64,000 nt of DNA from the UHGV virus genome UHGV-1376660; one strand, given 5' to 3'. The DNA is from a virus. A model generated the notes under the pieces. It ran no database searches. It had not been told where the DNA came from and was given only the letters and a program-made list of their open reading frames with translations. Positions within the stretch are counted from its first letter, which is position 1. Each line of letters opens with the position of its first letter. Positions 1 to 64,000 of the stretch are shown one piece after another. Both the position numbers and the translations under genes were made by a program.

Positions 1-139
1 GGCAAGGAATATACCTGTAAGGGTCACGATCGATGATGGTCAGACGTTTTGTCTTTACGTTATTGGTCTGCTTACCGCACGCAATAAGCTAGATCTTTCT
101 CCCGTTATAGGAAGTAAAGAACATCGTGTTCGTCTTCCA

Positions 140-436
140 TTGGAGCGAGTTAGCACCATAGAAACAATTACACCTGTCGAAGTGGACAAGATGTTTACAG
201 GTAGGCTCACTGTACACCCTGACTATGTGGACAATCGGCCATCACGCCGCGATTTCTTCAAAATTTGTCGTCAAGCTCATGAGGCGCAAAAGTCTATAAG
301 GGTCTACATGGCGGATGGCCGTGAAATTGAGGGGTGTTCGTTAGGCGTTGATGCCTGTCAGGTCGCAATGAGAGTTGGCGAGCGCGGACGAGCGATAGTT
401 CTCTTCGATTGGGTCGAACGGATTTTACCGTTTTAA
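140..436 (+). CDS. small protein; possible Rof/YaeO-like (Rho-interacting) fold; likely ATG start at 188 (83 aa)
   Basis: ORF track frame opens with TTG at 140 and first ATG is at 188. The CRQ..DG..G..GE.R pattern loosely matches the 84 aa E. coli Rof protein, from memory. Confidence 0.4.
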   Translation: MERVSTIETITPVEVDKMFTGRLTVHPDYVDNRPSRRDFFKICRQAHEAQKSIRVYMADGREIEGCSLGVDACQVAMRVGERGRAIVLFDWVERILPF

Positions 437-751
437 ATCTATAAGGGTGATAACCGGCTAAGTCCGGTTATTATTTTATGTGTCACTTCCCGTTATATTT
501 ATTTTCCCTAATCCCGATTCCACTTTAAATATATAAGGGTGATTGACCGAATAGAGAATTTATTTAGGCAACACCTTCGAGAAAACGCGTTTTATTTCTA
601 AGACTTTGATTTTTATTGAAGAAAAATTTTTTTCGTTCCCGCGTAAAAAACTCTTGATTTTAATTTCTGCATATCGATAATTACTCACATCGAAAGCGAA
701 CACGCTAACGATACAAGAATTTTATTTTTACTCTTATTAAGGATTAATATC

Positions 752-1402
752 ATGTCTAACGTTGCTATCTCTAAAAAATCCATCATCGACGCTGCTGTAG
801 TTATCGCTAATGAATTACAAGTTGCAGCCAATAATGCTACTCAGACTTATAACAATCATTATCAGAATGGTACGCACACAAAAGCAGATAAAGCTAACAT
901 GCTTGCAGCGACTACCAAACTTGCATACTTCACCAACAACGTTTTAAACGCTGTTAATGATGAGAAATTAGCTGGTGTCTTTTACTACGCGATTAAAGCA
1001 AGCAAACAAGCGCCAGAAGTGTTTTTCCGCGAAGCTATGACCAATAGCTATTCACTCGAAAAATTGGTTTATCTGGTTAAATCTATCAAGTCTGGTAAAT
1101 GCGTTTATTCCGTCGCTGATATGTCCGGATCTCGCGTATTCGCATTAATCGAAATGATTAATGATGAAATGGAGACATTCACAAATGGCGCTGTATTCGA
1201 TTTAATGAATGAAGCTAAAAAAGCATGTGAGATTAAATTAGACGCTGGCTACACTCAAGCCAATCAGCTTATCAATTTGTGTGAACGTCTCGGACTGGTC
1301 GAGAAAATCAAAGGAATGGGCGCTGCTAAAAACGGATCGCAACAATATCGCTTTATCAAGAATGATTTTTATAACTATCTGGCTGATGCTTTCAAAGCGT
1401 AA
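752..1402 (+). CDS. hypothetical protein (216 aa), AT-rich accessory gene
   Basis: Long ORF with an AAGGA RBS, lower GC than the rest of the window, and a rho-independent terminator right after the stop. Confidence 0.55.
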   Translation: MSNVAISKKSIIDAAVVIANELQVAANNATQTYNNHYQNGTHTKADKANMLAATTKLAYFTNNVLNAVNDEKLAGVFYYAIKASKQAPEVFFREAMTNSYSLEKLVYLVKSIKSGKCVYSVADMSGSRVFALIEMINDEMETFTNGAVFDLMNEAKKACEIKLDAGYTQANQLINLCERLGLVEKIKGMGAAKNGSQQYRFIKNDFYNYLADAFKA

Positions 1403-1415
1403 TTAGATGGATATA

Positions 1416-1440
1416 GCGCCCACTATGGGCGCTAGTTTTA
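1416..1440 (+). terminator. rho-independent terminator (GCGCCCACTATGGGCGC + T-run)
   Basis: Perfect 7 bp stem with a 3 nt loop followed by TAGTTTT. An identical hairpin recurs at 1662-1687. Confidence 0.6.
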
Positions 1441-1452
1441 AGGATAAAAATC

Positions 1453-1656
1453 ATGATTAGTTATGACCAGATCCGCGCGGAATATCGCGCAAAATATCGC
1501 GCTTATAAACTTGAATTAATCGACGACTTAAAAGCGCAACGTGACAAATTAAATTTTACGTTTTCTGATTTGCTTAACAGTAAAAGAGACTGTAAGCGCA
1601 AGCGTGAATATTTGCGCTTGTCTGAAATGATCGGAAAACTGCAAAACAGCATTTAA
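1453..1656 (+). CDS. hypothetical protein (67 aa)
   Basis: AAGGA RBS 7 nt upstream of the ATG; followed by a terminator at 1662-1687. Confidence 0.5.
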   Translation: MISYDQIRAEYRAKYRAYKLELIDDLKAQRDKLNFTFSDLLNSKRDCKRKREYLRLSEMIGKLQNSI

Positions 1657-1661
1657 ACAAA

Positions 1662-1687
1662 AGCGCCCACTATGGGCGCTTTTTTCG
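1662..1687 (+). terminator. rho-independent terminator (AGCGCCCACTATGGGCGCT + T6)
   Basis: Same hairpin as at 1416, followed by TTTTTT. Confidence 0.7.
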
Positions 1688-2094
1688 TTTCAAGATCCGC
1701 ACACCATAACGCGCCATTGTTGGCGCGTTTTTTATTGTCTGAAGTCAGCCAAAACAGACCAAAAACAAGCGCCATAAACGCGCCAATTTAACGCGTTTTT
1801 ATGTGTGGTGGTACATACCCATTACCCACAATAAAAACATGTTATAGCGCGTTTTACAGCGTTTTAGCGCGTGGCTTATTTTGTCGTGTCGTGGGCGTGA
1901 TCGTCTGGCGATATCTGGCGACGTGATCCGCGCCATCCTTCGGGACGTGTCGGCAATATTGGAGCTATCCGTGGGCGCTCGCGTATCATTAGCACGTTGG
2001 CGCGACGTGTACGCGCTTCCTGTGGTTTACCCACGGATTCACATAATCACATAGCGAAAGCTATCTGGATTGCTCAGGGGCTGAAACCCCACCA

Positions 2095-2290
2095 GCGCTA
2101 CCCCAGCGCCCCTGCGATATTTTCTGGCAGGATTCTGGGCTTCTCCCGCTCAGTTTTCTACATAAAGGCAAACCCAGCCGTTTCCCGAAAATTCCCTGGC
2201 CGTTTCCCTTCGGTTCCCCGGACAGCTCTCTGGCCGTTTCTGAAATTCCCTGCGGCAGCTGGTGGACGAAAAGAAAGGGGCGTTTCCAGC
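2095..2290. repeat. TTTCCC-repeat cluster A (CGTTTCCC / TTTCCCTGCGGC units)
   Basis: At least 5 spaced (T)TTCCC(T) units. A related cluster lies at 5690-5890. Confidence 0.5.
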
Positions 2291-2300
2291 CCCTCTCCTC

Positions 2301-2783
2301 TTACTTGCCAGCCAGAATGTGAATGCGGTTCTTTCCGTACACCTCTTTCACGTATTCACCGCACGAGACACTCCACGAGTCGATTCCTGCTTCGTAGGTG
2401 ACGTTTTTGCACTTGATGGCATTGTTGGCGATACGCATCCCCTCCCCCACTGCTTCCTGTTCGCTGAAGTCGAGCCCGGATTCTTGTTTAACCCATAGCG
2501 CGATCTGCGTGGCGAACTCGATGAGTTTTGACTGGCAGAAGCGACCGCTGCGTACCGGGAAGATGAATACGCCAAATCCGGAGGTGGAGACATACGCTTT
2601 CTCAAATACGCGCTTATGGCGACGGTTGCAGATAATGTCATTGGTGATCTGCTGTTTCTCTTTCCCGGACAGCTCGATGGTTACATTGTCACGCCAGGCG
2701 CCCAGCACGCTTTTCTCGTTATCAGAGAACGTCACAGAAATATGGCCATGCGCAGGGGTGTTAACAGTAGCGATAAAGTTCAT
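2301..2783 (-). CDS. hypothetical early protein (160 aa)
   Basis: ATG at 2783 with an AAAGGA RBS; class 1 motif at 2798-2831 immediately upstream. Confidence 0.6.
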   Translation of the reverse strand: MNFIATVNTPAHGHISVTFSDNEKSVLGAWRDNVTIELSGKEKQQITNDIICNRRHKRVFEKAYVSTSGFGVFIFPVRSGRFCQSKLIEFATQIALWVKQESGLDFSEQEAVGEGMRIANNAIKCKNVTYEAGIDSWSVSCGEYVKEVYGKNRIHILAGK

Positions 2784-2797
2784 GGTGATAATCCTTT

Positions 2798-2831
2798 AAA
2801 CAACTTGTTTTCTTGTTGGTTTAATTATCGC
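2798..2831 (-). promoter_or_regulatory. class 1 conserved upstream element (AAACAANTTGTTTTCTTGTTGGTGTNATTATCGC)
   Basis: One of at least 15 near-identical copies, all oriented for minus-strand genes, 10-25 nt upstream of an RBS. Confidence 0.6.
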
Positions 2832-2960
2832 TACGCGCATAAGGCGTCCAAGCGTTCTGTTCCGGTAGCTGGTGGCCGGCAGGGAGTCGGAGGGTTATTA
2901 GGTAGCCTGGCGGTAAGAGGTGGGTGTTTTTAGCCTGCGGGAAACAGGATGGCCATTTAA

Positions 2961-2980
2961 GGCCACCAGCATGGGTGGCC
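2961..2980. terminator. hairpin GGCCACCAGCATGGGTGGCC
   Basis: Member of the GGCCAC..GTGGCC hairpin family seen throughout the window. Confidence 0.4.
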
Positions 2981-2988
2981 TCGTTCTC

Positions 2989-3270
2989 TTAGTGGAGCAG
3001 ACCGACGTCGATGGTATCACCTGAGCCATCCACGCGGATCATCAGCATGGCGAAGGCATTTAATGGGTAGCCTGCGTGCCAATCCGGGAAGCGGTCATCG
3101 CGCATGAAGTCGGCAATGTCATAAACGCTGTCCTCAAAGCGGAAGAAGCGGGCATCACATTGTTCGTCCTGTTCAATGTGATCCATTTCCAGCTGCTCTT
3201 CCGGCGACAGGTCGAGCCAGGATTCCAGCCATACGTTTTCAGCTTTAGGGGAGATAGTGAAATCGGTCAT
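2989..3270 (-). CDS. hypothetical early protein (about 94 aa)
   Basis: ATG at 3270 with a GGAGG RBS. The track ORF extends to 3387 but would run through the class 1 motif at 3290-3323. Confidence 0.5.
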   Translation of the reverse strand: MTDFTISPKAENVWLESWLDLSPEEQLEMDHIEQDEQCDARFFRFEDSVYDIADFMRDDRFPDWHAGYPLNAFAMLMIRVDGSGDTIDVGLLH

Positions 3271-3395
3271 GTGCATATCCTCCATGCGTAAACATCTTGT
3301 TTTCTTGTTGGTGTAATTATCGCAAGCGGATAAGGCAAAAAACATTTTGTTATCGGGAATAAGAAAATGGCGCGGGATACGCGCCATTGCAGTGA

Positions 3396-3788
3396 TTAAG
3401 CGAATACGCTTTCCGGGATGTGGTTTTCCAGGGGAATGTTAGATGCGATACGCAGACCGTATTGCCCAAGCCAGGTAGAATTCATGTTGAGACCTGAGTC
3501 GAACACCTCCTCGGCCTGTACCATCATTTTTTCAAACATTTCTTTATTCCCTTCGCGGAAATAGGCAGCCAGTTTTAGCAAGACCGGATCTGACGCATTA
3601 CTGACGCTCTGGTAGCCTACCGAGTAAACTGCAGTGTCCCCTTCGCCGGTGCGAATTAAGGTGCTGGTGTGCACATCACCTCCGATAGTCTCGCGCAGAA
3701 CGACGGTTAATTTCGCGACTTTCTCGCCGGAGGCTTTCTCGGAAGCATAATGCAAATCCATCACAAGACTCTCACGTGAAACTGTCAT
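3396..3788 (-). CDS. hypothetical protein (131 aa)
   Basis: ATG at 3788 preceded by GGGAGAT. Confidence 0.5.
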   Translation of the reverse strand: MTVSRESLVMDLHYASEKASGEKVAKLTVVLRETIGGDVHTSTLIRTGEGDTAVYSVGYQSVSNASDPVLLKLAAYFREGNKEMFEKMMVQAEEVFDSGLNMNSTWLGQYGLRIASNIPLENHIPESVFA

Positions 3789-3915
3789 TTTTATCTCCCT
3801 ATAGTTGGTGGTTTTTATATTATTAAAATAGGTAGGCACTTACAATCCAAGCAAGCAAAAAGCCCCGAAGGATGGACGGGGCTGTCGTAGGGACGACTAA
3901 TCGCTTTTGCACATG

Positions 3916-4227
3916 TCAGGCTGTCGCCAGGAAAGAGGCACGCTGGATTTCTTGCTGGGCGACTTTGTTCGCCTCCAGTAACGCCTGTTCCAGCTCTCCT
4001 TCCGGCCAGATAATCTGTTTTGCCATCCACCCTTTCCCACTCTGGCGACGCACACTCATCACGTAACGCGCGCGGGAGCCATTGTCGAACGAGGCAATTG
4101 TCTCTTTAAACAGGCGAATGGCAGTACCGTTGGCGATGATATCGAGCAAAGTCAGTTGGCTCAGAACTGCTGGCTTCTCTTTACGTGGCTGTCCCGCGCT
4201 CAGTTTGGTAATCATCGCGTTTTTCAT
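3916..4227 (-). CDS. hypothetical protein (103 aa)
   Basis: ATG at 4227 with a GGAG RBS; class 1 motif at 4240-4273. Confidence 0.5.
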   Translation of the reverse strand: MKNAMITKLSAGQPRKEKPAVLSQLTLLDIIANGTAIRLFKETIASFDNGSRARYVMSVRRQSGKGWMAKQIIWPEGELEQALLEANKVAQQEIQRASFLATA

Positions 4228-4303
4228 AACTATCTCCGTAAACAACTTGTTTTCTTGTTGGTGTAAATAATACAGAGCTGAAAACGGGATAGAACCAATC
4301 TAT

Positions 4304-4618
4304 TCAGGGTGTACTCCATGAATAGGTGACTTCACTATCATTGGCGATACATGGAAATGGCACTTCAAAAACCCAGCCTTCTTCATCCAACTTTTTGTAC
4401 ATAAGGAGATCTTGCTTCATCAGGTATTCATTAAAGTGATAGTTGTCTCCGTCAGTCCCTTTCTTGTGCCAGACAATTTCGTCTCCCTTCAACTGAACAA
4501 GCGCAACGATATCTTCCTCAACCTCCGGCGCTGGCTGGCGGTCTTCCATATCGCGAATGACGAAACAGATTAAGAAACAGTCCCCGGTGTCAGGGTTGCT
4601 GGTGGTGTAGTAGTGCAT
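4304..4618 (-). CDS. hypothetical protein (104 aa)
   Basis: ATG at 4618 with a TGGAGAA RBS. Confidence 0.5.
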   Translation of the reverse strand: MHYYTTSNPDTGDCFLICFVIRDMEDRQPAPEVEEDIVALVQLKGDEIVWHKKGTDGDNYHFNEYLMKQDLLMYKKLDEEGWVFEVPFPCIANDSEVTYSWSTP

Positions 4619-4713
4619 TTGATTCTCCAGTTTTTAGTTTGGCCTCCAGTCTATTCGTCGTCGCATTTGGACAGGTCAAGTTTTTTTTGGCCACCGTGCT
4701 GGTGGCCCCACTC

Positions 4714-4932
4714 TTAATCTTCGTCGTCCGGGAACTCGATGTGTACCGCGTCCACCAGCTCCCGCTGTTCATCTTCACTGAGCAGATGCCAGATATCCTT
4801 CCCTTTGGGTGATTCCCCTTCAGCCGGGACGAAAGACCACAACTTGCGGTACAACTGCGGCCCCACAGCATCCAGACACTCAGCCAGGGAATCCACGCTC
4901 CACACCTCAACCATCACAGGCATCTTAATCAT
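4714..4932 (-). CDS. hypothetical acidic protein (73 aa)
   Basis: ATG at 4932 with a GAGGG RBS. Confidence 0.45.
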   Translation of the reverse strand: MIKMPVMVEVWSVDSLAECLDAVGPQLYRKLWSFVPAEGESPKGKDIWHLLSEDEQRELVDAVHIEFPDDED

Positions 4933-4942
4933 CTCTCCACCC

Positions 4943-5158
4943 TCACTTCGTTTCTGACGTTGTGCAGTTCCACGCGACGGACATTGGGTTGTCCTCGATA
5001 TGGAAATCAAACGTCCCTTCTCTGTATCCTTCAGAGATGAGCGTCGCCACGCGACCAGCTACATCCTGGGAACGGATAACGTCATCGAGGGAGATCTCAC
5101 ACTCGGGGGACTCTTCCTCGCCACAGAGGGTGATGCTGATATTCAGATGCTTGTACAT
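4943..5158 (-). CDS. hypothetical protein (about 71 aa)
   Basis: GGAGAA RBS before the ATG at 5158; class 1 motif at 5176-5209. Confidence 0.5.
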   Translation of the reverse strand: MYKHLNISITLCGEEESPECEISLDDVIRSQDVAGRVATLISEGYREGTFDFHIEDNPMSVAWNCTTSETK

Positions 5159-5300
5159 GTGTTTCTCCATTGTCTAAACATGTTGTTTTCTTGTTGGTGT
5201 TATTATCGCAATAAGAAAACGGGGAAAAAGAATTCCTTAAAGGCTGATGTGCTTGTGCCGATTTATTGCTATGTATGTATCTGGCTAACTCAGAGGGAAT

Positions 5301-5546
5301 GTGATGAGCACTAAAGACTACACAGACGGGTACTTCAGCATCGACGCCGAGAGAGGCGAGTTGCTACATGGCGGCATCGCTGTCGGACGCGTCATTTTGG
5401 TTAACGGTCAGATTTACACAGAGCTGGACGATACCAGTTCAAACGCACCTGTCGTCTCCGGCCCCTTCGGGACAAGAGAAGAGGCGCTCGATGATTTGTG
5501 GGACAACAGGGACGATGCGAATCAGGGCAGTGAGATTTTCGAATAA
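5301..5546 (+). CDS. hypothetical acidic protein (81 aa), plus strand
   Basis: GAGGG RBS 6 nt before the ATG. Confidence 0.45.
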   Translation: MMSTKDYTDGYFSIDAERGELLHGGIAVGRVILVNGQIYTELDDTSSNAPVVSGPFGTREEALDDLWDNRDDANQGSEIFE

Positions 5547-5689
5547 ACGTCCTCGGCGATTTCACCACCAAAACCCGTAACCCTTTATACTAGATCTGGC
5601 TTCCCGATATGAGCGTGCGAAGCTGATCTGGTCTCAACGCTCAACTGCGGGATTCACCAATTCCCGCACTCTTAAGGTGAATGAGGAAA

Positions 5690-5890
5690 AGGCATACTCC
5701 CGCAGCCGTCCCTCGCTCTGTACCGGGATGTACCCGTTTCCCGACCGGCAGCCAGCCTTTTCCCGGTTCGTATAGCGGGATTCCCACCATTTCCCTGAAA
5801 ACCTCCAGCCTTTTCCCTGCGGCGACGCTCCCGTTTCTGAAAAGGGACATGGCCTTTCCCCTGGATGGCCCGAAGGCTGACCGAAGGGGT
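5690..5890. repeat. TTTCCC-repeat cluster B (related to cluster A at 2095-2290)
   Basis: Units such as CCGTTTCCC and TTTTCCCTGCGGC; shares the TTTCCCTGCGGC and CCGTTTCTGAAA strings with cluster A. Confidence 0.5.
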
Positions 5891-5899
5891 GGATAGGGA

Positions 5900-6650
5900 C
5901 GTTACGGGGGATGAAAACGATGGCTTGAATTTCTACGGAGAAAGTAGCGATACCCCTCTTCCCATTCCCACTTATACCTCCAGTTAAATCTCTACGTATT
6001 TTCTCTCCTATGAACGTGCAAACCTTCCCCCTGATAACGCTCTATACGGCGAGTATTCCTTTGGGTGAAATGGGTGGTTTGTTCTCTCTACCGGCGTATG
6101 TGGTTTCGTTGTTCTTGAGGCGGTTTTTCTCTGTGTTTTCGTCTGGGTTGTTCTCGTCGTTTTGGTGAGTGTTCTTCTCCGTGTATGGAGTAATGGCAGG
6201 TGCGCTTTTCTCTTCGTTTACGTGAAATGATGGAAGTGTGGGTAATGGCAGTAGGGCGCTTTAGTTGTTCTCCGCATATGAAGTAATGGCGTTCCCTGCT
6301 ATTCAGGAATTTGCGCTCCCTTTCGGGGTAATGGTGGGTAAACGAGATTGCGACGGTTCCTGTTCTGGTCTGGGTTTGTCCGGGGTTTCGTTCTGGCTGT
6401 TCTTCTCCGTGTATTGGGTAATGGCGTGTAGGGGTTTGCGTGCGCGAGCTGCGTTCTCGGTTGCCTGGGGAGATTAGGTGGGTGGTCTGTAGCCTGGGGC
6501 AAAGAGGTGGGTCTTTTCGGTAGCCTGACAGGAAGAGGTGGGTGTTTCCGGGATTGTGGGTAATGGCGTCTCTGGTTTTCCTGTGGGTGTGGTTAACTTG
6601 TTTTCTTGTGCCTGAAAACAACTTGTTTAGATGTCCAATATAACGCAACG
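5900..6650. repeat. GT-rich (plus strand) degenerate direct-repeat region with no credible ORF
   Basis: GTAATGGC core at about 6190, 6242, 6283, 6328, 6419 and 6560. A 26 bp repeat TTCTTCTCCGTGTATGGAGTAATGGC lies at 6172 and 6401. TAGCCTG..AGAGGTGGGT repeats lie at 6490-6555. Class 1-like motifs at 6593-6630 and 6828-6853 point into the region on the minus strand. Confidence 0.5.
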
Positions 6651-6978
6651 GGAGCGCTTCTGAGCGTGTCTGTTTTTGGGTGGTATCACGAGTCGTTTTT
6701 GACGTTTTGGTCGCAGGGAGATGGATTCTGGTGCGCAGGATTTTGGGTATAAGAGATGGCGTGCGAAAACATCAACTTTTAGACCAAATCAGGGGAAAGC
6801 GTTGACTTTACGTTGATGTGTTATTTATTTGTTTTCTTATGGGTGTAATTGGCTTAAATACCTTGTCACGCCTGGGCTGGAGTGGGCTGGAGTGGTGGGG
6901 GAAGTGGCGATCAACGGACTCTTATAGAAATCCTCAATTTGTGACCGCCAACGTCAACGGATTGCGCCTAATCCCTAT

Positions 6979-8181
6979 CTACTGGAAGTCGATGGAATCG
7001 CTTTCTATCATGCGATTTATCTCGGCCATTCTTTTCTCACTTTCTAAGTGCTTTGTAACGTACAAATCAGGCTGTAGTGGGGGAAGAGGTACAGGTAACA
7101 CAAGGCTATGTTTCACATAAGTATCTCTCATAGACTGCTCTACCTGCCATCCGTCAATTTCTTGGTAGTTAATCGGCCAGTTGTCCTGAAGTGCTTTGGT
7201 TGTATTGGCAATTGAAAACTTGAAGTAAGGGTTCAAGCCCATGAAGTTGCCGGCAAGCATGTCATCTACCTGTCGCACATTGGCAATGGCCGCAAACTTT
7301 GCAATGGCCAGATCAATATCCCAGCCTGAAACGAACAACAATAAGGCGGAAAATGCGAGTAGTTTTTCCTCACCATCAGCTCTGTCTTTTACCGATTTGT
7401 TTTGGAATTCAATGTAGTTATTGATAATAAATGCGTTCAACTGGAGGGTCTTTGCGTATTCTTCTCTCAATAACTCAGGATCTAACAGTGTGGGATTTTG
7501 CGTTTTATGGACAAAACTTCGCAGTTCTACGATGTTTTTGCGGTGGATATTTAGCCTATCCAAGCACTCCAAAGTAGGCTGATGTAGTCTAACGGTCTCT
7601 CTCAAAATCGCCTTTGCCCAATCGAAGCCAGGCACGATAGCCTGCATAGGATGGAACGGCAAAATGGTATCTCTGTGCCACGCATATGGGTAAGCAGGCA
7701 ACTCAATAATATAGGCCAACCAATCGATCTGCTCATGGCTCAATGTGATTTCGAATGTCGATTCGCGACGTTTGGCAAAAAACCACTGCCGCATATTTCG
7801 CATAGCTTCTTGTGTGAAGACATTTTCCTGAATGCCCGCACATACCATTTTTCTGATCACATGCGTAATTCTCGTGCGATCAGTGGTGAATCGCACTAGG
7901 TGCTGCCTGACCTCGTTCGAAAGTCGATCATCATAAAAATCGCAGGATGGATGGTGTGCGCTAACACCACTTCCCCCAATAAACCGGAAATGAGCTTTTT
8001 TGCGATAGTTGCCGACTCCTGAAGCTCGTACATAGGAACCGCCACCAGCCTCGCAAATAGGACAAACGACGTCTTCACGCGCAAAAGCATGTACGGTGTT
8101 ATTATCCAACCCCAACAGGGCCATGTATTGCTCTGGGTCGACTTCTTTTTGTAAGGCTTTTGAGTATGCTGTATCAGTCAC
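6979..8181 (-). CDS. hypothetical protein (400 aa) in an AT-rich island; CPIC...HHPSC cysteine/histidine cluster near the N-terminus
   Basis: Long ORF with locally low GC and no recognisable family. Confidence 0.6.
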   Translation of the reverse strand: MTDTAYSKALQKEVDPEQYMALLGLDNNTVHAFAREDVVCPICEAGGGSYVRASGVGNYRKKAHFRFIGGSGVSAHHPSCDFYDDRLSNEVRQHLVRFTTDRTRITHVIRKMVCAGIQENVFTQEAMRNMRQWFFAKRRESTFEITLSHEQIDWLAYIIELPAYPYAWHRDTILPFHPMQAIVPGFDWAKAILRETVRLHQPTLECLDRLNIHRKNIVELRSFVHKTQNPTLLDPELLREEYAKTLQLNAFIINNYIEFQNKSVKDRADGEEKLLAFSALLLFVSGWDIDLAIAKFAAIANVRQVDDMLAGNFMGLNPYFKFSIANTTKALQDNWPINYQEIDGWQVEQSMRDTYVKHSLVLPVPLPPLQPDLYVTKHLESEKRMAEINRMIESDSIDFQ

Positions 8182-8220
8182 TTGCGGTTCCTTGTAAGCG
8201 ATGCTTCGTATGGTTAACTG

Positions 8221-8406
8221 TCAATTAATTATTCCCCAAGACACAGCGTACACTTTCTCACGAACCTCTGTATCACTCCACCCCCACACTTTCGCCAGCC
8301 TATTTACATCGTCTGGCAAACTATAGAAAACCGTTGCTATTAGCAGCTCGTCTGGGGTCTTACCTAAATCCACCAACACATCATTAACCACGTCTTCAAC
8401 CGTCAT
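8221..8406 (-). CDS. hypothetical protein (61 aa)
   Basis: ATG at 8406; part of a tightly packed run of genes. Confidence 0.4.
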   Translation of the reverse strand: MTVEDVVNDVLVDLGKTPDELLIATVFYSLPDDVNRLAKVWGWSDTEVREKVYAVSWGIIN

Positions 8407-8415
8407 AGCTTTTTC

Positions 8416-8736
8416 TTACCAGTCCCAGGCTGGCAGGCCTTCCACCAGCTCGGCGTCGCAATCGAATTGCACCGCGTCAAAGCCAGCATCCAGTACCTTT
8501 TGAATGTTCTCGATGGTTTGCCATGTGACACCGTAATCACGCAGCTCTTCTTTCCAGTCGTTACCCCGCATACCTGCGCGGACAATCCATCCGTACTTCG
8601 TGCCGTGTACCCAATTCAGGCCGCGATCGGTTAGCGGGTCGAAACAGATATTAGGCAGACAGTCAGAGTCATGCTGTGTAATGTGGGCAGTGCTGATCAC
8701 CGCTGTCTTATACGATTCGGTTAGTTTCAGCATCAT
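8416..8736 (-). CDS. hypothetical protein (106 aa)
   Basis: ATG at 8736 overlaps the stop of the upstream gene as ATGA. Confidence 0.5.
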   Translation of the reverse strand: MMLKLTESYKTAVISTAHITQHDSDCLPNICFDPLTDRGLNWVHGTKYGWIVRAGMRGNDWKEELRDYGVTWQTIENIQKVLDAGFDAVQFDCDAELVEGLPAWDW

Positions 8737-8969
8737 GCCTTCTCCTTCGGAAACAGAGTGTCGGCCGTGTCAGAGATGACGTCCCAATTCACGCCGACGT
8801 TGGCGTCATGGCACTCTTTGATTTTTCGCATAACCTGAACGCACTGTTCGTCAGTCAGGTCTGGTCGCACTTCACCTACATCTTCCTTGTGCCACATCAC
8901 CATCAGCAGCGGCTCGTCTTCTGGGTAGTTCTCCAGCTTTTCGATGATGTCTTTTGCGGTTCCGAGCAT
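8733..8969 (-). CDS. hypothetical protein (78 aa)
   Basis: ATG at 8969 with an AAGGGG RBS; class 1 motif at 8982-9015. Confidence 0.5.
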   Translation of the reverse strand: MLGTAKDIIEKLENYPEDEPLLMVMWHKEDVGEVRPDLTDEQCVQVMRKIKECHDANVGVNWDVISDTADTLFPKEKA

Positions 8970-9054
8970 GATTAACCCCTTAAACAATTTGTTTTCTTGT
9001 TGGTGTTATTATCTCAAATAACAAAAGGCAGAAAACAAGATGTTTAAGGGATGA

Positions 9055-9321
9055 TTAGGTGAGTTTGAAGTCGTCTATGTCATCAACAAACTCCATATAC
9101 CTGGCTTCGACACTCGACAATCTGATCAGATACGCAAGCCCGTAACTAAGTGAAGTGGGTTGCTCCAGCACAAATTCGAACCCATCATCATGCGTTTTGC
9201 CAAGCCAGAATCCCCCACCGTATTCTTTTTCACGTTGGAAGAAAACGAACTGTCCTGGTATCAGGTGTTTGAGTGCTTCGCCTCTATAGACGATCTCATA
9301 TTTGGAATTCTTGCTGCCCAT
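9055..9321 (-). CDS. hypothetical protein (88 aa)
   Basis: ATG at 9321 preceded by a G-rich RBS. Confidence 0.45.
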   Translation of the reverse strand: MGSKNSKYEIVYRGEALKHLIPGQFVFFQREKEYGGGFWLGKTHDDGFEFVLEQPTSLSYGLAYLIRLSSVEARYMEFVDDIDDFKLT

Positions 9322-9509
9322 TTTCCCGCCCCACAATACTGTATAAATAAACAGTAGTGCTTATTGCAGTACCGGTCAACTTTGCGGGTTAAGGGAATAA
9401 CAAGGTGGTGAAAACAATTTGTTTCGGCACTTGAGATTTTGCAAATCGCACATACATGGAAAACGGCAATTTTTGAAACCTGATTTGACCCAAGTGAAAG
9501 GAGGAAACG

Positions 9510-9713
9510 ATGAAGACCTATGATCGCAACCGTAACGCTATCACTACCGGCAGCCGAGTGATGGTGGCAACGAATGGTGCAACGGGAGTCATCAAGGAAA
9601 TCAGCGGAGAAGGCAAATCAGAAGAACAATTACGCCGTTCTGACTGCGTGTCTATCGAAGGTGTGGAAGGTCTGTTCTGCCCAATGGATTTAGTTCGCCT
9701 GGGGTTCCATTAA
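9510..9713 (+). CDS. hypothetical protein (67 aa), plus strand
   Basis: Strong AAAGGAGGAAACG-ATG RBS; terminator hairpin at 9743-9764. Confidence 0.55.
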   Translation: MKTYDRNRNAITTGSRVMVATNGATGVIKEISGEGKSEEQLRRSDCVSIEGVEGLFCPMDLVRLGFH

Positions 9714-9742
9714 TTTCACCACCTATAAAACAAATTGTTTAA

Positions 9743-9764
9743 GGCCACAACCAGTGGCCTTTTT
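9743..9764. terminator. bidirectional terminator GGCCACAACCAGTGGCC + T5
   Basis: Hairpin between the convergent 9510..9713(+) and 9774..10061(-) genes. Confidence 0.6.
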
Positions 9765-9773
9765 GATTTCTGC

Positions 9774-10061
9774 TTAGTGGCTTCTGAATCCATTACAACC
9801 GCGAAGAAACTCAACGATATAGCGCTTCATCTTCTCTGGTTCGTCTCCCGACCATCCATCTGGTGGTGTCCACGCTTCGACAATATCAGCCATCTTTTTC
9901 GCTTTGGCTGGCGTCACATTTAGAGGGTCGTTGGTGTGCTGCTGGTTAACCAGGCTCTCCATGCCCGGAATGTCCAGTATCGTAAACCAGGTTCCGTTAG
10001 CAAGATCAAGACCAGGGATACGCTGTCCACTACGTCGTTTGTCTACAAGAGAAACCGTCAT
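9774..10061 (-). CDS. hypothetical protein (95 aa)
   Basis: ATG at 10061. Confidence 0.45.
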   Translation of the reverse strand: MTVSLVDKRRSGQRIPGLDLANGTWFTILDIPGMESLVNQQHTNDPLNVTPAKAKKMADIVEAWTPPDGWSGDEPEKMKRYIVEFLRGCNGFRSH

Positions 10062-10366
10062 CTCAAGTCCTCAGTACGCAAATTTGCAGGTAAAGTGATT
10101 GCCACACTCGGGGCTGGGGCTTCTTCGGCGCTGGTTTTGGTCTCCAGTTCGGATACACGCTTGCGCAGCGCCTCGATTTCAGCAGCCATGTAGTAACCGA
10201 CCATAGCGAAGACAGCGAAAGAGTTGTCCGCCTCATCCGGAGACACGGAAGCCATCAGCAGACCATCGTGCATGTTCTGGCTGCCGTCAGTAATGGAGAC
10301 CGCATACGAATCACTGGTTTCACGTTTATACAGTACGACGACCGGGTTCTTGATTTTCTCTCTCAT
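10058..10366 (-). CDS. hypothetical protein (about 102 aa)
   Basis: ATG at 10366 with an AAGAGG RBS. Confidence 0.45.
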   Translation of the reverse strand: MREKIKNPVVVLYKRETSDSYAVSITDGSQNMHDGLLMASVSPDEADNSFAVFAMVGYYMAAEIEALRKRVSELETKTSAEEAPAPSVAITLPANLRTEDLR

Positions 10367-10377
10367 CACGATGCCTC

Positions 10378-10920
10378 TTACTTATTACCTAATTTGTCCA
10401 ACTCTTTCAGCCCATCACGTACCGCGTTCACGATACGCTCCAGGTATTGGTATTTGGGGTTTGGCACCGTTGGCCAACCGGCATACCACGGATCGTCGCC
10501 AAACAGACTCAACAGTTCGTTACCGACACCGAAACAGCAGCAACTTTCTTTTACGTCATCAGCGTTTTCTGCCTCGTCCCACATATTGCGGGCCTGTTCT
10601 GCGTCGATTTCTCTCCCCCTGCGCAACTTTATGATTTCGGATTTGACGAAAAGCAGGTTTGCGTCGTTGTCATCGTCGACCGTACTCAGCAGTTGAGGGT
10701 CGAGGCAACCAATCAAATAATCGTTGCTCACTCTCTTAATAAACGTCTGCACATCGTCACCGCCCATCGCAAACCAGGCAGCAGTCCACGCTTTCCCATA
10801 GCAGGTGATGGTGACTCTTCCCTTGCCCGGCTCGTAGTTTTCAATCATTACGCGTACCGGGTCGAGACGCTCCAGATGAGTCAGCACAAAGGAAAGAACA
10901 TCTAATTTTTCGACCTTCAT
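10378..10920 (-). CDS. hypothetical protein (180 aa)
   Basis: ATG at 10920 with a GGGAGG RBS; ATGA overlap with the upstream hydrolase gene. Confidence 0.5.
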   Translation of the reverse strand: MKVEKLDVLSFVLTHLERLDPVRVMIENYEPGKGRVTITCYGKAWTAAWFAMGGDDVQTFIKRVSNDYLIGCLDPQLLSTVDDDNDANLLFVKSEIIKLRRGREIDAEQARNMWDEAENADDVKESCCCFGVGNELLSLFGDDPWYAGWPTVPNPKYQYLERIVNAVRDGLKELDKLGNK

Positions 10921-11558
10921 GCGACCTCCCACGCGTTCCAGATCAGCGCTTTGTGTTTTTCATAACGTTTGGTGTGTACCGGTTGCAGACTGGCAATGCC
11001 TTTCGTCACCATAGCCCGGGCGTGTATCAGCAACGAATGCTCTATGCCTTTTTTCTCCAGGTACTCGACAACACCGGCATCGGCACCAATCTCCTTGCCG
11101 TCAAATAGTACGGCCAGCATCAGCTCTTTCTCTGCGAGGTAGATGGCTGAGAACTCAGGATCGCAACTCACGATAGAAGAGGTGTTGTCCAGCAGGTCAG
11201 CCAGCTTGATCATGCGCGTCTGCATGTCGAGGCTTTGCTCCAGCTCCCGGACGTTGATGATGAAGCGCTGTATTCGATTGCCGTCTTCTGGTCTGGCAAT
11301 GTTGGTCAGAGCCAGAACCATTTCGGCTACGTGCTCACCGAAGTGCTCACGAACCATCTCTATGGTGACATGGGTATCTTCGACCACATCATGCAGCAGC
11401 GCCGCGATCTGCATCTCCACGGTTCCACCATGCCAGGCAACAATCTCGCGAACAGCAACCGGGTGGTTGATGTAGTCTTCACCGGTATATTTTCTTTTCT
11501 GGCCAACGCCGCCATGAGCGCCAGCGGCAAACATATGGGCTTTGGAAATACGGGACAT
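10917..11558 (-). CDS. small alarmone hydrolase: HD-domain (p)ppGpp hydrolase, SpoT/Mesh1-like
   Basis: Motif YINHPVAVREIV...IAALLHDVVEDT...FGEHVAEMV matches the RelA/SpoT hydrolase HD domain. ATG at 11558 with a GGAG RBS. Confidence 0.7.
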   Translation of the reverse strand: MSRISKAHMFAAGAHGGVGQKRKYTGEDYINHPVAVREIVAWHGGTVEMQIAALLHDVVEDTHVTIEMVREHFGEHVAEMVLALTNIARPEDGNRIQRFIINVRELEQSLDMQTRMIKLADLLDNTSSIVSCDPEFSAIYLAEKELMLAVLFDGKEIGADAGVVEYLEKKGIEHSLLIHARAMVTKGIASLQPVHTKRYEKHKALIWNAWEVA

Positions 11559-11628
11559 TCTTAACTCCGTTGTTTTCTGGATGCAGTTATTTTCGCAGAT
11601 AAGAAAAGGTAGAAAACAAATTGTTAAA

Positions 11629-11644
11629 GGCCACAATAGTGGCC
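11629..11644. terminator. hairpin GGCCACAATAGTGGCC
   Basis: GGCCAC..GTGGCC family; lies after the stop of 11650..12021. Confidence 0.45.
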
Positions 11645-11649
11645 TTCAT

Positions 11650-12021
11650 TTACTCAGCGATAAGCGATCCAATCATCGCCTGTAGCTCTCGTTCTTTTTC
11701 TTTGGCTACGCGGAGTAATTCGGCATCTACATGACGTTGCAGCTTATCCATTACGCGGAACGACGGACGGCGCATGACGCTCTCGTCGATGGCTTTGGTA
11801 TTCAAGCTAATAAGATGCCCGAAGTGGTTGAAGCCAGCCCCGACGAACACTTCATATAGCTGGGCATCGCGCTCAAACAGAGCGATCCCATTTCGCACCT
11901 CAAGCAGCGTTCCTTCCTCAATAAGCGTATCCAGCGCCTTATCCCAGACCGGACAAAAGCGATAATTGAAACCTTCCAGTAATGCTGTAAAAAACAGCGA
12001 AACGGCATTACCCAACTTCAT
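11650..12021 (-). CDS. hypothetical protein (123 aa)
   Basis: ATG at 12021 with an AAGGAAG RBS. Confidence 0.5.
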   Translation of the reverse strand: MKLGNAVSLFFTALLEGFNYRFCPVWDKALDTLIEEGTLLEVRNGIALFERDAQLYEVFVGAGFNHFGHLISLNTKAIDESVMRRPSFRVMDKLQRHVDAELLRVAKEKERELQAMIGSLIAE

Positions 12022-12023
12022 AG

Positions 12024-12305
12024 TTACTCTTCCTTACTCCTTGCTCTGTTAGCCTGCACTTCCTTAGCCAGCTCGTAGGTAATTTTGCACGGCACAATCA
12101 TCGCCCAGCCTTTTTCGTGGCTGTTAATCACCTGCTGAACATGGCCGTCTGTAATGGGCAGATCCGGCAACTGTTTAAAAACTTCCATCTGCTCATGGAT
12201 ATGCAGAAACCACCTTGCCAACTCCATCTGCTCGCCACGGGTGAGGGGATTATCCAGCGGAGACTTAACAAAAGCGGAGACTCGCTCGACAAGCAGATCA
12301 TTCAT
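12024..12305 (-). CDS. hypothetical protein (93 aa)
   Basis: ATG at 12305 overlaps the stop of the upstream gene as ATGA. Confidence 0.45.
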   Translation of the reverse strand: MNDLLVERVSAFVKSPLDNPLTRGEQMELARWFLHIHEQMEVFKQLPDLPITDGHVQQVINSHEKGWAMIVPCKITYELAKEVQANRARSKEE

Positions 12306-12991
12306 GCCGCGCACCTCTCTGCTTTCTCCTGCAATTCGCGAACGTACTCGACCAAAGAGCCACCTGGAGGGATCTGGCATTCCTCAACCAACTGGAAGTA
12401 GATGTCTGCGGCCGCGCGTGTGTTCGAGCCTTTATTCAGCTGTTCTTCGCGCAGCGCATCACGTTCGTTGATCAAACGGACGCACTCGCCGTTACGCTGA
12501 TCCACAACGGCCTCAAGTTCAGCGATGCGTTCGCCTGGCGTCTTACCTTCTTTACGCTGGATGGTGACGGTAAACTCGCCCATTTCAGGAACGTTGTACC
12601 CCAGCTCCAGGTAATTTCTGGCGCCGCTGCGGACGAACTCACCTGCGAACATGGTGGCGAACATCGCAGAGGCCATCTCTCCTTTGAAAAGCGACTCCAG
12701 ATCTAACGGAGTGCCGGCAGCCAGAGCCTCTTTTGCTGTGTCCATTGCGCCCATGAACCGGTCAAACTCATTGGCGCGTTTCTCAAGGTCTCTCCACTGC
12801 TGGCTCCAACGGCGTGCCAGATGTTCGATAAAAACCTGCGCCGATTCATCAAAGTTACCTTCGAACGTCACAAGCTCCTTGTCAATTTTGATGGTTCCGG
12901 CAGGCGTTCCTGCGTTCCCCTGTAGCACTAAATTAAATGGCAGCTTCGCCTGATTAACGCTGGCGAATGTAATTCTCGATTTTCCGCTCAT
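12302..12991 (-). CDS. hypothetical protein (229 aa)
   Basis: ATG at 12991 with an AGAGGTAAA RBS; class 2 palindrome at 13033-13053 upstream. Confidence 0.55.
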   Translation of the reverse strand: MSGKSRITFASVNQAKLPFNLVLQGNAGTPAGTIKIDKELVTFEGNFDESAQVFIEHLARRWSQQWRDLEKRANEFDRFMGAMDTAKEALAAGTPLDLESLFKGEMASAMFATMFAGEFVRSGARNYLELGYNVPEMGEFTVTIQRKEGKTPGERIAELEAVVDQRNGECVRLINERDALREEQLNKGSNTRAAADIYFQLVEECQIPPGGSLVEYVRELQEKAERCAA

Positions 12992-13049
12992 GTGTTTACC
13001 TCTGATAAAGTGGCTCTATTCTTACATAAATTAGGTAAGTATTTACCTA

Positions 13050-14735
13050 TCATTTTACGCGTTTGAAAACGTATACGCTGACAGTGATTCCGGTGTCTTC
13101 AAACTCGTCAGTAAACGACTTCCCTTTGGCATAAACGTAATTATCCAGCGTCATCCAGTTCAGAACTGGCGCATCACCCGGCAGTACTGCCACCAGTCGC
13201 CCGCCGACTTTAAGATGCTCCAGCGCGGCCAGCGTATGCTCTCTGTGACGGCCAAGAGAGTAGGGCGGGTTCATGACGATTTTGTCGAACTGATAGCCTG
13301 CGTTGTCCTCAGACCACTTCATGAAGTCACAGCAGACCGTATTTGTGTACCCCTTGCCAAGCAGGATATCAGCGAAGAGAGGTGCGACTTCTATGCAGGT
13401 AACGTCTTCCGGATTGGCGTCGATGCAGGCCAACAGATCTCCGCGCCCGGCTTCAGGCTCCAGCAGCTTCTCACCTGGCTTCAGCTCGATGGCTCTGGCA
13501 ACGTACTCCGCTATCAAACGTGGGGTAGGGTAGAACTGGTGTGATTTTGTATCCGGTATTAAGCCGGTGGCCACAATCGTATTGAGCGTATGGCCGATCT
13601 CATACGGGAACTGCCAGTGCTTTTTCTCCTGCACGCCGCCAATGAAGTTCAGTGTGCGCTCAAGCTCTTCCACCTGTGACTTCTGTAGGTTGGAATCAGA
13701 GAAGTACCAGACGCCTTTGTCTTTGCTGAATCGCCCGTCGCGCAGCGCGGTACGAACCGGCTCGGAGATCGTCTTCTGGATTAACCCGAACTCTTTTGGT
13801 GCCCGTGTTTTGGGTGCAGTACGGCATGGCGCCGGGATTGCTGCAGGCATACTGTAAGCCAGCACCTCATTCAGCTTCCAGGCCACGTCAGGATGTATTT
13901 CAAAGTGAACGTTGCCGTTCTTGAACATCTTCACGCGCATCAGGTTTCCGTCGACATTCATCCAGTCACCGGTCTGGCAGTCGTTTGCCCGGTACGCAGC
14001 TGATAGCATCTCAGTTGTGCGGTTGATGGTGATGAACTCTTTGTGTGCGAAGAAATGAAGCATGACGCGCAGGTCGTCGATGTAGTCCTCTTTCCGGTAG
14101 TTCACGCTGACGCTGTCCCGCCAGAACTCGGAAATGCAGTTGGCGATGATCAGACGCTCGCTAAAGCCGTTCGTCTTATTGGTCTTGTGGGCAGGACTCA
14201 GCGCTTTAAACAAGCCATACACGCGCTCAGAGAGATATTTGTGCCTGTCATTCAGCAGATTGAGCATCGTTGGGATGACCGTTTCTGCTTTAAACTCCGG
14301 CACACCAACGAACTCCTTAACCTTCATCTGGTAGCCGGTTCTGTCAGTCCTGATGGTCTCCTGCTTGCCCTCGATAAACTGCTCACGCCACTCGTCGCGG
14401 CGGGAAGCTGGCATGATCAGCAGAACGTTTGTCATATCCGTGACCTTCTTCCAGTACTCGGCCCAGATATTCTGTTTCACCCATTCAAGGTCGACCTTGT
14501 CCAGCCAGGCTCTGTTAAAGCGTGTGCGCTCGTCATCCGGCCGGTGGTTGAGTCGCAGCAGGCGGTTAATCATGTTGTGGCGTTCGTCGCCATAAACGAA
14601 GTCGTGAACCTGATGCATGAATGCGATCTCTTTCTCGCACTCGGCCACAATTTCGTGGATGACGTTCATTTCCTGCCGGTAGTCGATATCAGTGTTTGGG
14701 GTGATAGCGTCAATGATGGAAAGGGCTGTATTCAT
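13050..14735 (-). CDS. DNA methyltransferase (C-terminal N6A/N4C NPPY-type domain) with a roughly 370 aa N-terminal domain of unknown function
   Basis: C-terminal EPEAGRGDL (motif I) and IVMNPPY (motif IV). ATG at 14735; the track start at 14753 is TTG. Confidence 0.65.
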   Translation of the reverse strand: MNTALSIIDAITPNTDIDYRQEMNVIHEIVAECEKEIAFMHQVHDFVYGDERHNMINRLLRLNHRPDDERTRFNRAWLDKVDLEWVKQNIWAEYWKKVTDMTNVLLIMPASRRDEWREQFIEGKQETIRTDRTGYQMKVKEFVGVPEFKAETVIPTMLNLLNDRHKYLSERVYGLFKALSPAHKTNKTNGFSERLIIANCISEFWRDSVSVNYRKEDYIDDLRVMLHFFAHKEFITINRTTEMLSAAYRANDCQTGDWMNVDGNLMRVKMFKNGNVHFEIHPDVAWKLNEVLAYSMPAAIPAPCRTAPKTRAPKEFGLIQKTISEPVRTALRDGRFSKDKGVWYFSDSNLQKSQVEELERTLNFIGGVQEKKHWQFPYEIGHTLNTIVATGLIPDTKSHQFYPTPRLIAEYVARAIELKPGEKLLEPEAGRGDLLACIDANPEDVTCIEVAPLFADILLGKGYTNTVCCDFMKWSEDNAGYQFDKIVMNPPYSLGRHREHTLAALEHLKVGGRLVAVLPGDAPVLNWMTLDNYVYAKGKSFTDEFEDTGITVSVYVFKRVK

Positions 14736-14747
14736 GATTGCACCATT

Positions 14748-14780
14748 AAACAAATTGTTTTCTTGTTGGTGTTATTTTCC
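14748..14780 (-). promoter_or_regulatory. class 1 element upstream of the 567 aa methyltransferase gene
   Basis: AAACAAATTGTTTTCTTGTTGGTGTTATTTTCC. Confidence 0.55.
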
Positions 14781-14876
14781 CAAAGTTGAAAAGGCGTAAA
14801 AGCAGCATTCACAGGCGTTGCAGCTGATTTAAGGCGTAAAAAGGGGGGCTTTCGCCCCCTGTCGGCAGGTGAGAAA

Positions 14877-15449
14877 TTAGTGGTGTACGTGCTGCGTTTT
14901 GTGCGGCTGTTTGTTCAGGTCGTGGCGATGGGTCAGCTCGCGCATCATGTCTTCAAGACGGCTCTTGGTGTCGTCAAGCTGGTCGGCCATTGCCCCCAGC
15001 AGCTGGCGAACGGCCATCGGATCGTCGCTGTTCAGCTCAGGCATTTTGAATCCAGCCTGGGAAGACATCAGTTTGAAGGCGGCCAGCAACATCGCCAGAG
15101 AAGACTTCAACCCGGCGATTTCACGATCTTTGCTGGCGTTGGTTTCATCTGCCTTGACTGAATCCGGTGAGCACTTCGGCTTGCTTACCATTTCCAGAGT
15201 TGCCTGAAGTTTGTCGGCGCGTTCTTTCTCTTCCAGATACGCTTCGCCGAAATGACGCGCCAGCATCACAATTTCAATCGGATCATCAATCATGCTTGAG
15301 AACTTGAGAACGCTGAAAAGGCGGTCGATAGGGGAGGCGTCGTCTTCGTGACCAACCACAAGACCCATGATCTCAACCAGTTCGGCCGCACCAACTTTTT
15401 TAATCACGCTTTCAACTTTGGCATTAGTTTTTTTGCATTTTTCGCACAT
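14877..15449 (-). CDS. hypothetical protein (190 aa)
   Basis: ATG at 15449 with an AAGGAAAA RBS; class 1 motif at 15471-15500. Confidence 0.5.
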   Translation of the reverse strand: MCEKCKKTNAKVESVIKKVGAAELVEIMGLVVGHEDDASPIDRLFSVLKFSSMIDDPIEIVMLARHFGEAYLEEKERADKLQATLEMVSKPKCSPDSVKADETNASKDREIAGLKSSLAMLLAAFKLMSSQAGFKMPELNSDDPMAVRQLLGAMADQLDDTKSRLEDMMRELTHRHDLNKQPHKTQHVHH

Positions 15450-15557
15450 GTGTTTTTTCCTTATGTTTTTAAACAAGTTGTTTTCTCGATGGCGTTATCG
15501 TGGCGTGACTGAAAAGGTGGGCAAACGCTACGTAAAGGCGGACGCCCACACTGACGG

Positions 15558-16373
15558 TTAATGAAGACGTTTGGGTTCCTTCATTTCACGTTCGACATGC
15601 TCACGACACGGCTCATACTCAATGGCGCTGGCGGTAATTTTCCCGGCAGCAATTAGCTTCACGGCAGCAAAGCAAAGTCCTTTAAAGGTGAACTTGGCCT
15701 GGTTGCGTCCGTTTCCGATGACAACGTTTTTGCCATATCCGCGGTCAATGAAGATCTTGAGGAACTGGCGGTTAACAGTGGTGTATTTGCGCTTAACGTA
15801 CACATCACCCAGCGAGTCCATCAGCGCACCCAGAACAGCCCCGGACGTTCCGAGAATGCGACCAGCTTCATTCAGCCCATAAAGCTCATCAGCAGTGCCG
15901 CAAATGGTGTCCATGAGAATGGCTTTTGGTTTTGCGTTAGATAGTGCAACGCCTAACGCTTCGTTCTCTTTCTCCAGACGCTCGTTTTCCTCGACCTGGT
16001 GTAACAAATGAACCAGAGCCTCTTTATAGGTACGTGGAATAGCAGGCGTTCCGCGGTCGGCAAACATGGACTCAAGCTCTCGCCACCGATCAACAAGGCG
16101 TGCGGTAAATTCAGGAGAAAGCTGTGCCACGACAACGATGCTGTCGCGCTTACCCTGTTCGGCTTCGAACAAGTAAAACGTAGCCGGACGCCCGGCAGTG
16201 GGCTTTTCCACCATTGGTGGAAAAGTAATAACGCCGGATTTAGCGAGTCTTTCAATGGTGCGTTTTACGCTGTCATGGCGACTGCCGACCATTTCGGCGA
16301 TCTCCTGACTGGTCATCGATGGTTTGGCGTGTAAGCCTGTAGTGGTGGGAGTGTGTGCAGTTGCCTCAAACAT
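15558..16373 (-). CDS. phage antirepressor-type regulator (Rha-like N-terminus, KilA-C/ORF6C-like C-terminus)
   Basis: N-terminal MTSQEIAEMVGSRHDSVKRTIERL resembles the phage Rha family; C-terminal domain is typical of AntA/AntB proteins. Confidence 0.5.
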   Translation of the reverse strand: MFEATAHTPTTTGLHAKPSMTSQEIAEMVGSRHDSVKRTIERLAKSGVITFPPMVEKPTAGRPATFYLFEAEQGKRDSIVVVAQLSPEFTARLVDRWRELESMFADRGTPAIPRTYKEALVHLLHQVEENERLEKENEALGVALSNAKPKAILMDTICGTADELYGLNEAGRILGTSGAVLGALMDSLGDVYVKRKYTTVNRQFLKIFIDRGYGKNVVIGNGRNQAKFTFKGLCFAAVKLIAAGKITASAIEYEPCREHVEREMKEPKRLH

Positions 16374-16481
16374 ACATTCTCTATTCAGTGTAAAAAGGGC
16401 CGTCAGTGGCCCTTGTTGTTAACTCTCATTGGTTGATTGGCTAAACAATTTGTTTTAACAGTGCCGAAAAGAGATTTGGCA

Positions 16482-16670
16482 TCAAAAGAACCCGAGAATG
16501 CTGCCCACCGGAACAACGAAAATGCCCACGACACGCGCAAGTGTCATTCCGGCATCAAACTGAAGATCGCCACCGTTCACGAGTTTCACCAGATTCATGA
16601 TCCAGCCGCCAAGCAGAAAAATGGCGAGGCCAACAATCATCGCGGTGACTTTCTGGAAGCTCCATTTCAT
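16482..16670 (-). CDS. small membrane protein (62 aa, two hydrophobic segments)
   Basis: ATG at 16670; hydrophobic composition. Confidence 0.4.
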   Translation of the reverse strand: MKWSFQKVTAMIVGLAIFLLGGWIMNLVKLVNGGDLQFDAGMTLARVVGIFVVPVGSILGFF

Positions 16671-16918
16671 GCAATAGCCTCAGTCACAGCAGAAGGAAGA
16701 TCCGGAGTTGCAGGTCGAGCTGGAATCGTGTCCAGCAGCATCCCATCCAGAGAGACAGGAGGTCGTTCTGGCAGGGGTGTCGTCTGCAAGGTTGTGGTGG
16801 AAGTAGTTGTGTCCGGTATCAACAGACTCTGACCGGCTGGTATGGCTACCGCTGCCAGGGTTGCTAAAATTACTCCGTAGGCCATTGGCTTCAGTCGATT
16901 TCGTTGAAAATTTTCCAT
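16667..16918 (-). CDS. embedded ORF (83 aa) with a signal-like hydrophobic N-terminus and Thr/Pro-rich body
   Basis: ATG at 16918 with a good AAGGA RBS; lies inside 16680..17174 in another frame. Confidence 0.35.
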   Translation of the reverse strand: MENFQRNRLKPMAYGVILATLAAVAIPAGQSLLIPDTTTSTTTLQTTPLPERPPVSLDGMLLDTIPARPATPDLPSAVTEAIA

Positions 16919-17174
16919 GAGAACTGTCCTTGTGTTCCTGGGATTCACGCAACACACGAGAGGCGACGGAATCACGCACCTTCTCCATGCCTACTGTCGC
17001 GCCCAGATTTGCTATGGCGGTAGCTTGCGCATCAATGCGCTTCTCCAGCTCAAACACTCGTTCTTCCAGTTCCGCAAGGCGTGCAGAAACACGACCGCTA
17101 AACAGCTCGGCCAGAACCAGGCGAATTGAACGGGGACGTTTATTGAAAGAAGTGAAAGGCGTTTGACGTGCCAT
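16680..17174 (-). CDS. hypothetical protein with an N-terminal coiled coil; its C-terminal half may be an out-of-frame artefact
   Basis: ATG at 17174. The N-terminal 85 aa are heptad-like. The distal part is S/T/G-rich and overlaps the embedded ORF 16667..16918. Confidence 0.35.
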   Translation of the reverse strand: MARQTPFTSFNKRPRSIRLVLAELFSGRVSARLAELEERVFELEKRIDAQATAIANLGATVGMEKVRDSVASRVLRESQEHKDSSHGKFSTKSTEANGLRSNFSNPGSGSHTSRSESVDTGHNYFHHNLADDTPARTTSCLSGWDAAGHDSSSTCNSGSSFCCD

Positions 17175-17298
17175 TTGGATTCCATTCAGTGTCAGAAAGA
17201 GTTGCGGCTGGCCAAGCCAGCCGCCTTTTGGCGTTCCATCCTGGAACAGTACCTAACCGGTACTTCGTCATCCTGACGAACGGTAAGATACCTGATTT

Positions 17299-17330
17299 AA
17301 AATGATAGGTAAATACTTACCTATCATTTT
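17299..17330. promoter_or_regulatory. class 2 element: 24 bp perfect palindrome TGATAGGTAAATACTTACCTATCA flanked by A4/T4
   Basis: One of at least 14 copies of this palindrome in intergenic gaps. Confidence 0.55.
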
Positions 17331-17925
17331 GTGACAAAAATCCAATGTCACGCTTGTGAGGCATATCAGCTGCGGAGTAGGCGGCGATCTTCGCCAGGCG
17401 GTCACACATTTCGTTCTCGCGATGACCGGCATGACCTTTAACCCACTTCCAGCGGACATTGTGACGGCTGGCGGCCGCATCGAGACGTTTCCAGAGATCG
17501 ACGTTTTTGACTGGCTTCTTCTCAGACGTGATCCATCCGTTACGCTTCCAGCCTTTCATCCAGAGCGTCATGCCGTTTTTAAGATACTGGCTGTCGGAAT
17601 GCAGGATCACATTGCAGGGGTACTTCAGACGCTCCAGCGCAATCAGGGCGCCCATCATCTCCATCCGATTGTTGGTCGTGCTGTGGAAACCCTCAGAAAG
17701 CTCGCGCTCTTCACCTCGATACTGGAGAACGATGCCGTAACCGCCAGGCCCGCCCGGATTTTTGAGGCAAGAGCCATCACTGAATACTTTTACGGTTTTG
17801 AGCTGGGGATTGAACTCGACTACGGGGGTTTTGAAGTTGGTACGGGATTGCTGGTGGGTTTGGTATCTGGCTTTGGACTTCGTGCGGCAGCCAGTATGTT
17901 GCCGGGCTGGGGTCTTGGTCGTCAT
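17317..17925 (-). CDS. rnhA: ribonuclease HI with a basic N-terminal extension
   Basis: [17 protein letters not shown]...[11 protein letters not shown]...HSDSQYL...KNVDLW...[15 protein letters not shown] aligns closely with E. coli RnhA. Confidence 0.85.
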
Positions 17926-18019
17926 TTTGGCTCCAGAATCGCGCGCCGCGACGATTTTTTTTCCCTCGCGCGTGTGCGCACGCGTGCGTGTAAATATTAA
18001 AAATTTTTAGAAAAGAAAA

Positions 18020-18510
18020 ACTTACTTCCCAGAACAGGTTTTAATAAAACCTGAACTGAACGAACGAAGTGAGTGAAGTTCACCTCGAACGAAGTGAGAG
18101 GTTGTCTTTTCAGGTAATACTCTCCCAGGGAGGTGAGTACAAAATTTCCTCACCAACCTGGTCGTTACATAACCTGAAAAGTTATGACCTAAGTCTACTG
18201 CCAGCTTAGGCTTGGGAAGTTATGGATGACAGCACCCCAGAACCGAGATCTTCCCACACTTTATGAAGGGGAGTACTGGATTCAACCTCTCGAAACACTC
18301 CAGACTCGACAATCATAAAGTGACCCTTCTCTCTGCCCACTTTGGTTCCCCCTTCCCCAACCCCTAAACGGTGCCGGTTCTACGCTGGTAGTGAGCTTTT
18401 TAAACCTGACGCCAGTGACGCTATCCCCCACCCATCAGGTCGAGCTGCCGGAATCAATCCGGAAAGCGGGTAGATTTTATCACTGGCGATCTGCGTTTTA
18501 AATGGTAAGT
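18020..18510. other. roughly 490 bp region with no ORF on either strand; internal direct repeats and a palindrome
   Basis: No ORF of 60 aa or more on either strand. CGAACGAAGTGAG appears twice (18061 and 18086) around the palindrome GTGAAGTTCAC (18073-18083). A class 2 element at 18499-18525 bounds the region. Confidence 0.4.
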
Positions 18511-18519
18511 ACTTACCGA

Positions 18520-18750
18520 TTATTTTGATTGATTATTTTCTCGACCATGAAGCTGGACGTTCAGGGCAAACACCTCATTGATGAGTTCCCCTAACAGCTG
18601 CTCCACCAGCTCTTTGTGCTCGCCTGAATGAAGACATTTGAGCGACCATTCGTAGAGACTGAAAGCCTTATCGCGATCTTTCATCATGTCGCGCACTTTG
18701 GCCAGAAAATCGCTCTCAACGAGCGCTACGACGTTCGTCGGGTATACCAT
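18520..18750 (-). CDS. hypothetical protein (76 aa)
   Basis: ATG at 18750 with an AAGGAAA RBS. Confidence 0.5.
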   Translation of the reverse strand: MVYPTNVVALVESDFLAKVRDMMKDRDKAFSLYEWSLKCLHSGEHKELVEQLLGELINEVFALNVQLHGRENNQSK

Positions 18751-18952
18751 GATAGTTTTCCTTACTGTGGTTCATAAAATCGATTCTAAAGCGTCTGAAG
18801 AGGGGTTCCAGTGGGTTCTGGAGGTGTAAAACGGTCTGGGAGTTGTTTGGAAATCACGTCTTAAAAAGCCTGCGTCTGTATATATTAATAATTAGTACTT
18901 AGTTATTTATATATACGGAAGCAGGTTCTCAAACTAACTCCCAGACTGGTGT

Positions 18953-19546
18953 TTACGCTGCCTTTTTACGTGGTCTCTTCTTCCTGACAACATTGGCAGG
19001 ATCATAACCACCCAGCTTTTTCATCACCGCCAGCGGTATCTTGCTGATGGTGTGCCCAGCTTCCTGACAGTAGCCACGGAAGATAAGCAACATGCTGCCA
19101 CCAGGGTTGATGTTCACCTCCACCAGCCCAAGTTCAACATCTGGCTCAACGAACGCCACGCGGCCGCCAGACAAGATGACGGTTTCGTTGGCGCATTCAG
19201 CCGCACGCTCGTACCACTGCGTATCGAGGGATTGTGGTATCAACATGACCGTCGTCACTCCACGCGCCTGCTCGCGGATGGCTGCGTCTATCCAGGGGGT
19301 GATTTTGGAGTAGGGCGGGTTAAGGAACGCCACAGTGCCAGGTTCTCCCCAGCTGCACTTGAGCGCATCACGCTCAACACCGATAAAGTTCGGCAGGAGA
19401 GCGTTATCTTTGTTGCAGGCGACGTCCACATCGAACTTTACGCCTATGTAACGTTGGATGGCGACAAACAACCACTGCGGTGTGCGCCAAAGGTCGCGAA
19501 GAGAGGCATCACGCTCTCGCTTTTTGATTTTTTCGGCTGCGATCAT
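18953..19546 (-). CDS. DNA N6-adenine methyltransferase (phage Dam-like family, NPPY motif)
   Basis: FLNPPYSKITPWIDAAI motif. ATG at 19546, with a class 2 palindrome 11 bp upstream. Confidence 0.65.
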   Translation of the reverse strand: MIAAEKIKKRERDASLRDLWRTPQWLFVAIQRYIGVKFDVDVACNKDNALLPNFIGVERDALKCSWGEPGTVAFLNPPYSKITPWIDAAIREQARGVTTVMLIPQSLDTQWYERAAECANETVILSGGRVAFVEPDVELGLVEVNINPGGSMLLIFRGYCQEAGHTISKIPLAVMKKLGGYDPANVVRKKRPRKKAA

Positions 19547-19556
19547 TATTTTGCTC

Positions 19557-19583
19557 TGATAGGTAAATACTTACCTATTTTTT
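19557..19583. promoter_or_regulatory. class 2 palindrome (TGATAGGTAAATACTTACCTAT) 11 bp upstream of the Dam-like MTase start
   Basis: Member of the class 2 family. Confidence 0.55.
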
Positions 19584-19731
19584 CATTTAATCCAACGGAT
19601 AGCAAACAAAGAAGAACGCGCCAGATTCGCAAACGGGAAGCTCTCTGGCGCGTTTTATCGATGCTGGGTATGCAATTAGCTTACCCAGCGTCCTAAAGCT
19701 CTCAGGGGGCTTTAGATCGGGTAGGGGAACA

Positions 19732-20574
19732 TCATCCAATGGAATACTCCGCTATGAATTTTTTGACGATCGGCGACTCTTTATTAAGGCTTAGATTTCC
19801 ACCTTCCCTGGTGGCAATGCCAGTAGCTGGAAACACAGCCATCATCTGGCCAGCCTGAGTCGAAGCGGTGTTGAGCGGATATGGTTTCTCCGGGTTGCTC
19901 ATTAGCGCCAGTTTAATGCTATTGCTGGTCGCCGTGTTTGCGTCAAGGATATGGCGCATTGCGATTACCGTGTAGACGCTGATTTCCGGCCCACCACTAA
20001 ACCAGTTCAAAAGGTTTAAGATCTTGTCTTTCGCTTTGACTGGCGCCCCTTCGAATGCGGCAGTAAAGCTCTCACTTTCCAGACCGGCTGTCGCATAGAA
20101 CGATTCGTCCTTACCTTCCAGCGTGAAGCGAGGTTTGGCAGGGGTACGCTCTGATTTTGCCTTCTGGCGTTTTGGCTGCTCTTCTTCAGGTTTAGGCTCT
20201 GACGCCACTGAAGGTAAAGGGGTTGGATCTGTACCGGTAGTCTCAGTACTTCGAGCGTCAAGTTCAGGCGCTGGCTCGTTCACTATCTCCGCAACAAGGT
20301 CACGCTCTGGTTCCTCGACCTTCACCGATTCGTGCTCAATCTCAAGCTCTTCCAGAACGCTACTCAGATCGCCGGTAGAGCTGGCATTCATGACTTCATC
20401 CGCCACCGCCTCGACTGGTTTTGCGATTGCATCATCCAGACCAGAGAGAAGATCGTCGATCTCGTCGACGCCGCTCATTTTCGCAGCTTTCTGCACTGGT
20501 TCGTCGAGAGATTGCAACATTGCAGTCAGTTCGTCCAGGTCATCGTTTTTAACAGTGTTTGTAACTGCGCTCAT
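19732..20574 (-). CDS. highly acidic protein (280 aa), function unknown
   Basis: ATG at 20574 with an AAGGAG RBS; D/E-rich N-terminal two thirds. Confidence 0.55.
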   Translation of the reverse strand: MSAVTNTVKNDDLDELTAMLQSLDEPVQKAAKMSGVDEIDDLLSGLDDAIAKPVEAVADEVMNASSTGDLSSVLEELEIEHESVKVEEPERDLVAEIVNEPAPELDARSTETTGTDPTPLPSVASEPKPEEEQPKRQKAKSERTPAKPRFTLEGKDESFYATAGLESESFTAAFEGAPVKAKDKILNLLNWFSGGPEISVYTVIAMRHILDANTATSNSIKLALMSNPEKPYPLNTASTQAGQMMAVFPATGIATREGGNLSLNKESPIVKKFIAEYSIG

Positions 20575-20702
20575 TTTTAACTCCTTATGTTTTCGTTGGT
20601 GCGTTTCCGCGTTTTGGTTGAGCGTATTCTGGCAAAACCTATCAGGCGGAAAAGTCATAATTACAGGCAGTTAGAAGAACTGAAGGCAAAGAAAAAGCGC
20701 CA

Positions 20703-21260
20703 TCAGGCGCTTTCGAATGGGAGTTTGAAGAAGCCGTATTTCTCTCGGGCTTTGAAGAAACACTGCATCATCAGGTCAGTATCGTAGAGAGCGCTGTGGG
20801 CCTTCTCACGGTCGTAAGTGAACCCAAGTGAGAACGCCAGCTCTTCCAGGCGTGGGCGCTTCCCATCCTCGGTAGCCCACAAGCCATCCAGCATGGAGTC
20901 AACCAGAGGGATATCTGGCAATTTCACCCCATAGCTACCGAACTCGTGGCGAATGAACGGAAGGTCAAAAGCCTCTCCGTTATGGGCGACTAACGCGCTA
21001 CATGCGCCCATGTACGCAGCAATCTTGCCTGCGTGGTCAGCCAGTAGCGGTTCCGTCGCCAGATCTTCCAGTGAAATGCCATGCACTGCCTGCGCCTTCG
21101 GATCGATACTGCGACGCGGGTTGAAGCGCATCTCAAGGCTGTCGATGTGCTTCTGGGTTTCCAGTTCATAACGGGTTATCGCGATTTCGATAATTTTGTG
21201 GCCGGATGTGAAGTCCAGCCCTGTGGACTCAATATCGACGCCACCGACAATCGTGGTCAT
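20703..21260 (-). CDS. DnaQ-like 3'-5' exonuclease (DEDDh)
   Basis: VDIESTGLD (Exo I), HNGEAFDLPF (Exo II) and HSALYDTDL (Exo III); AAGGAG RBS. Confidence 0.75.
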   Translation of the reverse strand: MTTIVGGVDIESTGLDFTSGHKIIEIAITRYELETQKHIDSLEMRFNPRRSIDPKAQAVHGISLEDLATEPLLADHAGKIAAYMGACSALVAHNGEAFDLPFIRHEFGSYGVKLPDIPLVDSMLDGLWATEDGKRPRLEELAFSLGFTYDREKAHSALYDTDLMMQCFFKAREKYGFFKLPFESA

Positions 21261-21269
21261 TCGTACTCC

Positions 21270-21689
21270 TTACAGCTTCTTCGCGCCTTTCAGCAGTGCG
21301 CCACGCACAAACTGAGCAGCCTTTTTCAGTGCGTCCTCGCCACTTTCGCAGACGACCGGCTCGCGCCATTCGCCCGTTGATGTGTTGAGGATCTGGATTT
21401 GGTTGGTCTCCAGGCAAACGGACACGTACAGAACCGTACCGCCTGAGAGTTTGAGGTGCATAGGAAACAGAGGGCGCTTGGTGCCGCCATTGAACTGCGA
21501 CATCGCCACATTGATGGCTTCGCCAACCTCTTCCCCAACAAGTCCTTGAACGGACTCAAACACTGCGCGGATAGCCAGACGTGCTTCACGTTCACTCATC
21601 AAAGAGCGGGATTGTTCGTCAGCAATGCGGATCAGTGCTTCAATCGCTTTACGATCTAATTCATCCGAGAGGGGAAGTTCGTCTATCAT
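21270..21689 (-). CDS. hypothetical protein (139 aa)
   Basis: ATG at 21689 with a GAGGAAAA RBS. Confidence 0.5.
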   Translation of the reverse strand: MIDELPLSDELDRKAIEALIRIADEQSRSLMSEREARLAIRAVFESVQGLVGEEVGEAINVAMSQFNGGTKRPLFPMHLKLSGGTVLYVSVCLETNQIQILNTSTGEWREPVVCESGEDALKKAAQFVRGALLKGAKKL

Positions 21690-21752
21690 TCTGTTTTTCC
21701 TCGATTCATTTCGCGTGTCTTATTGTCACACTGCCCAACAGGGGAGCAACAT

Positions 21753-22397
21753 TCAGTGGAAGGTCACTCGTCCTGTTATACGGCGCTCGATGTTTTCAGC
21801 GGCTCTGTCCAGCACTCGCAATACCGATCTGGCTCGCGCTTCAACCGTGCGGCACTTTTCAGAAATAACGAACACCTGCAGATCGCCGGTTTGGGGAAGC
21901 GTGTTGATTTTCGTCAGCTCACCGCACATAAGTGCATCGATGCGAGCAACATAGAGACGGTCAAGCGATCCTCGCTGGGGACGCGCGAGATCTTTGCTGG
22001 AAAGCTCAACGCCCGGGCGAAGACCCGCGATAGCATTGAAGTTGGAAATGGCCGCTTTGTGGCAAAACTGCTCAATGTCGAGAGCCAGCTCGATGCAGCG
22101 GTCTTCGTTGGTCTGGCCGACCAGGTCAAGCGTATAAGCCATGACATCGGCTGGCGTGCGGTCGATAACAAAACCTTCAACGCCGCGGGTGATCATCTCG
22201 ATGTGTCTGGCAATCTCCATCTGAACCTGAAGACGTTCGTAAAGGGGCAAACGCTCGCCAACCTTCACCCCCAGACTGCTCATCAGCTTGCCAACGCCGG
22301 CATCCACATACGGAATGCCATAATGCGCATCGATGTACCTTGCCAGGGTTGTTTTTCCACTGCCCTGTGCGCCAGTGATTCCAATCCGGTAATCCAT
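21753..22397 (-). CDS. P-loop nucleotide/nucleoside kinase (dNMP-kinase-like or NadR-type kinase-like)
   Basis: Walker A motif GITGAQGSGKTTLARYI; coupled TAATG junction with folA. Confidence 0.5.
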   Translation of the reverse strand: MDYRIGITGAQGSGKTTLARYIDAHYGIPYVDAGVGKLMSSLGVKVGERLPLYERLQVQMEIARHIEMITRGVEGFVIDRTPADVMAYTLDLVGQTNEDRCIELALDIEQFCHKAAISNFNAIAGLRPGVELSSKDLARPQRGSLDRLYVARIDALMCGELTKINTLPQTGDLQVFVISEKCRTVEARARSVLRVLDRAAENIERRITGRVTFH

Positions 22398-22873
22398 TAC
22401 GACCTTCTGTATACGATCTGCAAAAAGCCAGGCTCATCCTCATTTGCACGTTGGGTATAAGCCGTTTCGACTGGTACGAACCCTAAAGAACGCATCATTG
22501 GCGCCGGGAAGAACGCATCCGCGCCCGGCACATCCACGCCAATATGCGACAGCCAGATCTCTTCTACGTGTGGCATAAAGAGCGAGTAAATCTGCCCGCC
22601 ACCAATCACCCAGACCGGATCTGGCAGTCTCAAAACGTCATCGATGCCAGCGGGGTAGAACCCATTGGGGATATACCCACGAGAGCGCGTCAAAACGAGG
22701 TTATGGCGCTCTGGCAGCGGGCGCTTGAGACTTTCCATCGTCTTGCGTCCCATCACGACAGTGGCGTTTTTGGTGAGTTGTTTGAACAGTTTCAGATCGG
22801 TCGGGCAACGCCAGGGAAGTTCGTTGCCAATGCCGATTTCATAGTTGCGGCCGACAGCTGCAATCATCTTCAT
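22397..22873 (-). CDS. folA: dihydrofolate reductase
   Basis: MIAAVGRNYEIGIGNELPW...VVMGRKT...VIGGGQIY matches the DHFR signature. Confidence 0.85.
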   Translation of the reverse strand: MKMIAAVGRNYEIGIGNELPWRCPTDLKLFKQLTKNATVVMGRKTMESLKRPLPERHNLVLTRSRGYIPNGFYPAGIDDVLRLPDPVWVIGGGQIYSLFMPHVEEIWLSHIGVDVPGADAFFPAPMMRSLGFVPVETAYTQRANEDEPGFLQIVYRRS

Positions 22874-23283
22874 TGGCTTACCTCATAGATGGTTGGTCGC
22901 TGGTGAGAATCTGCCAGCGCAGAACGCAGACGCGGATCATGAACCAGTGCGGCGATAAGTAAGTCGCCTTTGTGCTCTGCCAGCGTGCGCTTGATATGGG
23001 TTTCAAAACTGACACCGCGCGGAACCAGATGGAGCCAGTCATAATCAATGCCGAAGTCCTTCAGCCAGCGTTTGGTTGGGCCTTCGAGCGCTTCCGGACG
23101 ACTACTGATAAGCACCACTTCAGCACCGGAGCGAGCAAAACCACGCAACATGCGGCTGGTGGGAAAGATGAGTTCATCACCGGCAATGAGAGCGCCTGCA
23201 TCCGCATCAGACACTGCTTTGCGATGGCTGGCTCTCGCCAGCACACCCTCAATTTCACACAACACATACATCCCTCTGGCCAT
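22870..23283 (-). CDS. hypothetical protein (137 aa)
   Basis: ATG at 23283 one nucleotide after the thyA stop (TGATATG); 3' end overlaps the folA start as ATGA. Confidence 0.45.
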   Translation of the reverse strand: MARGMYVLCEIEGVLARASHRKAVSDADAGALIAGDELIFPTSRMLRGFARSGAEVVLISSRPEALEGPTKRWLKDFGIDYDWLHLVPRGVSFETHIKRTLAEHKGDLLIAALVHDPRLRSALADSHQRPTIYEVSQ

Positions 23284-23284
23284 A

Positions 23285-24400
23285 TCACACCGCCACTGGA
23301 ACCTTGATCCACGGAAGAGGTCTGTAGCCGCACACCTGCACACCTTCCCATTTGAAGTCGTCCAGTTCGGCCCATTCATGCGGAAAAATGACAACCGGGT
23401 CGGACTCTTTGGGCGGCTCGCGCTTCATCAGCTCCTCAACGCCTTCCATGTGGTTGTCGTAGAGATGAACGTCAAAGCCAAAATGCACGAATGCGCCAGC
23501 CATGTGGCCGGTGATCTTCGCGAGGAAGTGGGTGAGAATGCCGTAACCGGCGATGTTGAACGGCATACCAACAAAGGTATCGACGCTGCGCTGCACCAGG
23601 CATGAGTTCAGAATGCGTTTCGGGATGCCCAGCTCGTCCAGCATGTTCTCAGTAATGCCGCCATCTCTTTCCAGAAGACACAGCATCTGGGTGTAAATGG
23701 ACTCGTGGCCGTGGCGGTTGTGCTGAATGCCAATGTCGGTGGCCATCGTCAGTCGGGTCTCAAAGTCCAGCTCGCGACTCCACAGTGAAAACACGAAATG
23801 GCATGGCGGCAACTTCATGTCTTCCAGTTCGCCAACATTCCAGGCATTCAGCAGGATGCGACGATCTGTCGGGTTGGTGCGAAGCGTGTGAACGATACGC
23901 TGTAGCTGGTCGATTTCACGGGACAACACAACGCGATCTTCACTTACGCCCAGATACCCCTCGACCTTGTACCCGCGCTCACGGAACGTGTCGATTTTGC
24001 TCAAATACTCGCTATGGCTCACGATGCGGGTATCTTCCCACCGACGCCATTGTTTGCCATAGACCGGGCCTAAATCGCCATTTTCATCAGCCCAGGCATC
24101 CCAGATTTTGACGCCATTGTCTTTCAGGAACTGGATGTTGCCCGTTCCTTTGAGATACCACTCCAGCTCAACCAGTAACGGCTTCAGGTTGACGGCTTTT
24201 CCGGAGATAAGTGGAACAGAGCCGCCCGTTAGCATGTAGTAGGAAGGGACATATGAAACGCTTTTTGTGCCGGTTCCGGTGCGATCACCCGCGTGAACGC
24301 CAGTGTTGAGCACCGTTTCAACCACTTTGGCATACGAACCACTGGCAAACTGACCGTTCGTAAAGTCTCGATTCAGTAGGATAGACAAAATCAACCTCAC
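23285..24400 (-). CDS. thyA: thymidylate synthase (ThyA family) with a roughly 80 aa internal insertion; dUMP/dCMP hydroxymethylase not excluded
   Basis: DRTGTGT, WADENGDLGPVYGKQWRRW, KLPPCH and QRSVDTFVGMPFNIAGYGILTHF motifs. The only in-frame start is GTG at 24400, with no clear RBS. Confidence 0.7.
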   Translation of the reverse strand: MRLILSILLNRDFTNGQFASGSYAKVVETVLNTGVHAGDRTGTGTKSVSYVPSYYMLTGGSVPLISGKAVNLKPLLVELEWYLKGTGNIQFLKDNGVKIWDAWADENGDLGPVYGKQWRRWEDTRIVSHSEYLSKIDTFRERGYKVEGYLGVSEDRVVLSREIDQLQRIVHTLRTNPTDRRILLNAWNVGELEDMKLPPCHFVFSLWSRELDFETRLTMATDIGIQHNRHGHESIYTQMLCLLERDGGITENMLDELGIPKRILNSCLVQRSVDTFVGMPFNIAGYGILTHFLAKITGHMAGAFVHFGFDVHLYDNHMEGVEELMKREPPKESDPVVIFPHEWAELDDFKWEGVQVCGYRPLPWIKVPVAV

Positions 24401-24577
24401 ACAAGATAAGTAAGTACATACATATTATTTTATACAAGTTTATCTGTCAGAAGTGTGTAAGGCTAGGAGGGGAGTAAAAAAAATGGTGGCTCTTAGGCCA
24501 CCATTGCAATGAGCAATTAAGAACTTGGACAATAAAACACGCCCAGGCAATATATAATGATAAGTAGATACTTACAA

Positions 24578-25447
24578 TTATTTTTTTACCATCTCGTAAA
24601 GAGATGAGGTTTTCGCCTTCTCAACAAAGCGAGTCAGATCCACATCGCTGTAGGTTGGGGATTTGAGGATCTTGCCATCAGAAACTCTGAAGCCAATCAT
24701 CATGTCAGTCCCTTCAGCGTGGCGGAAGCCCAGATCTCCCTTGTCGTATTTGCAATTCTCTACCGCCACACGACGCTCTTCGGCGTCAGCCGGCCACAGC
24801 TTGGTCATGTTGGAACGATGGATTTCTGCCACCAGCTCAACAATATCGATACCGAGAAAATCAGCCAGGCGGTAGGTCATCATGCAGGCAACGTAGATTT
24901 TATTCATCACGCGGCGCAGCTCCTGCACCAATTCGGAATCGCTAATCGGCTTCGCTTCGAGTTTGTCAGCCAGCGCATTCAGCATTAATGCAGCTTCTTT
25001 TGCTTCTTCAAACGGGATAGCCATGTCGTCAAAGACCGTGTTGCCTGGAACCATGATGGTGTGGATGAAGCGATCAACACTCTGCTCTTGGGTGTAGTAG
25101 CTCATGCCTGTAGAGATACCGCCTTTGATGGCCACCATTGTGCCGACGCCCACGTAAAGGAAGTCAGCCATCGCATCCAGCAGCGCCGTCATGTCCCCGT
25201 TTTTAGCTGCCGGGATGCCCTCGGTAACAGCTTCTTCGTGGATCAGCTTGGCACGCAGACGCAGTAGTGCAGGATCTGGAATGGCACGGCGTGGGTGCTG
25301 AAACAGTGTGTGGAACTGGTCAACCATCAGGTAGATGCTTTCCGTTGCCTTGCCAAAACCGGGATTCAACTCGTAAGGCTCTGGCTTAAATCCCACGAGT
25401 TTGTCTGCGGCAAGTTTCAGATGATCGGTCAGTTTCGTAAATTTCAT
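24578..25447 (-). CDS. possible MazG/HisE-like all-alpha NTP pyrophosphohydrolase (289 aa)
   Basis: HEEAVTE ... DAMADFLYV resembles the EExxE...ExxD pattern; ATG at 25447 with an AAGGAAAG RBS. Confidence 0.35.
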   Translation of the reverse strand: MKFTKLTDHLKLAADKLVGFKPEPYELNPGFGKATESIYLMVDQFHTLFQHPRRAIPDPALLRLRAKLIHEEAVTEGIPAAKNGDMTALLDAMADFLYVGVGTMVAIKGGISTGMSYYTQEQSVDRFIHTIMVPGNTVFDDMAIPFEEAKEAALMLNALADKLEAKPISDSELVQELRRVMNKIYVACMMTYRLADFLGIDIVELVAEIHRSNMTKLWPADAEERRVAVENCKYDKGDLGFRHAEGTDMMIGFRVSDGKILKSPTYSDVDLTRFVEKAKTSSLYEMVKK

Positions 25448-25529
25448 GTCTTCTTTCTTTCCTTTGGACTTCATTTGATACGTCAATTGTGACCCAGCAG
25501 CGCCAGGCCACAAAGTGGTTAAACTCGGC

Positions 25530-26672
25530 TTAAAGGTCTGCGAACTGGCTCAGGCCGGAGCGATCGACAGCGGAGTCAATCTGGCCAACGAGGTAGTTGC
25601 TTTGTTCAGCTTCCTGCGGAGCGATCTGCAGGGTGTCTGACAGCAGCCATTTATTCATCCATACCAGTGGATCGTCTTTGATTTCCGGGAACAGCGGTCG
25701 CAGCCCAAGACGACGCATTGCCAGGTTGGTGCGGTATTTCACATAGCTTTTGAGGATGTCGGCATTCAAGCCAATCATTGAGCCGTCTTTAAACAGATAG
25801 TCAGCCCAGCGCATTTCCTGCCCGGCCACGTCCATCATGGTCTGATAGATGAAGCTCTCTTCTTCTGCGGCAATCATCTTCCACATCAGACCTTCACGAC
25901 CGGTACGCATAAAGCGGATCATGCGTTCAGTACCTTCGCAATGCAAAGCCTCGTCACGCGCGATAAAGCGCATGATCTTCGTGTTGCCCTCCAGCAGCTT
26001 CCGCTCACCAAAGGCGAACGTACACGCAAAGCTCACGTAGAAGCGAATCGCCTCCAGTGCATTCACCGACACCAGTGTTCGGAACAGCTGGCGCTGGAGA
26101 GGGTAGGGCTTGCCATCAAACTCGCTGACATACAGCCGTTCAAATTCGTCTTCGCCAAGATGCTGGCGAGCGCAGGTCATTTCGTACAGCCTGTCATATT
26201 CGCTTGAGATGCTTACAGCCCGGCTGATGATCTCTTCGTCCGTGACGATGCCGTCGAAAACGATGCTCGGGTCATCCACCATACCGCGGATAATGTGGGT
26301 ATAGCTGCGGCTGTGAATCGTCTCAGAGAACGACCAGGTCTCAACCCATGTCTCCAGCTCAGGAATGGAGATCAGCGGCAGCAGTGTTGCGTTTGGACTG
26401 CGACCCTGAACGGAATCCAACAGCGTCTGGTAACGCAGGTTGCTCAGAAAAATATGGCGTTCGTGCTCTTGCAGCTTGGTATTGAAGTCGATGCGGTCAG
26501 TGGTAATGTCGACTTCTTCAGGGCGCCAGAAGAACGAGAGTTGTTTCTCAATCAGCTTTTCGAAGTCACGGTACTTTTGCTGATCGTAGCGTGCTACGTT
26601 GACAGACTGGCCGAGGAACATAGGTTCCTTCGTTGCGTCGTTAGCGCCCAAACGGAAAGTAGAATAAGTCAT
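25530..26672 (-). CDS. nrdB: ribonucleotide reductase class Ia beta subunit
   Basis: Ferritin-like diiron and tyrosyl-radical motifs ([24 protein letters not shown]); GAGGGAAA RBS. Confidence 0.85.
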
Positions 26673-26761
26673 GTGTTTCCCTCTGAATGTTATCGAGTGG
26701 CTTTAAACAAATTGTTATCTTATTGGTTTAAACAAGGTGCTCAACTCAATGAAAAGGTGGG

Positions 26762-26777
26762 GATTTCTCCCCACGCT
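26762..26777 (-). terminator. hairpin TGGGGATTTCTCCCCA followed by a T-run on the minus strand
   Basis: Lies 3 bp after the nrdA stop and before the class 1 motif at 26705-26737 upstream of nrdB. Confidence 0.5.
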
Positions 26778-26779
26778 CA

Positions 26780-29095
26780 TCAGATTTTGCACGCGCCATC
26801 GCACTCATCTTCTGGCTCAACAACCTCCGCAGCGGAAGGTTCTGACACCTGATCGTCGTCATCACGCTTACCAGCGCCATCACGCGTGTTGTGGTAATAA
26901 AGCGTCTTCACACCTTGCTGATACGCAAACAGCAGGTCTTCCAGCAGCTTCATCATTGGAACCTTATCGCCAGGGAAGCGAGTCGGGTCGTAGTTGGTGT
27001 TCGCAGAGATGGCCTGATCGAAGAACTTCTGAATAATGGCCACCTTAGTCAGATAGCCGCGGTTATCCGGCATATCCCACAGGTACTCGTACTGGTCTTT
27101 CAGTTGCGCGAAGTCCGGAACGACCATCTTCACGATGCCGTCTTTGGAAGACTTCACGGACACCGGGCCGCGTGGCGGCTCAATACCATTGGTGGAGTTG
27201 GTGATCTGGCTGGACGTCTCACACGGCATTTGCGCTGTAAGAGTGGAGTTACGCAGACCATGCTCACGGATACGGCCACGCAGTTCTTCCCACGGCATTT
27301 TCAGCTCGAAAGAGGTCTCCGGGTTGGTATCCAGCGTTTTGCGATAGTGGTCGACTGGCAGCTGGCCCTGTGCATATTTGGTGTGGGAGAACCAGTCACA
27401 TGCACCTTTCGCTTCAGCCAGTCGGCAGCTCGCATCGAGCAGGTAGTACTGAATGGCTTCGAAGGTCTCATGCACCAGCTGGTTGCCCGCAGCGTCAGAG
27501 TAGTTAAAGCCGTTCTTCGCCAGATAGTAGGCAAAGTTGGTCACACCAATACCCAGACTACGACGAGCTTTAGCCGGGATTTCTGCAGCAGCCATCGGGT
27601 AGTCCTGATAGTCGAGCAGAGAGTCCAGTGCCGCCACAGCGTAGAACGCCACGTCTTTCAGTGAGTCCAACGTGCGGATCGCACCCAGGTTAAACGCAGA
27701 CAGAGTGCAAAGCGCGATTTCCCCGTTCGGATCGTCAGTGAACGCCAGTGGCTTGGTCGGTAGCGTGATCTCCATGCAGAGATTGGACTGGTGTACCGGT
27801 GCAATTTCCGGAACGAATGCGCCGTGATCGTTCATGTGGTCGACGTTGGCAATATAAACACGACCAGTGGAGGCACGCTCCTGCATCAGCGTAGAGAACA
27901 GGTCGACGGCCGGGATAGATTTCTTACGAATGCTCTCGTCGGCTTCGTACTTCAGGTACAGCTCTTCGAACTTGTCCTGATCAACAAAGAACGCGTCGTA
28001 CAGGCCCGGCACATCGTGTGGGCTGAACAGCGTAATATTTTCGTTGCGCACCAGGCGGCGATACATCAGACGGTTAATCATCACGCCATAGTCGAGATGA
28101 CGAACGCGGTTCTCTTCAATGCCACGGTTGTTTTTCAGTACCAGCAGACTTTCAACTTCCAAGTGCCAGATCGGATAGAACGCTGTAGCAGCGCCGCCGC
28201 GAACACCGCCCTGAGAGCAGGATTTCACAGCTGTCTGGAAGTGTTTCAGGAATGGAATAACGCCAGTGTGGGTGGCCTCGCCATTGCGGATCTCACTGCC
28301 CAGCGCACGCAGACGCCCAAAACCAATACCAATGCCCGCGCGACGTGACACGTAGTCGATGATTGCGGAAGACGCAGCGCTAATACCTTTCAGACTATCA
28401 GCAGCTTCAATCAGCACGCAGCTGGAGAACTGGCGAGTAGGGGTGCGCACGCCGGCCATAATTGGCGTTGGCAGAGACAGCTTGAATGTACTGGTCACAT
28501 CGTAGAAGCCCTTAACCATCTCCAGACGCGTCTTACCGGCGCAGCCATCTTCCCAATTCTGGAACAGGCACATGCCGACCAGCATGTAGAGTTGCTGTGG
28601 CCCTTCGTAGATAGCGCCAGTTACACGGTTTTGAACGAGATACTTGCTCGCCAGCTGCACGGTGGCGGCATAGCCGAAGTATTCGTCGCGCTTAGGCTTG
28701 ATGTACACGCCCAGCTCGGCAATTTCTTCCTGAGAGTAGTACTTGAGAAGGTCTTCATCGTAAACGCCACGACTGACGTTGCTGACGATGTGATTGTAGA
28801 AATTCGGGTAGTCATACTGGCCGAAGGCGTCCTTGCGGATCTTGAACAGGCTCAGTCGCGCGGCAACCTGCGAGTAGTTCGGGGTTTCCGGAGAGATCAG
28901 ATCGGCAGCGGACTTCACCAGCGCCTCATGCAGCTGGCAGGTGGTCATTCCGTCGAAAATGCTGGCAGCAGCGCCCATAGCGACAGCAGACGCGCTAACG
29001 TTGCGAATGTTTTCGACTCCCCACATCACAACGCGGTTGTATTTTTCCTCTGACAACGGCTCAGTGGAACCGTTACGTTTTACGATGCTTATCAT
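26780..29095 (-). CDS. nrdA: ribonucleotide reductase class Ia alpha subunit
   Basis: 771 aa with an ATP-cone N-terminus, the NLCMEITLP active-site region and C-terminal cysteines. Confidence 0.9.
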   Translation of the reverse strand: MISIVKRNGSTEPLSEEKYNRVVMWGVENIRNVSASAVAMGAAASIFDGMTTCQLHEALVKSAADLISPETPNYSQVAARLSLFKIRKDAFGQYDYPNFYNHIVSNVSRGVYDEDLLKYYSQEEIAELGVYIKPKRDEYFGYAATVQLASKYLVQNRVTGAIYEGPQQLYMLVGMCLFQNWEDGCAGKTRLEMVKGFYDVTSTFKLSLPTPIMAGVRTPTRQFSSCVLIEAADSLKGISAASSAIIDYVSRRAGIGIGFGRLRALGSEIRNGEATHTGVIPFLKHFQTAVKSCSQGGVRGGAATAFYPIWHLEVESLLVLKNNRGIEENRVRHLDYGVMINRLMYRRLVRNENITLFSPHDVPGLYDAFFVDQDKFEELYLKYEADESIRKKSIPAVDLFSTLMQERASTGRVYIANVDHMNDHGAFVPEIAPVHQSNLCMEITLPTKPLAFTDDPNGEIALCTLSAFNLGAIRTLDSLKDVAFYAVAALDSLLDYQDYPMAAAEIPAKARRSLGIGVTNFAYYLAKNGFNYSDAAGNQLVHETFEAIQYYLLDASCRLAEAKGACDWFSHTKYAQGQLPVDHYRKTLDTNPETSFELKMPWEELRGRIREHGLRNSTLTAQMPCETSSQITNSTNGIEPPRGPVSVKSSKDGIVKMVVPDFAQLKDQYEYLWDMPDNRGYLTKVAIIQKFFDQAISANTNYDPTRFPGDKVPMMKLLEDLLFAYQQGVKTLYYHNTRDGAGKRDDDDQVSEPSAAEVVEPEDECDGACKI

Positions 29096-29112
29096 GTATC
29101 ACCCAATAAAAA

Positions 29113-29132
29113 AGGCCACTAAATATAGTGGC
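29113..29132 (-). terminator. hairpin GGCCACTAAATATAGTGGCC with T6 on the minus strand, located between a class 2 palindrome and the nrdA start
   Basis: Order on the minus strand is resolvase stop, class 2 palindrome (29141-29166), hairpin plus T-run, then nrdA RBS and ATG. Confidence 0.5.
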
Positions 29133-29140
29133 CTCATGTT

Positions 29141-29166
29141 AATAGATAAGTACTTACCTATCAATT
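29141..29166. promoter_or_regulatory. class 2 palindrome (ATAGATAAGTACTTACCTATCA) between the RuvC-like gene and nrdA
   Basis: Member of the class 2 family. Confidence 0.55.
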
Positions 29167-29172
29167 ACCGAC

Positions 29173-29742
29173 TTATAAAATTCCTGCAAGAACATCGCGA
29201 ACCTGACGGAATTGATCTGTTTGCATACCGGTGTAAATCGACGCGACAGCGTCCGCAAGGTGCTCGTTTTTATTCACCAGCACTTCCTTACCAGATTGCT
29301 TCCGGCGCAACCACGGGGCGTTTGGCTGCTTCTGCGTAGCCCACTGAATGATCTCTTCCTTCGACGTGGTCAGCTTATTCCCGACATAGTGCTTAATCTC
29401 GTTTGGCGTGACCTGTATCAGTGGCTTATCCACGCACGCCAGTACACCAATGCAGATGCCGTATGAGGTTTGTGCGCGACTGGACTGGCTACCAACCGGC
29501 AACTCGCAAAACACCATATGAGCCTGCTCGATTATGGGCTTGGCGGTACGCCAGATTTCGTTAGCGCGGCGCAGATCGTCGCTGTTAACGCGAACCGTCT
29601 TCTTGTTTCCACCAGCTTTGGTTTCCACCAATGTCAGGCCATGAATGTCCAGCTTATCCGTTTCCAGATCCAGCGTGCCAATCGCCAGGCCAAAATTGCT
29701 CATTGAAGGGTCGACGCCGACCACACGAATGGTTTTACTCAT
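29173..29742 (-). CDS. RuvC-like Holliday junction resolvase
   Basis: IRVVGVDPSMSNFGLAIG (RuvC motif I) and HLADAVASIY (C-terminal catalytic region); AAGGAG RBS. Confidence 0.6.
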   Translation of the reverse strand: MSKTIRVVGVDPSMSNFGLAIGTLDLETDKLDIHGLTLVETKAGGNKKTVRVNSDDLRRANEIWRTAKPIIEQAHMVFCELPVGSQSSRAQTSYGICIGVLACVDKPLIQVTPNEIKHYVGNKLTTSKEEIIQWATQKQPNAPWLRRKQSGKEVLVNKNEHLADAVASIYTGMQTDQFRQVRDVLAGIL

Positions 29743-29753
29743 TTTTGGTCTCC

Positions 29754-30500
29754 TTACCACGTAGCCCAGGTTGGGCATTCCATTAGTTTCTGTTCAAGTG
29801 TCTTCTCCGGCTCGCGAGTTGGCGGCTTCGGAATGTCGCTAACAACATGAATGCTATCGTTGGTTAGAACGCCTGCAGCAATATCTGCATCAATCATGCT
29901 CTGGCCGATGAAATGCCGCATGATGTCGATCAGATGGCGTGCAGCCGTTTCATTCGCGCTGAATACATGGGGGAGAAGAACTTCAATAACCGCTACTTCA
30001 CATCCCTCCTCGTAAAAGCAGAGTTTCGCCCGCTTTGAAATTGGCGCGTGTCGGTCATAGTCAACAGAGAAGCTGGCGAAAGCAGCACCAGGCATTGCAA
30101 CGTGATCCGCGCGTGCGTTAGCGTGTCGAATCAGATTAGTGAATGCGGTGCTGATGTGCGTCTCCATCGCATTGAAGAGCGCATTTTCTTGGATGTTCAG
30201 CGTTCCGGTTTCAGGAATCACAACGAACCCCGGCCCAGAATGTGGGAGATATCCACCTTCCGTAAATGGATTAATAAGGATCGGCGCAGTGCTTCCTGAC
30301 GGCAGCATAGACAAACTCGGCATCAACGGAGTCGATGACAACAGACTGGTTAATACCGAGAACTGGTCGTCATTGATGTTTTCGTTTTTCCACAAAAGTG
30401 CAGGCGCAGCTGCTTTTGCCGTATGGTGGTTTATCAGCTTTATAGACTGCATCACGGCAAACATCTGCAAAAACTGCGTGCGGCTCAAGTTAAACGACAT
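29754..30500 (-). CDS. hypothetical protein (248 aa)
   Basis: ATG at 30500 with an AGAGGG RBS. Confidence 0.55.
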   Translation of the reverse strand: MSFNLSRTQFLQMFAVMQSIKLINHHTAKAAAPALLWKNENINDDQFSVLTSLLSSTPLMPSLSMLPSGSTAPILINPFTEGGYLPHSGPGFVVIPETGTLNIQENALFNAMETHISTAFTNLIRHANARADHVAMPGAAFASFSVDYDRHAPISKRAKLCFYEEGCEVAVIEVLLPHVFSANETAARHLIDIMRHFIGQSMIDADIAAGVLTNDSIHVVSDIPKPPTREPEKTLEQKLMECPTWATW

Positions 30501-32406
30501 AGCTGCGACCCTCTTTGACTTCGACTGTGATGGTTTCCCGGAACCACGATTTCATCTCTTTGTGGGAGATGATCATCACTGTGCCGCGTTCACGCGCTTT
30601 GGCTTCCAGAATCCCCATGAGACGCTCCAGACCGGCAGTGTCGAGCGCGTCGTCAATTTCATCGCCGATAAACAGCTCGATATTCTTACTGGCGCGACTG
30701 GCAACCAGATCCTGCAAGGCAAGAGAGCACGCAATGCGTACCTTACGCTTCTCGCCACCAGACAACGTCTGGAAGGATTTGCTGGAGCCTGTTTTGGTTA
30801 CGCTGATATTGAATTTGTCGCGATACTCGCCTTTCTTCGTTGTCTCCATTGTCGACCATTCGGCAACGATATTGCCGTCCGACAGCGTGTTGAGATACTC
30901 CGCAGTCCTGATGTTCAGGAAAGGTGTAACAGACGTCAGGATGTGTGAACGCACGCCTGCTGGGGAGTAAACCTGGCGAGCTTTCTCCAGCAACAGAGCC
31001 TGTTCCTGAATGCTTTTTAACTCTTTTTTAAGTACTGCATGATTAGATTTATTGGCAGCCAGGTTGTCTTCATGGCGCTTAATGACAGCCAGAAATGGGT
31101 TTACCTCTGCCATGATGCGATTCACGTCAGTACGCGCCCGCGCCACCATCGCTTCGACGGCCACAACTTCACGTTCTCGATGACGCAGCGCACTTAGCTC
31201 ATTGGTCAGGCGTTCGATTCTGGCGATGATTTCTGAGACGTCGGGTGTGGCTGCGACCAGTGCAGACTCGATGCCGAGCGCTTTCTCAAGACGAGCTTTG
31301 TGTTGAGCCACTGCCGCTGCTGATGCCTGCGCCTGGCCGATCTCATTACGCGCTTGTTCAATGAAACTCTCCTTCACGGTGGACAAATCTTCTTCGCAGT
31401 AGGGCTTTCCGCACGTAACACAAGGTGCTCCGACCTTTGTGTTGACCTCTTCTGCTTTGGTTTTAAACGAGCGAGCACGGTTCATGGACTCGTTCTGTGC
31501 CGCTTCTGAAGTGCGGATGCTTGAGCGGATCTCCGTAATCGCACCGCGCACCTTCAGCAGTTTGGCGTCATGCTCTTCTTTGGAGGCCAGCTTGCTGCGT
31601 TCGCCAGCAATCGCGTTTTCCGTATCCCGGATCTGTTCCGGCAGCGAGCGAATTTCCATCACGACTTCAGACAGCGTTACCTCCGCGCCAGCCAAATCGA
31701 CGCGGGCCTTGTCCAGACGTTCGCCGCGATCGCGCTCCCAACTATCAGAGGACGCTTTGGCCGCCTCAATCTCTGACTGCGCGGTCTCGATAAGCGTGAG
31801 ACAGGCGTCCATTTTGGATTTGGTAACATCCATGCGTGCGGCAGCTGCATTAGCACGCTCGCGAGCAATGGCATAGGCTCGCGTTAACCGGTCGACGCCA
31901 GCGGCTTCTTCAACGATGGTTTTGAGGTTCTTGTCGGACATACCCGGCAGATCAGGCATTGCTTCCTGACTGGCGTAGATGGACGCCATGAACACCTCTT
32001 TCGATGCACCAATCAGGCGTTCAACGAACTCCTGCGTCAGTGTGTCTTTGCCTTTGGTCATATCACCGTCTTCGCCACGAACGATCAGCCGGTTCTTGAA
32101 CTCTTTGTGTTTGCGGTGGCGAATGATGGCGTAACGCTTTCCTTCATCCTCAACAGTCACCATCACGCGACAGTTTTTCTCGTGGCCTGTAGAGAGCACG
32201 TCGTCACCTTTGACGCCATGCGCAGTTTCGCCATACAGACACCACATCAGGCTGTTCATCAAAGTCGATTTGCCCGCGCCATTGCTGGCAGCGGAAGAGT
32301 CGCCACTGTTAACCCCCTGAATGAGCACCAGACCGCGTTGGTCTAACTCAACTTCGGCGCTGGCTAACGCCATGAAGTTCTCAACCTGGAGCTTTAGAAA
32401 TTTCAT
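30490..32406 (-). CDS. sbcC: SbcC/Rad50-like ATPase (T4 gp46-like)
   Basis: Walker A GAGKST, long coiled coil with a CVTCGKPY zinc hook, and LSGGEKRKV signature plus Walker B. Confidence 0.8.
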   Translation of the reverse strand: MKFLKLQVENFMALASAEVELDQRGLVLIQGVNSGDSSAASNGAGKSTLMNSLMWCLYGETAHGVKGDDVLSTGHEKNCRVMVTVEDEGKRYAIIRHRKHKEFKNRLIVRGEDGDMTKGKDTLTQEFVERLIGASKEVFMASIYASQEAMPDLPGMSDKNLKTIVEEAAGVDRLTRAYAIARERANAAAARMDVTKSKMDACLTLIETAQSEIEAAKASSDSWERDRGERLDKARVDLAGAEVTLSEVVMEIRSLPEQIRDTENAIAGERSKLASKEEHDAKLLKVRGAITEIRSSIRTSEAAQNESMNRARSFKTKAEEVNTKVGAPCVTCGKPYCEEDLSTVKESFIEQARNEIGQAQASAAAVAQHKARLEKALGIESALVAATPDVSEIIARIERLTNELSALRHREREVVAVEAMVARARTDVNRIMAEVNPFLAVIKRHEDNLAANKSNHAVLKKELKSIQEQALLLEKARQVYSPAGVRSHILTSVTPFLNIRTAEYLNTLSDGNIVAEWSTMETTKKGEYRDKFNISVTKTGSSKSFQTLSGGEKRKVRIACSLALQDLVASRASKNIELFIGDEIDDALDTAGLERLMGILEAKARERGTVMIISHKEMKSWFRETITVEVKEGRSYVV

Positions 32407-32594
32407 ACAATGCCTCTAACTTTTTGATTCAAATGCTGGCCTTTTCGCAGTTGAAACTCCGTGTGGGCTGGGAAAGATCGGCGTTTCAGTACGCCTTGTT
32501 TGCTCAGTCTTCCCAGATAAAACGCCACAGGGTTTCCGTTGGGTGGGTAGGGCTTGTGGAACATCACCGTCTGGCCTCGTTCAAGTCTTTTCAT
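32403..32594 (-). CDS. possible small ORF between sbcD and sbcC (63-92 aa)
   Basis: Track ORF 32403..32681 overlaps the sbcD 3' end; no good RBS. Confidence 0.2.
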   Translation of the reverse strand: MKRLERGQTVMFHKPYPPNGNPVAFYLGRLSKQGVLKRRSFPAHTEFQLRKGQHLNQKVRGIV

Positions 32595-32635
32595 CGTGGA
32601 GATGAAGTCCCGAAAGCTCCCAGAATGGCTCGTAC

Positions 32636-33721
32636 TCACATTGCCTCCGCACTCTCCGCTTCGGTCAGGATCTCCTGACACAGCATGTCCAGCTTGCTCA
32701 GGTCGAAGCCGCCGTCAGTGTCGTGAACGATCTTGCAGTACGCCGCGACGGACTCGCCCAGGCTGTCTATTTTGCTGGTCTCCGCAGTACTGGCAGTGCC
32801 TTCCATCATCGATGCCTTGCGGATGAAGTTGCAGACGACACCCTTCGCGCCCATTGTTTTCAGGACGTTCTGGATTTTGATGCCCTCTTCATCGCTCTCC
32901 ACAACGGCACGGAAGCGCACGTAGTTACCGCGAATTTGGTCGTCTTCCACATCGTCCTCAAGGTTGACGAACTTGGGTGCGGAGGTTTCGTGGTGGGTGA
33001 ATGTGCCGTCAGGGTTGACGATCATGAAGCCAGCCAGCGAACCAACATCGCCCCAATTCTGGTGCGTCAGCGCCCCGATGCTAACCACTCCAGGCAGCAC
33101 TTCTTTGTGGTTGTGGTAGTGTCCGGACAGCAACAAACGGAAGCCGATATCTTTCAGTTCCTGTGCGTCGATGCCGACATCTGGCATGGTGGGGATCGCT
33201 TTGTTGATCGAGGTATGCACAACGACATCGTGATTGTCGCCATCCAGCCCGGAACGCAGTGTTTTGAGGTCGCTGATAAGCTCTGCGTGATTATTGCGCC
33301 AGCTAATCAGGTGGACGGTTACGTCGCCCATTTTGATGGAGTGAGGACGTTTGCCGCAGACGATTTCCACACCGATTGAGCGCAGAGAGGCCGCTGCATT
33401 GGCGCTGTATACGGAATCGTTGGTTTCGAGGTCGTGGTTGCCGGCCAGCATGACCACTTCGAGGCCCAACTCTTTGATGATCCACTCGTAAGTTTCGGTC
33501 ACGAAATGCAGGACGGAAGGCGATATAGCACCACGAACATGGAAAGTATCACCAGCCACCAGCATGTGCTTGCAGCCCGCAGCTTTCATGGCTTTGGCAG
33601 CTTCTTTCGTGGCGTCCAGTTGGATCTCCAGTCGAGAGTTCAGCCCGTCAGCGTTTGTTGTCGCAAAAGCATCCCAACGATGATAATGGGGATCTGATAT
33701 CACCCCGTATGGCAATGTCAT
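32636..33721 (-). CDS. sbcD: SbcD/Mre11-like nuclease (T4 gp47-like)
   Basis: Calcineurin-like phosphoesterase motifs DPHY, GDTFH and GNHD; AAGGAAAAG RBS. Confidence 0.8.
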   Translation of the reverse strand: MTLPYGVISDPHYHRWDAFATTNADGLNSRLEIQLDATKEAAKAMKAAGCKHMLVAGDTFHVRGAISPSVLHFVTETYEWIIKELGLEVVMLAGNHDLETNDSVYSANAAASLRSIGVEIVCGKRPHSIKMGDVTVHLISWRNNHAELISDLKTLRSGLDGDNHDVVVHTSINKAIPTMPDVGIDAQELKDIGFRLLLSGHYHNHKEVLPGVVSIGALTHQNWGDVGSLAGFMIVNPDGTFTHHETSAPKFVNLEDDVEDDQIRGNYVRFRAVVESDEEGIKIQNVLKTMGAKGVVCNFIRKASMMEGTASTAETSKIDSLGESVAAYCKIVHDTDGGFDLSKLDMLCQEILTEAESAEAM

Positions 33722-33896
33722 GTGTCTTTTCCTTTGTGGTTATTTTGATACAGATGTTAAGCGTGTTTGAGAGGCGAGCAACCCAGACAACACGGCACAG
33801 AAGAAAATCTACAGGCACACGATTATGACAAAATATATAAGTAAATACCTACTTATTTTTATGGTGATGACAATATCTCAACCGTATGGGGGCTTA

Positions 33897-34391
33897 TTAC
33901 TTCGGATCGCGAAACAGCATCTGCGTGCCTTTGGGGGACGTGTCGAAAAGGTGAAAACCTCTGCGTTTTAGCATGTCGGCCATTTGCGAGGATTTGACGT
34001 AGCACTTCGCCATCATCGGCTGGCTCGGGTTTGAATCGATCATGTCGGACACCAGCATTGACCCATAGCCTTTCCCGCGCAGCTCTTTGACGATACTGAC
34101 GGCACGGAGTTCAAGTCGTGGCGCACCGGTTGGATCGAGTGCGGCACAGAACCAGATTAGCCCTGCTTTTTTGTCATCAGAACGGCGCAGCAGGATGTAG
34201 ATATAATGCCCGGAGTATTGGCCCTGCTCGTTCGTCTGGATGGCCAGCCTGGTCTGCTTCTCAAAGGTTTTACCACCCTTTGATGTGAGGATCTCTTCGT
34301 AGAAGTGACCCTTGCGTGCGCCGTCTTCGAACTCACCCATGATAAATGGCATGTCTGCCACAGTTGCTGCCCTTGAATAAAATTCACTCAT
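33897..34391 (-). CDS. GNAT-family N-acetyltransferase
   Basis: RGKGYGSMLV acetyl-CoA binding motif A. Confidence 0.6.
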   Translation of the reverse strand: MSEFYSRAATVADMPFIMGEFEDGARKGHFYEEILTSKGGKTFEKQTRLAIQTNEQGQYSGHYIYILLRRSDDKKAGLIWFCAALDPTGAPRLELRAVSIVKELRGKGYGSMLVSDMIDSNPSQPMMAKCYVKSSQMADMLKRRGFHLFDTSPKGTQMLFRDPK

Positions 34392-34466
34392 GTATTAATC
34401 CCTAAAGCTCTCAGTGTCTTTCTAAGACACCATATTTTATGCCCCGGTAAAACCATGAGTTTACGT

Positions 34467-35111
34467 TTAAAACGTCTCAGGGGGCTTCTGACGCGCTACG
34501 CTGATGTCGATTACCCCAGCTTTTGGGCGAGGGTCGACAAGATTCAACTCTTCAGCGCTGTGATACTCCGTATCGAACTCCCGATCGACATGGCGAATGT
34601 AGATGGCCGTGAGAAGGCTGTCGTCGTTCAGGAAGTGTCCGTAGGATTTGCGGATCACTTCGCCAACCTTCTCGATCTTCTCCCCACCCATGCAAAGATG
34701 GTTAAACCGGCTATGTTTCCGCAGCATCTCATCCACCGGGCCGGAGTAGACCTTATCGACTCTCCCGAACCGGATGATATTTCCAGTATCAGCCTCAACC
34801 AGACAAACGAGCTTGCCAGGTTCGACCCGGTCTCGCCATGTTACACCAGAGCGGAGTGTGTTGAAGTAGGGAGCGTCTAATCCGATGATCGGTTTACGAA
34901 ATGCCAGCAGTGGCACGTAACGTATGCAGCTGTTCAGGTGGAAGTGCGCACCGGCGTCGTGGAGTTTGAGCCGGGTTTCGTTAATCGGGCACTTCGACGC
35001 AATGCCACACAGGTCGCAGAGCAACTTCTGTTTGTTCAGGCTAGTGTTCGATTCAATAGTGTAGGAGCCATCTTCAAGACGGCGAACCCAGCGCGTGCGT
35101 TTGAGATCCAT
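34467..35111 (-). CDS. hypothetical protein (214 aa)
   Basis: Long ORF with no clear RBS. Confidence 0.45.
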   Translation of the reverse strand: MDLKRTRWVRRLEDGSYTIESNTSLNKQKLLCDLCGIASKCPINETRLKLHDAGAHFHLNSCIRYVPLLAFRKPIIGLDAPYFNTLRSGVTWRDRVEPGKLVCLVEADTGNIIRFGRVDKVYSGPVDEMLRKHSRFNHLCMGGEKIEKVGEVIRKSYGHFLNDDSLLTAIYIRHVDREFDTEYHSAEELNLVDPRPKAGVIDISVARQKPPETF

Positions 35112-35197
35112 AATTCTTATTCAAATAGTTTTGTCCGGGGCAACGATAACTGACAAGGCGCACCGATGTTTGCAAATGCCTGTTTTACTTATACCCA

Positions 35198-35420
35198 TTA
35201 TTCACAGGACCGATCCAATAATTAGATCCCCAGAGAGATCCTACAGAAGATCAAAAGAGATCCCCGATCGTCTCAAGCCGTTGCGGTTACTGGCCTGAGA
35301 GGGGGTTACTATCCACTATGGGGAGGAAAGTAACCTCTGTAGAGAGCATAATAACCGCTATGAAGAGCAAAACAACCTCTCTGGAGAGTGGTCGGTATCC
35401 ACTGTAGTGAGTAGGAGACA
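35198..35420. promoter_or_regulatory. origin-like module copy 1: DnaA box TTATTCACA, a cluster of 6 GATC sites (35212-35275), then 5 iterons
   Basis: Architecture matches P1 oriR (DnaA box, Dam sites, 5 incC iterons). Iteron consensus is approximately CTATCCACTGTAGAGAGTAG. Confidence 0.6.
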
Positions 35421-35572
35421 TTGTCTTAACTGGATAACTCAGTGCCTGTATTTCTACGTCAGGTGGCTGATATTCATAGAGATGTTGGAAGGTTTGCGTT
35501 CAGGCGTGTTTGTTTCGACCACACATTATCCCCAGAAGGGGAGTAATGGCTGGTTTTGCAATTACCTGATTT

Positions 35573-35830
35573 TTATACACAGGCCCGATCCAGTAATTCA
35601 GATCCCAAAGAGAACCAAAGAGACCCACAAAGACCCAAAAAGATCCCCGCACCCCGCAAACCGTTGTGCCACATGGCTTTAGAGGTGATCACTATCCACT
35701 ATAGAGAGAAGATCAGCCACTATGAAGAGCAAACCAACCACTGTAGAGAGTAGAAAAACCACTATAGGCGGTAGGATAACCGCTGTGATGAGTGCTACTA
35801 TCCACTGTAATCAGTAAAGGCCACCAAAGC
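35573..35830. promoter_or_regulatory. origin-like module copy 2: DnaA box TTATACACA, degenerate GATC cluster, 6 iterons abutting repA
   Basis: Tandem duplicate of copy 1. GATC sites are partly mutated to GAACC/GACCC. Confidence 0.6.
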
Positions 35831-35855
35831 CGTCGAATAAAAAGAGACATTTGGA

Positions 35856-36911
35856 ATGAGCGAAAACGGCAATAAAAACATAGCGATCGTTGAAGCATTC
35901 TCAGAAACAGACAAAAAGTCCGGCGAAGTTGTTACGTTGGTTCCTAACACCAACAACACAGTTCAGCCCGTTGCTCTGATGCGTCTTGGTCTCTTCGTTC
36001 CGACGCTGAAATCGACCTCCAGGGGCAGAAAGGGGCAAATGGTCTCTATGGACGCCTCTGCTGAACTCAAACAGCTGTCTCTGGCAAAAGCCGAAGGGTA
36101 TGAGGACATAAGGATCTCTGGCGTTCGTCTGGATATGGATAACGACTTCAAAACGTGGGTAGGCATCATCCACGCGTTCGCCAAGCACAAGGTTGTTGGC
36201 GACACTGTCACGTTACCGTTTGTCGAGTTCGTCAGGCTTTGTGGCATACCAACGGCCAGATCATCCGCGAAGTTACGTAAGCGCCTGGACAGTTCTCTAA
36301 CCCGTATCGCCACAAACACTATCTCATTCCGCACTAAAGGCTCTGAAGAGTATTACGTGACGCACCTTGTGCAGACAGCAAAGTACAGCACCAAGAATGA
36401 CACGGTCTCGCTGCAGGCTGATCCTAAGATTTTCGAACTCTACCAGTTCGACAAAAAGGTTCTTCTGCAACTCCGGGCAATCAACGAACTCTCCAGAAAA
36501 GAATCCGCGCAGGCGCTCTACACCTTCATCGAAAGTTTGCCACCTGACCCGGCACCAATCTCGTTGGCTCGCTTACGCGCCAGACTTAACTTAACCAGCC
36601 GCACCATTACCCAGAACGCGACAGTCAGGAAGGCGATGGAACAGCTGCGGGAGATCGGCTATCTCGATTACACCGAAGTGAAGCGCGGCAGCTCGGTCTA
36701 CTTCATCATCCACTATAGGCGGCCGAAGTTACGCCCGGCATTGCCACCAGTTAAAGCTGCGTCGGAAGAACCAGAAGACATCTTGCCTGGTGATGATCAG
36801 GAGGACATTATCGATGTTGTTCCTGAAGAAAAAGACGGTGAGATGGTCATGCTGAGCAAGGAAGAACTGGCGATTCTCGAAGAGCTGCGCAAGGCAAAGG
36901 CTCGCAAATAG
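35856..36911 (+). CDS. repA: plasmid replication initiator RepA (P1 / RepFIB type)
   Basis: [42 protein letters not shown] and IGYLDY blocks match P1 RepA from memory; iterons on both sides. Confidence 0.85.
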
Positions 36912-37515
36912 CCCAACCACTGTAGAGAGTAGAAAGGCTCACTATCCGCTGTAGTGGGCCTTTTGTTTATCTGAAATCAGCTATCCACTGTAGTGAGTAA
37001 CAACAACCGAAGAGTAACCACTGTAGGCAGTAGTGCTCAAATAACGAAATAAATGTTAGTGGTTACAAACATAGATGAAACAAGGGCTGCGAGGTTAGTG
37101 GTCACTGGGTGACTTGTTAAATCCACTCTCTATAGTGGTTATCGTTGCTCCCTTCGCTATTGGCTATCCACTGTGGAGAGCAGAACCGGTTGGCTGGATA
37201 TACTATCCACTGTGGAGAGTAGATATCCGCTGAAAACAGTGAAGGTTTACTCTCCATAGTGGATACCCGCTGGAGGGCGCATTCCATCACTCTCTATAGT
37301 GGTTGTTTGCTGCGAATAAACGCCTGTTTACTCTCTACAGTGGATAGCGACGCCGATAAACGCCACTTTACTCACTACAGTGGATACAGGATGTCACGAC
37401 AGGAGTTTACTCACTACAGTGGTTGGGTTGCATACCTGAATGGCGCTCTACTCACTACAGTGGTTATGAGCCGGATACGCACGCGGTGAGCTGGCTACTC
37501 ACCGCAGTGGTTAGT
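36912..37515. repeat. downstream iteron array (incA-like): about 14 copies of a roughly 19 bp unit in both orientations
   Basis: Units such as AACCACTGTAGAGAGTAG (forward) and TACTCACTACAGTGGATAC (reverse). Seven consecutive reverse units sit at about 41 bp spacing (37245-37510). Confidence 0.7.
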
Positions 37516-37519
37516 GTTA

Positions 37520-37732
37520 TCAGTGGATTTTCTTCAGCAAACCCCAGAGTGTCCCGGCCTTTGTCGTGAGCTTACCTGTTTCCGGATCGTACATGCGCCA
37601 TTCGCGACGCTGGTGGACAATAACACCGTCCTCACGTTCCAGACGCTCTAGCACGCCGGGTTGCTTAAACCCTTTGGCACGCCAGTAGCCGCTTGTTTTT
37701 TCGATTTCCAGACCTGCCAGTGTAACCGCCAT
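37520..37732 (-). CDS. hypothetical protein (70 aa)
   Basis: ATG at 37732 overlaps the upstream stop as ATGA. Confidence 0.4.
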   Translation of the reverse strand: MAVTLAGLEIEKTSGYWRAKGFKQPGVLERLEREDGVIVHQRREWRMYDPETGKLTTKAGTLWGLLKKIH

Positions 37733-38067
37733 CAACCAACCTCCTTGCAGTCATCGAAAAGGTAGCTGGCGTTCTTCGCGTGAACGCCGTAGACATCACC
37801 TGATTTGTTGTAAACGAACTTATCTTCACCAACGCCAGACAGTTTGCCGTTACGTTTGGTGAGATAGGGGGAAGACAGGACGCGATCATCGCGCACAACA
37901 TAAAACTGTTCGCCGCTGTCCACAACCATCGCGCCGTAGCTGGCTTTGACGACATTGCGGATCACGTCGTTTTTCACTTCGGCCACTGACATCTCACACT
38001 CATAGACGTGCGTGTCCGCGTAGACAGGGAGGGAGATCAGCGCCAGAGCCAGGGCTGTTTTCTTCAT
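37732..38067 (-). CDS. secreted/periplasmic protein (111 aa) with a signal peptide
   Basis: MKKTALALALISLPVYA signal sequence; AAGGAG RBS. Confidence 0.55.
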   Translation of the reverse strand: MKKTALALALISLPVYADTHVYECEMSVAEVKNDVIRNVVKASYGAMVVDSGEQFYVVRDDRVLSSPYLTKRNGKLSGVGEDKFVYNKSGDVYGVHAKNASYLFDDCKEVG

Positions 38068-38243
38068 GCCACGACTCCTTTGATAACGCCGAATGCTGAG
38101 TCGAATACCAGCACTACGGCCAGCGCATTAACCATCGCGCCATTAACAGGCGCCAGCGCTTTACGGATTGCTCCGGTGAAGATGCAATCGAGCACAAAAG
38201 CTATCGAGACAATAAGTAATAAAGTGTCTAATACAGTTTTCAT
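38064..38243 (-). CDS. small hydrophobic membrane protein (59 aa), not in the ORF track
   Basis: Own translation MKTVLDTLLLIVSIAFVLDCIFTGAIRKALAPVNGAMVNALAVVLVFDSAFGVIKGVVA. Stop overlaps the next ATG; class 2 palindrome immediately upstream. Confidence 0.4.
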   Translation of the reverse strand: MKTVLDTLLLIVSIAFVLDCIFTGAIRKALAPVNGAMVNALAVVLVFDSAFGVIKGVVA

Positions 38244-38283
38244 GATAGGTAGATACTAACTTATATATTTTTTGCTGTAAATA

Positions 38284-38559
38284 TCACTCAAAAGTGCTGA
38301 TGCCTAAGATACGCTCAAGATGAGCCGCGTCTTCATCGCTTACCGGCATCGTGTCGTCGACGTACCAGCAACTACCGTTGTGCCAACAAACACCGTCATC
38401 ATCGACATACACAGAATCTGCATCAATGCCTGTGTACTCAACGAGATTGCGCTCAATTGCCGCTTGAATTTCTTCATCGTTCAGCCCATCGCACTTGACC
38501 ATGAATAGCGGGTAAACGTCATAGTCGGTGCTGGCTGAAATTCGAACCAAAATCTTCAT
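38284..38559 (-). CDS. small acidic protein (92 aa)
   Basis: ATG at 38559 with an AAGGAGAAG RBS; class 2-like element at 38574-38595. Confidence 0.5.
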   Translation of the reverse strand: MKILVRISASTDYDVYPLFMVKCDGLNDEEIQAAIERNLVEYTGIDADSVYVDDDGVCWHNGSCWYVDDTMPVSDEDAAHLERILGISTFE

Positions 38560-38627
38560 GTGTCTTCTCCTTGTTGGTAAGTACTTATTTATATTAATGT
38601 GCGCCATGCGGCGCACAATCATTGTGT

Positions 38628-39038
38628 TCAGGCTGGTGAAAAGAACTTCTCCAGCGTGCGGTCGACAGCTTTATCGATGTGCATCAGATGCCAGACGACC
38701 ATATCTTTACTTCCCATACCGCGGGTGTAGATCACGTCGAACTTACGCCAGGCGGCGTGAAACCAGTGCGGTGTATCATCAACCGGCAGATTCTCTCCAG
38801 CCTCCTTGAAGTACTTGAGCAGCATGGCCTGTTCAGCGGTGGGCGTCGGGCCAATCTCTTCCGCGTACATTCTGATGAAACGCTGCCAGTCGGCTTCATC
38901 TTCTGAAGGTTCCGGTGCGTTCATCTCTGCAATCGCCTCACGCAGCTGCGTCGCCCATTCTGGCTCCGGGAAGCCCTGGGCAATTTCGGTATCCACTACA
39001 TCCAGCGCAGCGTTGGCCGCGTCATACAGTTTCTTCAC
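38628..39038 (-). CDS. hypothetical protein (136 aa), GTG start
   Basis: GTG at 39038 with an AGGAGAAAAAGC RBS. Confidence 0.5.
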   Translation of the reverse strand: MKKLYDAANAALDVVDTEIAQGFPEPEWATQLREAIAEMNAPEPSEDEADWQRFIRMYAEEIGPTPTAEQAMLLKYFKEAGENLPVDDTPHWFHAAWRKFDVIYTRGMGSKDMVVWHLMHIDKAVDRTLEKFFSPA

Positions 39039-39393
39039 GCTTTTTCTCCTGCATTAAAAGGAACACGGTCATTGCCGCTCTGAAAGGGTTAGGGTTCTGG
39101 ATCAGATGTTGTGGCGTTGAGCTATCCACCTTTCTGTGGGCCGCTCTCCACTCGCCAGGCTGTCTGGCGGGGATTACGCCGATTCTGTGTCGATAAATAA
39201 TGTCCCACGCATCTTCCGGATCGTTACACCAGTCGAAGGTTCCGGCTCCGTTCGGGCCGATTGCGACCACTGCTGTGTAATCGCCTTCCTGTGAGCCTTT
39301 CCAGCCATATTGTGAGATAAGCGGTCGATGGCCGGTGGCTTCCGCGACCAGGCAGTTAATCTCAAAGTCCGTCATCTCGCTGTAATTTTTCAT
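39022..39393 (-). CDS. hypothetical protein (123 aa)
   Basis: ATG at 39393 with an AAGGAG RBS. Confidence 0.5.
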   Translation of the reverse strand: MKNYSEMTDFEINCLVAEATGHRPLISQYGWKGSQEGDYTAVVAIGPNGAGTFDWCNDPEDAWDIIYRHRIGVIPARQPGEWRAAHRKVDSSTPQHLIQNPNPFRAAMTVFLLMQEKKREETV

Positions 39394-39555
39394 TCCCGAT
39401 CTCCTTCTCATCCGTTGCCGAACAACTATGTGGCGTTGTCACTTTGTACTTCTACGGATGCTAATTCCGTATTAGTAACCAATTTGTTTTCTTGTTGGTG
39501 ATAATATGGAAATAAAAAAGGCGTCCAAGTGGACGCCGTATCTTTGAAAAGGCTG

Positions 39556-40386
39556 TTACTTCAACGCGATAAACGGAGTATTAGCCCCTTCAGTCATGTA
39601 CTGAGGCAACTGGCCATTCCATTTGTTGATGGCTTCCAGCTCCATGACGTTCGGGTTCTGACGTAATGCTTCACCGCGCAACTTGATGGCATCAGCTTCT
39701 GCTTGAGCACGCTTGCGGATAGCGTCGGCTTCACCTTCGGCTTGTTCACGCAGCATGTTCGCTTCTGCCTTGCGCTGCTCAACTTCCTGCTGGCGCTGGA
39801 GCGTTTTCTGGTTCGCGGTCACTTTGGCATTGATAGATTCGATGACAGTGTCCGGATAGTCTGGTTTGCCCACCCATGACAGGCTAATAACCTCAATACC
39901 TACCGGTGACATTTCTGCCTGAATGTCTTTCAGCGCATTGTCGAGCAGAGACGCCTTGCCACCGTCGATGAACGTGTCGGTAGTCATGCGGCTGGCCAGA
40001 CGGTTCAGTGAGTCCGCAATCTTCTGGCGCAGATCAGTGTCGGTAATGTCATCAACACCTTTGCGATAGGTCTGGAATACGGTAGTTACTTTGTCGCGAT
40101 TAACCAGATATGCCACACCAATTTTGTGGCCGATGGCTGTACCGTCGCTCATCTGGAATGTGAACGGCTCATCGTAGGTTTTCATCTGTTTGAAAGTGGG
40201 GAAGGTGTACAGCTCGGTATTCAGACCAGTCCACTGACGGCCAACGCCGACAACTTCACCGATACCTTTGTCTTCACCCAATTTGTTTACCTTAATGCCA
40301 ACGTATCCCGGTTCCACGCGATCGCAGCCGGTCAGACCCATTGTGCAAATAGCAGCCAAAGCCACCGCCAGTAAACCTTTCTTCAT
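39556..40386 (-). CDS. SPFH/band-7 domain lipoprotein
   Basis: Lipobox LTGC after the signal peptide, SPFH core, and a C-terminal charged coiled coil. Confidence 0.6.
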   Translation of the reverse strand: MKKGLLAVALAAICTMGLTGCDRVEPGYVGIKVNKLGEDKGIGEVVGVGRQWTGLNTELYTFPTFKQMKTYDEPFTFQMSDGTAIGHKIGVAYLVNRDKVTTVFQTYRKGVDDITDTDLRQKIADSLNRLASRMTTDTFIDGGKASLLDNALKDIQAEMSPVGIEVISLSWVGKPDYPDTVIESINAKVTANQKTLQRQQEVEQRKAEANMLREQAEGEADAIRKRAQAEADAIKLRGEALRQNPNVMELEAINKWNGQLPQYMTEGANTPFIALK

Positions 40387-40389
40387 TAC

Positions 40390-40590
40390 TTACTTCTCCT
40401 TAGTTTTGTTGAGTGAGTTGATATACCTGCGGCCAGCTTTTAACAAGGCAACCGGGAAGACTACAGCGATGGCAAGTCCGATAAATAAGGCCAGATCGCT
40501 TTTAGCTGAGATAAGCGATGGAACCAGTAAACCGTAGATAAAGCAGACTGATATCACCGCTGAAACAGCCATGAGATAACCCTTGATCAT
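40390..40590 (-). CDS. small membrane protein (66 aa), likely partner of the SPFH protein
   Basis: Two hydrophobic segments; AAGGAAA RBS; 4 bp downstream of the SPFH gene. Confidence 0.45.
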   Translation of the reverse strand: MIKGYLMAVSAVISVCFIYGLLVPSLISAKSDLALFIGLAIAVVFPVALLKAGRRYINSLNKTKEK

Positions 40591-40654
40591 GTGTTTCCTT
40601 TTGTCGTTTTGGTGTAGAAATGATAAGTAAGTACTTATATATTTTCAAGTATAA

Positions 40655-40678
40655 AAAGGCGTCCAACGGACGCCTTGT
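40655..40678 (-). terminator. GC-rich hairpin GGCGTCCAACGGACGCC with a T-run on the minus strand
   Basis: Lies right after the recA-like stop. Confidence 0.6.
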
Positions 40679-40680
40679 GA

Positions 40681-41757
40681 TTACGCTTCTTCTGTCTCTG
40701 CTGGGGACGACTCTTTCGCTCGCCGTTCGTCTATCGCCTGGAGTGCTGCGATGATTTCCGGGAGTGGCTTCTCGCGGTACATCTCGACGATCTGCGATTT
40801 GGTGTATTTCTTATCGCCAATTTCCACACGCCCGCTGGCGTTCTTGGGCAGGTATCCTTCCTCCAGCATGTACTCAACCAGCGATTCGATGACGTCCAGC
40901 CCGCGAGTCGGGTCGAAGTAGAATTTCCATGAGCATTTGCCAAACGGAGGCGCGACTTTGTTTTTAATGCACTCGGCGCCAACGTCCTGTCCGATCTTCT
41001 CTTTGCCATCCTTCATAACGGATGCGCCCAGACGGATGCGCACCGACGCGTAGAACTTCGGAGAGTCGCCACCTGGAGACGTCGTCGGATCGCCAAACAT
41101 CACGCCAATTTTGGTACGCACCTGGTTCAAGAAGATGATGCACGCGTTGTACTTACGCGCCCAAAGCGCCAGAGTAGGGAAGTTCGCACTCGTCGCGCGC
41201 GCCAGCGCCGTGTTGTCGTTCATGTTCAGCTGATCTTTGTCCTTCGCAGTGCCTTCTGCCATCTTGTCGAACTTCTCAGCCTTCGAGTTCGGAACCATCG
41301 ACGCCAGAGAGTCGGCAACGATGCAGATAGGGGCTGTTTCCGGGATAAGCTCTTCGTCGCGCACCAGCTTGAGGATTGTGCCGATCAGCTCGACGGAATC
41401 TTCGAAGGTATCCGGCTGTTTGTAGACCCACTGACCGTCGTCTTCGTCGGCGTTCAGTCCGTTCGCTACCGCCAGACCAACGTCGAAACTGTTTTCGTGG
41501 TCAAGGAATACGGCCAGACCATCCTGTTTCTGTGCTGACACCATTGCAGCCGTCGCCAAAAAGGTTTTACCGGCGCTTGGTGGCCCGAAGACTTCAACGA
41601 TACGCCCACACGGAAAACCACCGTCGTAACGTCCGGAAATGGCTTTGTTCAGTGGAGGGAAACCGGAGTCAATCCAGTGGGAGACCTTCTGGATCTCGTC
41701 ATTGCTGCCGATTTTCTTTTTCAGCGCCAGTGCCAGTGCGGATTTGCCTTTTGCCAT
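40681..41757 (-). CDS. RecA/UvsX-like recombinase
   Basis: Walker A GPPSAGKT, IVADSLASMVP, and the NQVR.KIGVMFG..TTSPGG..KFYASVR loop L2 region. Confidence 0.8.
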   Translation of the reverse strand: MAKGKSALALALKKKIGSNDEIQKVSHWIDSGFPPLNKAISGRYDGGFPCGRIVEVFGPPSAGKTFLATAAMVSAQKQDGLAVFLDHENSFDVGLAVANGLNADEDDGQWVYKQPDTFEDSVELIGTILKLVRDEELIPETAPICIVADSLASMVPNSKAEKFDKMAEGTAKDKDQLNMNDNTALARATSANFPTLALWARKYNACIIFLNQVRTKIGVMFGDPTTSPGGDSPKFYASVRIRLGASVMKDGKEKIGQDVGAECIKNKVAPPFGKCSWKFYFDPTRGLDVIESLVEYMLEEGYLPKNASGRVEIGDKKYTKSQIVEMYREKPLPEIIAALQAIDERRAKESSPAETEEA

Positions 41758-41759
41758 GA

Positions 41760-42026
41760 TTAGGCTCCTTTTGATTCGTTGATTCGCTTCGAAGCAGCGG
41801 CTTCGTCAAACTTGATTGCGTCGTGGTTCAGGTGTTTGGCGACGCGAGCGATGATCTTCACGACCTGCTCGCTGACCAGCGCGAACTCACGCTCAGTAGC
41901 AGAAATGCCAGCAGCGCCCAGAATGTTCGGCAGCGCCACCACAGCGTGCTCGCCGTGGCAGAAGACAATCTCTTTAGCCAGCATGGTTGGCGTAGTTGCC
42001 CCGCCATTAATGATGGATTTCAGCAT
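41760..42026 (-). CDS. hypothetical protein (88 aa)
   Basis: ATG at 42026 with a GAGAGG RBS; overlaps the FEN stop. Confidence 0.45.
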   Translation of the reverse strand: MLKSIINGGATTPTMLAKEIVFCHGEHAVVALPNILGAAGISATEREFALVSEQVVKIIARVAKHLNHDAIKFDEAAASKRINESKGA

Positions 42027-43021
42027 CAGCAGTACCTCTCAAATGGCAGAACAAACACTTCCAGATCTTCCAGAAACGACCGGAAATTCAGCTCGTAACA
42101 CATCTGTTCGAAGGCATTCATGTCGCGTGCGCCTTTAATCGACTCGATTTCGCTGGGTGGGAATTTTGTGTCGATAAGGTTCATCAGCATCATGTTGCGC
42201 TTAAAGGCTTCGAGCATCCGGCAGCCCGTCTTCTCGTTGAAGGCGTTCTTTGCCAGCTTGTTGAATGCCGTCTTATAGCGACCTTTGTTGATGACAATGG
42301 AGCCGTCGTTAATGCCGCGTACCATTGCGGCCACGCTTCCCCATTCATGAAGCAGCTCTTTCGCGCCACCATCACCAATGCCGCCGACGCCTTTGATGTT
42401 GTCCGAGTTATCGCCCTGCAACGCTTTCGCTTCCAGAAACGCTCGTGGCGTTGGCAGACCGGTCAGCTCTGCGAACTGTTCGAAGTTCACCTGCTTGTGC
42501 TTGGCATCTTCACGCAGGCTTACCCAGCTCACATTCTCGCGAACCAGCTGGAGCCAGTCGCCATCGCCAGTCAGCAGGTAGATGCGATCGACGGTCGGCT
42601 GCGGAGCCAGGCGAGAGACCAGCATTCCAGCCAGGTCGTCCGCTTCTGCGTCCTTTGCAATGAGTTGGTTAACGCCCAGCGCGGTCATCATTTTCAAGAT
42701 GTACGGCTTCTGGATGGCAAAGCCTTCTTTCATCTTCTTCATATCCGGGTCGTCATCGCGATTCGCTTTGTACTCCGGGTAGAAGTCGCGACGTTTGTCG
42801 CTGAATCCATCCCACAAGATCATTGGGCGGGCATGGAGAATTGAGGCGTAACGACGAACGTTCTTCACGAAGCCAAAAGCCGCCTGAACTTCCATCTCGC
42901 CGTTGTGTAATTTGTCGGATTGCTGGTGGTAATAGCCCAGGCTGTTACCGTCCACAAAGAGATAATTCACCGGTACACTCCTTCCAAAAAGTAAGGCGTC
43001 CGTAGACGCCTTACTGGTCAC
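42026..43021 (-). CDS. 5'-3' exonuclease / flap endonuclease (T4 RNase H / T5 D15 family)
   Basis: N-terminal YLFVDGNSLGYY and 5'-3' exonuclease N and I regions. The start is GTG. Confidence 0.75.
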   Translation of the reverse strand: MTSKASTDALLFGRSVPVNYLFVDGNSLGYYHQQSDKLHNGEMEVQAAFGFVKNVRRYASILHARPMILWDGFSDKRRDFYPEYKANRDDDPDMKKMKEGFAIQKPYILKMMTALGVNQLIAKDAEADDLAGMLVSRLAPQPTVDRIYLLTGDGDWLQLVRENVSWVSLREDAKHKQVNFEQFAELTGLPTPRAFLEAKALQGDNSDNIKGVGGIGDGGAKELLHEWGSVAAMVRGINDGSIVINKGRYKTAFNKLAKNAFNEKTGCRMLEAFKRNMMLMNLIDTKFPPSEIESIKGARDMNAFEQMCYELNFRSFLEDLEVFVLPFERYC

Positions 43022-43030
43022 GTTATGGGA

Positions 43031-44059
43031 TTACAGAGCGTCCAGTTCAGCCAGCAGGTCGTCGAGACCTTCGTCAGCTGGTGCAGATGCAGCGGCAGCA
43101 GATGCTGAAGCACTTGCAGCTGCGGCGGCTTCCGGAGCTTTAACTTCTTCCGGTTTAGTTTCCGGTTTGAACTCAGCTTCAGCGGCACGCAGGATCTCTT
43201 CATCAACCAGGCTGGTGGACTCTGGAGCCGGAGTGTGTGCTGTAGCGACAGCAGCTGCGCCTTCCGTATGACCAGTGATAGAGCCAAAGCCTGGCAGTTC
43301 AGCAGCAGCTGATTTTGCAGCGGAAGAAATGGCCGGAGAGGACATTGTTGCTGCCGGAGCCGCAATACCAATCAGACGACCCATAGTGCGAGCCGTAGAC
43401 AGCAGACGAGTTTCGTCAGCCTGGTTCGCGTATGCGATCAGATCGTGTTGGGTAGTCCAGAGCTTCTCAGGAATGTCGCCTTTGTAGACTTTACGTTTCG
43501 GGGATACGTCGTACTTGGTGTCACGACCGGAACCGGTACGCTTAATCAGGAACGCATAGCCTTCTTCTTTGCTCAGTGGGTTGCCGATATCATCCGCAAT
43601 ATCTTCGGACATCACTTTGCAGATATCGTCGAAGACCGTAGACGGCAGCTCAATCAACTGGCATTTCTCTGCGTCTGCAAAGTCTTCACGCGCAGACAGA
43701 ACACCGTTGACCAGATAACGCGGTGTAGCACGCATACTGTTAATGCGCTCTTCCATCGCTTTGTTGCCCTTAAAGCGAGCACGACCTTCCATAACCATCT
43801 CACACAGCTGGCAAGCGTGGCCGTGGGTGTGCTGTTCGCAGATGTAGGCGGTTGTTACATCTTTGCCTTCCTCATTCTGATGCTTAACGTAGTGCATACC
43901 GAATGTCTGGAAGAACACGCCATTCGGGTCGTCCTTGTTCGGAAAAATGCGCAGATAGTTATTGCCGTCTTTCAGACGGGTCAAATCAACGTTATTGCCA
44001 CGTTTAGAAGCAATATCGCCACGGGTCTTGTTAAGCAGATCAAGTAATGACTTAGACAT
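43031..44059 (-). CDS. single-stranded DNA-binding protein, T4 gp32-like
   Basis: LRIFPNKDD and the Zn site HTHGHACQLC parallel gp32; acidic C-terminal tail DEGLDDLLAELDAL. Confidence 0.75.
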   Translation of the reverse strand: MSKSLLDLLNKTRGDIASKRGNNVDLTRLKDGNNYLRIFPNKDDPNGVFFQTFGMHYVKHQNEEGKDVTTAYICEQHTHGHACQLCEMVMEGRARFKGNKAMEERINSMRATPRYLVNGVLSAREDFADAEKCQLIELPSTVFDDICKVMSEDIADDIGNPLSKEEGYAFLIKRTGSGRDTKYDVSPKRKVYKGDIPEKLWTTQHDLIAYANQADETRLLSTARTMGRLIGIAAPAATMSSPAISSAAKSAAAELPGFGSITGHTEGAAAVATAHTPAPESTSLVDEEILRAAEAEFKPETKPEEVKAPEAAAAASASASAAAASAPADEGLDDLLAELDAL

Positions 44060-44143
44060 GTATTTCTCCTTGTTGTGATTGTGGCCATTGGCGCTATGCG
44101 CGTTGGGCGTTCGCTTATTCGTGGCTCTTTCGAGCGAGAAGAA

Positions 44144-44170
44144 TGATAGATCAGTACTTACTTACGATCT
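44144..44170. promoter_or_regulatory. class 2-like palindrome upstream of the gp32-like ssb gene
   Basis: TGATAGATCAGTACTTACTTACGATCT, a degenerate member of the family. Confidence 0.4.
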
Positions 44171-44178
44171 AGCATAAA

Positions 44179-44610
44179 TTAACGGGGAGAGTGGAAACGT
44201 TCGGCGCCCAAACGTTCAATCTCCACGATAGCCATTTTGGACGCCTGGACAATCATGTCGCGGCGGTGAGAGAAGGCGGCTACAGCGTGCTTGTACAGAT
44301 CTGCAATGTGCCGGGCATCGTCGAGTTTCTGGCGCTTTGCGAGGTATTGCGGGTTGGTTCTAACCTTTGCCTCCAGTACGGACTCATTAAACTTAATGCC
44401 GTTCATACTCAGGTTCTTACGCTCATTGTCGTAGATTTTCGCCTCAATCGCATCGAGGGAGAGTTTTGCATCTGCGACCTCGCGTTCTGCCCGCGCCAGC
44501 TTAGAGCCGTACTCCATCAACAGGCGCGGTTGCTGACGCCAGACTTCCTCAAGATTGTCGCGGTCGAACTCCAGATCGGACATGATTTTTTCGTAGATAT
44601 CGGTGCTCAT
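44179..44610 (-). CDS. possible UvsY-like recombination mediator (143 aa)
   Basis: Size, position next to the ssb and recA-like genes, and loose similarity of helical segments to T4 UvsY, from memory. Confidence 0.3.
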   Translation of the reverse strand: MSTDIYEKIMSDLEFDRDNLEEVWRQQPRLLMEYGSKLARAEREVADAKLSLDAIEAKIYDNERKNLSMNGIKFNESVLEAKVRTNPQYLAKRQKLDDARHIADLYKHAVAAFSHRRDMIVQASKMAIVEIERLGAERFHSPR

Positions 44611-44864
44611 GGTGTTAATTACCTGCTTATTTATATATATCAATTTTATCATGGTGGGAGCAGGCAGTGGAGATTATGACACGATGAAATGGAGGTTATG
44701 AGATAGGCAAGCCAGTGAAAAATCGGGTGGTTCTGGTACTCTATGCGCCGTTAAAAGCTGGCCGTAGACAGCGTGCGACAACAGGGCGGGGACATGGACG
44801 GATGAATTTCATTCGCCGTTGACAGATGTCAACGCTGGTAATAGTATAATATTGTCGGAGGCGA

Positions 44865-45089
44865 ATGAAGAAACATTCGAACAAGCACATTCAAGCGGCC
44901 ATTGAATATGCTTTAGACCAAGGCTGGGTTTGGGTTGCACCGGGCGATTCTGCTCACTGCTTTTGCAGGTTGCGTTGTGGCAATCCAGAAGGTGAACACC
45001 GAGATCACCAAATGAGTGTATGGTCGACGCCGAAAAGTGCTGAAAACCATGCCAAGCGAATCATAAGCACCGTAAAACACTGCAAGTGA
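44865..45089 (+). CDS. small basic protein (74 aa), possibly HicA/YcfA-like toxin fold
   Basis: GW...G.S.H..F......H and a C-terminal K-rich segment resemble HicA. Own sigma70-like promoter (TTGACA...TATAAT at about 44800-44840). Confidence 0.3.
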   Translation: MKKHSNKHIQAAIEYALDQGWVWVAPGDSAHCFCRLRCGNPEGEHRDHQMSVWSTPKSAENHAKRIISTVKHCK

Positions 45090-45168
45090 TTTTGCCCGGT
45101 AAGGAGTGGCGACAACCACTCCTTACCGAATATAAGAGAATACTCTGAATACTAAACGAAGAGGTACT

Positions 45169-45732
45169 ATGGCGCTTTATAACTTCACTCTGACACTCTC
45201 AGGCGTAACGTATGAGACCGAAGGACTGGAAGACGCGCTGTACGAAAGCGGCTGTGACGATGCGCTGATTTGCGCATATGGAAACTCCGTCTATGTTGAG
45301 TTCGACCGCGAAGCTGAATCGCTGGATGCAGCTATTGCATCAGCGGTCGACAATATCGAATCAGCCGGAATCGGCGCTATTGTTGAATCTGTCGACTCTG
45401 CCCTTGTAGGCTTGAGCGACATTGCAGAAATAACAGAAATGTCTCGCCAGGCGATTGCGATGCTGAAAGATGGCACTCGTGGTAGCGGAGACTTCCCTTG
45501 CCCTATCCAACGAATCAAAGGCCAATCTCCACTTTGGGATTGGGCTGATGTAGCCGAATGGCTACTAAAGAACGGTCGATTAAAAGAAGACAGCAACTTG
45601 GTAAATAACGCTCGTGTGCTGAGTAAATGGAATCTTGCCTTACGTGCAAGCGCTTCAAAAGATTTTCAAGAAGTTGAGTCGATCGCGGTAGCTCTTATCG
45701 CACGTCGACGTCATCACGCCGAATGCGCATGA
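45169..45732 (+). CDS. hypothetical protein (187 aa) co-transcribed with the 44865..45089 gene; possible antitoxin or partner
   Basis: GAAGAGG RBS; the terminator at 45735-45757 ends the two-gene unit. Confidence 0.45.
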   Translation: MALYNFTLTLSGVTYETEGLEDALYESGCDDALICAYGNSVYVEFDREAESLDAAIASAVDNIESAGIGAIVESVDSALVGLSDIAEITEMSRQAIAMLKDGTRGSGDFPCPIQRIKGQSPLWDWADVAEWLLKNGRLKEDSNLVNNARVLSKWNLALRASASKDFQEVESIAVALIARRRHHAECA

Positions 45733-45734
45733 AA

Positions 45735-45757
45735 AAACCCGCCAATCGGCGGGTTTT
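45735..45757. terminator. bidirectional terminator AAACCCGCCAATCGGCGGGTTT
   Basis: Perfect hairpin with A and T runs on both sides. Confidence 0.7.
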
Positions 45758-45761
45758 TGCT

Positions 45762-46205
45762 TTATGCGACTTTCTTACCAAAAATGTTGGATAGCGTGAC
45801 TCTGGTCTGGCGTTTCAGCCTGTACTGCCTCACATCGCCAATCTTGTTCACTTCCATAAACTCTTTGGCCACCTTCAGCACCAGCCGATTGCGGAACACT
45901 TTGAACGCCTCCAGCTGTTCCTCTGGGTTATCCGATTCGTAGATCTCCAGCAGATACTGGCACGCCTTCGGATCTTGCGTTTTAAGCGCCAGCGCTCTGG
46001 CACATTTACGCAAACGACTGACTTTGTCGGCACCATCCAGCCCGGCGAACGCCAGCGCCAGATCTAACGTGACCGGACAGTCGATGATTTCCCAGAACTG
46101 CGACCGCATGGTGGCCGCAACTGCTTTATCCTGAAAATCCGCTGGGATAGCCGCCAGCGCTTGTGCAATCTTCTGTGCCTCGTTCATGGTGTTCTCTTTA
46201 TTCAT
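45762..46205 (-). CDS. hypothetical protein (147 aa)
   Basis: Long ORF in the operon. Confidence 0.5.
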   Translation of the reverse strand: MNKENTMNEAQKIAQALAAIPADFQDKAVAATMRSQFWEIIDCPVTLDLALAFAGLDGADKVSRLRKCARALALKTQDPKACQYLLEIYESDNPEEQLEAFKVFRNRLVLKVAKEFMEVNKIGDVRQYRLKRQTRVTLSNIFGKKVA

Positions 46206-47371
46206 TTGCTAATAGTCTCCGCTACCTCTGCCAGAATTGCTTCCAGCTTTTCGCCTTCTTCTGGGCGAAAGTACAAAATGTTTGGGTTAAATCCGTAGAA
46301 AACGGTCACATCCAGCTCCGGCAGATACTCTTTGCGTCCAACCAGGTCGGATGGTTTGTTCTTGTTGTTGAAGAGTGACGTCGCCCGGCTGCCACACGTC
46401 AGCACATAGGTCGGACGCACCAGATTGACCTCTTCACGCATAAAGTCGGTGAACTGGCCGATCTCGTCTTTGGTGTAGTCCTTCTCTTTGTCCTTCACCT
46501 TTTTGCACACGCCGGTGACGTAGAGATCGCCCATGCGCAGATCGCCTGCAGTAAGCAACTTCGCTTTAAAGTCGTCGTAGCCGTTCTCCATGAAGTAACC
46601 GGTACGCCCATCATTGCCGTTCGCGTTGTCCAGAATGACCATGATTTTCGGCTTAATGCCAATGCTTGGGCGAATCAGGTCGTCTCCCAGACCCATTTCG
46701 GCCGCCATGCGAGTCATCAGTACATTCACCTCGGCAGAGCGCTTAGGGTTCATCTCGAACGGTCGAGAGGCTTTTACAGCGTCGATCACCAGATTGCCCA
46801 TCAGCTCTGCCTGGTCGCGCAGACGTTCCGGGTCTGTCGCTGGCAGACTGCCAGGCTCAATCGATGCGAACGCACCTACTTTTTGCAGTGACTCGCGTAC
46901 CCGGCTGTTACATGCACGCTTCTCGACCGATTCCTCGAATTGCGCCAGCGATTCGAATTTTCCGCCAACTTTCTCACGTGCTCTCATGATGGCCTGGCAT
47001 CCGTTCTCAGAGCAGCCTTTCACAGCAGAGAATGGCGCATACAGAACCTGGCTGCCGTCTTCTAGCGTGCGGATCTCAATTCGGTTAGATGACACGTTAA
47101 CGTCTGGTGGCAATATGCGAATACCATAGGTCAGCGCATCCTTAACCAGCCCTTGGTGCTTATCCTCGCCCAGAATGGTGAGAGCTGCAGCGAAGAATTC
47201 AGCAGGGTAGTGCGTCTTTAGCCACATAGACTGATAGCTGATCAGCGAGTAGGCAACGGAGTGTGATTTGTTGAAGGCATACGCGCCGGATTTCTCAAAC
47301 ATATTCCAGATTTCTTCGGCTCGTTCGTGCGTCAGGCCATTACTCTCTTCAACAACACCGGTAATTTTCAT
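46202..47371 (-). CDS. dnaE: DNA polymerase III alpha subunit, C-terminal fragment (from the FNKSHS region to the OB fold)
   Basis: ERAEEIWNMFEKSGAYAFNKSHSVAYSLISYQSMWLKTHYP matches the DnaE fingers region. The ATG overlaps the HNH gene stop as ATGA. Confidence 0.8.
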   Translation of the reverse strand: MKITGVVEESNGLTHERAEEIWNMFEKSGAYAFNKSHSVAYSLISYQSMWLKTHYPAEFFAAALTILGEDKHQGLVKDALTYGIRILPPDVNVSSNRIEIRTLEDGSQVLYAPFSAVKGCSENGCQAIMRAREKVGGKFESLAQFEESVEKRACNSRVRESLQKVGAFASIEPGSLPATDPERLRDQAELMGNLVIDAVKASRPFEMNPKRSAEVNVLMTRMAAEMGLGDDLIRPSIGIKPKIMVILDNANGNDGRTGYFMENGYDDFKAKLLTAGDLRMGDLYVTGVCKKVKDKEKDYTKDEIGQFTDFMREEVNLVRPTYVLTCGSRATSLFNNKNKPSDLVGRKEYLPELDVTVFYGFNPNILYFRPEEGEKLEAILAEVAETISK

Positions 47372-48102
47372 GCAGTCACCTCATCAATCTTCATGAACTC
47401 ATACCCATTGGACACCAGCCAGTCCCGCTGGCGCTCCCAGCTCCATACCTCTTCACGCATTTCGCTATGCAGACGAATGTGAGCGTCTTCTGGAAGTGCT
47501 ACCAGATTCCCAGGGGCGTTATCTACCGTGTCGCGGTTAAGGTGGTGGACATGTTCATCGTCACGTAGCTCCCGACCGAGATGTTCTTTCGCTATCAACC
47601 GATGAACGTATTCGTATTGCGAAACGCCATTGTTACCAACCAGCTGCATCATGTAGCCGTTGGTTTTTATGATGACGCCACCTTTGTAGTTGTTCGCTTC
47701 TTCTCCGGTCTTTCCGCGTTTGGCAGCCGCCAGCTTTTCCTTCGTCTCTAGGCGGATTGTTCTGCCGGTCAGCTTTTTCGAAACGGTGGCCACTCGCTCA
47801 TCGGTATCAGCACGCAGCCCTGCATTCCACGAGGTTTTCCCATACATAGGGTTGCCAGCGCCAGCCCGGGCTTCGGAGAGTCGCTTTATGCGTTCGTCAT
47901 TATTTTTGTTTTTGCCACGATTCCAGGCTGGGGTAGCGGAGATCCGCGCGTTTCCGCGCCTGATCCCCCATTTGGCTAATAAGCGATCGATATTTGCCTT
48001 GCTGCAACCAGCTTCGGCGGCAATGTCTTCTTTTCTCATCAGGTCAACCATGTAACGCTGGCGTAACCATTCTTCTGTGATTTTGTACTTCGTACCCGGC
48101 AT
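47368..48102 (-). CDS. free-standing HNH homing endonuclease with NUMOD-like repeats
   Basis: EYVHRLIAKEHLGR...HVHHLNRDTVDNAPGNL (HNH) and GNPMYGKTSWNAG (NUMOD3-like). Class 1 motif at 48117-48148 upstream. Confidence 0.75.
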   Translation of the reverse strand: MPGTKYKITEEWLRQRYMVDLMRKEDIAAEAGCSKANIDRLLAKWGIRRGNARISATPAWNRGKNKNNDERIKRLSEARAGAGNPMYGKTSWNAGLRADTDERVATVSKKLTGRTIRLETKEKLAAAKRGKTGEEANNYKGGVIIKTNGYMMQLVGNNGVSQYEYVHRLIAKEHLGRELRDDEHVHHLNRDTVDNAPGNLVALPEDAHIRLHSEMREEVWSWERQRDWLVSNGYEFMKIDEVTA

Positions 48103-48116
48103 TTCAAAAACTCACT

Positions 48117-48148
48117 AAACAAATTGTTTTCTTATCTTATAAATTAAC
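48117..48148 (-). promoter_or_regulatory. class 1 element upstream of the HNH endonuclease gene inside dnaE
   Basis: AAACAAATTGTTTTCTTATCTTATAAATTAAC. Confidence 0.5.
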
Positions 48149-48150
48149 TC

Positions 48151-50514
48151 TCAAATATCGAAGCTCGTTATGTCGGCATTTATAGCCATTGCTTCGGCAT
48201 AAGTGCGACGCTCACCATCAGCGCAAAGTAGGCGTGCTGCTTTATGAATTTTCCTCGTAGAACCGTCATCCAGTGACACTGTCACCCAGCCTTCCTCCGC
48301 TCGCTTAATGAAGTTGCCGCCAATGGATTTCATTTTCTCCATATCTTTTTTCCCGATCGCTTTCCTGACCGAGTCTGCTTCCGCCATAGAGAACCCCGCC
48401 AAGATTCGCGTAGCAGCCATGATCTGTTCCTGATAAATCAGAACGCCGTTTGTGTCGCGAGAGATGTCGTCCAGCATTGGGTGTAAGGAATGTGGAGCCA
48501 TGAAGCCTTTGGCCACGGAGACATAGTCGTCCAACATGCCGGATTGAATCGGGCCTGGTCGGAAGAGTGCGGTCGTGGCGACAACGGTTTTGAAGCTCAT
48601 TGGCTCAATACCACCGCCAATATCTTTAAGCAGCTTGCGCATAGGGCCGGACTCCAGCTGGAATACGCCCTGCGTGTACCCTGCAGCGAACCCATCCAGA
48701 ACCTTGCGATCGTCCAGTGGGATAGCATCGAGATTGATGTCTTCCTCGGTACTCTCTTTGATGTAGCGTTTCGCGCTATCCAGCAGATCGAGCGTTGCCA
48801 GACCGAGAACGTCCAGCTTAATCAGCCCCATCGCCTCGCAGTAACGTTTATCGAACGCAATACAGCGAGCGTTGCCACGCAGCTCGACGGGAGTGCGCTC
48901 TACCAGTGGAACGCCAGCGACGATCATCCCCGCTGCGTGACGGCCAAAACCACGCATCAGGCTTTGCAGCTTACATGCCGCTTTGAACGCTTCCGGGTTT
49001 TTCGTGGCGTATTTGTCTAGGCTGGCCAGTTGTTCGCGCAGCTCTTCCAGCGGCAGGCTATCGTCCTCCAGATTCTTGAACTCTTTGGATACCGCCATAT
49101 CCGCAGCGTCTACACCGTAAATACGCGCAGTGTCACGCAGCGCAGAAGCCGCGCCCAGATAGGTGAAGTTCGGAATACCGGCAACGTAATCTTCTCCATA
49201 ACGTTCATTCAGATACTCGATCACCTCATGACGACGTGCCTGGCTGAAGTCCAGATCCGCATCCGGCAAGTCGAGACGTTCAGGGTTAATGAAACGCTCA
49301 AACAGAAGACCGTGACGGATAGGATCGACGTTGGTTATGCCGATGCACCACGCCACCAGAGAACCGGCAGAGGAACCACGACCTGGCCCGACAGGAATGC
49401 CAGTTTCACGGCTGTGATTCATCAGGTCGCGCACCATCAGGAAGTAACCGCAGAAGCCCAGGCGGGTCAGCGTGTCCATTTCGTACTTCAGACGATCAAC
49501 ATACACGCGGTGCTCAGAAGCCGGTGGTGTGTAACCAAACTCTTTGGTAGTAAGACGCTTGCGCAGCCCCGCGACAGCCAGCTTCATCAGCGTTGCAGGC
49601 TCGTCGTCTGCCATCTTGGGCAGTGCTGGTGGCAATTCATGCCAGCGCCATGTGCAGGCTTCAATAATGGTGTCCTGCGTTGTTGAGGCCATTGCAGCTG
49701 TTACAGGTACATCCATGCGAACGGAGAAGGCTTTCAGCGCTTCAAGGAGATGGCGGCGACCATTAACGGCGTTATCTCGCTGGTGGGGAATACGCAGACG
49801 ATGCGGCTGGTCGATTTTGATGTTGTTCGTAACCATGTGCGCAATGTCTTTAATGTCAGCGTCGTCGACCGCTTCGTAATAAGCGGGATAGAACGCCACT
49901 GGCTCTATTTTCAGTGCGCTCGCCACTTTCATCGCCCGGACGTTAATCTGGTCGTAGAATGGGGTAGGGTGCGGATAAACCACGCTGTAGAAGTTATCGC
50001 GTCCTCCAACTGTCACCAGCGTCCCGATAATCTTTGCGAAGTCCCGGCGCTGGAATACACTGCCAATGTCGGACGTCAGCAGGATGATGTTGCCTTTGGC
50101 ATATGCGGCCGCCAGCTGGTCAAGTGCCAGACGCGGGACAAAGTAGAATTGCTCGCGCTTGTTGGCTAAGGTCATCAGTTCGCACACGTCGCGATAACCT
50201 TGCTCATTCTTTATCAGTGCCGTGAAGCAGTAGCTGCGATCACGCACCAATGATTCCATACATCCTCCTGACTCTTTCGCCAGGCGGGCGCGGTGCTCGT
50301 ATGTCGGATCGTCGACCACATTCAGCTTAACACCACAAATAACCGCCATGTCGTCGCCAGCGGCACGCTGCAGGGGGATCACACTGGCAATGTTCATGCT
50401 GTCAGCGGAAATGACAGCGGTGTAGCCAGCGTCTCTCGCGATTTTGACCGCGTTTTCTGCTTTTAGAGCCGACTCTCCCAGGGAGAAGTCAGTTCTGACC
50501 ATCAGAGCCTTCAT
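48151..50514 (-). CDS. dnaE: DNA polymerase III alpha subunit, N-terminal fragment (PHP domain, palm, thumb, part of fingers)
   Basis: PHP motifs (MVRTDFSLGES), GIPVGPGRGSSAGSLVAWCIGIT and DLPDADLDF catalytic residues. The 787 aa here plus 389 aa in the C-terminal fragment add up to about the length of a full DnaE. Confidence 0.85.
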   Translation of the reverse strand: MKALMVRTDFSLGESALKAENAVKIARDAGYTAVISADSMNIASVIPLQRAAGDDMAVICGVKLNVVDDPTYEHRARLAKESGGCMESLVRDRSYCFTALIKNEQGYRDVCELMTLANKREQFYFVPRLALDQLAAAYAKGNIILLTSDIGSVFQRRDFAKIIGTLVTVGGRDNFYSVVYPHPTPFYDQINVRAMKVASALKIEPVAFYPAYYEAVDDADIKDIAHMVTNNIKIDQPHRLRIPHQRDNAVNGRRHLLEALKAFSVRMDVPVTAAMASTTQDTIIEACTWRWHELPPALPKMADDEPATLMKLAVAGLRKRLTTKEFGYTPPASEHRVYVDRLKYEMDTLTRLGFCGYFLMVRDLMNHSRETGIPVGPGRGSSAGSLVAWCIGITNVDPIRHGLLFERFINPERLDLPDADLDFSQARRHEVIEYLNERYGEDYVAGIPNFTYLGAASALRDTARIYGVDAADMAVSKEFKNLEDDSLPLEELREQLASLDKYATKNPEAFKAACKLQSLMRGFGRHAAGMIVAGVPLVERTPVELRGNARCIAFDKRYCEAMGLIKLDVLGLATLDLLDSAKRYIKESTEEDINLDAIPLDDRKVLDGFAAGYTQGVFQLESGPMRKLLKDIGGGIEPMSFKTVVATTALFRPGPIQSGMLDDYVSVAKGFMAPHSLHPMLDDISRDTNGVLIYQEQIMAATRILAGFSMAEADSVRKAIGKKDMEKMKSIGGNFIKRAEEGWVTVSLDDGSTRKIHKAARLLCADGERRTYAEAMAINADITSFDI

Positions 50515-50692
50515 GTGTTTTTACCTTTCTGGTTTTCTTGATTTTGTCATTGGGGAAGCCAACGAACTTCCCATACATCGAAATCGCAACCTCTTTGGCT
50601 GACTGGTGGCACTCGGGCCTATCCGGACACGCCAGACAAGCCCGGCCAGTTTCAGACGCTGCGATAAGAGAGCCGAAACATCCTTTACGCAC
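50489..50692 (-). CDS. small Cys4 zinc-ribbon protein (67 aa)
   Basis: C..C...CLACPDRPEC cysteine pattern. Confidence 0.4.
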   Translation of the reverse strand: MRKGCFGSLIAASETGRACLACPDRPECHQSAKEVAISMYGKFVGFPNDKIKKTRKVKTHEGSDGQN

Positions 50693-50694
50693 GA

Positions 50695-51930
50695 TTAACC
50701 GAAGATCTTCTGAACCACTTCACGCGCCGCCTGTGCAGACGTGGATGGAAGTTTATTGATAAACGACTTTTCGATGCCGGCAGAGAAATCACCGCGCATC
50801 ATTCCGATTTTTGCGGACAGCAGCAGCTCGCGAGGGCCGATTGGCTGGCTGATCAGATGCTGTTCATAACCTTCACGGACAAGGTTCGCGAACTTCACCA
50901 TCTTCTCGGCGTATTCGCGGATGACGCCAGCCTCAGCCAGCATGTTGACTTCAGCCTTAGTGCTCATGTACTTCACGTTCGAAACAATGCCGAAGCGCGA
51001 GAAGTTCGCCGCGTTCTGGATGTTCGTACCTTGATAGAGACCCGTTTCGTCGCCAGAGCCGTTGGTGTTGCCAGTGCCAATGAAGGCAAAGCGTTTATGC
51101 GGAGTGATACGGCGCCAGTCCGGAGTTGCCTCTTTGATGATCAGCGGCTCTCCTTCAAGAACTGGCTGGTACACACCCAGAATCTGCGGGAACGCGAAGT
51201 CATATTCATCAGCGAGGTACACCCAGCCATTTTTCATCGCCAGCGCCAGCAAACCAGGCTCGAAGTAGGTGGAGCCATCGCGAGCGAGGATCTGGCCTGT
51301 AACGTGTGCTTCTTCCATAGACGCCGTATGCTGGGCGCGGATCAGTGGTCGATTCAGCAGGGCGCATAGCTGTGTAGGAAGAGAAGATTTACCGGTTCCT
51401 GCATGACCCCAGAGATAGCCTGGTATTCCGATTTCCAGCATCATGAAGATGTCTTTAATCAGGTCGAAGTCGCCATACACATAGTTCTTCTTCGCTTCCG
51501 GTACGAACTCCGGATATGGCGTGTTGACGTTGACTGTCACCTGTAGTGGCTTTCCGCGTGGCGTTCCCAGCTCTTTGATCGTTACGCCAAGCAGCTCGTG
51601 CGCGGCCACCAGTTCGGTCTTGTATTCGACCGTTCCTGCGTAGCCCGGATGTGCGCTAATCTCCGCTACTTTTCCTTCGCCTGAATGCTTTTCGGCACGC
51701 TTCTCATTGAGTTTGGCCAGTGCCGTGCGAGAGATCGTTGGTTCATCCGGAAACGCAGAGGTGTACATTTTCACCACTTCGTCCACGTCCAGACCCTTCG
51801 CGGACTCAGGAATGTTTTCGCAACGGCCCATAGAGATATGGGATTTCAGGTAATGAAAGGATTTGCCACACCACTTGCAGACGATGGCTTCCGGCAAATG
51901 TTCTTCTTGCTGTAGTGCAGTAGCGGTCAT
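50695..51930 (-). CDS. cobS: CobS-like AAA+ ATPase (MoxR/cobaltochelatase-subunit family)
   Basis: Walker A GHAGTGKSSL, Walker B ADEYDF, size about 410 aa. Confidence 0.65.
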   Translation of the reverse strand: MTATALQQEEHLPEAIVCKWCGKSFHYLKSHISMGRCENIPESAKGLDVDEVVKMYTSAFPDEPTISRTALAKLNEKRAEKHSGEGKVAEISAHPGYAGTVEYKTELVAAHELLGVTIKELGTPRGKPLQVTVNVNTPYPEFVPEAKKNYVYGDFDLIKDIFMMLEIGIPGYLWGHAGTGKSSLPTQLCALLNRPLIRAQHTASMEEAHVTGQILARDGSTYFEPGLLALAMKNGWVYLADEYDFAFPQILGVYQPVLEGEPLIIKEATPDWRRITPHKRFAFIGTGNTNGSGDETGLYQGTNIQNAANFSRFGIVSNVKYMSTKAEVNMLAEAGVIREYAEKMVKFANLVREGYEQHLISQPIGPRELLLSAKIGMMRGDFSAGIEKSFINKLPSTSAQAAREVVQKIFG

Positions 51931-52026
51931 GTGTTTTTCCTTACTGTTTGTCGTTCGTGGGGTATATCTTATATAAATATATTAGGCTGTATAGTAAGTG
52001 ATTACTTATTTTCACAAGTGAAGCTA

Positions 52027-54375
52027 TTACCCAAGAATGATACGAGATAACTCAGTGACGACTGACGGCCCTAACTCTTCTACGCTGTTCACCAGTGCGT
52101 AATTTTTGTAGTAACGTCGTGGTGCGTCGGTCAGAACGCCGATAGCCATCAAATCGATGTCACTCAACGTCTCAATTTCTTTGGTGACGGTTCGCAAATG
52201 CTGATGGAACCCATCGCCTGCAGCACATGGCGCCCCGTCGCTCATAACCAGCATGATCTTCTTGTCCTCCATACGCCCTGCAAACAGAGTCGCCAGCTGC
52301 GCGACGCTCTCACCATCGACGTTATTGAGCAGGGGGAACGTCTCACACACGCAGCCCATGCGGGCGCGGATCTCTGGCGAGTTAGCTTTCTCATTCCAGT
52401 TTTTGATAATGGGCAGCATTAGTGCCTCGAAGCGAGTAAACCCGCGCTTCGACATGGTTTCATAATCCGGACTACCAAACGTGGTAAAGCCGGTGATGAT
52501 GTTAGGCACATTGATACGATCCAGAGCATCCGCAATGGTGTAGGCGCTGGCGAGTGCCAGTTGAATCTTCCTGCCGCTCATTGAGCCGGACAAGTCGATA
52601 ACCTGCTGGACGCATGCGTTCACTGCTCTGTGGTCTTCCTTCTTGCGGAACACGCGGTCGTCGTTCATTGCCAGACGATACAGGTTCGCGCCATGTATCC
52701 GCCCACGTCTCTGGCCTGGGATAAACTGAACTCGGTTGCGGCTGGCGATAGCTCGCTCCAGGTCTTTGGCCAGAGTCGAAGAAACGCCTGCTGACAGATG
52801 TTTTTCGATTTTCAGTTCAAATAGCTTTCTACCTTCCGGAACCATGCGGTAGCGATCGACCGGTGAGTGCATTGGGATTGCGCCGAACGTCTTTCTGGTG
52901 CGCTTTACATGCTCTTCAGCCTCATCAATCAACCCGATAAAGTCGTATGAACGATCGTATGGGCGATACTCAGAAAGTGAGGCGCTCATAAGCTCTTTGA
53001 TGATGGTGGCCGACAGTGCGTCTTCTGTCATTTCGCCTGTTCCGTCTTCCATCTCGTCGAGCGCCTTGAGTGCGTCCTCCAGAGTCATTTCATCCGGAGC
53101 AGGAACAAAGCCTGACTCACTGTCTTCAGGCGCTTCCGCAGCACCCTCATTTTCTTTGCCTTCGCCGTCTGTGTGTTCGGCGGCGTCATCTTCCTCTTCG
53201 CCTTCTCCTTCGGATTCATCATGACCGGCATCGGAGTTTTCGCCGTCATCACTATCCCCGTCGCCAGCTGCGCCAGAGCCATAACCATCGGAGTCATCGG
53301 CGTCTTCGCGAATGCCATCACCAGGCGTTGGAGAGCCAGTGTCATCACTATCACCTGATTCCATGCCGTCATCATCGGATTCTGGGGTGTCTCCTGATTC
53401 CTCTTCGCCTGCTTCTGTATATTTACTTTCTGTATCACTAATTTCTTTATCCCCTGTAGGTAAGTCCTTATCTACTAATTCAGGCAAATCAGAATCCCCA
53501 GACTCTTCCTCTTCTGAGGCGTCATCTTCTTGCTCTTCCTTATCGTCGTCTTCGCCTTTGGTACGCTTTGGCGCTGATTCACTATGAGTCGGTTCGTCAC
53601 CGGCTTCTGGGGTTTCCTCTGACTCGTCCTCACTCTTCGACGGCTTCCTAGCAGACGATTTAATCTCTGGTAATTTGCCCTCTGGCTTGTCTTTCATATC
53701 CTGCATGATTTGGGCGATAGCAGCTGCGACCTTCACGCAGTCCTCTGTGTTCGACATATTGCGAACGGCCACGTCAATGCCATGCTCTTTGAGCAAGGCT
53801 ACAGGCTTCTCGATGAGGTGCCAGTGATCTTCCATAAAGTCGATGAAAGGGCTTTGGCCATCCCAGGCGCGGACGACAGGGCAAAGGAAGAATTTCAGGA
53901 ACAATTCACGCTGGTTGCCGTGGCAGATTGAAACCGCCTCTGACACTTTGCCCTTGAAGTATTTGTCGATCACCAGGTTCTGCGTGGCCAGCAAATTGCG
54001 ACGGGTTCCGTTGAATACCTGTCCCATTCTGCGTTCAATAAAAACGTCTTCCAGCGCGTTCCAAAGCCCGGTAGACGGAGCCTTTCCTCTCTCGCGCATT
54101 TTCATTGCGACTTTCGGATCAGTAAAGAGGATATGGGCTACCTCATGGTCGAGAAAACCACGTACTGCGTTCATGAGGGTTGGTGATGCATCGTCAGGTA
54201 TAGATGGGATATTTACCAGCACTGGTTCGCCGCGCCGGTTGTAGCGGACATATGCTTCATTGCCTCGCTCTGCAACAGGTATCTGTTTGCCTGATAGCAT
54301 CGCTACAACTCGTTTTACGCAGTCGCGGAAGTCCTGTACCTCTTTCAGCACAGATCTGGTCATGGCTTTGGACAT
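52027..54375 (-). CDS. cobT: CobT-like protein with a long D/E/S-rich linker and a C-terminal von Willebrand A domain
   Basis: vWA MIDAS motif (DLSGSMSG) in the C-terminal 300 aa. ATG at 54375 with an AAGGAAAT RBS; class 1 motif at 54395-54430. Confidence 0.6.
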   Translation of the reverse strand: MSKAMTRSVLKEVQDFRDCVKRVVAMLSGKQIPVAERGNEAYVRYNRRGEPVLVNIPSIPDDASPTLMNAVRGFLDHEVAHILFTDPKVAMKMRERGKAPSTGLWNALEDVFIERRMGQVFNGTRRNLLATQNLVIDKYFKGKVSEAVSICHGNQRELFLKFFLCPVVRAWDGQSPFIDFMEDHWHLIEKPVALLKEHGIDVAVRNMSNTEDCVKVAAAIAQIMQDMKDKPEGKLPEIKSSARKPSKSEDESEETPEAGDEPTHSESAPKRTKGEDDDKEEQEDDASEEEESGDSDLPELVDKDLPTGDKEISDTESKYTEAGEEESGDTPESDDDGMESGDSDDTGSPTPGDGIREDADDSDGYGSGAAGDGDSDDGENSDAGHDESEGEGEEEDDAAEHTDGEGKENEGAAEAPEDSESGFVPAPDEMTLEDALKALDEMEDGTGEMTEDALSATIIKELMSASLSEYRPYDRSYDFIGLIDEAEEHVKRTRKTFGAIPMHSPVDRYRMVPEGRKLFELKIEKHLSAGVSSTLAKDLERAIASRNRVQFIPGQRRGRIHGANLYRLAMNDDRVFRKKEDHRAVNACVQQVIDLSGSMSGRKIQLALASAYTIADALDRINVPNIITGFTTFGSPDYETMSKRGFTRFEALMLPIIKNWNEKANSPEIRARMGCVCETFPLLNNVDGESVAQLATLFAGRMEDKKIMLVMSDGAPCAAGDGFHQHLRTVTKEIETLSDIDLMAIGVLTDAPRRYYKNYALVNSVEELGPSVVTELSRIILG

Positions 54376-54484
54376 GAGAATTTCCTTGTTATTAAAACAA
54401 TTTGTTTTCTGGTTTGCGTAATTTATCACTGTACGAACAGGCGACTAAGCTGTTCGTACAGGTTTCTATCGGCAGGAATGTGTT

Positions 54485-54697
54485 TTAAAAGGTTCTAACG
54501 GCAAGAGAGCCGCAGCCAGTATTGATGAGAGTGAAATGTTTATTTTTTAGCTCAAAAGTGAAAACCGTCGTATCAACCATCTCCACGGGAAGCTCTTCGG
54601 ATTCCAATTCCGTCAGGATCGTCGCCACGCTATCCAGTCCAATCGCATACGCGTGTCCAACCTCAAGGGCGGTCAATTTAGAAGTTATATTTTTCAT
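54485..54697 (-). CDS. hypothetical protein (70 aa) in an AT-rich spacer
   Basis: ORF only. Confidence 0.3.
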   Translation of the reverse strand: MKNITSKLTALEVGHAYAIGLDSVATILTELESEELPVEMVDTTVFTFELKNKHFTLINTGCGSLAVRTF

Positions 54698-54961
54698 TTC
54701 ATATCATCCAACTGAACACATTTGAAAGTTTGTCAATACTACTACCTATTGTATCAATATGGAATGAGTCTATATCAGATACGTCTTACTTTTTCCTGTA
54801 AGCTAATAGTGACAAATTGCCTAAAAAACATAGTATAATAGCGGTGTTCCAGGGATTTAGTACCTATCGAAATTAAATAGATAAGTCTTTACAACCCTGG
54901 CCTTTGCTGTAATATCAGTAAGCACTTACCAGAGATAAACAAAACACGCAAGGTTTACTAC

Positions 54962-55348
54962 ATGGCTACCAACGAAACAGAGATCAAACAAGGTCGCTAC
55001 GCAGCTTATATTGACTCGTTAATCACAATCTCGCCTAAAAGTCAGGCCACCATTGCCAAAGAGGTTGGGTACAAGAACGCCAACAATCTCTCCCTCATTA
55101 AAAGCGGCAAAATCCCGCTGCCGATAGATAAAGTTCGAGCTTTAGCTAAAGCGCTGGATGCAGACCCGGTTCGACTGATGCTGATGGTTCTGGAAGAACG
55201 CCACCCTGAGTTGCTCGAATTTTTTCGCGAAGAGGGAACTGCGCCTCTCTCCGCTGATGAAAAACTTGTTCTAGAAGCATTCCGTAACCGTTTTAACGGT
55301 CAGCAGGGCGCATCAGAAAAGGTGGTCGAGGCCATCAAGTCACTGTGA
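54962..55348 (+). CDS. helix-turn-helix DNA-binding protein (128 aa)
   Basis: ATIAKEVGYKNANNLSLIKSG HTH segment; convergent with the recombinase gene. Confidence 0.5.
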   Translation: MATNETEIKQGRYAAYIDSLITISPKSQATIAKEVGYKNANNLSLIKSGKIPLPIDKVRALAKALDADPVRLMLMVLEERHPELLEFFREEGTAPLSADEKLVLEAFRNRFNGQQGASEKVVEAIKSL

Positions 55349-63830: not shown

Positions 63831-64000
63831 CGAAAGATACCTCTATTCGATTAATCAAATGCGCTACGAGACCAAATTGACGTAGATTCATCTTAGTTGT
63901 AAGATGAACTTGTATTGACGTATCCGTTCTCGCAACGCGATATGAGGTTTTTTAACGATGGCGTCGTAAAAAAACCAGAAAGAACTCCCGTTCGGGGGTT

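Follow-up and report, generated by a model that had tools for sequence, protein, structure and literature searches.

A stereotyped promoter-palindrome unit repeated throughout SSU5/pHCM2-type phage-plasmids, a possible operator of an element-encoded repressor

The 64-kb stretch of DNA analyzed here (the window) is an SSU5/pHCM2-like phage-plasmid, and it carries units that couple a stereotyped promoter to a 13-bp palindrome, repeated about 20 times in it and in all its relatives. The best explanation, to which we give about an even chance, is that each unit is a sigma-70 extended -10 promoter fused to the DNA operator of a global repressor that the element itself would encode. We found no published description of the motif, and no Rfam family was found.

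An exhaustive search of the window used a sequence profile derived from 22 copies, with filters off, and returned 11 full units scoring 38-59 bits, every one on the minus strand. The tally is completed by two half copies with the promoter and left half-site only (11570-11612 and 6827-6858) and six palindrome-only copies (at 6616, 9033, 9412, 9728, 11614, and 16443), against a chance expectation of 0; beyond these three groups, the profile search of the window gave no match at E<0.1. The 27-mer consensus had five matches in the window at three or fewer mismatches versus none in 100 shuffles, and the palindrome AAACAA-N-TTGTTT occupies 17 places at no more than one mismatch. The first-pass annotation had described a repeated conserved element, and each copy that it listed is present within a few bases of its place, if not exactly there; about 13 are promoter-like units upstream from minus-strand genes, as it had proposed for the whole set, and the rest are not such units. 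The features are as follows.

2-436, plus strand: FljA-family gene, 5' end cut by the window; candidate trans factor.
2779-2846, minus strand: full unit (50.4 bits), AGC-GATAAT, 11 nt, GAAAACAAGTTGTTTA; palindrome 2798-2810; SD AAGGA, ATG at 2783; gene 2301-2783 (160 aa; no Pfam family for the product).
3268-3336, minus strand: full unit (52.9 bits), TGC-GATAAT; palindrome 3290-3302; gene 2989-3270 (93 aa); terminator hairpin upstream at 3388-3366.
4220-4289, minus strand: full unit (54.9 bits), TG-TATTAT register; palindrome 4240-4252; gene 3916-4227 (103 aa).
5158-5226, minus strand: full unit (52.7 bits), TGC-GATAAT; palindrome 5176-5188; gene 4943-5158 (71 aa).
6593-6629, no strand assigned: tandem pair 25 bp apart, full palindrome 6616-6628 plus degenerate copy at about 6593-6605, bordering an iteron-rich noncoding region.
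6827-6858, minus strand: half copy (ACACCCATAAGAAAACAA; 20.2 bits), right half-site absent.
8967-9046, minus strand: dual-site promoter, TGA-GATAAT; full unit 8967-9032 (59.1 bits) with palindrome 8982-8994 (predicted ~+13); inverted palindrome 9033-9045 exactly 51 bp upstream (~-38); gene 8733-8969 (78 aa).
9410-9425, plus strand: palindrome only, between divergent genes, ~90 nt upstream from ydfZ (9510-9713, plus strand) and ~33 nt upstream from the -35 of a LexA-box promoter serving minus-strand gene 9055-9321.
9726-9741, plus strand: palindrome only, located between ydfZ and the minus-strand gene upstream; abuts a bidirectional terminator hairpin (9741-9761).
11570-11627, minus strand: promoter with left half-site only (CCAGAAAACAA; 21.4 bits), TGC-GAAAAT; full inverted palindrome 11614-11626 at a predicted ~-38, straight after a GGCCAC..GTGGCC terminator hairpin; gene 10917-11558 (HD phosphohydrolase per the SSU5 annotation).
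14727-14798, minus strand: full unit (54.0 bits), TGG-GAAAAT; palindrome 14748-14760; gene 13050-14735 (561 aa; DUF4942/DNA methyltransferase in relatives' annotation).
15453-15519, minus strand: full unit (48.9 bits), weaker -10 (CACGAT); palindrome 15471-15483; gene 14877-15449 (190 aa).
16442-16457, minus strand: palindrome only, 76 nt upstream from the Rha-family (wHTH) regulator/antirepressor gene 15558-16373.
26685-26754, minus strand: variant unit (39.6 bits) before nrdB (25530-26672), palindrome TAACAATTTGTTT at 26705-26717, poor -10.
39462-39523, minus strand: full unit (42.6 bits) straight after a terminator (GGCGTCCACTTGGACGCC TTTTTT); palindrome 39477-39489; next gene NinX-like (39022-39411).
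48099-48163, minus strand: unit (38.3 bits) before the HNH/NUMOD3 homing-endonuclease gene (47368-48102); palindrome 48117-48129.
54374-54443, minus strand: unit (40.2 bits) before the cobT-like gene (52027-54375), TGA-TAAATT; palindrome 54395-54407; hairpin terminator upstream.

Every copy whose context was inspected is intergenic except the 48117 unit, which begins within the last codons of the upstream ORF, and many units are insulated cassettes of terminator, promoter, and gene. The isolated copies previously placed before nrdB, the HNH gene, and the cobT-like gene are indeed there, whereas the one at 39477, assigned to the front of the SPFH operon, lies behind the SPFH gene and its terminator. 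Nor do all copies share one orientation, as had been stated: judged by the asymmetric flanks (GAAAACAA...TTGTTTA), 12 run with the minus-strand genes and five are inverted (6614, 9031, 9410, 9726, and 11612).

On the coding strand, the order is an extended -10 (TGnGATAAT or TGnTATTAT), 11 nt, AAG-AAAACAA-N-TTGTTTA, and then usually an SD and ATG; no -35 was seen at the units by eye, and a promoter search gave no -35/-10 pair there. Counting from the G of GAAAACAA, all 58 instances have T at -12. Of 52 distinct instances, 35 have A-11 and T-7 of the -10 hexamer in one of two registers, and 24 of these also have TGn. The counts support a -10 element at a fixed distance; a -10 box had been suspected within the repeat. 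If transcription starts ~7 nt past this putative -10, the center of the palindrome would lie near +13 and its span would be roughly +7 to +19. The inverted repeat itself is 6-N-6, not the 7-3-7 first described, and has an AAG-AAAACAA extension on the promoter side; the reported direct repeat ACAAG..ACAAG exists when the free central base is G and is otherwise absent. An RBS and start codon had been placed 8 to 25 nt downstream; measured from the palindrome center, the start codon is 19-39 nt away in 10 units and 62-97 nt away in others.

Comparison of 72 distinct instances from diverse SSU5-like contigs showed that half-site positions are 88 to 100% conserved around a random central base. All 22 departures from half-site complementarity are single-sided, with no compensatory pairs between half-sites among the 72; the leader RNAs are no more stably folded than shuffled sequences, and a hairpin formed by the palindrome has only -0.7 kcal/mol. 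It is therefore the sequence, not a hairpin, that is read. The motif occurs at orthologous places in SSU5 (20 sites) and Cyrano (15 sites), as well as in a Nissabacter-type relative, Y. pestis pMT1, and a 69%-identical relative, with diverged flanking bases. While the inter-element block drifts in diverged relatives (AAGACGCATAA, AAGCCACATAA), the palindrome is near-invariant, which indicates selection on the palindrome itself; its conservation extends far beyond that of the flanks and is independent of promoter context, since palindrome-only and inverted copies exist. The 51-bp dual-site spacing was found again in loci of at least eight relatives, and 25-bp tandems were found at three loci, including the distant relative L009 and the region upstream from terS in SSU5. 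In a scan of IMG/VR, each multicopy locus inspected further was SSU5-like.

The -10 at a fixed distance and the independently conserved palindrome fit a promoter plus operator for a phage-encoded regulator, and that part of the first-pass proposal is upheld. Its temporal gene set is not: sites in the complete genomes of SSU5 and Cyrano lie ahead of terS (late operon), parA, dnaB, cobT-like, nrdB, and methyltransferase genes and many small genes, so the set looks element-wide rather than one temporal class. Each copy could be a self-contained transcription cassette of the phage-plasmid, with a host sigma-70 type promoter (TGn plus GATAAT or TATTAT, without -35) and, exactly 11 bp downstream, a putative DNA operator whose individual bases would most likely be recognized by a symmetric dimer of an element-encoded protein. 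Bound there, such a protein may exclude RNA polymerase or block promoter escape, and the second copies 51 bp upstream (~-38), the 25-bp tandems, and the post-terminator copies could be auxiliary operators or roadblocks. A plain dimer operator leaves two features unexplained, the left-half-only units and the asymmetric left extension, in which A(-1), G(0), and A(+1) are 94 to 99% conserved without a mirror partner.

RNA-Seq of a Cyrano lysogen (PMC9928086 S1 Table) placed 10 of 12 genes directly behind sites at background (5.7-12.9 versus a median of 9.8), the exceptions being parA (50) and dnaB (21). This is compatible with repression, yet it does not discriminate, as most genes in the lysogen are at background with or without a preceding site; parA, which is expressed despite a perfect palindrome in front, counts against a repressor.

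Several known systems resemble this arrangement. In P1, also a plasmid prophage, every lytic or accessory transcription unit is controlled through its own copy of a single C1 operator, with roughly 15 to 20 sites over ~100 kb that overlap promoters and are occasionally paired; however, P1 operators are 17-bp and asymmetric (ATTGCTCTAATAAATTT), in contrast to a 6-N-6 palindrome fixed at the predicted +13 position of a stereotyped extended -10 promoter. The P1 operator is absent from the window even at three mismatches, and no C1 homolog was noticed. The 13-bp stoperators of mycobacteriophage L5 gp71 likewise occupy tens of intergenic sites, for the most part in the direction of transcription and in some cases away from promoters, where elongation could be blocked, but they are asymmetric and strictly orientation-dependent, whereas here the core is symmetric, 5 of 17 sites are inverted, and most are locked to a -10. 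Plasmid-wide short repeats or 6-N-6 palindromes at many promoters, including that of the par operon itself, are also seen for omega of pSM19035 and KorB of RK2 (13-bp palindromic OB, 12 sites), although the motif differs in sequence from OB (TTTAGCSGCTAAA) and the omega heptads. The protein that binds there is the centromere-binding protein of the partition system; the parallel here is that no dyad other than the motif was seen in the SSU5 promoter region of a small (type Ib-like) ParA gene, that the motif is kept there in the distant relative L039, and that a gene for a small ParG-like protein comes directly after parA.

This ParG-like protein ranks first among the candidate binders, ahead of the 92-aa SSU5_123/CYRAN_117 and then some other protein. 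It has a strand-helix-helix sequence pattern, its candidate strand IKSRTMS is invariant in SSU5, Cyrano, and the 50%-identical L039 copy, and its gene is expressed in the Cyrano lysogen (89); the two ParB_N proteins of the element are at background there. Neither the ParG-like nor the 92-aa protein matches a known DNA-binding family (no match in Pfam or in PDB sequence searches).

An unlikely alternative is that the motif is read in the mRNA 5' leader by the FljA-like protein (window 2-436), which was modeled as two tandem Sm/Hfq-like barrels and is a candidate for acting on RNA, so that ~20 transcripts would be translationally repressed and destabilized. In Salmonella phase variation, FljA reportedly binds to the 5'UTR of fliC and prevents translation. 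A member of the family (PF03614, E 3e-81) is encoded beside the motif-rich region and in all relatives inspected (window, SSU5, Cyrano with 79% identity, pMT1, L009, and L140), and 86 further clusters lie mostly on ~105- to 115-kb contigs. The conserved sequence, A-rich and then U-rich, would fall at ~+3 to +20 of predicted leaders, its end 3 to 20 nt ahead of the SD in 10 units, and the directional left extension (AAGAAAACAA, with ARN-type triplets) and left-half-only units suit single-strand reading. However, the spacing to the -10 is fixed and that to the start codon varies (19-97 nt), whereas the reverse would be expected of an RNA site that acts by occluding the SD. A single-stranded RNA that does not fold offers no explanation for exact dyad symmetry, and the ~-38 copies would be outside the transcript to be regulated. 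The Salmonella fliC 5'UTR shares only CAAGTTGT with the motif, and its best motif-PWM score is attained in 27% of shuffles; the motif stays the same in relatives whose FljA-like protein has just 53 to 57% identity, and that protein could instead be a moron aimed at host flagellin.

We consider it rather improbable that no dedicated trans factor is involved, that the block combines an efficient promoter of extended -10 type with an A-rich, unstructured leader acting as translation enhancer, and that it was spread by duplication or recombination with its gene cassettes, the palindrome having no partner. Insulated cassettes move easily, unstructured leaders favor translation, and the ACACCAACAA block between -10 and palindrome, the same in several window copies, suggests recent common ancestry; the near-invariant palindrome beside a drifting block speaks against this, palindrome-only copies, inverted copies, and the fixed 25- and 51-bp spacings would lack a role, and silence in the lysogen is unexpected for unregulated strong promoters. 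Binding by a host nucleoid or global regulator that couples element expression to host physiology seems very improbable, even for the nearest match, IHF. The lambda H' core TATCAATTTGTTG and AAACAATTTGTTT are alike at 10 of 13 positions, and by direct comparison with the published consensus, the IHF core CAA-N4-TT is on both strands of the motif; a Rha-family gene follows one site, and in other phages rha phenotypes require IHF. The motif nevertheless differs from WATCAANNNNTTR at T3 and R13, both conserved positions there, is constrained at bases where IHF has no preference, and, with perfect two-fold symmetry and near-invariance over ~70 instances, is unlike degenerate asymmetric IHF sites; restriction of the inspected multicopy IMG/VR loci to SSU5-like elements also argues against a host factor.

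For the preferred promoter-operator interpretation, ~20 sites ahead of late, replication, partition, nucleotide-metabolism, and many small accessory genes mean that one protein could silence most of the element. Canonical promoters carry perfect LexA boxes at two places (9337-9356 and 56473-56492), which suggests SOS-induced products as the trigger for derepression. The repeated cassette most likely lets one element-encoded protein switch many genes off jointly, and in the plasmid-prophage state such a protein would keep most of the element silent and then release it all at once.

Pattern and profile searches of the window showed that the repeat described in the first-pass annotation is real: its 27-mer consensus has five matches at up to three mismatches, versus none in shuffled sequence, and every position at which a copy had been placed falls on a full unit (promoter plus palindrome), a half copy (promoter plus left half-site only), or a palindrome-only site. 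The core is the 13-bp palindrome AAACAA-N-TTGTTT, which occurs in 17 places in the window at up to one mismatch. A profile made from 22 full copies and run on the window with filters off recovered 11 full units, 2 units consisting of the promoter and the left half, and 6 palindrome-only sites; beyond these 19 sites, the window had no profile match at an E value below 0.1. The claim of at least 15 copies upstream from minus-strand genes holds for the approximately 13 promoter-like units and not for the rest, and the single orientation that had been proposed does not extend to five sites, which are inverted as judged by their asymmetric flanks. The inverted repeat had been laid out differently; its actual form is 6-N-6. 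The direct ACAAG repeat is found only where the free central base is G, the second ACAAG being missing otherwise.

The window is 93 to 97% identical to Salmonella phage SSU5 (megablast) and reaches 98% identity with pHCM2-type plasmids of Salmonella, Citrobacter, and Enterobacter, and approximately 780 plasmid records match the region, including records from Klebsiella and Escherichia and the Yersinia plasmid pMT1. We therefore identify it as 64 kb of an SSU5-type phage-plasmid, running in reverse to the SSU5 record (window coordinate approximately 97368 minus the SSU5 coordinate). These phage-plasmids are widespread in the Enterobacteriaceae, among them S. Typhi pHCM2, Y. pestis pMT1, and elements of Klebsiella and E. 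coli, some carrying resistance genes. Our literature search found nothing published on the choice between plasmid life and lysis in SSU5-type elements, and neither the motif nor SSU5-type regulation turned up in full-text searches. We collected 72 distinct instances of the motif from profile matches to diverse SSU5-like contigs, covering 37 loci; loci from IMG/VR and from Cyrano, the SSU5-type element of E. coli LF82, were compared through DNA alignments and model-search alignments. An exact 16-mer scan of IMG/VR returned mostly single-copy matches among the matches listed, and every multicopy locus among them that was examined further was SSU5-like; no unrelated phage with the motif appeared among the listed matches, and hence there was no pointer to a shared regulator. 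On this evidence the motif is genuine, strongly nonrandom, and conserved, with the sequence features of a promoter-operator cassette whose mechanism we infer.

On the coding strand, the first part of a unit is often the end of an upstream terminator, GCCTTTTC; TGn comes next and then GATAAT, or TATTAT one base further upstream. Eleven nucleotides, which read ACACCAACAA in many window copies, separate the -10 element from the block G-AAAACAA-N-TTGTTT-A, and 10 units have an SD and ATG 19 to 39 nt past the palindrome center. The T at -12 from the G of GAAAACAA, which matches -7 of the -10 hexamer, is present in 58/58 instances. A-11 and T-7 of the hexamer lie in one of two fixed registers in 35 of 52 distinct full-length instances (including 22 GATAAT and 6 TATTAT hexamers), and 24 of these 35 also have TGn, with TG at -15/-14; the remaining 17 are for the most part upstream sites in inverted orientation or promoter variants (those of parA, dnaB, and nrdB). 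The window copies lack a TTGACA-like hexamer 16 to 18 bp upstream, i.e., the -35 element is absent. The units have the -10 hexamer and the TGn of a sigma-70 extended -10 promoter, and we predict that they act as such. If transcription starts approximately 7 nt past the hexamer, the palindrome would span about +7 to +19. The unit offers a compact, probably tightly repressible promoter cassette. The suggestion of a promoter or operator for a phage-encoded regulator is supported in its anatomy, by the fixed spacing to the -10 element and by conservation of both halves of the palindrome.

Several sites are combined into larger arrangements. In the higher-order ARRANGEMENTS, a second and inverted copy stands exactly 51 bp upstream of the one in the promoter at 8967-9032, at about -38, and this spacing of paired copies recurs in loci from at least eight relatives; at the 11570 promoter, a full copy lies at about -38 and the downstream position has just a half-site. 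Copies form tandem pairs 25 bp apart at 6593/6616, upstream from terS (the head of the late, structural operon) in both SSU5 and pMT1, and in further relatives. Two motif copies come directly after GGCCAC..GTGGCC terminator hairpins. At 8958-9051, an inverted repeat of approximately 21 nt is made up of the dual-site promoter's two inverted palindromes and their CCCTT/AAGGG flanks; in RNA that reads through from the upstream gene, the arms of this repeat could pair and mask the downstream gene's SD, and transcripts from the internal promoter would be without its 5' arm. Directly downstream of the tandem pair, with the same layout in the distant relative L009, lies a stretch of approximately 600 bp (6050-6650) that is apparently noncoding, C/A rich on the minus strand, and dense in direct repeats: the core GGGTAATGGC occurs 6 to 7 times, a 28-nt repeat occurs three times, and three tandem repeats of approximately 30 nt occupy 6457-6547. 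This stretch resembles an iteron array and is thus a candidate origin or protein-loading site.

Conservation of the palindrome could reflect a structured RNA, such as a riboswitch, a leader, or a nut-like hairpin, or a site recognized in DNA. Across the 72 instances, the AAACAA and TTGTTT half-sites are 88 to 100% conserved per position around a random central base, and symmetry is lost in the flanks from +/-7 outward, a conserved A-G-A extending the left side without a mirror image on the right. All departures from complementarity are single-sided (C/A five times, A/A 13 times, A/G five times, and others), and the 72 instances contain no compensatory double change between the half-sites. The predicted leaders fold no better than shuffled sequences (MFE z-scores of -1.5 to +1.4), the palindrome alone as a hairpin reaches -0.7 kcal/mol, and Rfam gave no match for the motif. 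For lack of an Rfam match, of a stable fold, and of covariation, we rejected a structured RNA element. What is conserved in the palindrome is therefore the base sequence of both halves, a hallmark of a symmetric DNA-binding protein. With its two-fold symmetry, and with base identity rather than pairing conserved, the palindrome has the character of an operator, for which we can name candidate binders. The IHF site WATCAANNNNTTR does not fit: the motif's invariant bases are A for T at position 3 and T for R at position 13, and its base frequencies also fix positions that IHF leaves free.

A serious rival is that the motif is read at the RNA level by a FljA-like protein. FljA represses fliC through binding to the fliC mRNA leader, and an RNA-binding protein of this family is encoded by the same element as the motif: the window begins inside the gene (2-436, plus strand), the SSU5 orthologue matches PF03614 (E value of 3e-81), and the gene is kept in all relatives examined. 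However, the spacing of the motif is fixed to the -10 element and not to the SD, and the copies at -38 fall outside the regulated transcript. Salmonella and Citrobacter fliC leaders were compared with the motif; the best PWM score in the Salmonella leader was reached by 27% of shuffles, which is not significant, and only CAAGTTGT is common to the two. We therefore rejected the idea that the motif is the same operator as that in fliC, the only known FljA target. To our knowledge, the FljA family is known only from flagellar phase variation, and our findings place it inside a phage regulatory neighborhood.

Our first candidate for a DNA binder is a ParG-like protein encoded outside the window, after a small ParA (221 amino acids [aa]; PF09140, PF13614, and PF01656). 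The protein has 96 to 119 aa, a basic tail, and a strand-helix-helix sequence pattern (IKSRTMSLEDEYF...FTRSDVIRAAI); this segment is invariant in SSU5, Cyrano, and a 50%-identical copy in the distant relative L039, and Pfam and PDB searches gave no family or structure match. Small ParAs depend on a partner protein for autoregulation, as with omega and ParG, and the parA promoter region contains no dyad other than the motif. The ParG-like gene is also expressed in the lysogen (89; PMC9928086 S1 Table). On these grounds we put it first, by inference. We think it unlikely that the palindrome is the site of this ribbon-helix-helix-type partition protein and that the protein is also the master silencer of approximately 20 lytic and accessory promoters; a second layer is possible, with this conserved block being perhaps also recognized in the mRNA leader, by the FljA-like tandem-Sm protein. 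Another candidate is a 92-aa protein (SSU5_123/CYRAN_117) encoded just upstream from the FljA-like gene, with an N-terminal pattern resembling that of the ParG-like protein and a lysogen value of 114 (PMC9928086 S1 Table); its model gave no specific fold match. Searches with the small candidate proteins against Pfam, PHROGs, and PDB returned nothing useful. The motif is the same where the FljA-like protein is 53 to 57% identical and the 92-aa protein 33% identical, which gives no information on the binder. The Rha-family wHTH protein (15558-16373) was rejected because it is not universal, Cyrano having other genes there. We also set aside the Xre-type HTH "repressor" (54962-55348), which SSU5 lacks and whose gene has upstream from it a different dyad, GTAAGTGCTTAC, and no motif.

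The complete SSU5 genome has 20 motif sites, which lie as follows.

Tandem pair before terS, head of the structural operon
Before parA, dnaB, and the cobT-like, NinX-like, and nrdB genes
Before the Rha/Ant gene
Before the DUF4942 methyltransferase and HD hydrolase genes
Before about ten small genes of unknown function

Cyrano (approximately 80% identity) has 15 sites at corresponding places, and no change in the motif is seen in a Nissabacter-type relative, an E. kobei contig, pMT1, and a 69%-identical contig. Sites precede genes of all kinds in SSU5 and Cyrano, which argues against the dedicated temporal gene set proposed earlier and for an element-wide set. The copy at 39477, previously placed in front of the SPFH operon, follows the SPFH gene and precedes the NinX-like gene. 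In RNA-Seq data for the LF82 lysogen, 10 of the 12 Cyrano genes directly behind sites are at background (5.7 to 12.9; median, 9.8), parA is at 50, and dnaB is at 21 (PMC9928086 S1 Table). Background expression agrees with repression or inactivity in the prophage state; it is weak evidence, since most Cyrano genes are silent anyway. Several small genes that follow a motif copy are miscalled in public annotation (window 2989-3387; 45805 and 47903 in L006): SSU5_116, a "putative repressor-like protein," is on the strand opposite an open reading frame (ORF) with motif, SD, and ATG, and for CYRAN_105 and CYRAN_110 the start given in the annotation falls inside the palindrome or upstream from it. 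The DNA polymerase III alpha-like gene (46202-50514, minus strand) appears split into ORFs of 787 and 389 aa (a single 1,172-aa ORF in SSU5), between which lies a free-standing HNH/NUMOD3 homing endonuclease gene (47368-48102) with its own copy of the motif promoter.

We also found two perfect LexA boxes (TACTGT-N8-ACAGTA) in the window, versus 0.07 expected at up to one mismatch; both overlap canonical -35/-10 promoters.

9337-9356, LexA box driving an 88-aa unknown gene (9055-9321), adjoining the dual-site promoter
56473-56492, LexA box driving a tyrosine recombinase/integrase gene (55340-56446)

Cyrano is inducible by ciprofloxacin (PMC9928086). The boxes are likely SOS inputs to induction, and the SOS-controlled small genes behind them would be the trigger of derepression; an antirepressor made under SOS and acting on the palindrome binder is a plausible candidate. 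The island of integrase, HTH repressor, and small gene (54485-56446) is shared with Cyrano (CYRAN_44-46) and absent from phage SSU5, which may bear on the use of SSU5 in biocontrol as a lytic phage. Dyads of a second class, GTAAGTNCTTAC, are present in four places (0.16 expected).

54918-54929, second dyad
18505-18516, second dyad
51994-52005, second dyad
3832-3843, second dyad

One copy lies within the 264-bp gap between the Xre-type HTH "repressor" gene (54962-55348, plus strand) and a divergent 70-aa gene (54485-54697, minus strand), and a similar dyad lies between the helicase and parB-like operons of SSU5 (49795-49815 in record L008). This class is probably a separate operator set.

The motif set resembles, in kind, the dispersed C1 operators of P1, the stoperators of L5, and the plasmid global regulons of omega and KorB; its sequence and promoter-locked geometry are its own. 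The 17-bp asymmetric P1 C1 operator, ATTGCTCTAATAAATTT, has no match in the window at up to three mismatches. Our combined results suggest that, in this clinically widespread family of phage-plasmids, the cassette marks out a regulon spanning the whole element, with one 13-bp site at approximately 20 promoters providing a direct experimental handle and a map of that regulon. Should the ParG-like protein prove to be the binder, a segregation protein would also silence phage promoters, thereby tying plasmid maintenance to lysogeny.

Follow-up and report, generated by a model that had tools for sequence, protein, structure and literature searches.

A PaSpo-type small alarmone hydrolase gene on an SSU5/pHCM2-type phage-plasmid

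Results

Genes and Signals at the Locus

Near the distal end of a very long minus-strand gene array, the 64-kb window (the whole stretch of DNA that was analysed) contains a gene for a protein with a RelA/SpoT-type HD domain. The array consists of replication and nucleotide-metabolism genes, two methyltransferase genes, and an Ant/Rha anti-repressor gene, followed by small "ea-like" accessory genes; the hydrolase gene belongs to the accessory early-gene part of it, close to the methyltransferase and Ant/Rha genes. The features of the locus are listed below.

9724-9761, no strand assigned: second copy of the hairpin, a bidirectional terminator that also serves the convergent ydfZ gene (terminator scan and pattern search)
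10378-10920, minus strand: gene for a 180-aa protein, function not assigned; start codon overlapping with the stop of the hydrolase gene (ATGA at 10920-10917)
10917-11558, minus strand: predicted small alarmone hydrolase gene of the PaSpo type with a single RelA/SpoT HD domain, 213 aa plus stop (Pfam, PHROGs, identity to SSU5_099, AlphaFold2/Foldseek)
11565-11568, minus strand: Shine-Dalgarno sequence GGAG, six bases 5' of the ATG at 11558, read from the minus-strand sequence
11625-11648, minus strand: terminator-like hairpin, AAGGCCAC-N4-GTGGCCTT and then a T-rich tract, between the 123-aa gene and the hydrolase gene (terminator scan, 10-pair stem)
11650-12021, minus strand: gene for a 123-aa protein, homologue of SSU5_098, function not assigned (phrog_16975), separated from the hydrolase gene by the hairpin
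13050-14735, minus strand: DUF4942/DNA methyltransferase gene (Pfam DUF4942, 2e-21; phrog_6263, "DNA methyltransferase")

The hydrolase reading frame is intact and runs on the minus strand from the ATG at 11558 to a TGA at 10919-10917, encoding 213 amino acids. A longer, TTG-initiated frame (start at 11636, 239 aa) is also present in the list of open reading frames; the 213-aa start was chosen because of the position of the GGAG sequence, the starts annotated in Salmonella phage SSU5 and in the plasmid NZ_CP149263, and the N-termini of 39 homologues. A promoter scan between the upstream hairpin and the hydrolase ATG revealed no σ70 candidate above background. A terminator-like hairpin lies directly upstream of the gene. 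The hydrolase gene and the 180-aa gene that overlaps it are probably co-translated. The latter is annotated in the same way in NZ_CP149263 and SSU5, and matches phrog_3451 (8.5e-90).

The Element Carrying the Gene

The first-pass annotation described the gene as phage-plasmid-encoded, and homology bears this description out. Over the 5 kb surrounding the hydrolase gene, the window is 94.7% identical in nucleotide sequence to phage SSU5, an archetypal phage-plasmid (PMC7969092), and 97.5-98.9% identical to non-mobilizable Salmonella plasmids of ~106-110 kb, including NC_003385 of S. Typhi CT18 (pHCM2 type). The closest plasmid examined, NZ_CP149263, which is typed as IncFIB, is 98-99% identical. 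The window encodes a Rep3-type initiator, an integrase-family recombinase, NrdAB, thymidylate synthase, DHFR, DnaE, and methyltransferases, while the head, tail, and lysis genes of the SSU5/pHCM2 family fall outside it; its assignment to an SSU5/pHCM2-type phage-plasmid is thus one by homology and not by structural genes. No Rfam family was matched in the whole window, and the dnaE insertion gave no match to a group I intron.

A Single-Domain RelA/SpoT-Type Hydrolase

The protein matched the Pfam family HD_4 (PF13328) over residues 8-135 with E = 6.8e-19 and 68.6 bits (gathering cut-off 27.2), as well as the generic HD domain PF01966. The match to the NCBIfam model spoT_relA (TIGR00691; E = 8.5e-25) was confined to profile positions 1-126 of 687, which constitute its hydrolase part, and the E. 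coli-type SpoT model NF008303 was matched at positions 22-153 of 702. The PHROGs match was phrog_990, "metal-dependent phosphohydrolase" (2.7e-52). A sequence search of the PDB returned RSH hydrolases only (Rel(Mtb), MESH1, Lmo0812, SpoT, RelSeq, P. aeruginosa SAH, and (p)ppApp hydrolase), and the HP, HD, ED, and KLAD..N motifs could be aligned with those of Rel(Mtb), MESH1, and Lmo0812. No synthetase (RelA_SpoT, PF04607), TGS, or ACT domain was detected in the 213-aa protein by domain search. The earlier claim that the protein lacks a synthetase domain therefore holds, HD_4 and HD being the only domains detected; likewise, its description as a standalone protein of 214 aa stands as to the architecture and fails as to the length, since 214 counts the stop codon.

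In an alignment of 40 family members (43-89% identity), residues R22, Y24, Y29, H32, P33, H56, E60, D61, T62, R98, K118, D121, and N125 are invariant, and K21, K23, and D57 are conserved in at least 90% of the sequences. The metal-binding H...HD...D set expected of a family member is supplied by H32, H56-D57, and D121, and the catalytic ED dyad by E60-D61. We take the MESH1 equivalents to be H35, H61, D62, and D122 (metal) and E65 and D66 (catalytic), a numbering that is consistent with the alignment and is said to originate with Sun et al. in 2010. In MESH1 and Rel, the roles of these residues (metal binding, catalysis by the ED pair, and phosphate binding by basic residues) were reportedly worked out by Hogg et al. 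in 2004 and Sun et al. in 2010. As judged from the alignment, the conserved hydrolase residues correspond to these metal ligands, catalytic pair, and basic residues.

An AlphaFold2 model built on the 40-homologue alignment (mean pLDDT 97.1, pTM 0.92) is all-helical, with 12 helices forming a single compact domain. The best 50 Foldseek matches of the model in the PDB were all RSH hydrolase domains (MESH1, bacterial SAHs, (p)ppApp hydrolase, and N-terminal domains of Rel, SpoT, and RelA; probability 1.0), each at 30% identity or less, and no solved structure in that library was closer. HD_4, TIGR00691, the catalytic residues, and the fold thus agree with the initial observation that the HD-domain motifs match those of RelA/SpoT hydrolases, and the domain assignment is far beyond chance. 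By these lines of evidence, the protein is a small alarmone hydrolase (SAH), i.e., a single-domain RSH protein, with a predicted 3'-pyrophosphohydrolase activity on (p)ppGpp and/or (p)ppApp, to which the conserved residues and the in vivo neutralisation of FaRel, a producer of ppGpp and ppApp, by the SSU5 orthologue (PMC7229694) point. In comparisons with SSU5, the closest plasmid, and a Klebsiella orthologue of 84.5% identity, the dN/dS ratio was 0.09, 0.12, and 0.055, respectively, and the values of 0.055-0.12 imply that the gene is under purifying selection.

Comparison with MESH1 and Other RSH Proteins

The best structural match was MESH1 (PDB 3NR1, 5VXA, and 9CHY; Drosophila 3NQW), with a TM-score of 0.63 (query) or 0.75 (target) at probability 1.0. 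At the sequence level, the two proteins align with E = 9e-14, including the R-K, HP, HD, ED, and D..N motifs. MESH1 has also been reported to neutralise toxic small alarmone synthetases (toxSAS; PMC7229694) and to repair pyrophosphorylated tRNA (bioRxiv 10.1101/2021.04.30.441581). In contrast to the window protein, MESH1 is a eukaryotic (metazoan) enzyme of ~179 aa that is also an NADPH phosphatase. It lacks an insertion of ~18 residues (at ~155-172) and a longer C-terminal helix, which in the 40-homologue alignment distinguish the phage-plasmid clade of the hydrolase from relatives of 165-190 aa. Since the best structural matches are complexes of MESH1 with NADPH and with PAPS, and the NADPH phosphatase activity of MESH1 is noted in the literature (bioRxiv 10.1101/2021.04.30.441581), one could suppose that the physiological substrate is NADPH, PAPS, or a similar 3'-phosphorylated metabolite other than an alarmone, and that the enzyme rewires the redox or sulphur metabolism of the host. 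We regard this as very unlikely: identity to MESH1 is only 28-29%, the genomic context contains no pointer to redox or sulphur metabolism, and the phenotype demonstrated for the SSU5 orthologue (see below) is neutralisation of toxSAS.

The chromosomal SAHs compared (P. aeruginosa SAH, 6YVC and 6Z3N/O; C. glutamicum RelH, 7QOC/D; Leptospira SAH, 7QOE; Bacteroides (p)ppApp hydrolase, 7SMG) share the fold (TM-score to target 0.6-0.76) and the catalytic motifs, but are only 21-28% identical and are host-encoded housekeeping or self-protection enzymes. Their preference for ppGpp or ppApp varies from member to member, and that of PaSpo is not readable from sequence. The HD domain of the long RSH proteins (SpoT, Rel, and RelSeq) is homologous to PaSpo, which, unlike them, has no synthetase, TGS, helical, ZFD, or ACT/RRM domains. 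Because it carries no regulatory domains, regulation linked to the ribosome or ACP cannot apply to PaSpo.

Identity with PaSpo of Phage SSU5

The hydrolase is identical at 210 of 213 positions (99%) to SSU5_099 (YP_006906731.1), and the three substitutions (R132C, N179H, and A212V) are all located outside the conserved motifs. A family HMM derived from the 40 members matched exactly one gene in each of the two sequences searched, the window and the complete SSU5 genome, and no other RSH protein is listed in the annotations of SSU5 or the closest plasmid. As the only such gene in SSU5, SSU5_099 must be the protein that Jimmy et al. 2020 called the "Salmonella phage SSU5 SAH (PaSpo subfamily)", and the window protein is accordingly placed, by sequence identity, in the PaSpo subfamily of SAHs. 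The local arrangement is shared as well: in both elements the gene has the same place and orientation between the homologues of SSU5_098 and SSU5_100, is preceded by the same hairpin, overlaps the downstream gene by the same 4 nt, and is the sole RSH hydrolase. The two elements differ 3' of the 180-aa gene that both carry: SSU5 continues with a 232-aa gene of the LprI family, and the window with two small genes, for 102 and 95 aa.

The function of PaSpo has been studied by others. In co-expression experiments in E. coli, each of the five validated toxSAS combined with it was neutralised, namely CapRel, PhRel2, FaRel2, PhRel, and FaRel (Jimmy et al. 2020, PNAS; PMC7229694, Table 1). PaSpo now serves laboratories as a routine means of detoxifying FaRel2, PhRel2, and CapRel. 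Leaky expression of PaSpo is sufficient to detoxify FaRel2 (bioRxiv 10.1101/2024.07.05.602228), and its co-expression permits over-expression and purification of CapRel-SJ46 (PMC9712102) and, likewise, of PhRel2 (bioRxiv 10.1101/2021.04.30.441581). The role in countering toxic small alarmone synthetases that was put forward from the sequence is thus supported by experiments with a 99%-identical protein (PMC7229694), and of the three experiments proposed at that stage, one, rescue from toxSAS, is already in print for the SSU5 orthologue. The functional data found on PaSpo all come from heterologous over-expression.

Four of the five neutralised toxins make no alarmones and instead attach a pyrophosphate to tRNA at its 3'-CCA end (bioRxiv 10.1101/2021.04.30.441581), so the term "alarmone hydrolase" is too narrow for the task that the enzyme performs in vivo. 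FaRel accumulates ppGpp and ppApp (PMC7229694). The in vitro experiments that showed loss of the tRNA 3'-pyrophosphate used MESH1 and ATfaRel instead of PaSpo (bioRxiv 10.1101/2021.04.30.441581, preprint version), and the statement that PaSpo removes it (bioRxiv 10.1101/2024.07.05.602228) cites earlier papers. In the literature searched, we found neither in vitro substrate or hydrolysis data for PaSpo nor a biochemical or structural characterisation of its subfamily. The same search yielded no knockout, infection, or expression-timing experiment on the hydrolase of SSU5 or pHCM2, and no publication linking pHCM2 or phage-plasmids to ppGpp or alarmones; the phage-plasmid papers searched omit the gene.

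An Orphan Hydrolase

ATfaRel of Cellulomonas marina (PbcSpo subfamily) and the SAH of phage PVP-SE1 resemble PaSpo in consisting of one RSH hydrolase domain and in neutralising every toxSAS tested through degradation of the toxin's product, although they belong to a different SAH subfamily. Catalysis is needed for this neutralisation, which is abolished by the D54A substitution (PMC7229694), and ATfaRel restores aminoacylation of pyrophosphorylated tRNA in vitro (bioRxiv 10.1101/2021.04.30.441581). ATfaRel forms an operon with its own toxin, FaRel, and SAHs of the PbcSpo subfamily do act as antitoxins (PMC7229694). Given that the 4-nt overlap with the downstream gene is a toxin-antitoxin-like layout, the window protein could by analogy be a type IV antitoxin against a toxic synthetase of the same element. 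The contents of the element essentially refute this reading. No RelA_SpoT synthetase is present in the annotations of SSU5 or NZ_CP149263, and none was found by Pfam in window-specific open reading frames of at least 150 aa (defined by mapping the window against NZ_CP149263). Neither Pfam nor PADLOC gave a match, to a synthetase or otherwise, for the overlapping 180-aa gene, whose homologues occur in ~50 phages, most of which have no hydrolase gene under or beside the match. Moreover, in diverged phage-plasmids it is a methyltransferase gene that follows the hydrolase gene instead of the 180-aa gene. The hydrolase is thus an orphan SAH, with no synthetase on the element and no cognate partner, and does not qualify as a type IV antitoxin.

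Two candidate partners were rejected in the course of this analysis. A cis-encoded toxSAS was dismissed because SSU5, the NZ_CP149263 annotation, and the window-specific open reading frames contain no synthetase. The 180-aa gene was dismissed as a dedicated or obligate partner because it is scattered over ~50 unrelated phages and is absent beside hydrolases of 55-58% identity. The place of the DUF4942 methyltransferase gene next to the hydrolase gene is conserved in diverged phage-plasmids as well: on both K. oxytoca pCAV1335-118 and K. pneumoniae pfekpn2511-2, a 55-58%-identical hydrolase gene is located directly upstream of it. PADLOC gave no match for the hydrolase gene and seven neighbouring genes.

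Distribution and Decay of the Gene

Full-length orthologues with at least 80% identity were found in ~169 plasmids of Salmonella, Enterobacter, E. coli, Klebsiella, and Citrobacter, whereas the neighbouring region was matched by 529 plasmids, so that the hydrolase gene is common in the group but not carried by all its members. More distant SAHs were found in 263 phage records, many of them of jumbo phages. Separately, it may be mentioned that this spread agrees with the published frequency of SAHs in phages (PMC7229694).

Several relatives carry decayed versions of the gene. In one, the N-terminus of a P-loop ATPase is fused in-frame to the part that follows the HD motif; in another, the upstream Ead/Ea22-like gene is fused to residue ~75; others are truncated at residues 118 and 139, and one relative carries a D57G variant. 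The fused, truncated, and D57G versions are clearly inactivated. Being absent from relatives such as phage Cyrano and decayed in several others, the hydrolase gene is dispensable.

A Duplicated Hairpin Bounds the Accessory Block

The hairpin upstream of the hydrolase gene has a second copy, which closes the block of SAH, 180-aa, 102-aa, and 95-aa genes at its distal end. The two copies include a 27-nt direct repeat (9724-9750 and 11610-11636) that is 93% identical over copies 1886 bp apart. A pattern search found only these two such hairpins in the 64-kb window. SSU5 also has two, within the 11-kb region examined, and phage Cyrano has one, its corresponding locus containing neither the SAH gene nor the 180-aa gene. 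The hairpin duplication looks like a scar of cassette exchange by recombination at terminators, which fits the mosaic character of the region.

Discussion

The protein described here is already known. It has been named, cloned, and functionally tested as the SSU5 orthologue, so that its recognition from the sequence was correct, but not new. The local details that are new here are its orphan status, the mosaic accessory block with a duplicated hairpin, and the combination of purifying selection with decay in some relatives.

Taken together, the data make it highly probable that PaSpo is an orphan accessory SAH of SSU5/pHCM2-type phage-plasmids that destroys the products of toxSAS and so cancels the growth arrest they cause. 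The enzyme would be a metal-dependent HD-domain hydrolase, with Mn2+ as the presumed metal by analogy with the family. It may act by cleaving the 3'-pyrophosphate off (p)ppGpp, (p)ppApp, and the CCA ends of pyrophosphorylated tRNA, the individual substrates being those expected from its relatives and from the toxins neutralised. Because the product of the toxin would be destroyed and the toxin itself would not be bound, a growth arrest imposed by abortive-infection toxSAS of the CapRel type could be cancelled. The level of (p)ppGpp would probably be lowered too, which may keep translation and nucleotide supply available to the element. In the native phage-plasmid, the enzyme could accordingly serve a counter-defence or an anti-stringent role. 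The former has a precedent in the proposal, made in the Discussion of PMC7229694, that phage SAHs allow bypass of alarmone-based abortive infection; the same paper found SAHs to be frequent in phages.

The anti-stringent role, which was also put forward from the sequence, could be the principal one, neutralisation of toxSAS being then a side effect of a broad substrate range. The enzyme would in that case act mainly on host (p)ppGpp while the element replicates lytically or establishes itself as a plasmid, and transcription, translation, and dNTP synthesis would thereby continue. The hydrolase residues are those of (p)ppGpp hydrolases, and among the toxins that PaSpo neutralises is FaRel, which accumulates ppGpp together with ppApp (PMC7229694). 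The gene is on the same strand as, and at the end of, the array that contains genes for NrdAB, thymidylate synthase, DHFR, and a MazG-like pyrophosphohydrolase, and according to a 2026 paper, the stringent response is able to restrict phages, which can counteract it in other ways (PMC13483052). We nevertheless consider such a main role doubtful, if still a real possibility. Four of the five toxins neutralised by PaSpo do not act via alarmones, and the absence or decay of the gene in many similar phage-plasmids implies that it is not needed for basic replication; ppGpp measurements in SSU5-infected or pHCM2-carrying cells were not found in the literature searched.

A further reading is that PaSpo is, in its native setting, an RNA-repair counter-defence factor and not an alarmone enzyme, located on a hairpin-bounded exchangeable cassette. 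It would strip the 3'-pyrophosphate from the CCA end of tRNA, the clade-specific insertion and the C-terminal helix would bind tRNA, and SSU5-type elements would thereby be able to establish themselves and replicate in Enterobacteriaceae with CapRel-type systems. We put this forward as speculation and think it rather unlikely.

In general, the find adds little new biology, given that phage SAHs, including PaSpo, have already been published as universal neutralisers of toxSAS. The case does support the view that a functional class can be recognised from raw sequence. The carrier phage-plasmids are widespread in clinical Salmonella (including pHCM2 of S. Typhi), Klebsiella, Enterobacter, and E. 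coli. Should the hydrolase shield them against defences like CapRel, or keep host (p)ppGpp low in lysogens, it could affect the host range of elements that carry resistance genes as well, and their persistence. As a side observation, fused toxSAS of the CapRel type are themselves often carried by rival prophages or by phage-plasmids such as SJ46.

Mosaic Structure of the Hydrolase Region

Two copies of a hairpin element were found around the small alarmone hydrolase (SAH) gene:

9724-9761, hairpin element, copy 1
11610-11648, hairpin element, copy 2

The element consists of AAGGCCAC-N4-5-GTGGCCTT and a common flank of 27 nt with 93% identity between the copies. A terminator scan combined with a pattern search revealed exactly two such elements in the 64-kb window. 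They are direct repeats with a spacing of 1886 bp, and the SAH, 180-aa, 102-aa, and 95-aa genes lie between them. Salmonella phage SSU5 also has two copies (11-kb region examined), while the same locus of the related phage Cyrano, which lacks SAH, contains a single copy. The hairpin pair looks like the product of cassette exchange at terminators.

In a PHROG search, the phrog_3451 profile (287 positions) was divided over two genes on either side of SAH:

12302-12991, minus strand, 229-aa Ead/Ea22-like gene; residues 1-103 correspond to phrog_3451 positions 1-103
10378-10920, minus strand, 180-aa gene; phrog_3451 positions 105-281

Since one profile covers both genes, the two parts make up a single protein in some phages. 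The split is a sign of mosaic recombination in the SAH accessory region.

Hydrolases of Related Phage-Plasmids

Hydrolases 55-58% identical to the window SAH are encoded by pCAV1335-118 (L007 3001-5422) and pfekpn2511-2 (L008 3001-5426), diverged Klebsiella phage-plasmids of other replicon types. In both, the hydrolase gene is located directly upstream of a DUF4942 methyltransferase gene. SSU5-type elements have the hydrolase gene downstream of the methyltransferase gene, at a distance of 1.5 kb. The two genes have thus stayed linked despite rearranged gene order.

Natural decayed versions of the hydrolase were also observed in related phage-plasmids (P0008, P0009, P0010, P0012, and P0015). 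Among the decayed hydrolases are in-frame fusions with the HD motif deleted, in which the N-terminal part comes from a P-loop ATPase or from the Ead/Ea22-like gene upstream. Another variant carries D57G in the active site. Truncations in relatives occur at residue 118 and at residue 139, the latter on 139 contigs.

A MazG-Like Pyrophosphohydrolase-Family Gene

A MazG-like gene is flanked by nrdB on one side and the thymidylate synthase gene on the other, and is annotated in SSU5 as "nucleotide pyrophosphohydrolase":

24578-25447, minus strand, MazG-like/phosphoribosyl-ATP pyrophosphohydrolase-family gene (PRA-PH, 3.2e-09)

Action on (p)ppGpp has been proposed for phage MazG proteins, and the element may therefore carry, in SAH and the MazG-like protein, two enzymes touching hyperphosphorylated nucleotides.

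Interrupted dnaE and Window-Specific Cargo

The dnaE gene (DNA polymerase III alpha) of the closest plasmid, NZ_CP149263, is one 1172-aa ORF. The window contains:

46202-50514, minus strand, dnaE region, 787-aa and 389-aa ORFs
47289-48328, 1040-bp insertion in dnaE
47368-48102, HNH/NUMOD3 homing-endonuclease gene (244 aa), inside the insertion

Because Rfam gave no group I intron match at the insertion, it looks like a free-standing homing endonuclease dividing an essential replication gene.

Several stretches are missing from the closest plasmid:

60070-63324, plus strand, 1084-aa autotransporter (beta-domain, autochaperone, passenger repeats), within a 4.6-kb stretch
58708-59418 (minus strand), 56584-57738, 44602-45761, and 6960-8449, further stretches

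Around the position corresponding to the autotransporter, the closest plasmid instead has a Tn3-family transposon. The autotransporter is surface-protein or virulence-type cargo of the phage-plasmid. The four further stretches encode a PhoH-like ATPase (1e-45). They also contain three ORFs, of 207, 187, and 400 aa, for which Pfam gave no significant match. In position and approximate size, the 400-aa ORF resembles SSU5_107 (1200 nt) of SSU5.

Follow-up and report, generated by a model that had tools for sequence, protein, structure and literature searches.

The DNA analysed here is a stretch of 64,000 nucleotides of the virus genome UHGV-1376660, referred to below as the window. Positions 35189-37513 hold an iteron replicon of the RepFIB/P1 family, in which two upstream origin modules, distal (unit 1) and proximal (unit 2), precede the initiator gene repA, and a further set of iterons follows it. 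The features of the locus are:

35189..35206, + strand: tandem DnaA boxes of the distal unit, TTATACCCA (35189) then TTATTCACA (35198), homologous to the tandem DnaA site annotated in P1 oriR (K02380, 729-746) and kept in relatives
35207..35275, no strand: six GATC (Dam) sites at 35212, 35225, 35237, 35249, 35259 and 35266, aligning with the GATC heptamer region of P1 oriR
35310..35413, + strand: five direct iterons at 35310, 35331, 35352, 35373 and 35396 (spacing 21, 21, 21 and 23 bp)
35429..35437, - strand: reverse DnaA-like box ACTGGATAA (complement TTATCCAGT) with a conserved core, at the right end of the distal unit
35438..35525, no strand: poorly conserved inter-unit spacer, 36-63% identical to Citrobacter and Cyrano
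35526..35581, + strand: DnaA-like box TTATCCCCA (35526) and DnaA box TTATACACA (35573) of the proximal unit
35582..35652, no strand: GATC-like region with three GATC sites (35587, 35601, 35642) and the decayed sites GAACC (35612) and GACCC (35622 and 35632)
35693..35816, + strand: six direct iterons at 35693, 35714, 35735, 35756, 35777 and 35799 (spacing 21, 21, 21, 21 and 22 bp)
35772-35777 and 35793-35801, + strand: candidate -10 elements of the repA promoter inside the proximal iterons, TAGGAT and the extended -10 TGcTACTAT, assigned by position and conservation
35856..36911, + strand: repA, a 351-residue iteron-binding initiator of the Rep_3 (RepFIB-P1) family, assigned from the open reading frame, Pfam and homology
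36914..37221, both strands: first part of the downstream control array, with forward iterons at 36914, 36943, 36982, 37015, 37165 and 37204, one reverse iteron at 37124, and two half-iteron remnants (GTTAGTGGT) near 37058 and 37096
36932..36964, + strand: terminator-like hairpin of repA, with a degenerate iteron (36943) inside the stem
37248..37513, - strand: second part of the downstream control array, seven iterons at 37248, 37288, 37329, 37369, 37408, 37449 and 37496

The locus is best read as an iteron-controlled, DnaA-assisted theta replicon. It had originally been predicted, from the sequence alone, to be a RepA replicon of the P1/RepFIB family; every sequence feature then described lies where it was placed, and the family assignment is upheld by the Rep_3 domains of the initiator and by its homology to RepA of P1 and RepFIB. 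Both winged-helix domains, WH1 and WH2, are represented, as matches to Pfam Rep3_N (E 4.3e-11, 43.8 bits against a cut-off of 22.4) and to Rep3_C (E 3.9e-4, 21.0 bits, marginally below the curated cut-off of 21.1). The similarity to the characterised initiators extends over the full domains. A match to P1 and RepFIB alike had been claimed and both are indeed homologous, but the initiator is nearer to classical RepFIB (60-64% identity) than to P1 RepA (46.5% over residues 40-307, E 3e-71; 46.5-47.5% for P1 and P7 together, E around 1e-71), and it differs from P1 RepA by 39 additional N-terminal and about 44 additional C-terminal residues. Classical RepFIB (the F/P307/pColV type) and IncFIB(K) provide the closest well-known initiators, 54-64% identical over nearly the full length, and records annotated RepFIB or typed IncFIB give the same range over at least 82% of the length. 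Searches of PDB sequences and NCBIfam returned no match to RepA.

Comparison with sequenced elements identifies the carrier. The replicon is 95.7% identical to phage SSU5, with 100% of the region covered, and 97.9% identical to a Salmonella plasmid; the same replicon is present in Yersinia pestis pMT1, in Salmonella plasmids of ~106.7 kb (probably pHCM2) and in SSU5, with 95-98% of nucleotides identical across the full 2.45 kb. These elements share the 5 + 6 upstream iterons and identical decayed GATC sites, and differ from the window only in the number of downstream iterons. The flanking gene order of SSU5 is also kept (SbcD-like exonuclease, GNAT, a 214-residue open reading frame, repA and a Cra-like gene). 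The window thus contains the plasmid-maintenance (plasmid-prophage) replicon of a phage-plasmid of the SSU5/pHCM2/pMT1 type. MOB-suite types the replicon of pMT1, the Salmonella plasmids and SSU5 simply as IncFIB. The 214-residue product encoded next to repA has no match in Pfam or NCBIfam, and an Rfam search of 34900-37800 returned no RNA family even at E up to 1. GC skew over the 64-kb window has no inflection at the replicon and therefore cannot place or orient the origin.

The distal unit (35189-35413) has the layout of P1 oriR: outer DnaA boxes, a cluster of about five GATC heptamers, and five iterons spaced by two helical turns. The first origin copy had been expected to carry six intact GATC sites and a DnaA box at 35198; all six sites are present between 35212 and 35266, and the box, TTATTCACA, fits the DnaA-box consensus TTATNCACA. 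What had been taken for a single box is in fact the second of the tandem pair, TTATACCCA and TTATTCACA, as in P1. Runs of three closely spaced GATC sites occur in unit 1 and nowhere else in the 64 kb (four overlapping matches against 0.45 expected), and the cluster is a candidate region for unwinding and SeqA sequestration. Within the upstream region, the 40-mer of lowest stability begins at 35184 and takes in the distal DnaA boxes and the first GATC sites; the stability difference is only about 2 SD. The distal iterons are 83-87% conserved relative to divergent relatives, compared with 36-63% for the inter-unit spacer. At the right end, the core TGGATAACT of the reverse DnaA-like box is invariant in all six aligned relatives, and IncFIB(K) has a perfect reverse DnaA box at the equivalent position (L009, 3230). 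In its sequence, the distal unit is a complete oriR, matching the annotated P1 oriR element by element.

The proximal unit conforms to this layout only in part, with one box, three GATC sites and six iterons; relative to unit 1, the first box of its tandem DnaA pair has been deleted. As predicted, several GATC sites of the second copy have become GAACC or GACCC (35612, 35622 and 35632), at positions that are GATC in unit 1, and a 10-bp periodic repeat runs from 35604 to 35643. The altered sites are identical in five of the six aligned members of the clade, the most divergent member differing there. Because the GATC-like stretch is 94% identical to that of Cyrano and 76% identical to that of Citrobacter, it is constrained in its own right. 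Relative to Cyrano, the DnaA/GATC stretch is better conserved in the proximal unit (94%) than in the distal unit (78%), which suggests that within the SSU5 clade it has a sequence-specific function beyond that of a plain operator. Recent erosion of the unit 2 GATC sites was considered and rejected, as the decayed sites are common to five of six clade members and the stretch is better conserved than its unit 1 counterpart against both divergent lineages compared.

The proximal iterons, and not the distal ones, contain the two candidate -10 elements. The annotated repA promoter of P1 is likewise located between the last iterons, with TAGGAT as its -10 element too; GAGTGCTAC.TATCCAC varies little or not at all among relatives. 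The repA promoter therefore likely lies within the last proximal iterons, judging from position and conservation. Since a strict sigma-70 consensus scan found no plus-strand repA promoter in the proximal unit, we only infer this assignment. Small open reading frames over the units and the spacer (e.g. 35095-35298 and 35556-35753) were rejected as genes, being of different length or broken in Cyrano and Citrobacter.

Iterons are confined to this locus. There are 25 in total, all within 35310-37513 (five distal, six proximal and 14 downstream), and a search of the 64 kb with the consensus, allowing up to three mismatches, gave 20 matches, all in 35311-37512, where shuffled sequences give 0.42. 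Multiple direct repeats thus adjoin the initiator gene, as is characteristic of the Rep_3 family, where such repeats are 17-22 bp long. The downstream iterons (36914-37513) had been put at about 14 in both orientations; there are 14, six forward and eight reverse. They lie downstream of repA and outside the origin, the forward block preceding the reverse one, and so have the layout of an incA-type array, as had been proposed. The last seven had been described as spaced at about 41 bp like P1 incA. Their spacing (40, 41, 40, 39, 41 and 47 bp) agrees with the number but not with the likeness, as most iterons of P1 incA are 31 bp apart and a 41-bp gap occurs there only once. Nor is the array unusually long, as first thought: relatives carry 9-16 downstream iterons (median 12), examples being pMT1 of strain D182038 with nine, phage Cyrano with 12, an Enterobacter ludwigii plasmid with 13 and SSU5, like the window, with 14, so that the array is longer only than the nine of P1. 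A further suggestion, that the iteron core resembles a DnaA box, is literally correct at seven of nine bases, but only 10 of the 25 iterons start with TATCCAC and the resemblance is almost absent from a Pantoea relative; binding of DnaA to the iterons was for these reasons rejected as unsupported.

The tandem duplication of the module, comprising DnaA box, GATC cluster and five to six iterons, is borne out by an alignment of the two units that spans about 260 bp with a mean column identity of 77%. The spacer that separates the units is less conserved than either of them. Of about 50 loci, drawn from at least a dozen genera, nearly all have two upstream iteron arrays, and the two-array loci form one clade in a neighbour-joining RepA tree built without bootstrap. 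Its members include pMT1 of Y. pestis, the ~106.7-kb Salmonella plasmids and SSU5-type phage-plasmids, together with plasmids from Cronobacter, Pantoea, Erwinia, Rahnella and Xenorhabdus. Outside it, P1, IncFIB, IncFIB(K) and the Pantoea LPP-1 type have a single module. Comparison of paralogue and orthologue identities between units left the timing of the duplication unsettled, because the iterons co-evolve with RepA, and timing was judged instead from shared structural changes and the RepA tree. On these grounds the duplication is an ancient ancestral feature, common to the enterobacterial plasmids of the clade, and not one peculiar to this element. Searches of the accessible literature turned up no report of origin duplication for pMT1, pHCM2, SSU5 or RepFIB; an earlier description may exist.

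The two copies have fared differently across the clade. First, a distal DnaA/GATC module could be detected in all loci of the clade, with DnaA boxes and 5-7 GATC sites in virtually every lineage and at least five sites in every locus with enough upstream sequence except one (L063, with three). Second, among the 39 loci with two DnaA/GATC modules, the distal module has more GATC sites in 37, an equal number in one and fewer in one; since the loci are phylogenetically related, these counts are not independent. Third, the proximal DnaA/GATC module was undetected in 11 loci, at least nine of which clearly have two separated iteron arrays, and at least five branches of the RepA tree show such losses. 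The distal copy thus retains its methylation sites across the clade, with a lower number in L063, where the pattern of decay is the opposite of that in other loci, and the proximal copy tends to lose them.

We favour, with somewhat better than even confidence, a model in which the ancient duplicated module has split its roles, the distal copy acting as the main origin, the proximal copy as the repA operator with extra iterons, and the downstream array as an incA-like control element. The division is drawn from the observed anatomy, homologies and patterns of conservation and loss; binding, opening, sequestration, autorepression and handcuffing are carried over from P1/RepFIB biology. The distal copy (35189-35437), with its full P1 oriR-type architecture, would be the main, Dam- and DnaA-dependent origin. 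RepA monomers on the distal iterons, together with DnaA, would open the GATC-rich stretch, and refiring would then be restricted by Dam methylation and by SeqA bound to hemimethylated GATC sites. The proximal copy (35526-35816) would serve mainly as the autoregulatory repA operator and as an additional RepA-binding array; its Dam cluster is partly disabled, and it may have a residual or alternative origin function. The 14 downstream iterons would titrate RepA and pair (handcuff) with the origin iterons, holding the copy number near one. More tentatively, and with rather less assurance, the clade as a whole may consist of RepFIB-like replicons with a function-split, two-module origin, in which the distal module is fully Dam-gated and the proximal module, its Dam sites selectively disabled and its sequence constrained, is an operator, a methylation-insensitive back-up origin, or both.

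The strongest alternative, which we consider unlikely but deserving of weight, is that both units are active origins, redundant or condition-specific, the distal strongly and the proximal weakly gated by Dam and SeqA to suit the differing methylation or DnaA status of hosts or states. DnaA boxes, GATC sites and phased iterons are present in both units, both exceed the spacer in conservation, members of the clade differ little in the proximal GATC-like stretch, and the replicon type occurs across many genera. Several Pantoea and Erwinia relatives have 4-5 GATC sites in the proximal module, and therefore both copies may fire there. However, plasmids in which the proximal module is undetected persist on at least five branches, so the module would be dispensable for replication in those 11 loci, and in the window itself the proximal unit has lost one tandem DnaA box and half its GATC sites.

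It is improbable, though still conceivable, that the proximal unit is the real origin, as in P1, and the distal unit an upstream control element, serving as an extra incA-like array combined with a sink for SeqA and DnaA. P1, classical RepFIB and IncFIB(K) each have one origin, placed immediately before the initiator gene. Within the clade the proximal region varies very little, and the proximal box TTATACACA at 35573 fits TTATNCACA and reads exactly TTATCCACA in phage Cyrano as well as in a related E. coli plasmid. Titration needs iterons alone, yet it is the distal unit that retains DnaA boxes and 5-7 GATC sites while the proximal unit repeatedly loses them, and the complete P1 oriR layout, right-end box included, is found in the distal unit. 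Misassembly can in principle create tandem repeats, but an assembly artefact, or a recent, private and neutral tandem duplication, found no support and is refuted by the divergence of the copies, which differ in their indels and at roughly one in four aligned positions, and by the presence of both units, whole, in at least 332 of 338 related, independent plasmid records, in phages SSU5 and Cyrano and in distant genera. A single copy in all relatives would have pointed to such an artefact; among the 338 plasmids no single-unit variant was found, the few shorter matches listed stop at record ends, and two copies are present wherever a record spans the whole region.

Among the closest known systems is the plasmid-prophage replicon of P1, which comprises oriR with incC, repA and incA. 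Similar to the window, P1 has tandem DnaA boxes, a GATC heptamer cluster and five iterons ~21 bp apart, an initiator promoter positioned within the last iterons, a low copy number (known on the window side from pMT1, which is present at 1.2-1.8 copies per chromosome; PMC13321490), and an incA array with a forward block of three and a reverse block of six. However, P1 has one origin module and the window two in tandem, about 375 bp apart. The window does not have the single origin of P1, directly upstream of repA with iterons that are also the repA operator; its complete module is about 440 bp upstream of repA, with the second module between. Iterons number 5 + 9 in P1 and 5 + 6 + 14 in the window, their sequences are unrelated, and incA-type spacing in the window is about 40 bp. 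The array is followed by the par operon in P1 and by small reverse-strand genes in the window. Classical RepFIB and IncFIB(K) share with the window a DnaA box and GATC module homologous at the DNA level and iterons on both sides of the initiator gene; unlike the window, they have a single origin module and shorter downstream arrays. Their iteron specificity also differs, as the window iteron matrix (score of at least 14) finds nothing in IncFIB(K) and, in classical IncFIB, just two marginal matches. Several origin-like sites are combined in one replicon, with the same initiator and iterons, in R6K (alpha, beta and gamma) and F (oriV and oriS). The extra origins of R6K do not repeat a full DnaA/GATC/iteron module in tandem, and no homology to the window is claimed.

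The replicon type has long been known, and the present result is an architectural variant, not a new mechanism. In P1, initiation and autoregulation are hard to separate because the same iterons form both origin and operator. If the two-module reading is correct, origin firing would be physically uncoupled from initiator autoregulation, whereas P1 shares five iterons for both, and a family with a duplicated, diverged module would offer a natural separation of the two functions. The replicon maintains medically relevant elements, including Y. pestis pMT1, the ~106.7-kb Salmonella plasmids and SSU5-like phage-plasmids, and phage-plasmids often carry resistance genes according to the literature. 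The cis elements that set copy number and incompatibility are relevant to plasmid typing, curing strategies and vector design. The downstream arrays of close relatives differ by whole iteron-plus-spacer units, and the range of 9 to 16 iterons provides a natural series for the iteron-dose dependence of copy control.

Over its full length, the segment at 35100–37550 shares 95.7% identity with Salmonella phage SSU5; its identity to a Salmonella plasmid is 97.9%. The segment has matches in 338 plasmid records, mostly 100–120 kb and non-mobilisable, from hosts that include Escherichia, Enterobacter, Yersinia (pMT1), Salmonella and Citrobacter. The flanks are also those of SSU5 (SbcD-like exonuclease, GNAT acetyltransferase, 214-aa ORF, repA, Cra-like gene). 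Sequence and gene order together identify the window as a phage-plasmid of the SSU5/pHCM2/pMT1 type and 35100–37550 as its plasmid replicon, which belongs to a textbook family and to a type familiar ever since pMT1 and pHCM2 were sequenced. Descriptions of a tandem two-module origin, of its clade-wide distribution and of asymmetric Dam-site loss between modules were not found in the accessible literature, and these features may be undescribed.

Features of the replicon (unit 1, distal upstream module; unit 2, proximal module adjoining repA)
35189–35206: unit 1 tandem DnaA boxes, TTATACCCA and TTATTCACA
35212–35269: six unit 1 GATC sites
35310–35413: five unit 1 iterons, 21–23 bp apart
35429–35437, reverse: unit 1 DnaA-like box, core invariant in six aligned relatives
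35526: unit 2 DnaA-like box
35573: unit 2 DnaA box
Unit 2 GATC stretch: three GATC sites, with GAACC/GACCC at three positions that are GATC in unit 1
35693–35816: six unit 2 iterons
35856–36911, + strand: repA, 351 aa, Rep3_N and Rep3_C domains
36932–36964: repA terminator-like hairpin, with the downstream iterons beyond it

The original prediction of a P1/RepFIB-family initiator preceded by a duplicated origin module is borne out. RepA shares 46.5% identity with P1 RepA across residues 40–307 (E 3e-71) and 54–64% with RepFIB initiators over nearly its full length, placing it in this family, nearer RepFIB than P1; no solved structure matches it by sequence, and no NCBIfam model does. Aligned with each other, the two units have a mean column identity of 77%, and their contents are as first described, with six intact GATC sites and five iterons in unit 1, and decayed GAACC/GACCC sites and six iterons in unit 2; the reverse DnaA-like box is an addition. 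All 20 matches to the iteron consensus in the 64 kb lie within 35311–37512 (0.42 expected), and the window has no dense GATC run outside unit 1; both clusterings are far above chance.

An assembly artefact or private duplication is rejected, as both units are matched in 332 of the 338 records (761-bp query spanning both, at least 80% coverage; among the matches listed, shorter ones end at the record end) and are present in an alignment of six clade members reaching down to 69% identity. In this alignment conservation is higher in both units than in the intervening spacer. Relative to the two divergent lineages, Cyrano and Citrobacter, the unit 1 iterons are 83–87% identical and the unit 2 GATC-like stretch 76–94%, against 36–63% in the spacer. 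The decayed GATC positions are common to five of six members (Citrobacter, the most divergent, differs) and are therefore old and fixed.

A RepA-based scan using one genome per species yielded 80 loci (RepA identity 62–98%), whose upstream regions were searched with an nhmmer profile of the DnaA-box/GATC module. Two modules were detected in 39 loci and the distal module alone in 11, at least nine of which clearly retain both upstream iteron arrays as separate blocks. A single module adjoins the initiator gene in 25 Pantoea LPP-1-type loci and in P1, classical IncFIB and IncFIB(K). In a neighbour-joining RepA tree, built without bootstrap values, all two-array replicons group in a single clade that excludes the single-module types. 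Two-module loci have 5–6 distal and 1–5 (usually 3–4) proximal GATC sites; the distal count is higher in 37, equal in one (locus L053) and lower in one (L063), a consistent direction among phylogenetically non-independent counts. Cronobacter and Pantoea plasmids, fetched separately, exhibit the same pattern.

Two Photorhabdus asymbiotica loci (L065, L066) have RepA inside the two-array clade; their one DnaA/GATC module sits at −343 to −239, an intermediate distance. Essentially no iterons in them are recognisable by the window's matrix, and they therefore probably carry a diverged iteron specificity.

The comparisons somewhat favour one ancient tandem duplication followed by divided roles of the copies, in which binding, opening, sequestration and handcuffing are all modelled on P1/RepFIB biology. 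In the annotated P1 record K02380, tandem DnaA boxes are followed in order by Dam sites, the five incC iterons, repA and incA; the repA promoter lies between the final incC iterons. Every element of the P1 origin has a counterpart in unit 1, and its DnaA/GATC stretch is even alignable. The distal copy retains everything required by an oriR-type origin and includes the 40-mer of lowest stability in the upstream region; it is the best candidate both for DNA opening by RepA and DnaA and for Dam/SeqA gating of re-initiation. The proximal copy keeps its iterons in all lineages and contains the sole plausible repA promoter elements: TAGGAT (35772–35777), which is the P1 −10 hexamer at the same relative position, and a candidate extended −10, TGcTACTAT (35793–35801), both within a stretch almost invariant among relatives. 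This combination makes it the probable autoregulatory operator and an additional RepA-binding array.

That both units are active origins is doubtful, and that the proximal unit is the origin is less likely again; the distal module is detected in every locus of the two-array clade, and the proximal module has been lost on at least five branches. Within the SSU5 clade, however, conservation is higher in the proximal DnaA/GATC-like stretch than in its distal counterpart, and some Pantoea/Erwinia relatives keep 4–5 GATC sites in the proximal stretch. A 10-bp periodic array at 35604–35643 (CCCAAAAAGA, four copies; Tandem Repeats Finder) coincides exactly with the decayed sites; its Citrobacter version is 9 bp shorter, and such helically phased A-rich repeats could bend DNA. 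The proximal stretch is therefore not merely decaying; it may serve as a second origin that depends less on methylation, or play a structural part, for example in bending.

Downstream of repA, the predicted array of about 14 iterons in both orientations comprises six forward and eight reverse. Its description as unusually long and spaced like P1 incA does not hold: it exceeds P1's nine iterons, but the clade median is 12 and the range extends to 16, and the last seven iterons are 39–47 bp apart, whereas those of P1 incA (three forward, six reverse) are mostly 31 bp apart. The orientation plan is common to both; the ~40-bp spacing is not P1-like. Among close relatives the array varies in steps of whole iteron-plus-spacer units: an Enterobacter ludwigii plasmid has one 40-bp unit fewer, pMT1 of strain D182038 lacks ~200 bp (nine iterons) and phage Cyrano lacks ~120 bp. 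Such differences argue for expansion and contraction through unit-length recombination, and changes in array size may tune copy control. The array would act like incA, by titration and handcuffing. With 25 iterons against 14 in P1, and a measured pMT1 copy number of 1.2–1.8 per chromosome (PMC13321490), the replicon has the look of a stringent low-copy control system.

Counts of 9, 12, 13 and 14 downstream iterons occur among plasmids otherwise 95–98% identical (37124–37513, aligned with L097, L006 and L003), in exact iteron-plus-spacer steps of ~40 bp. Within Y. pestis, the count is 14 in an NCTC5923 contig (L019) and 9 in pMT1 of D182038. Half-iteron remnants (GTTAGTGGT) at 37058–37068 and 37096–37106, in a 90-bp array gap, are both conserved in four of four aligned relatives. 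A degenerate iteron (36943) forms the core of the repA terminator-like hairpin, so RepA binding and termination could interfere mutually at 36932–36964. Within repA, the iteron-like CATCCACTATAGGCGGCC (36707–36724, residues FIIHYRRP) has an equivalent in the Citrobacter relative (L004, 4076); it may function as a RepA site inside the gene or simply reflect coding constraint.

The 214-aa ORF (34467–35111, − strand) is divergent from the distal origin. It has no match in Pfam or NCBIfam and is named an ASCH RNA-binding domain protein in one record. A GATC at 35105 abuts its start codon; the ORF's promoter and the left edge of the origin must overlap. This ORF is the constant left neighbour of the replicon, even with another initiator type. 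E. coli plasmid p504211_100 (L008), an SSU5-like phage-plasmid, has this neighbour and a 75% identical DnaA-box/GATC module (3001–3172 against 35100–35270); its initiator is of another kind, annotated as RepB family (404 aa), and the window's iterons are all absent. This suggests replicon swapping with a breakpoint directly past the conserved GATC module. The annotated start of the L008 initiator probably extends over its own iterons.
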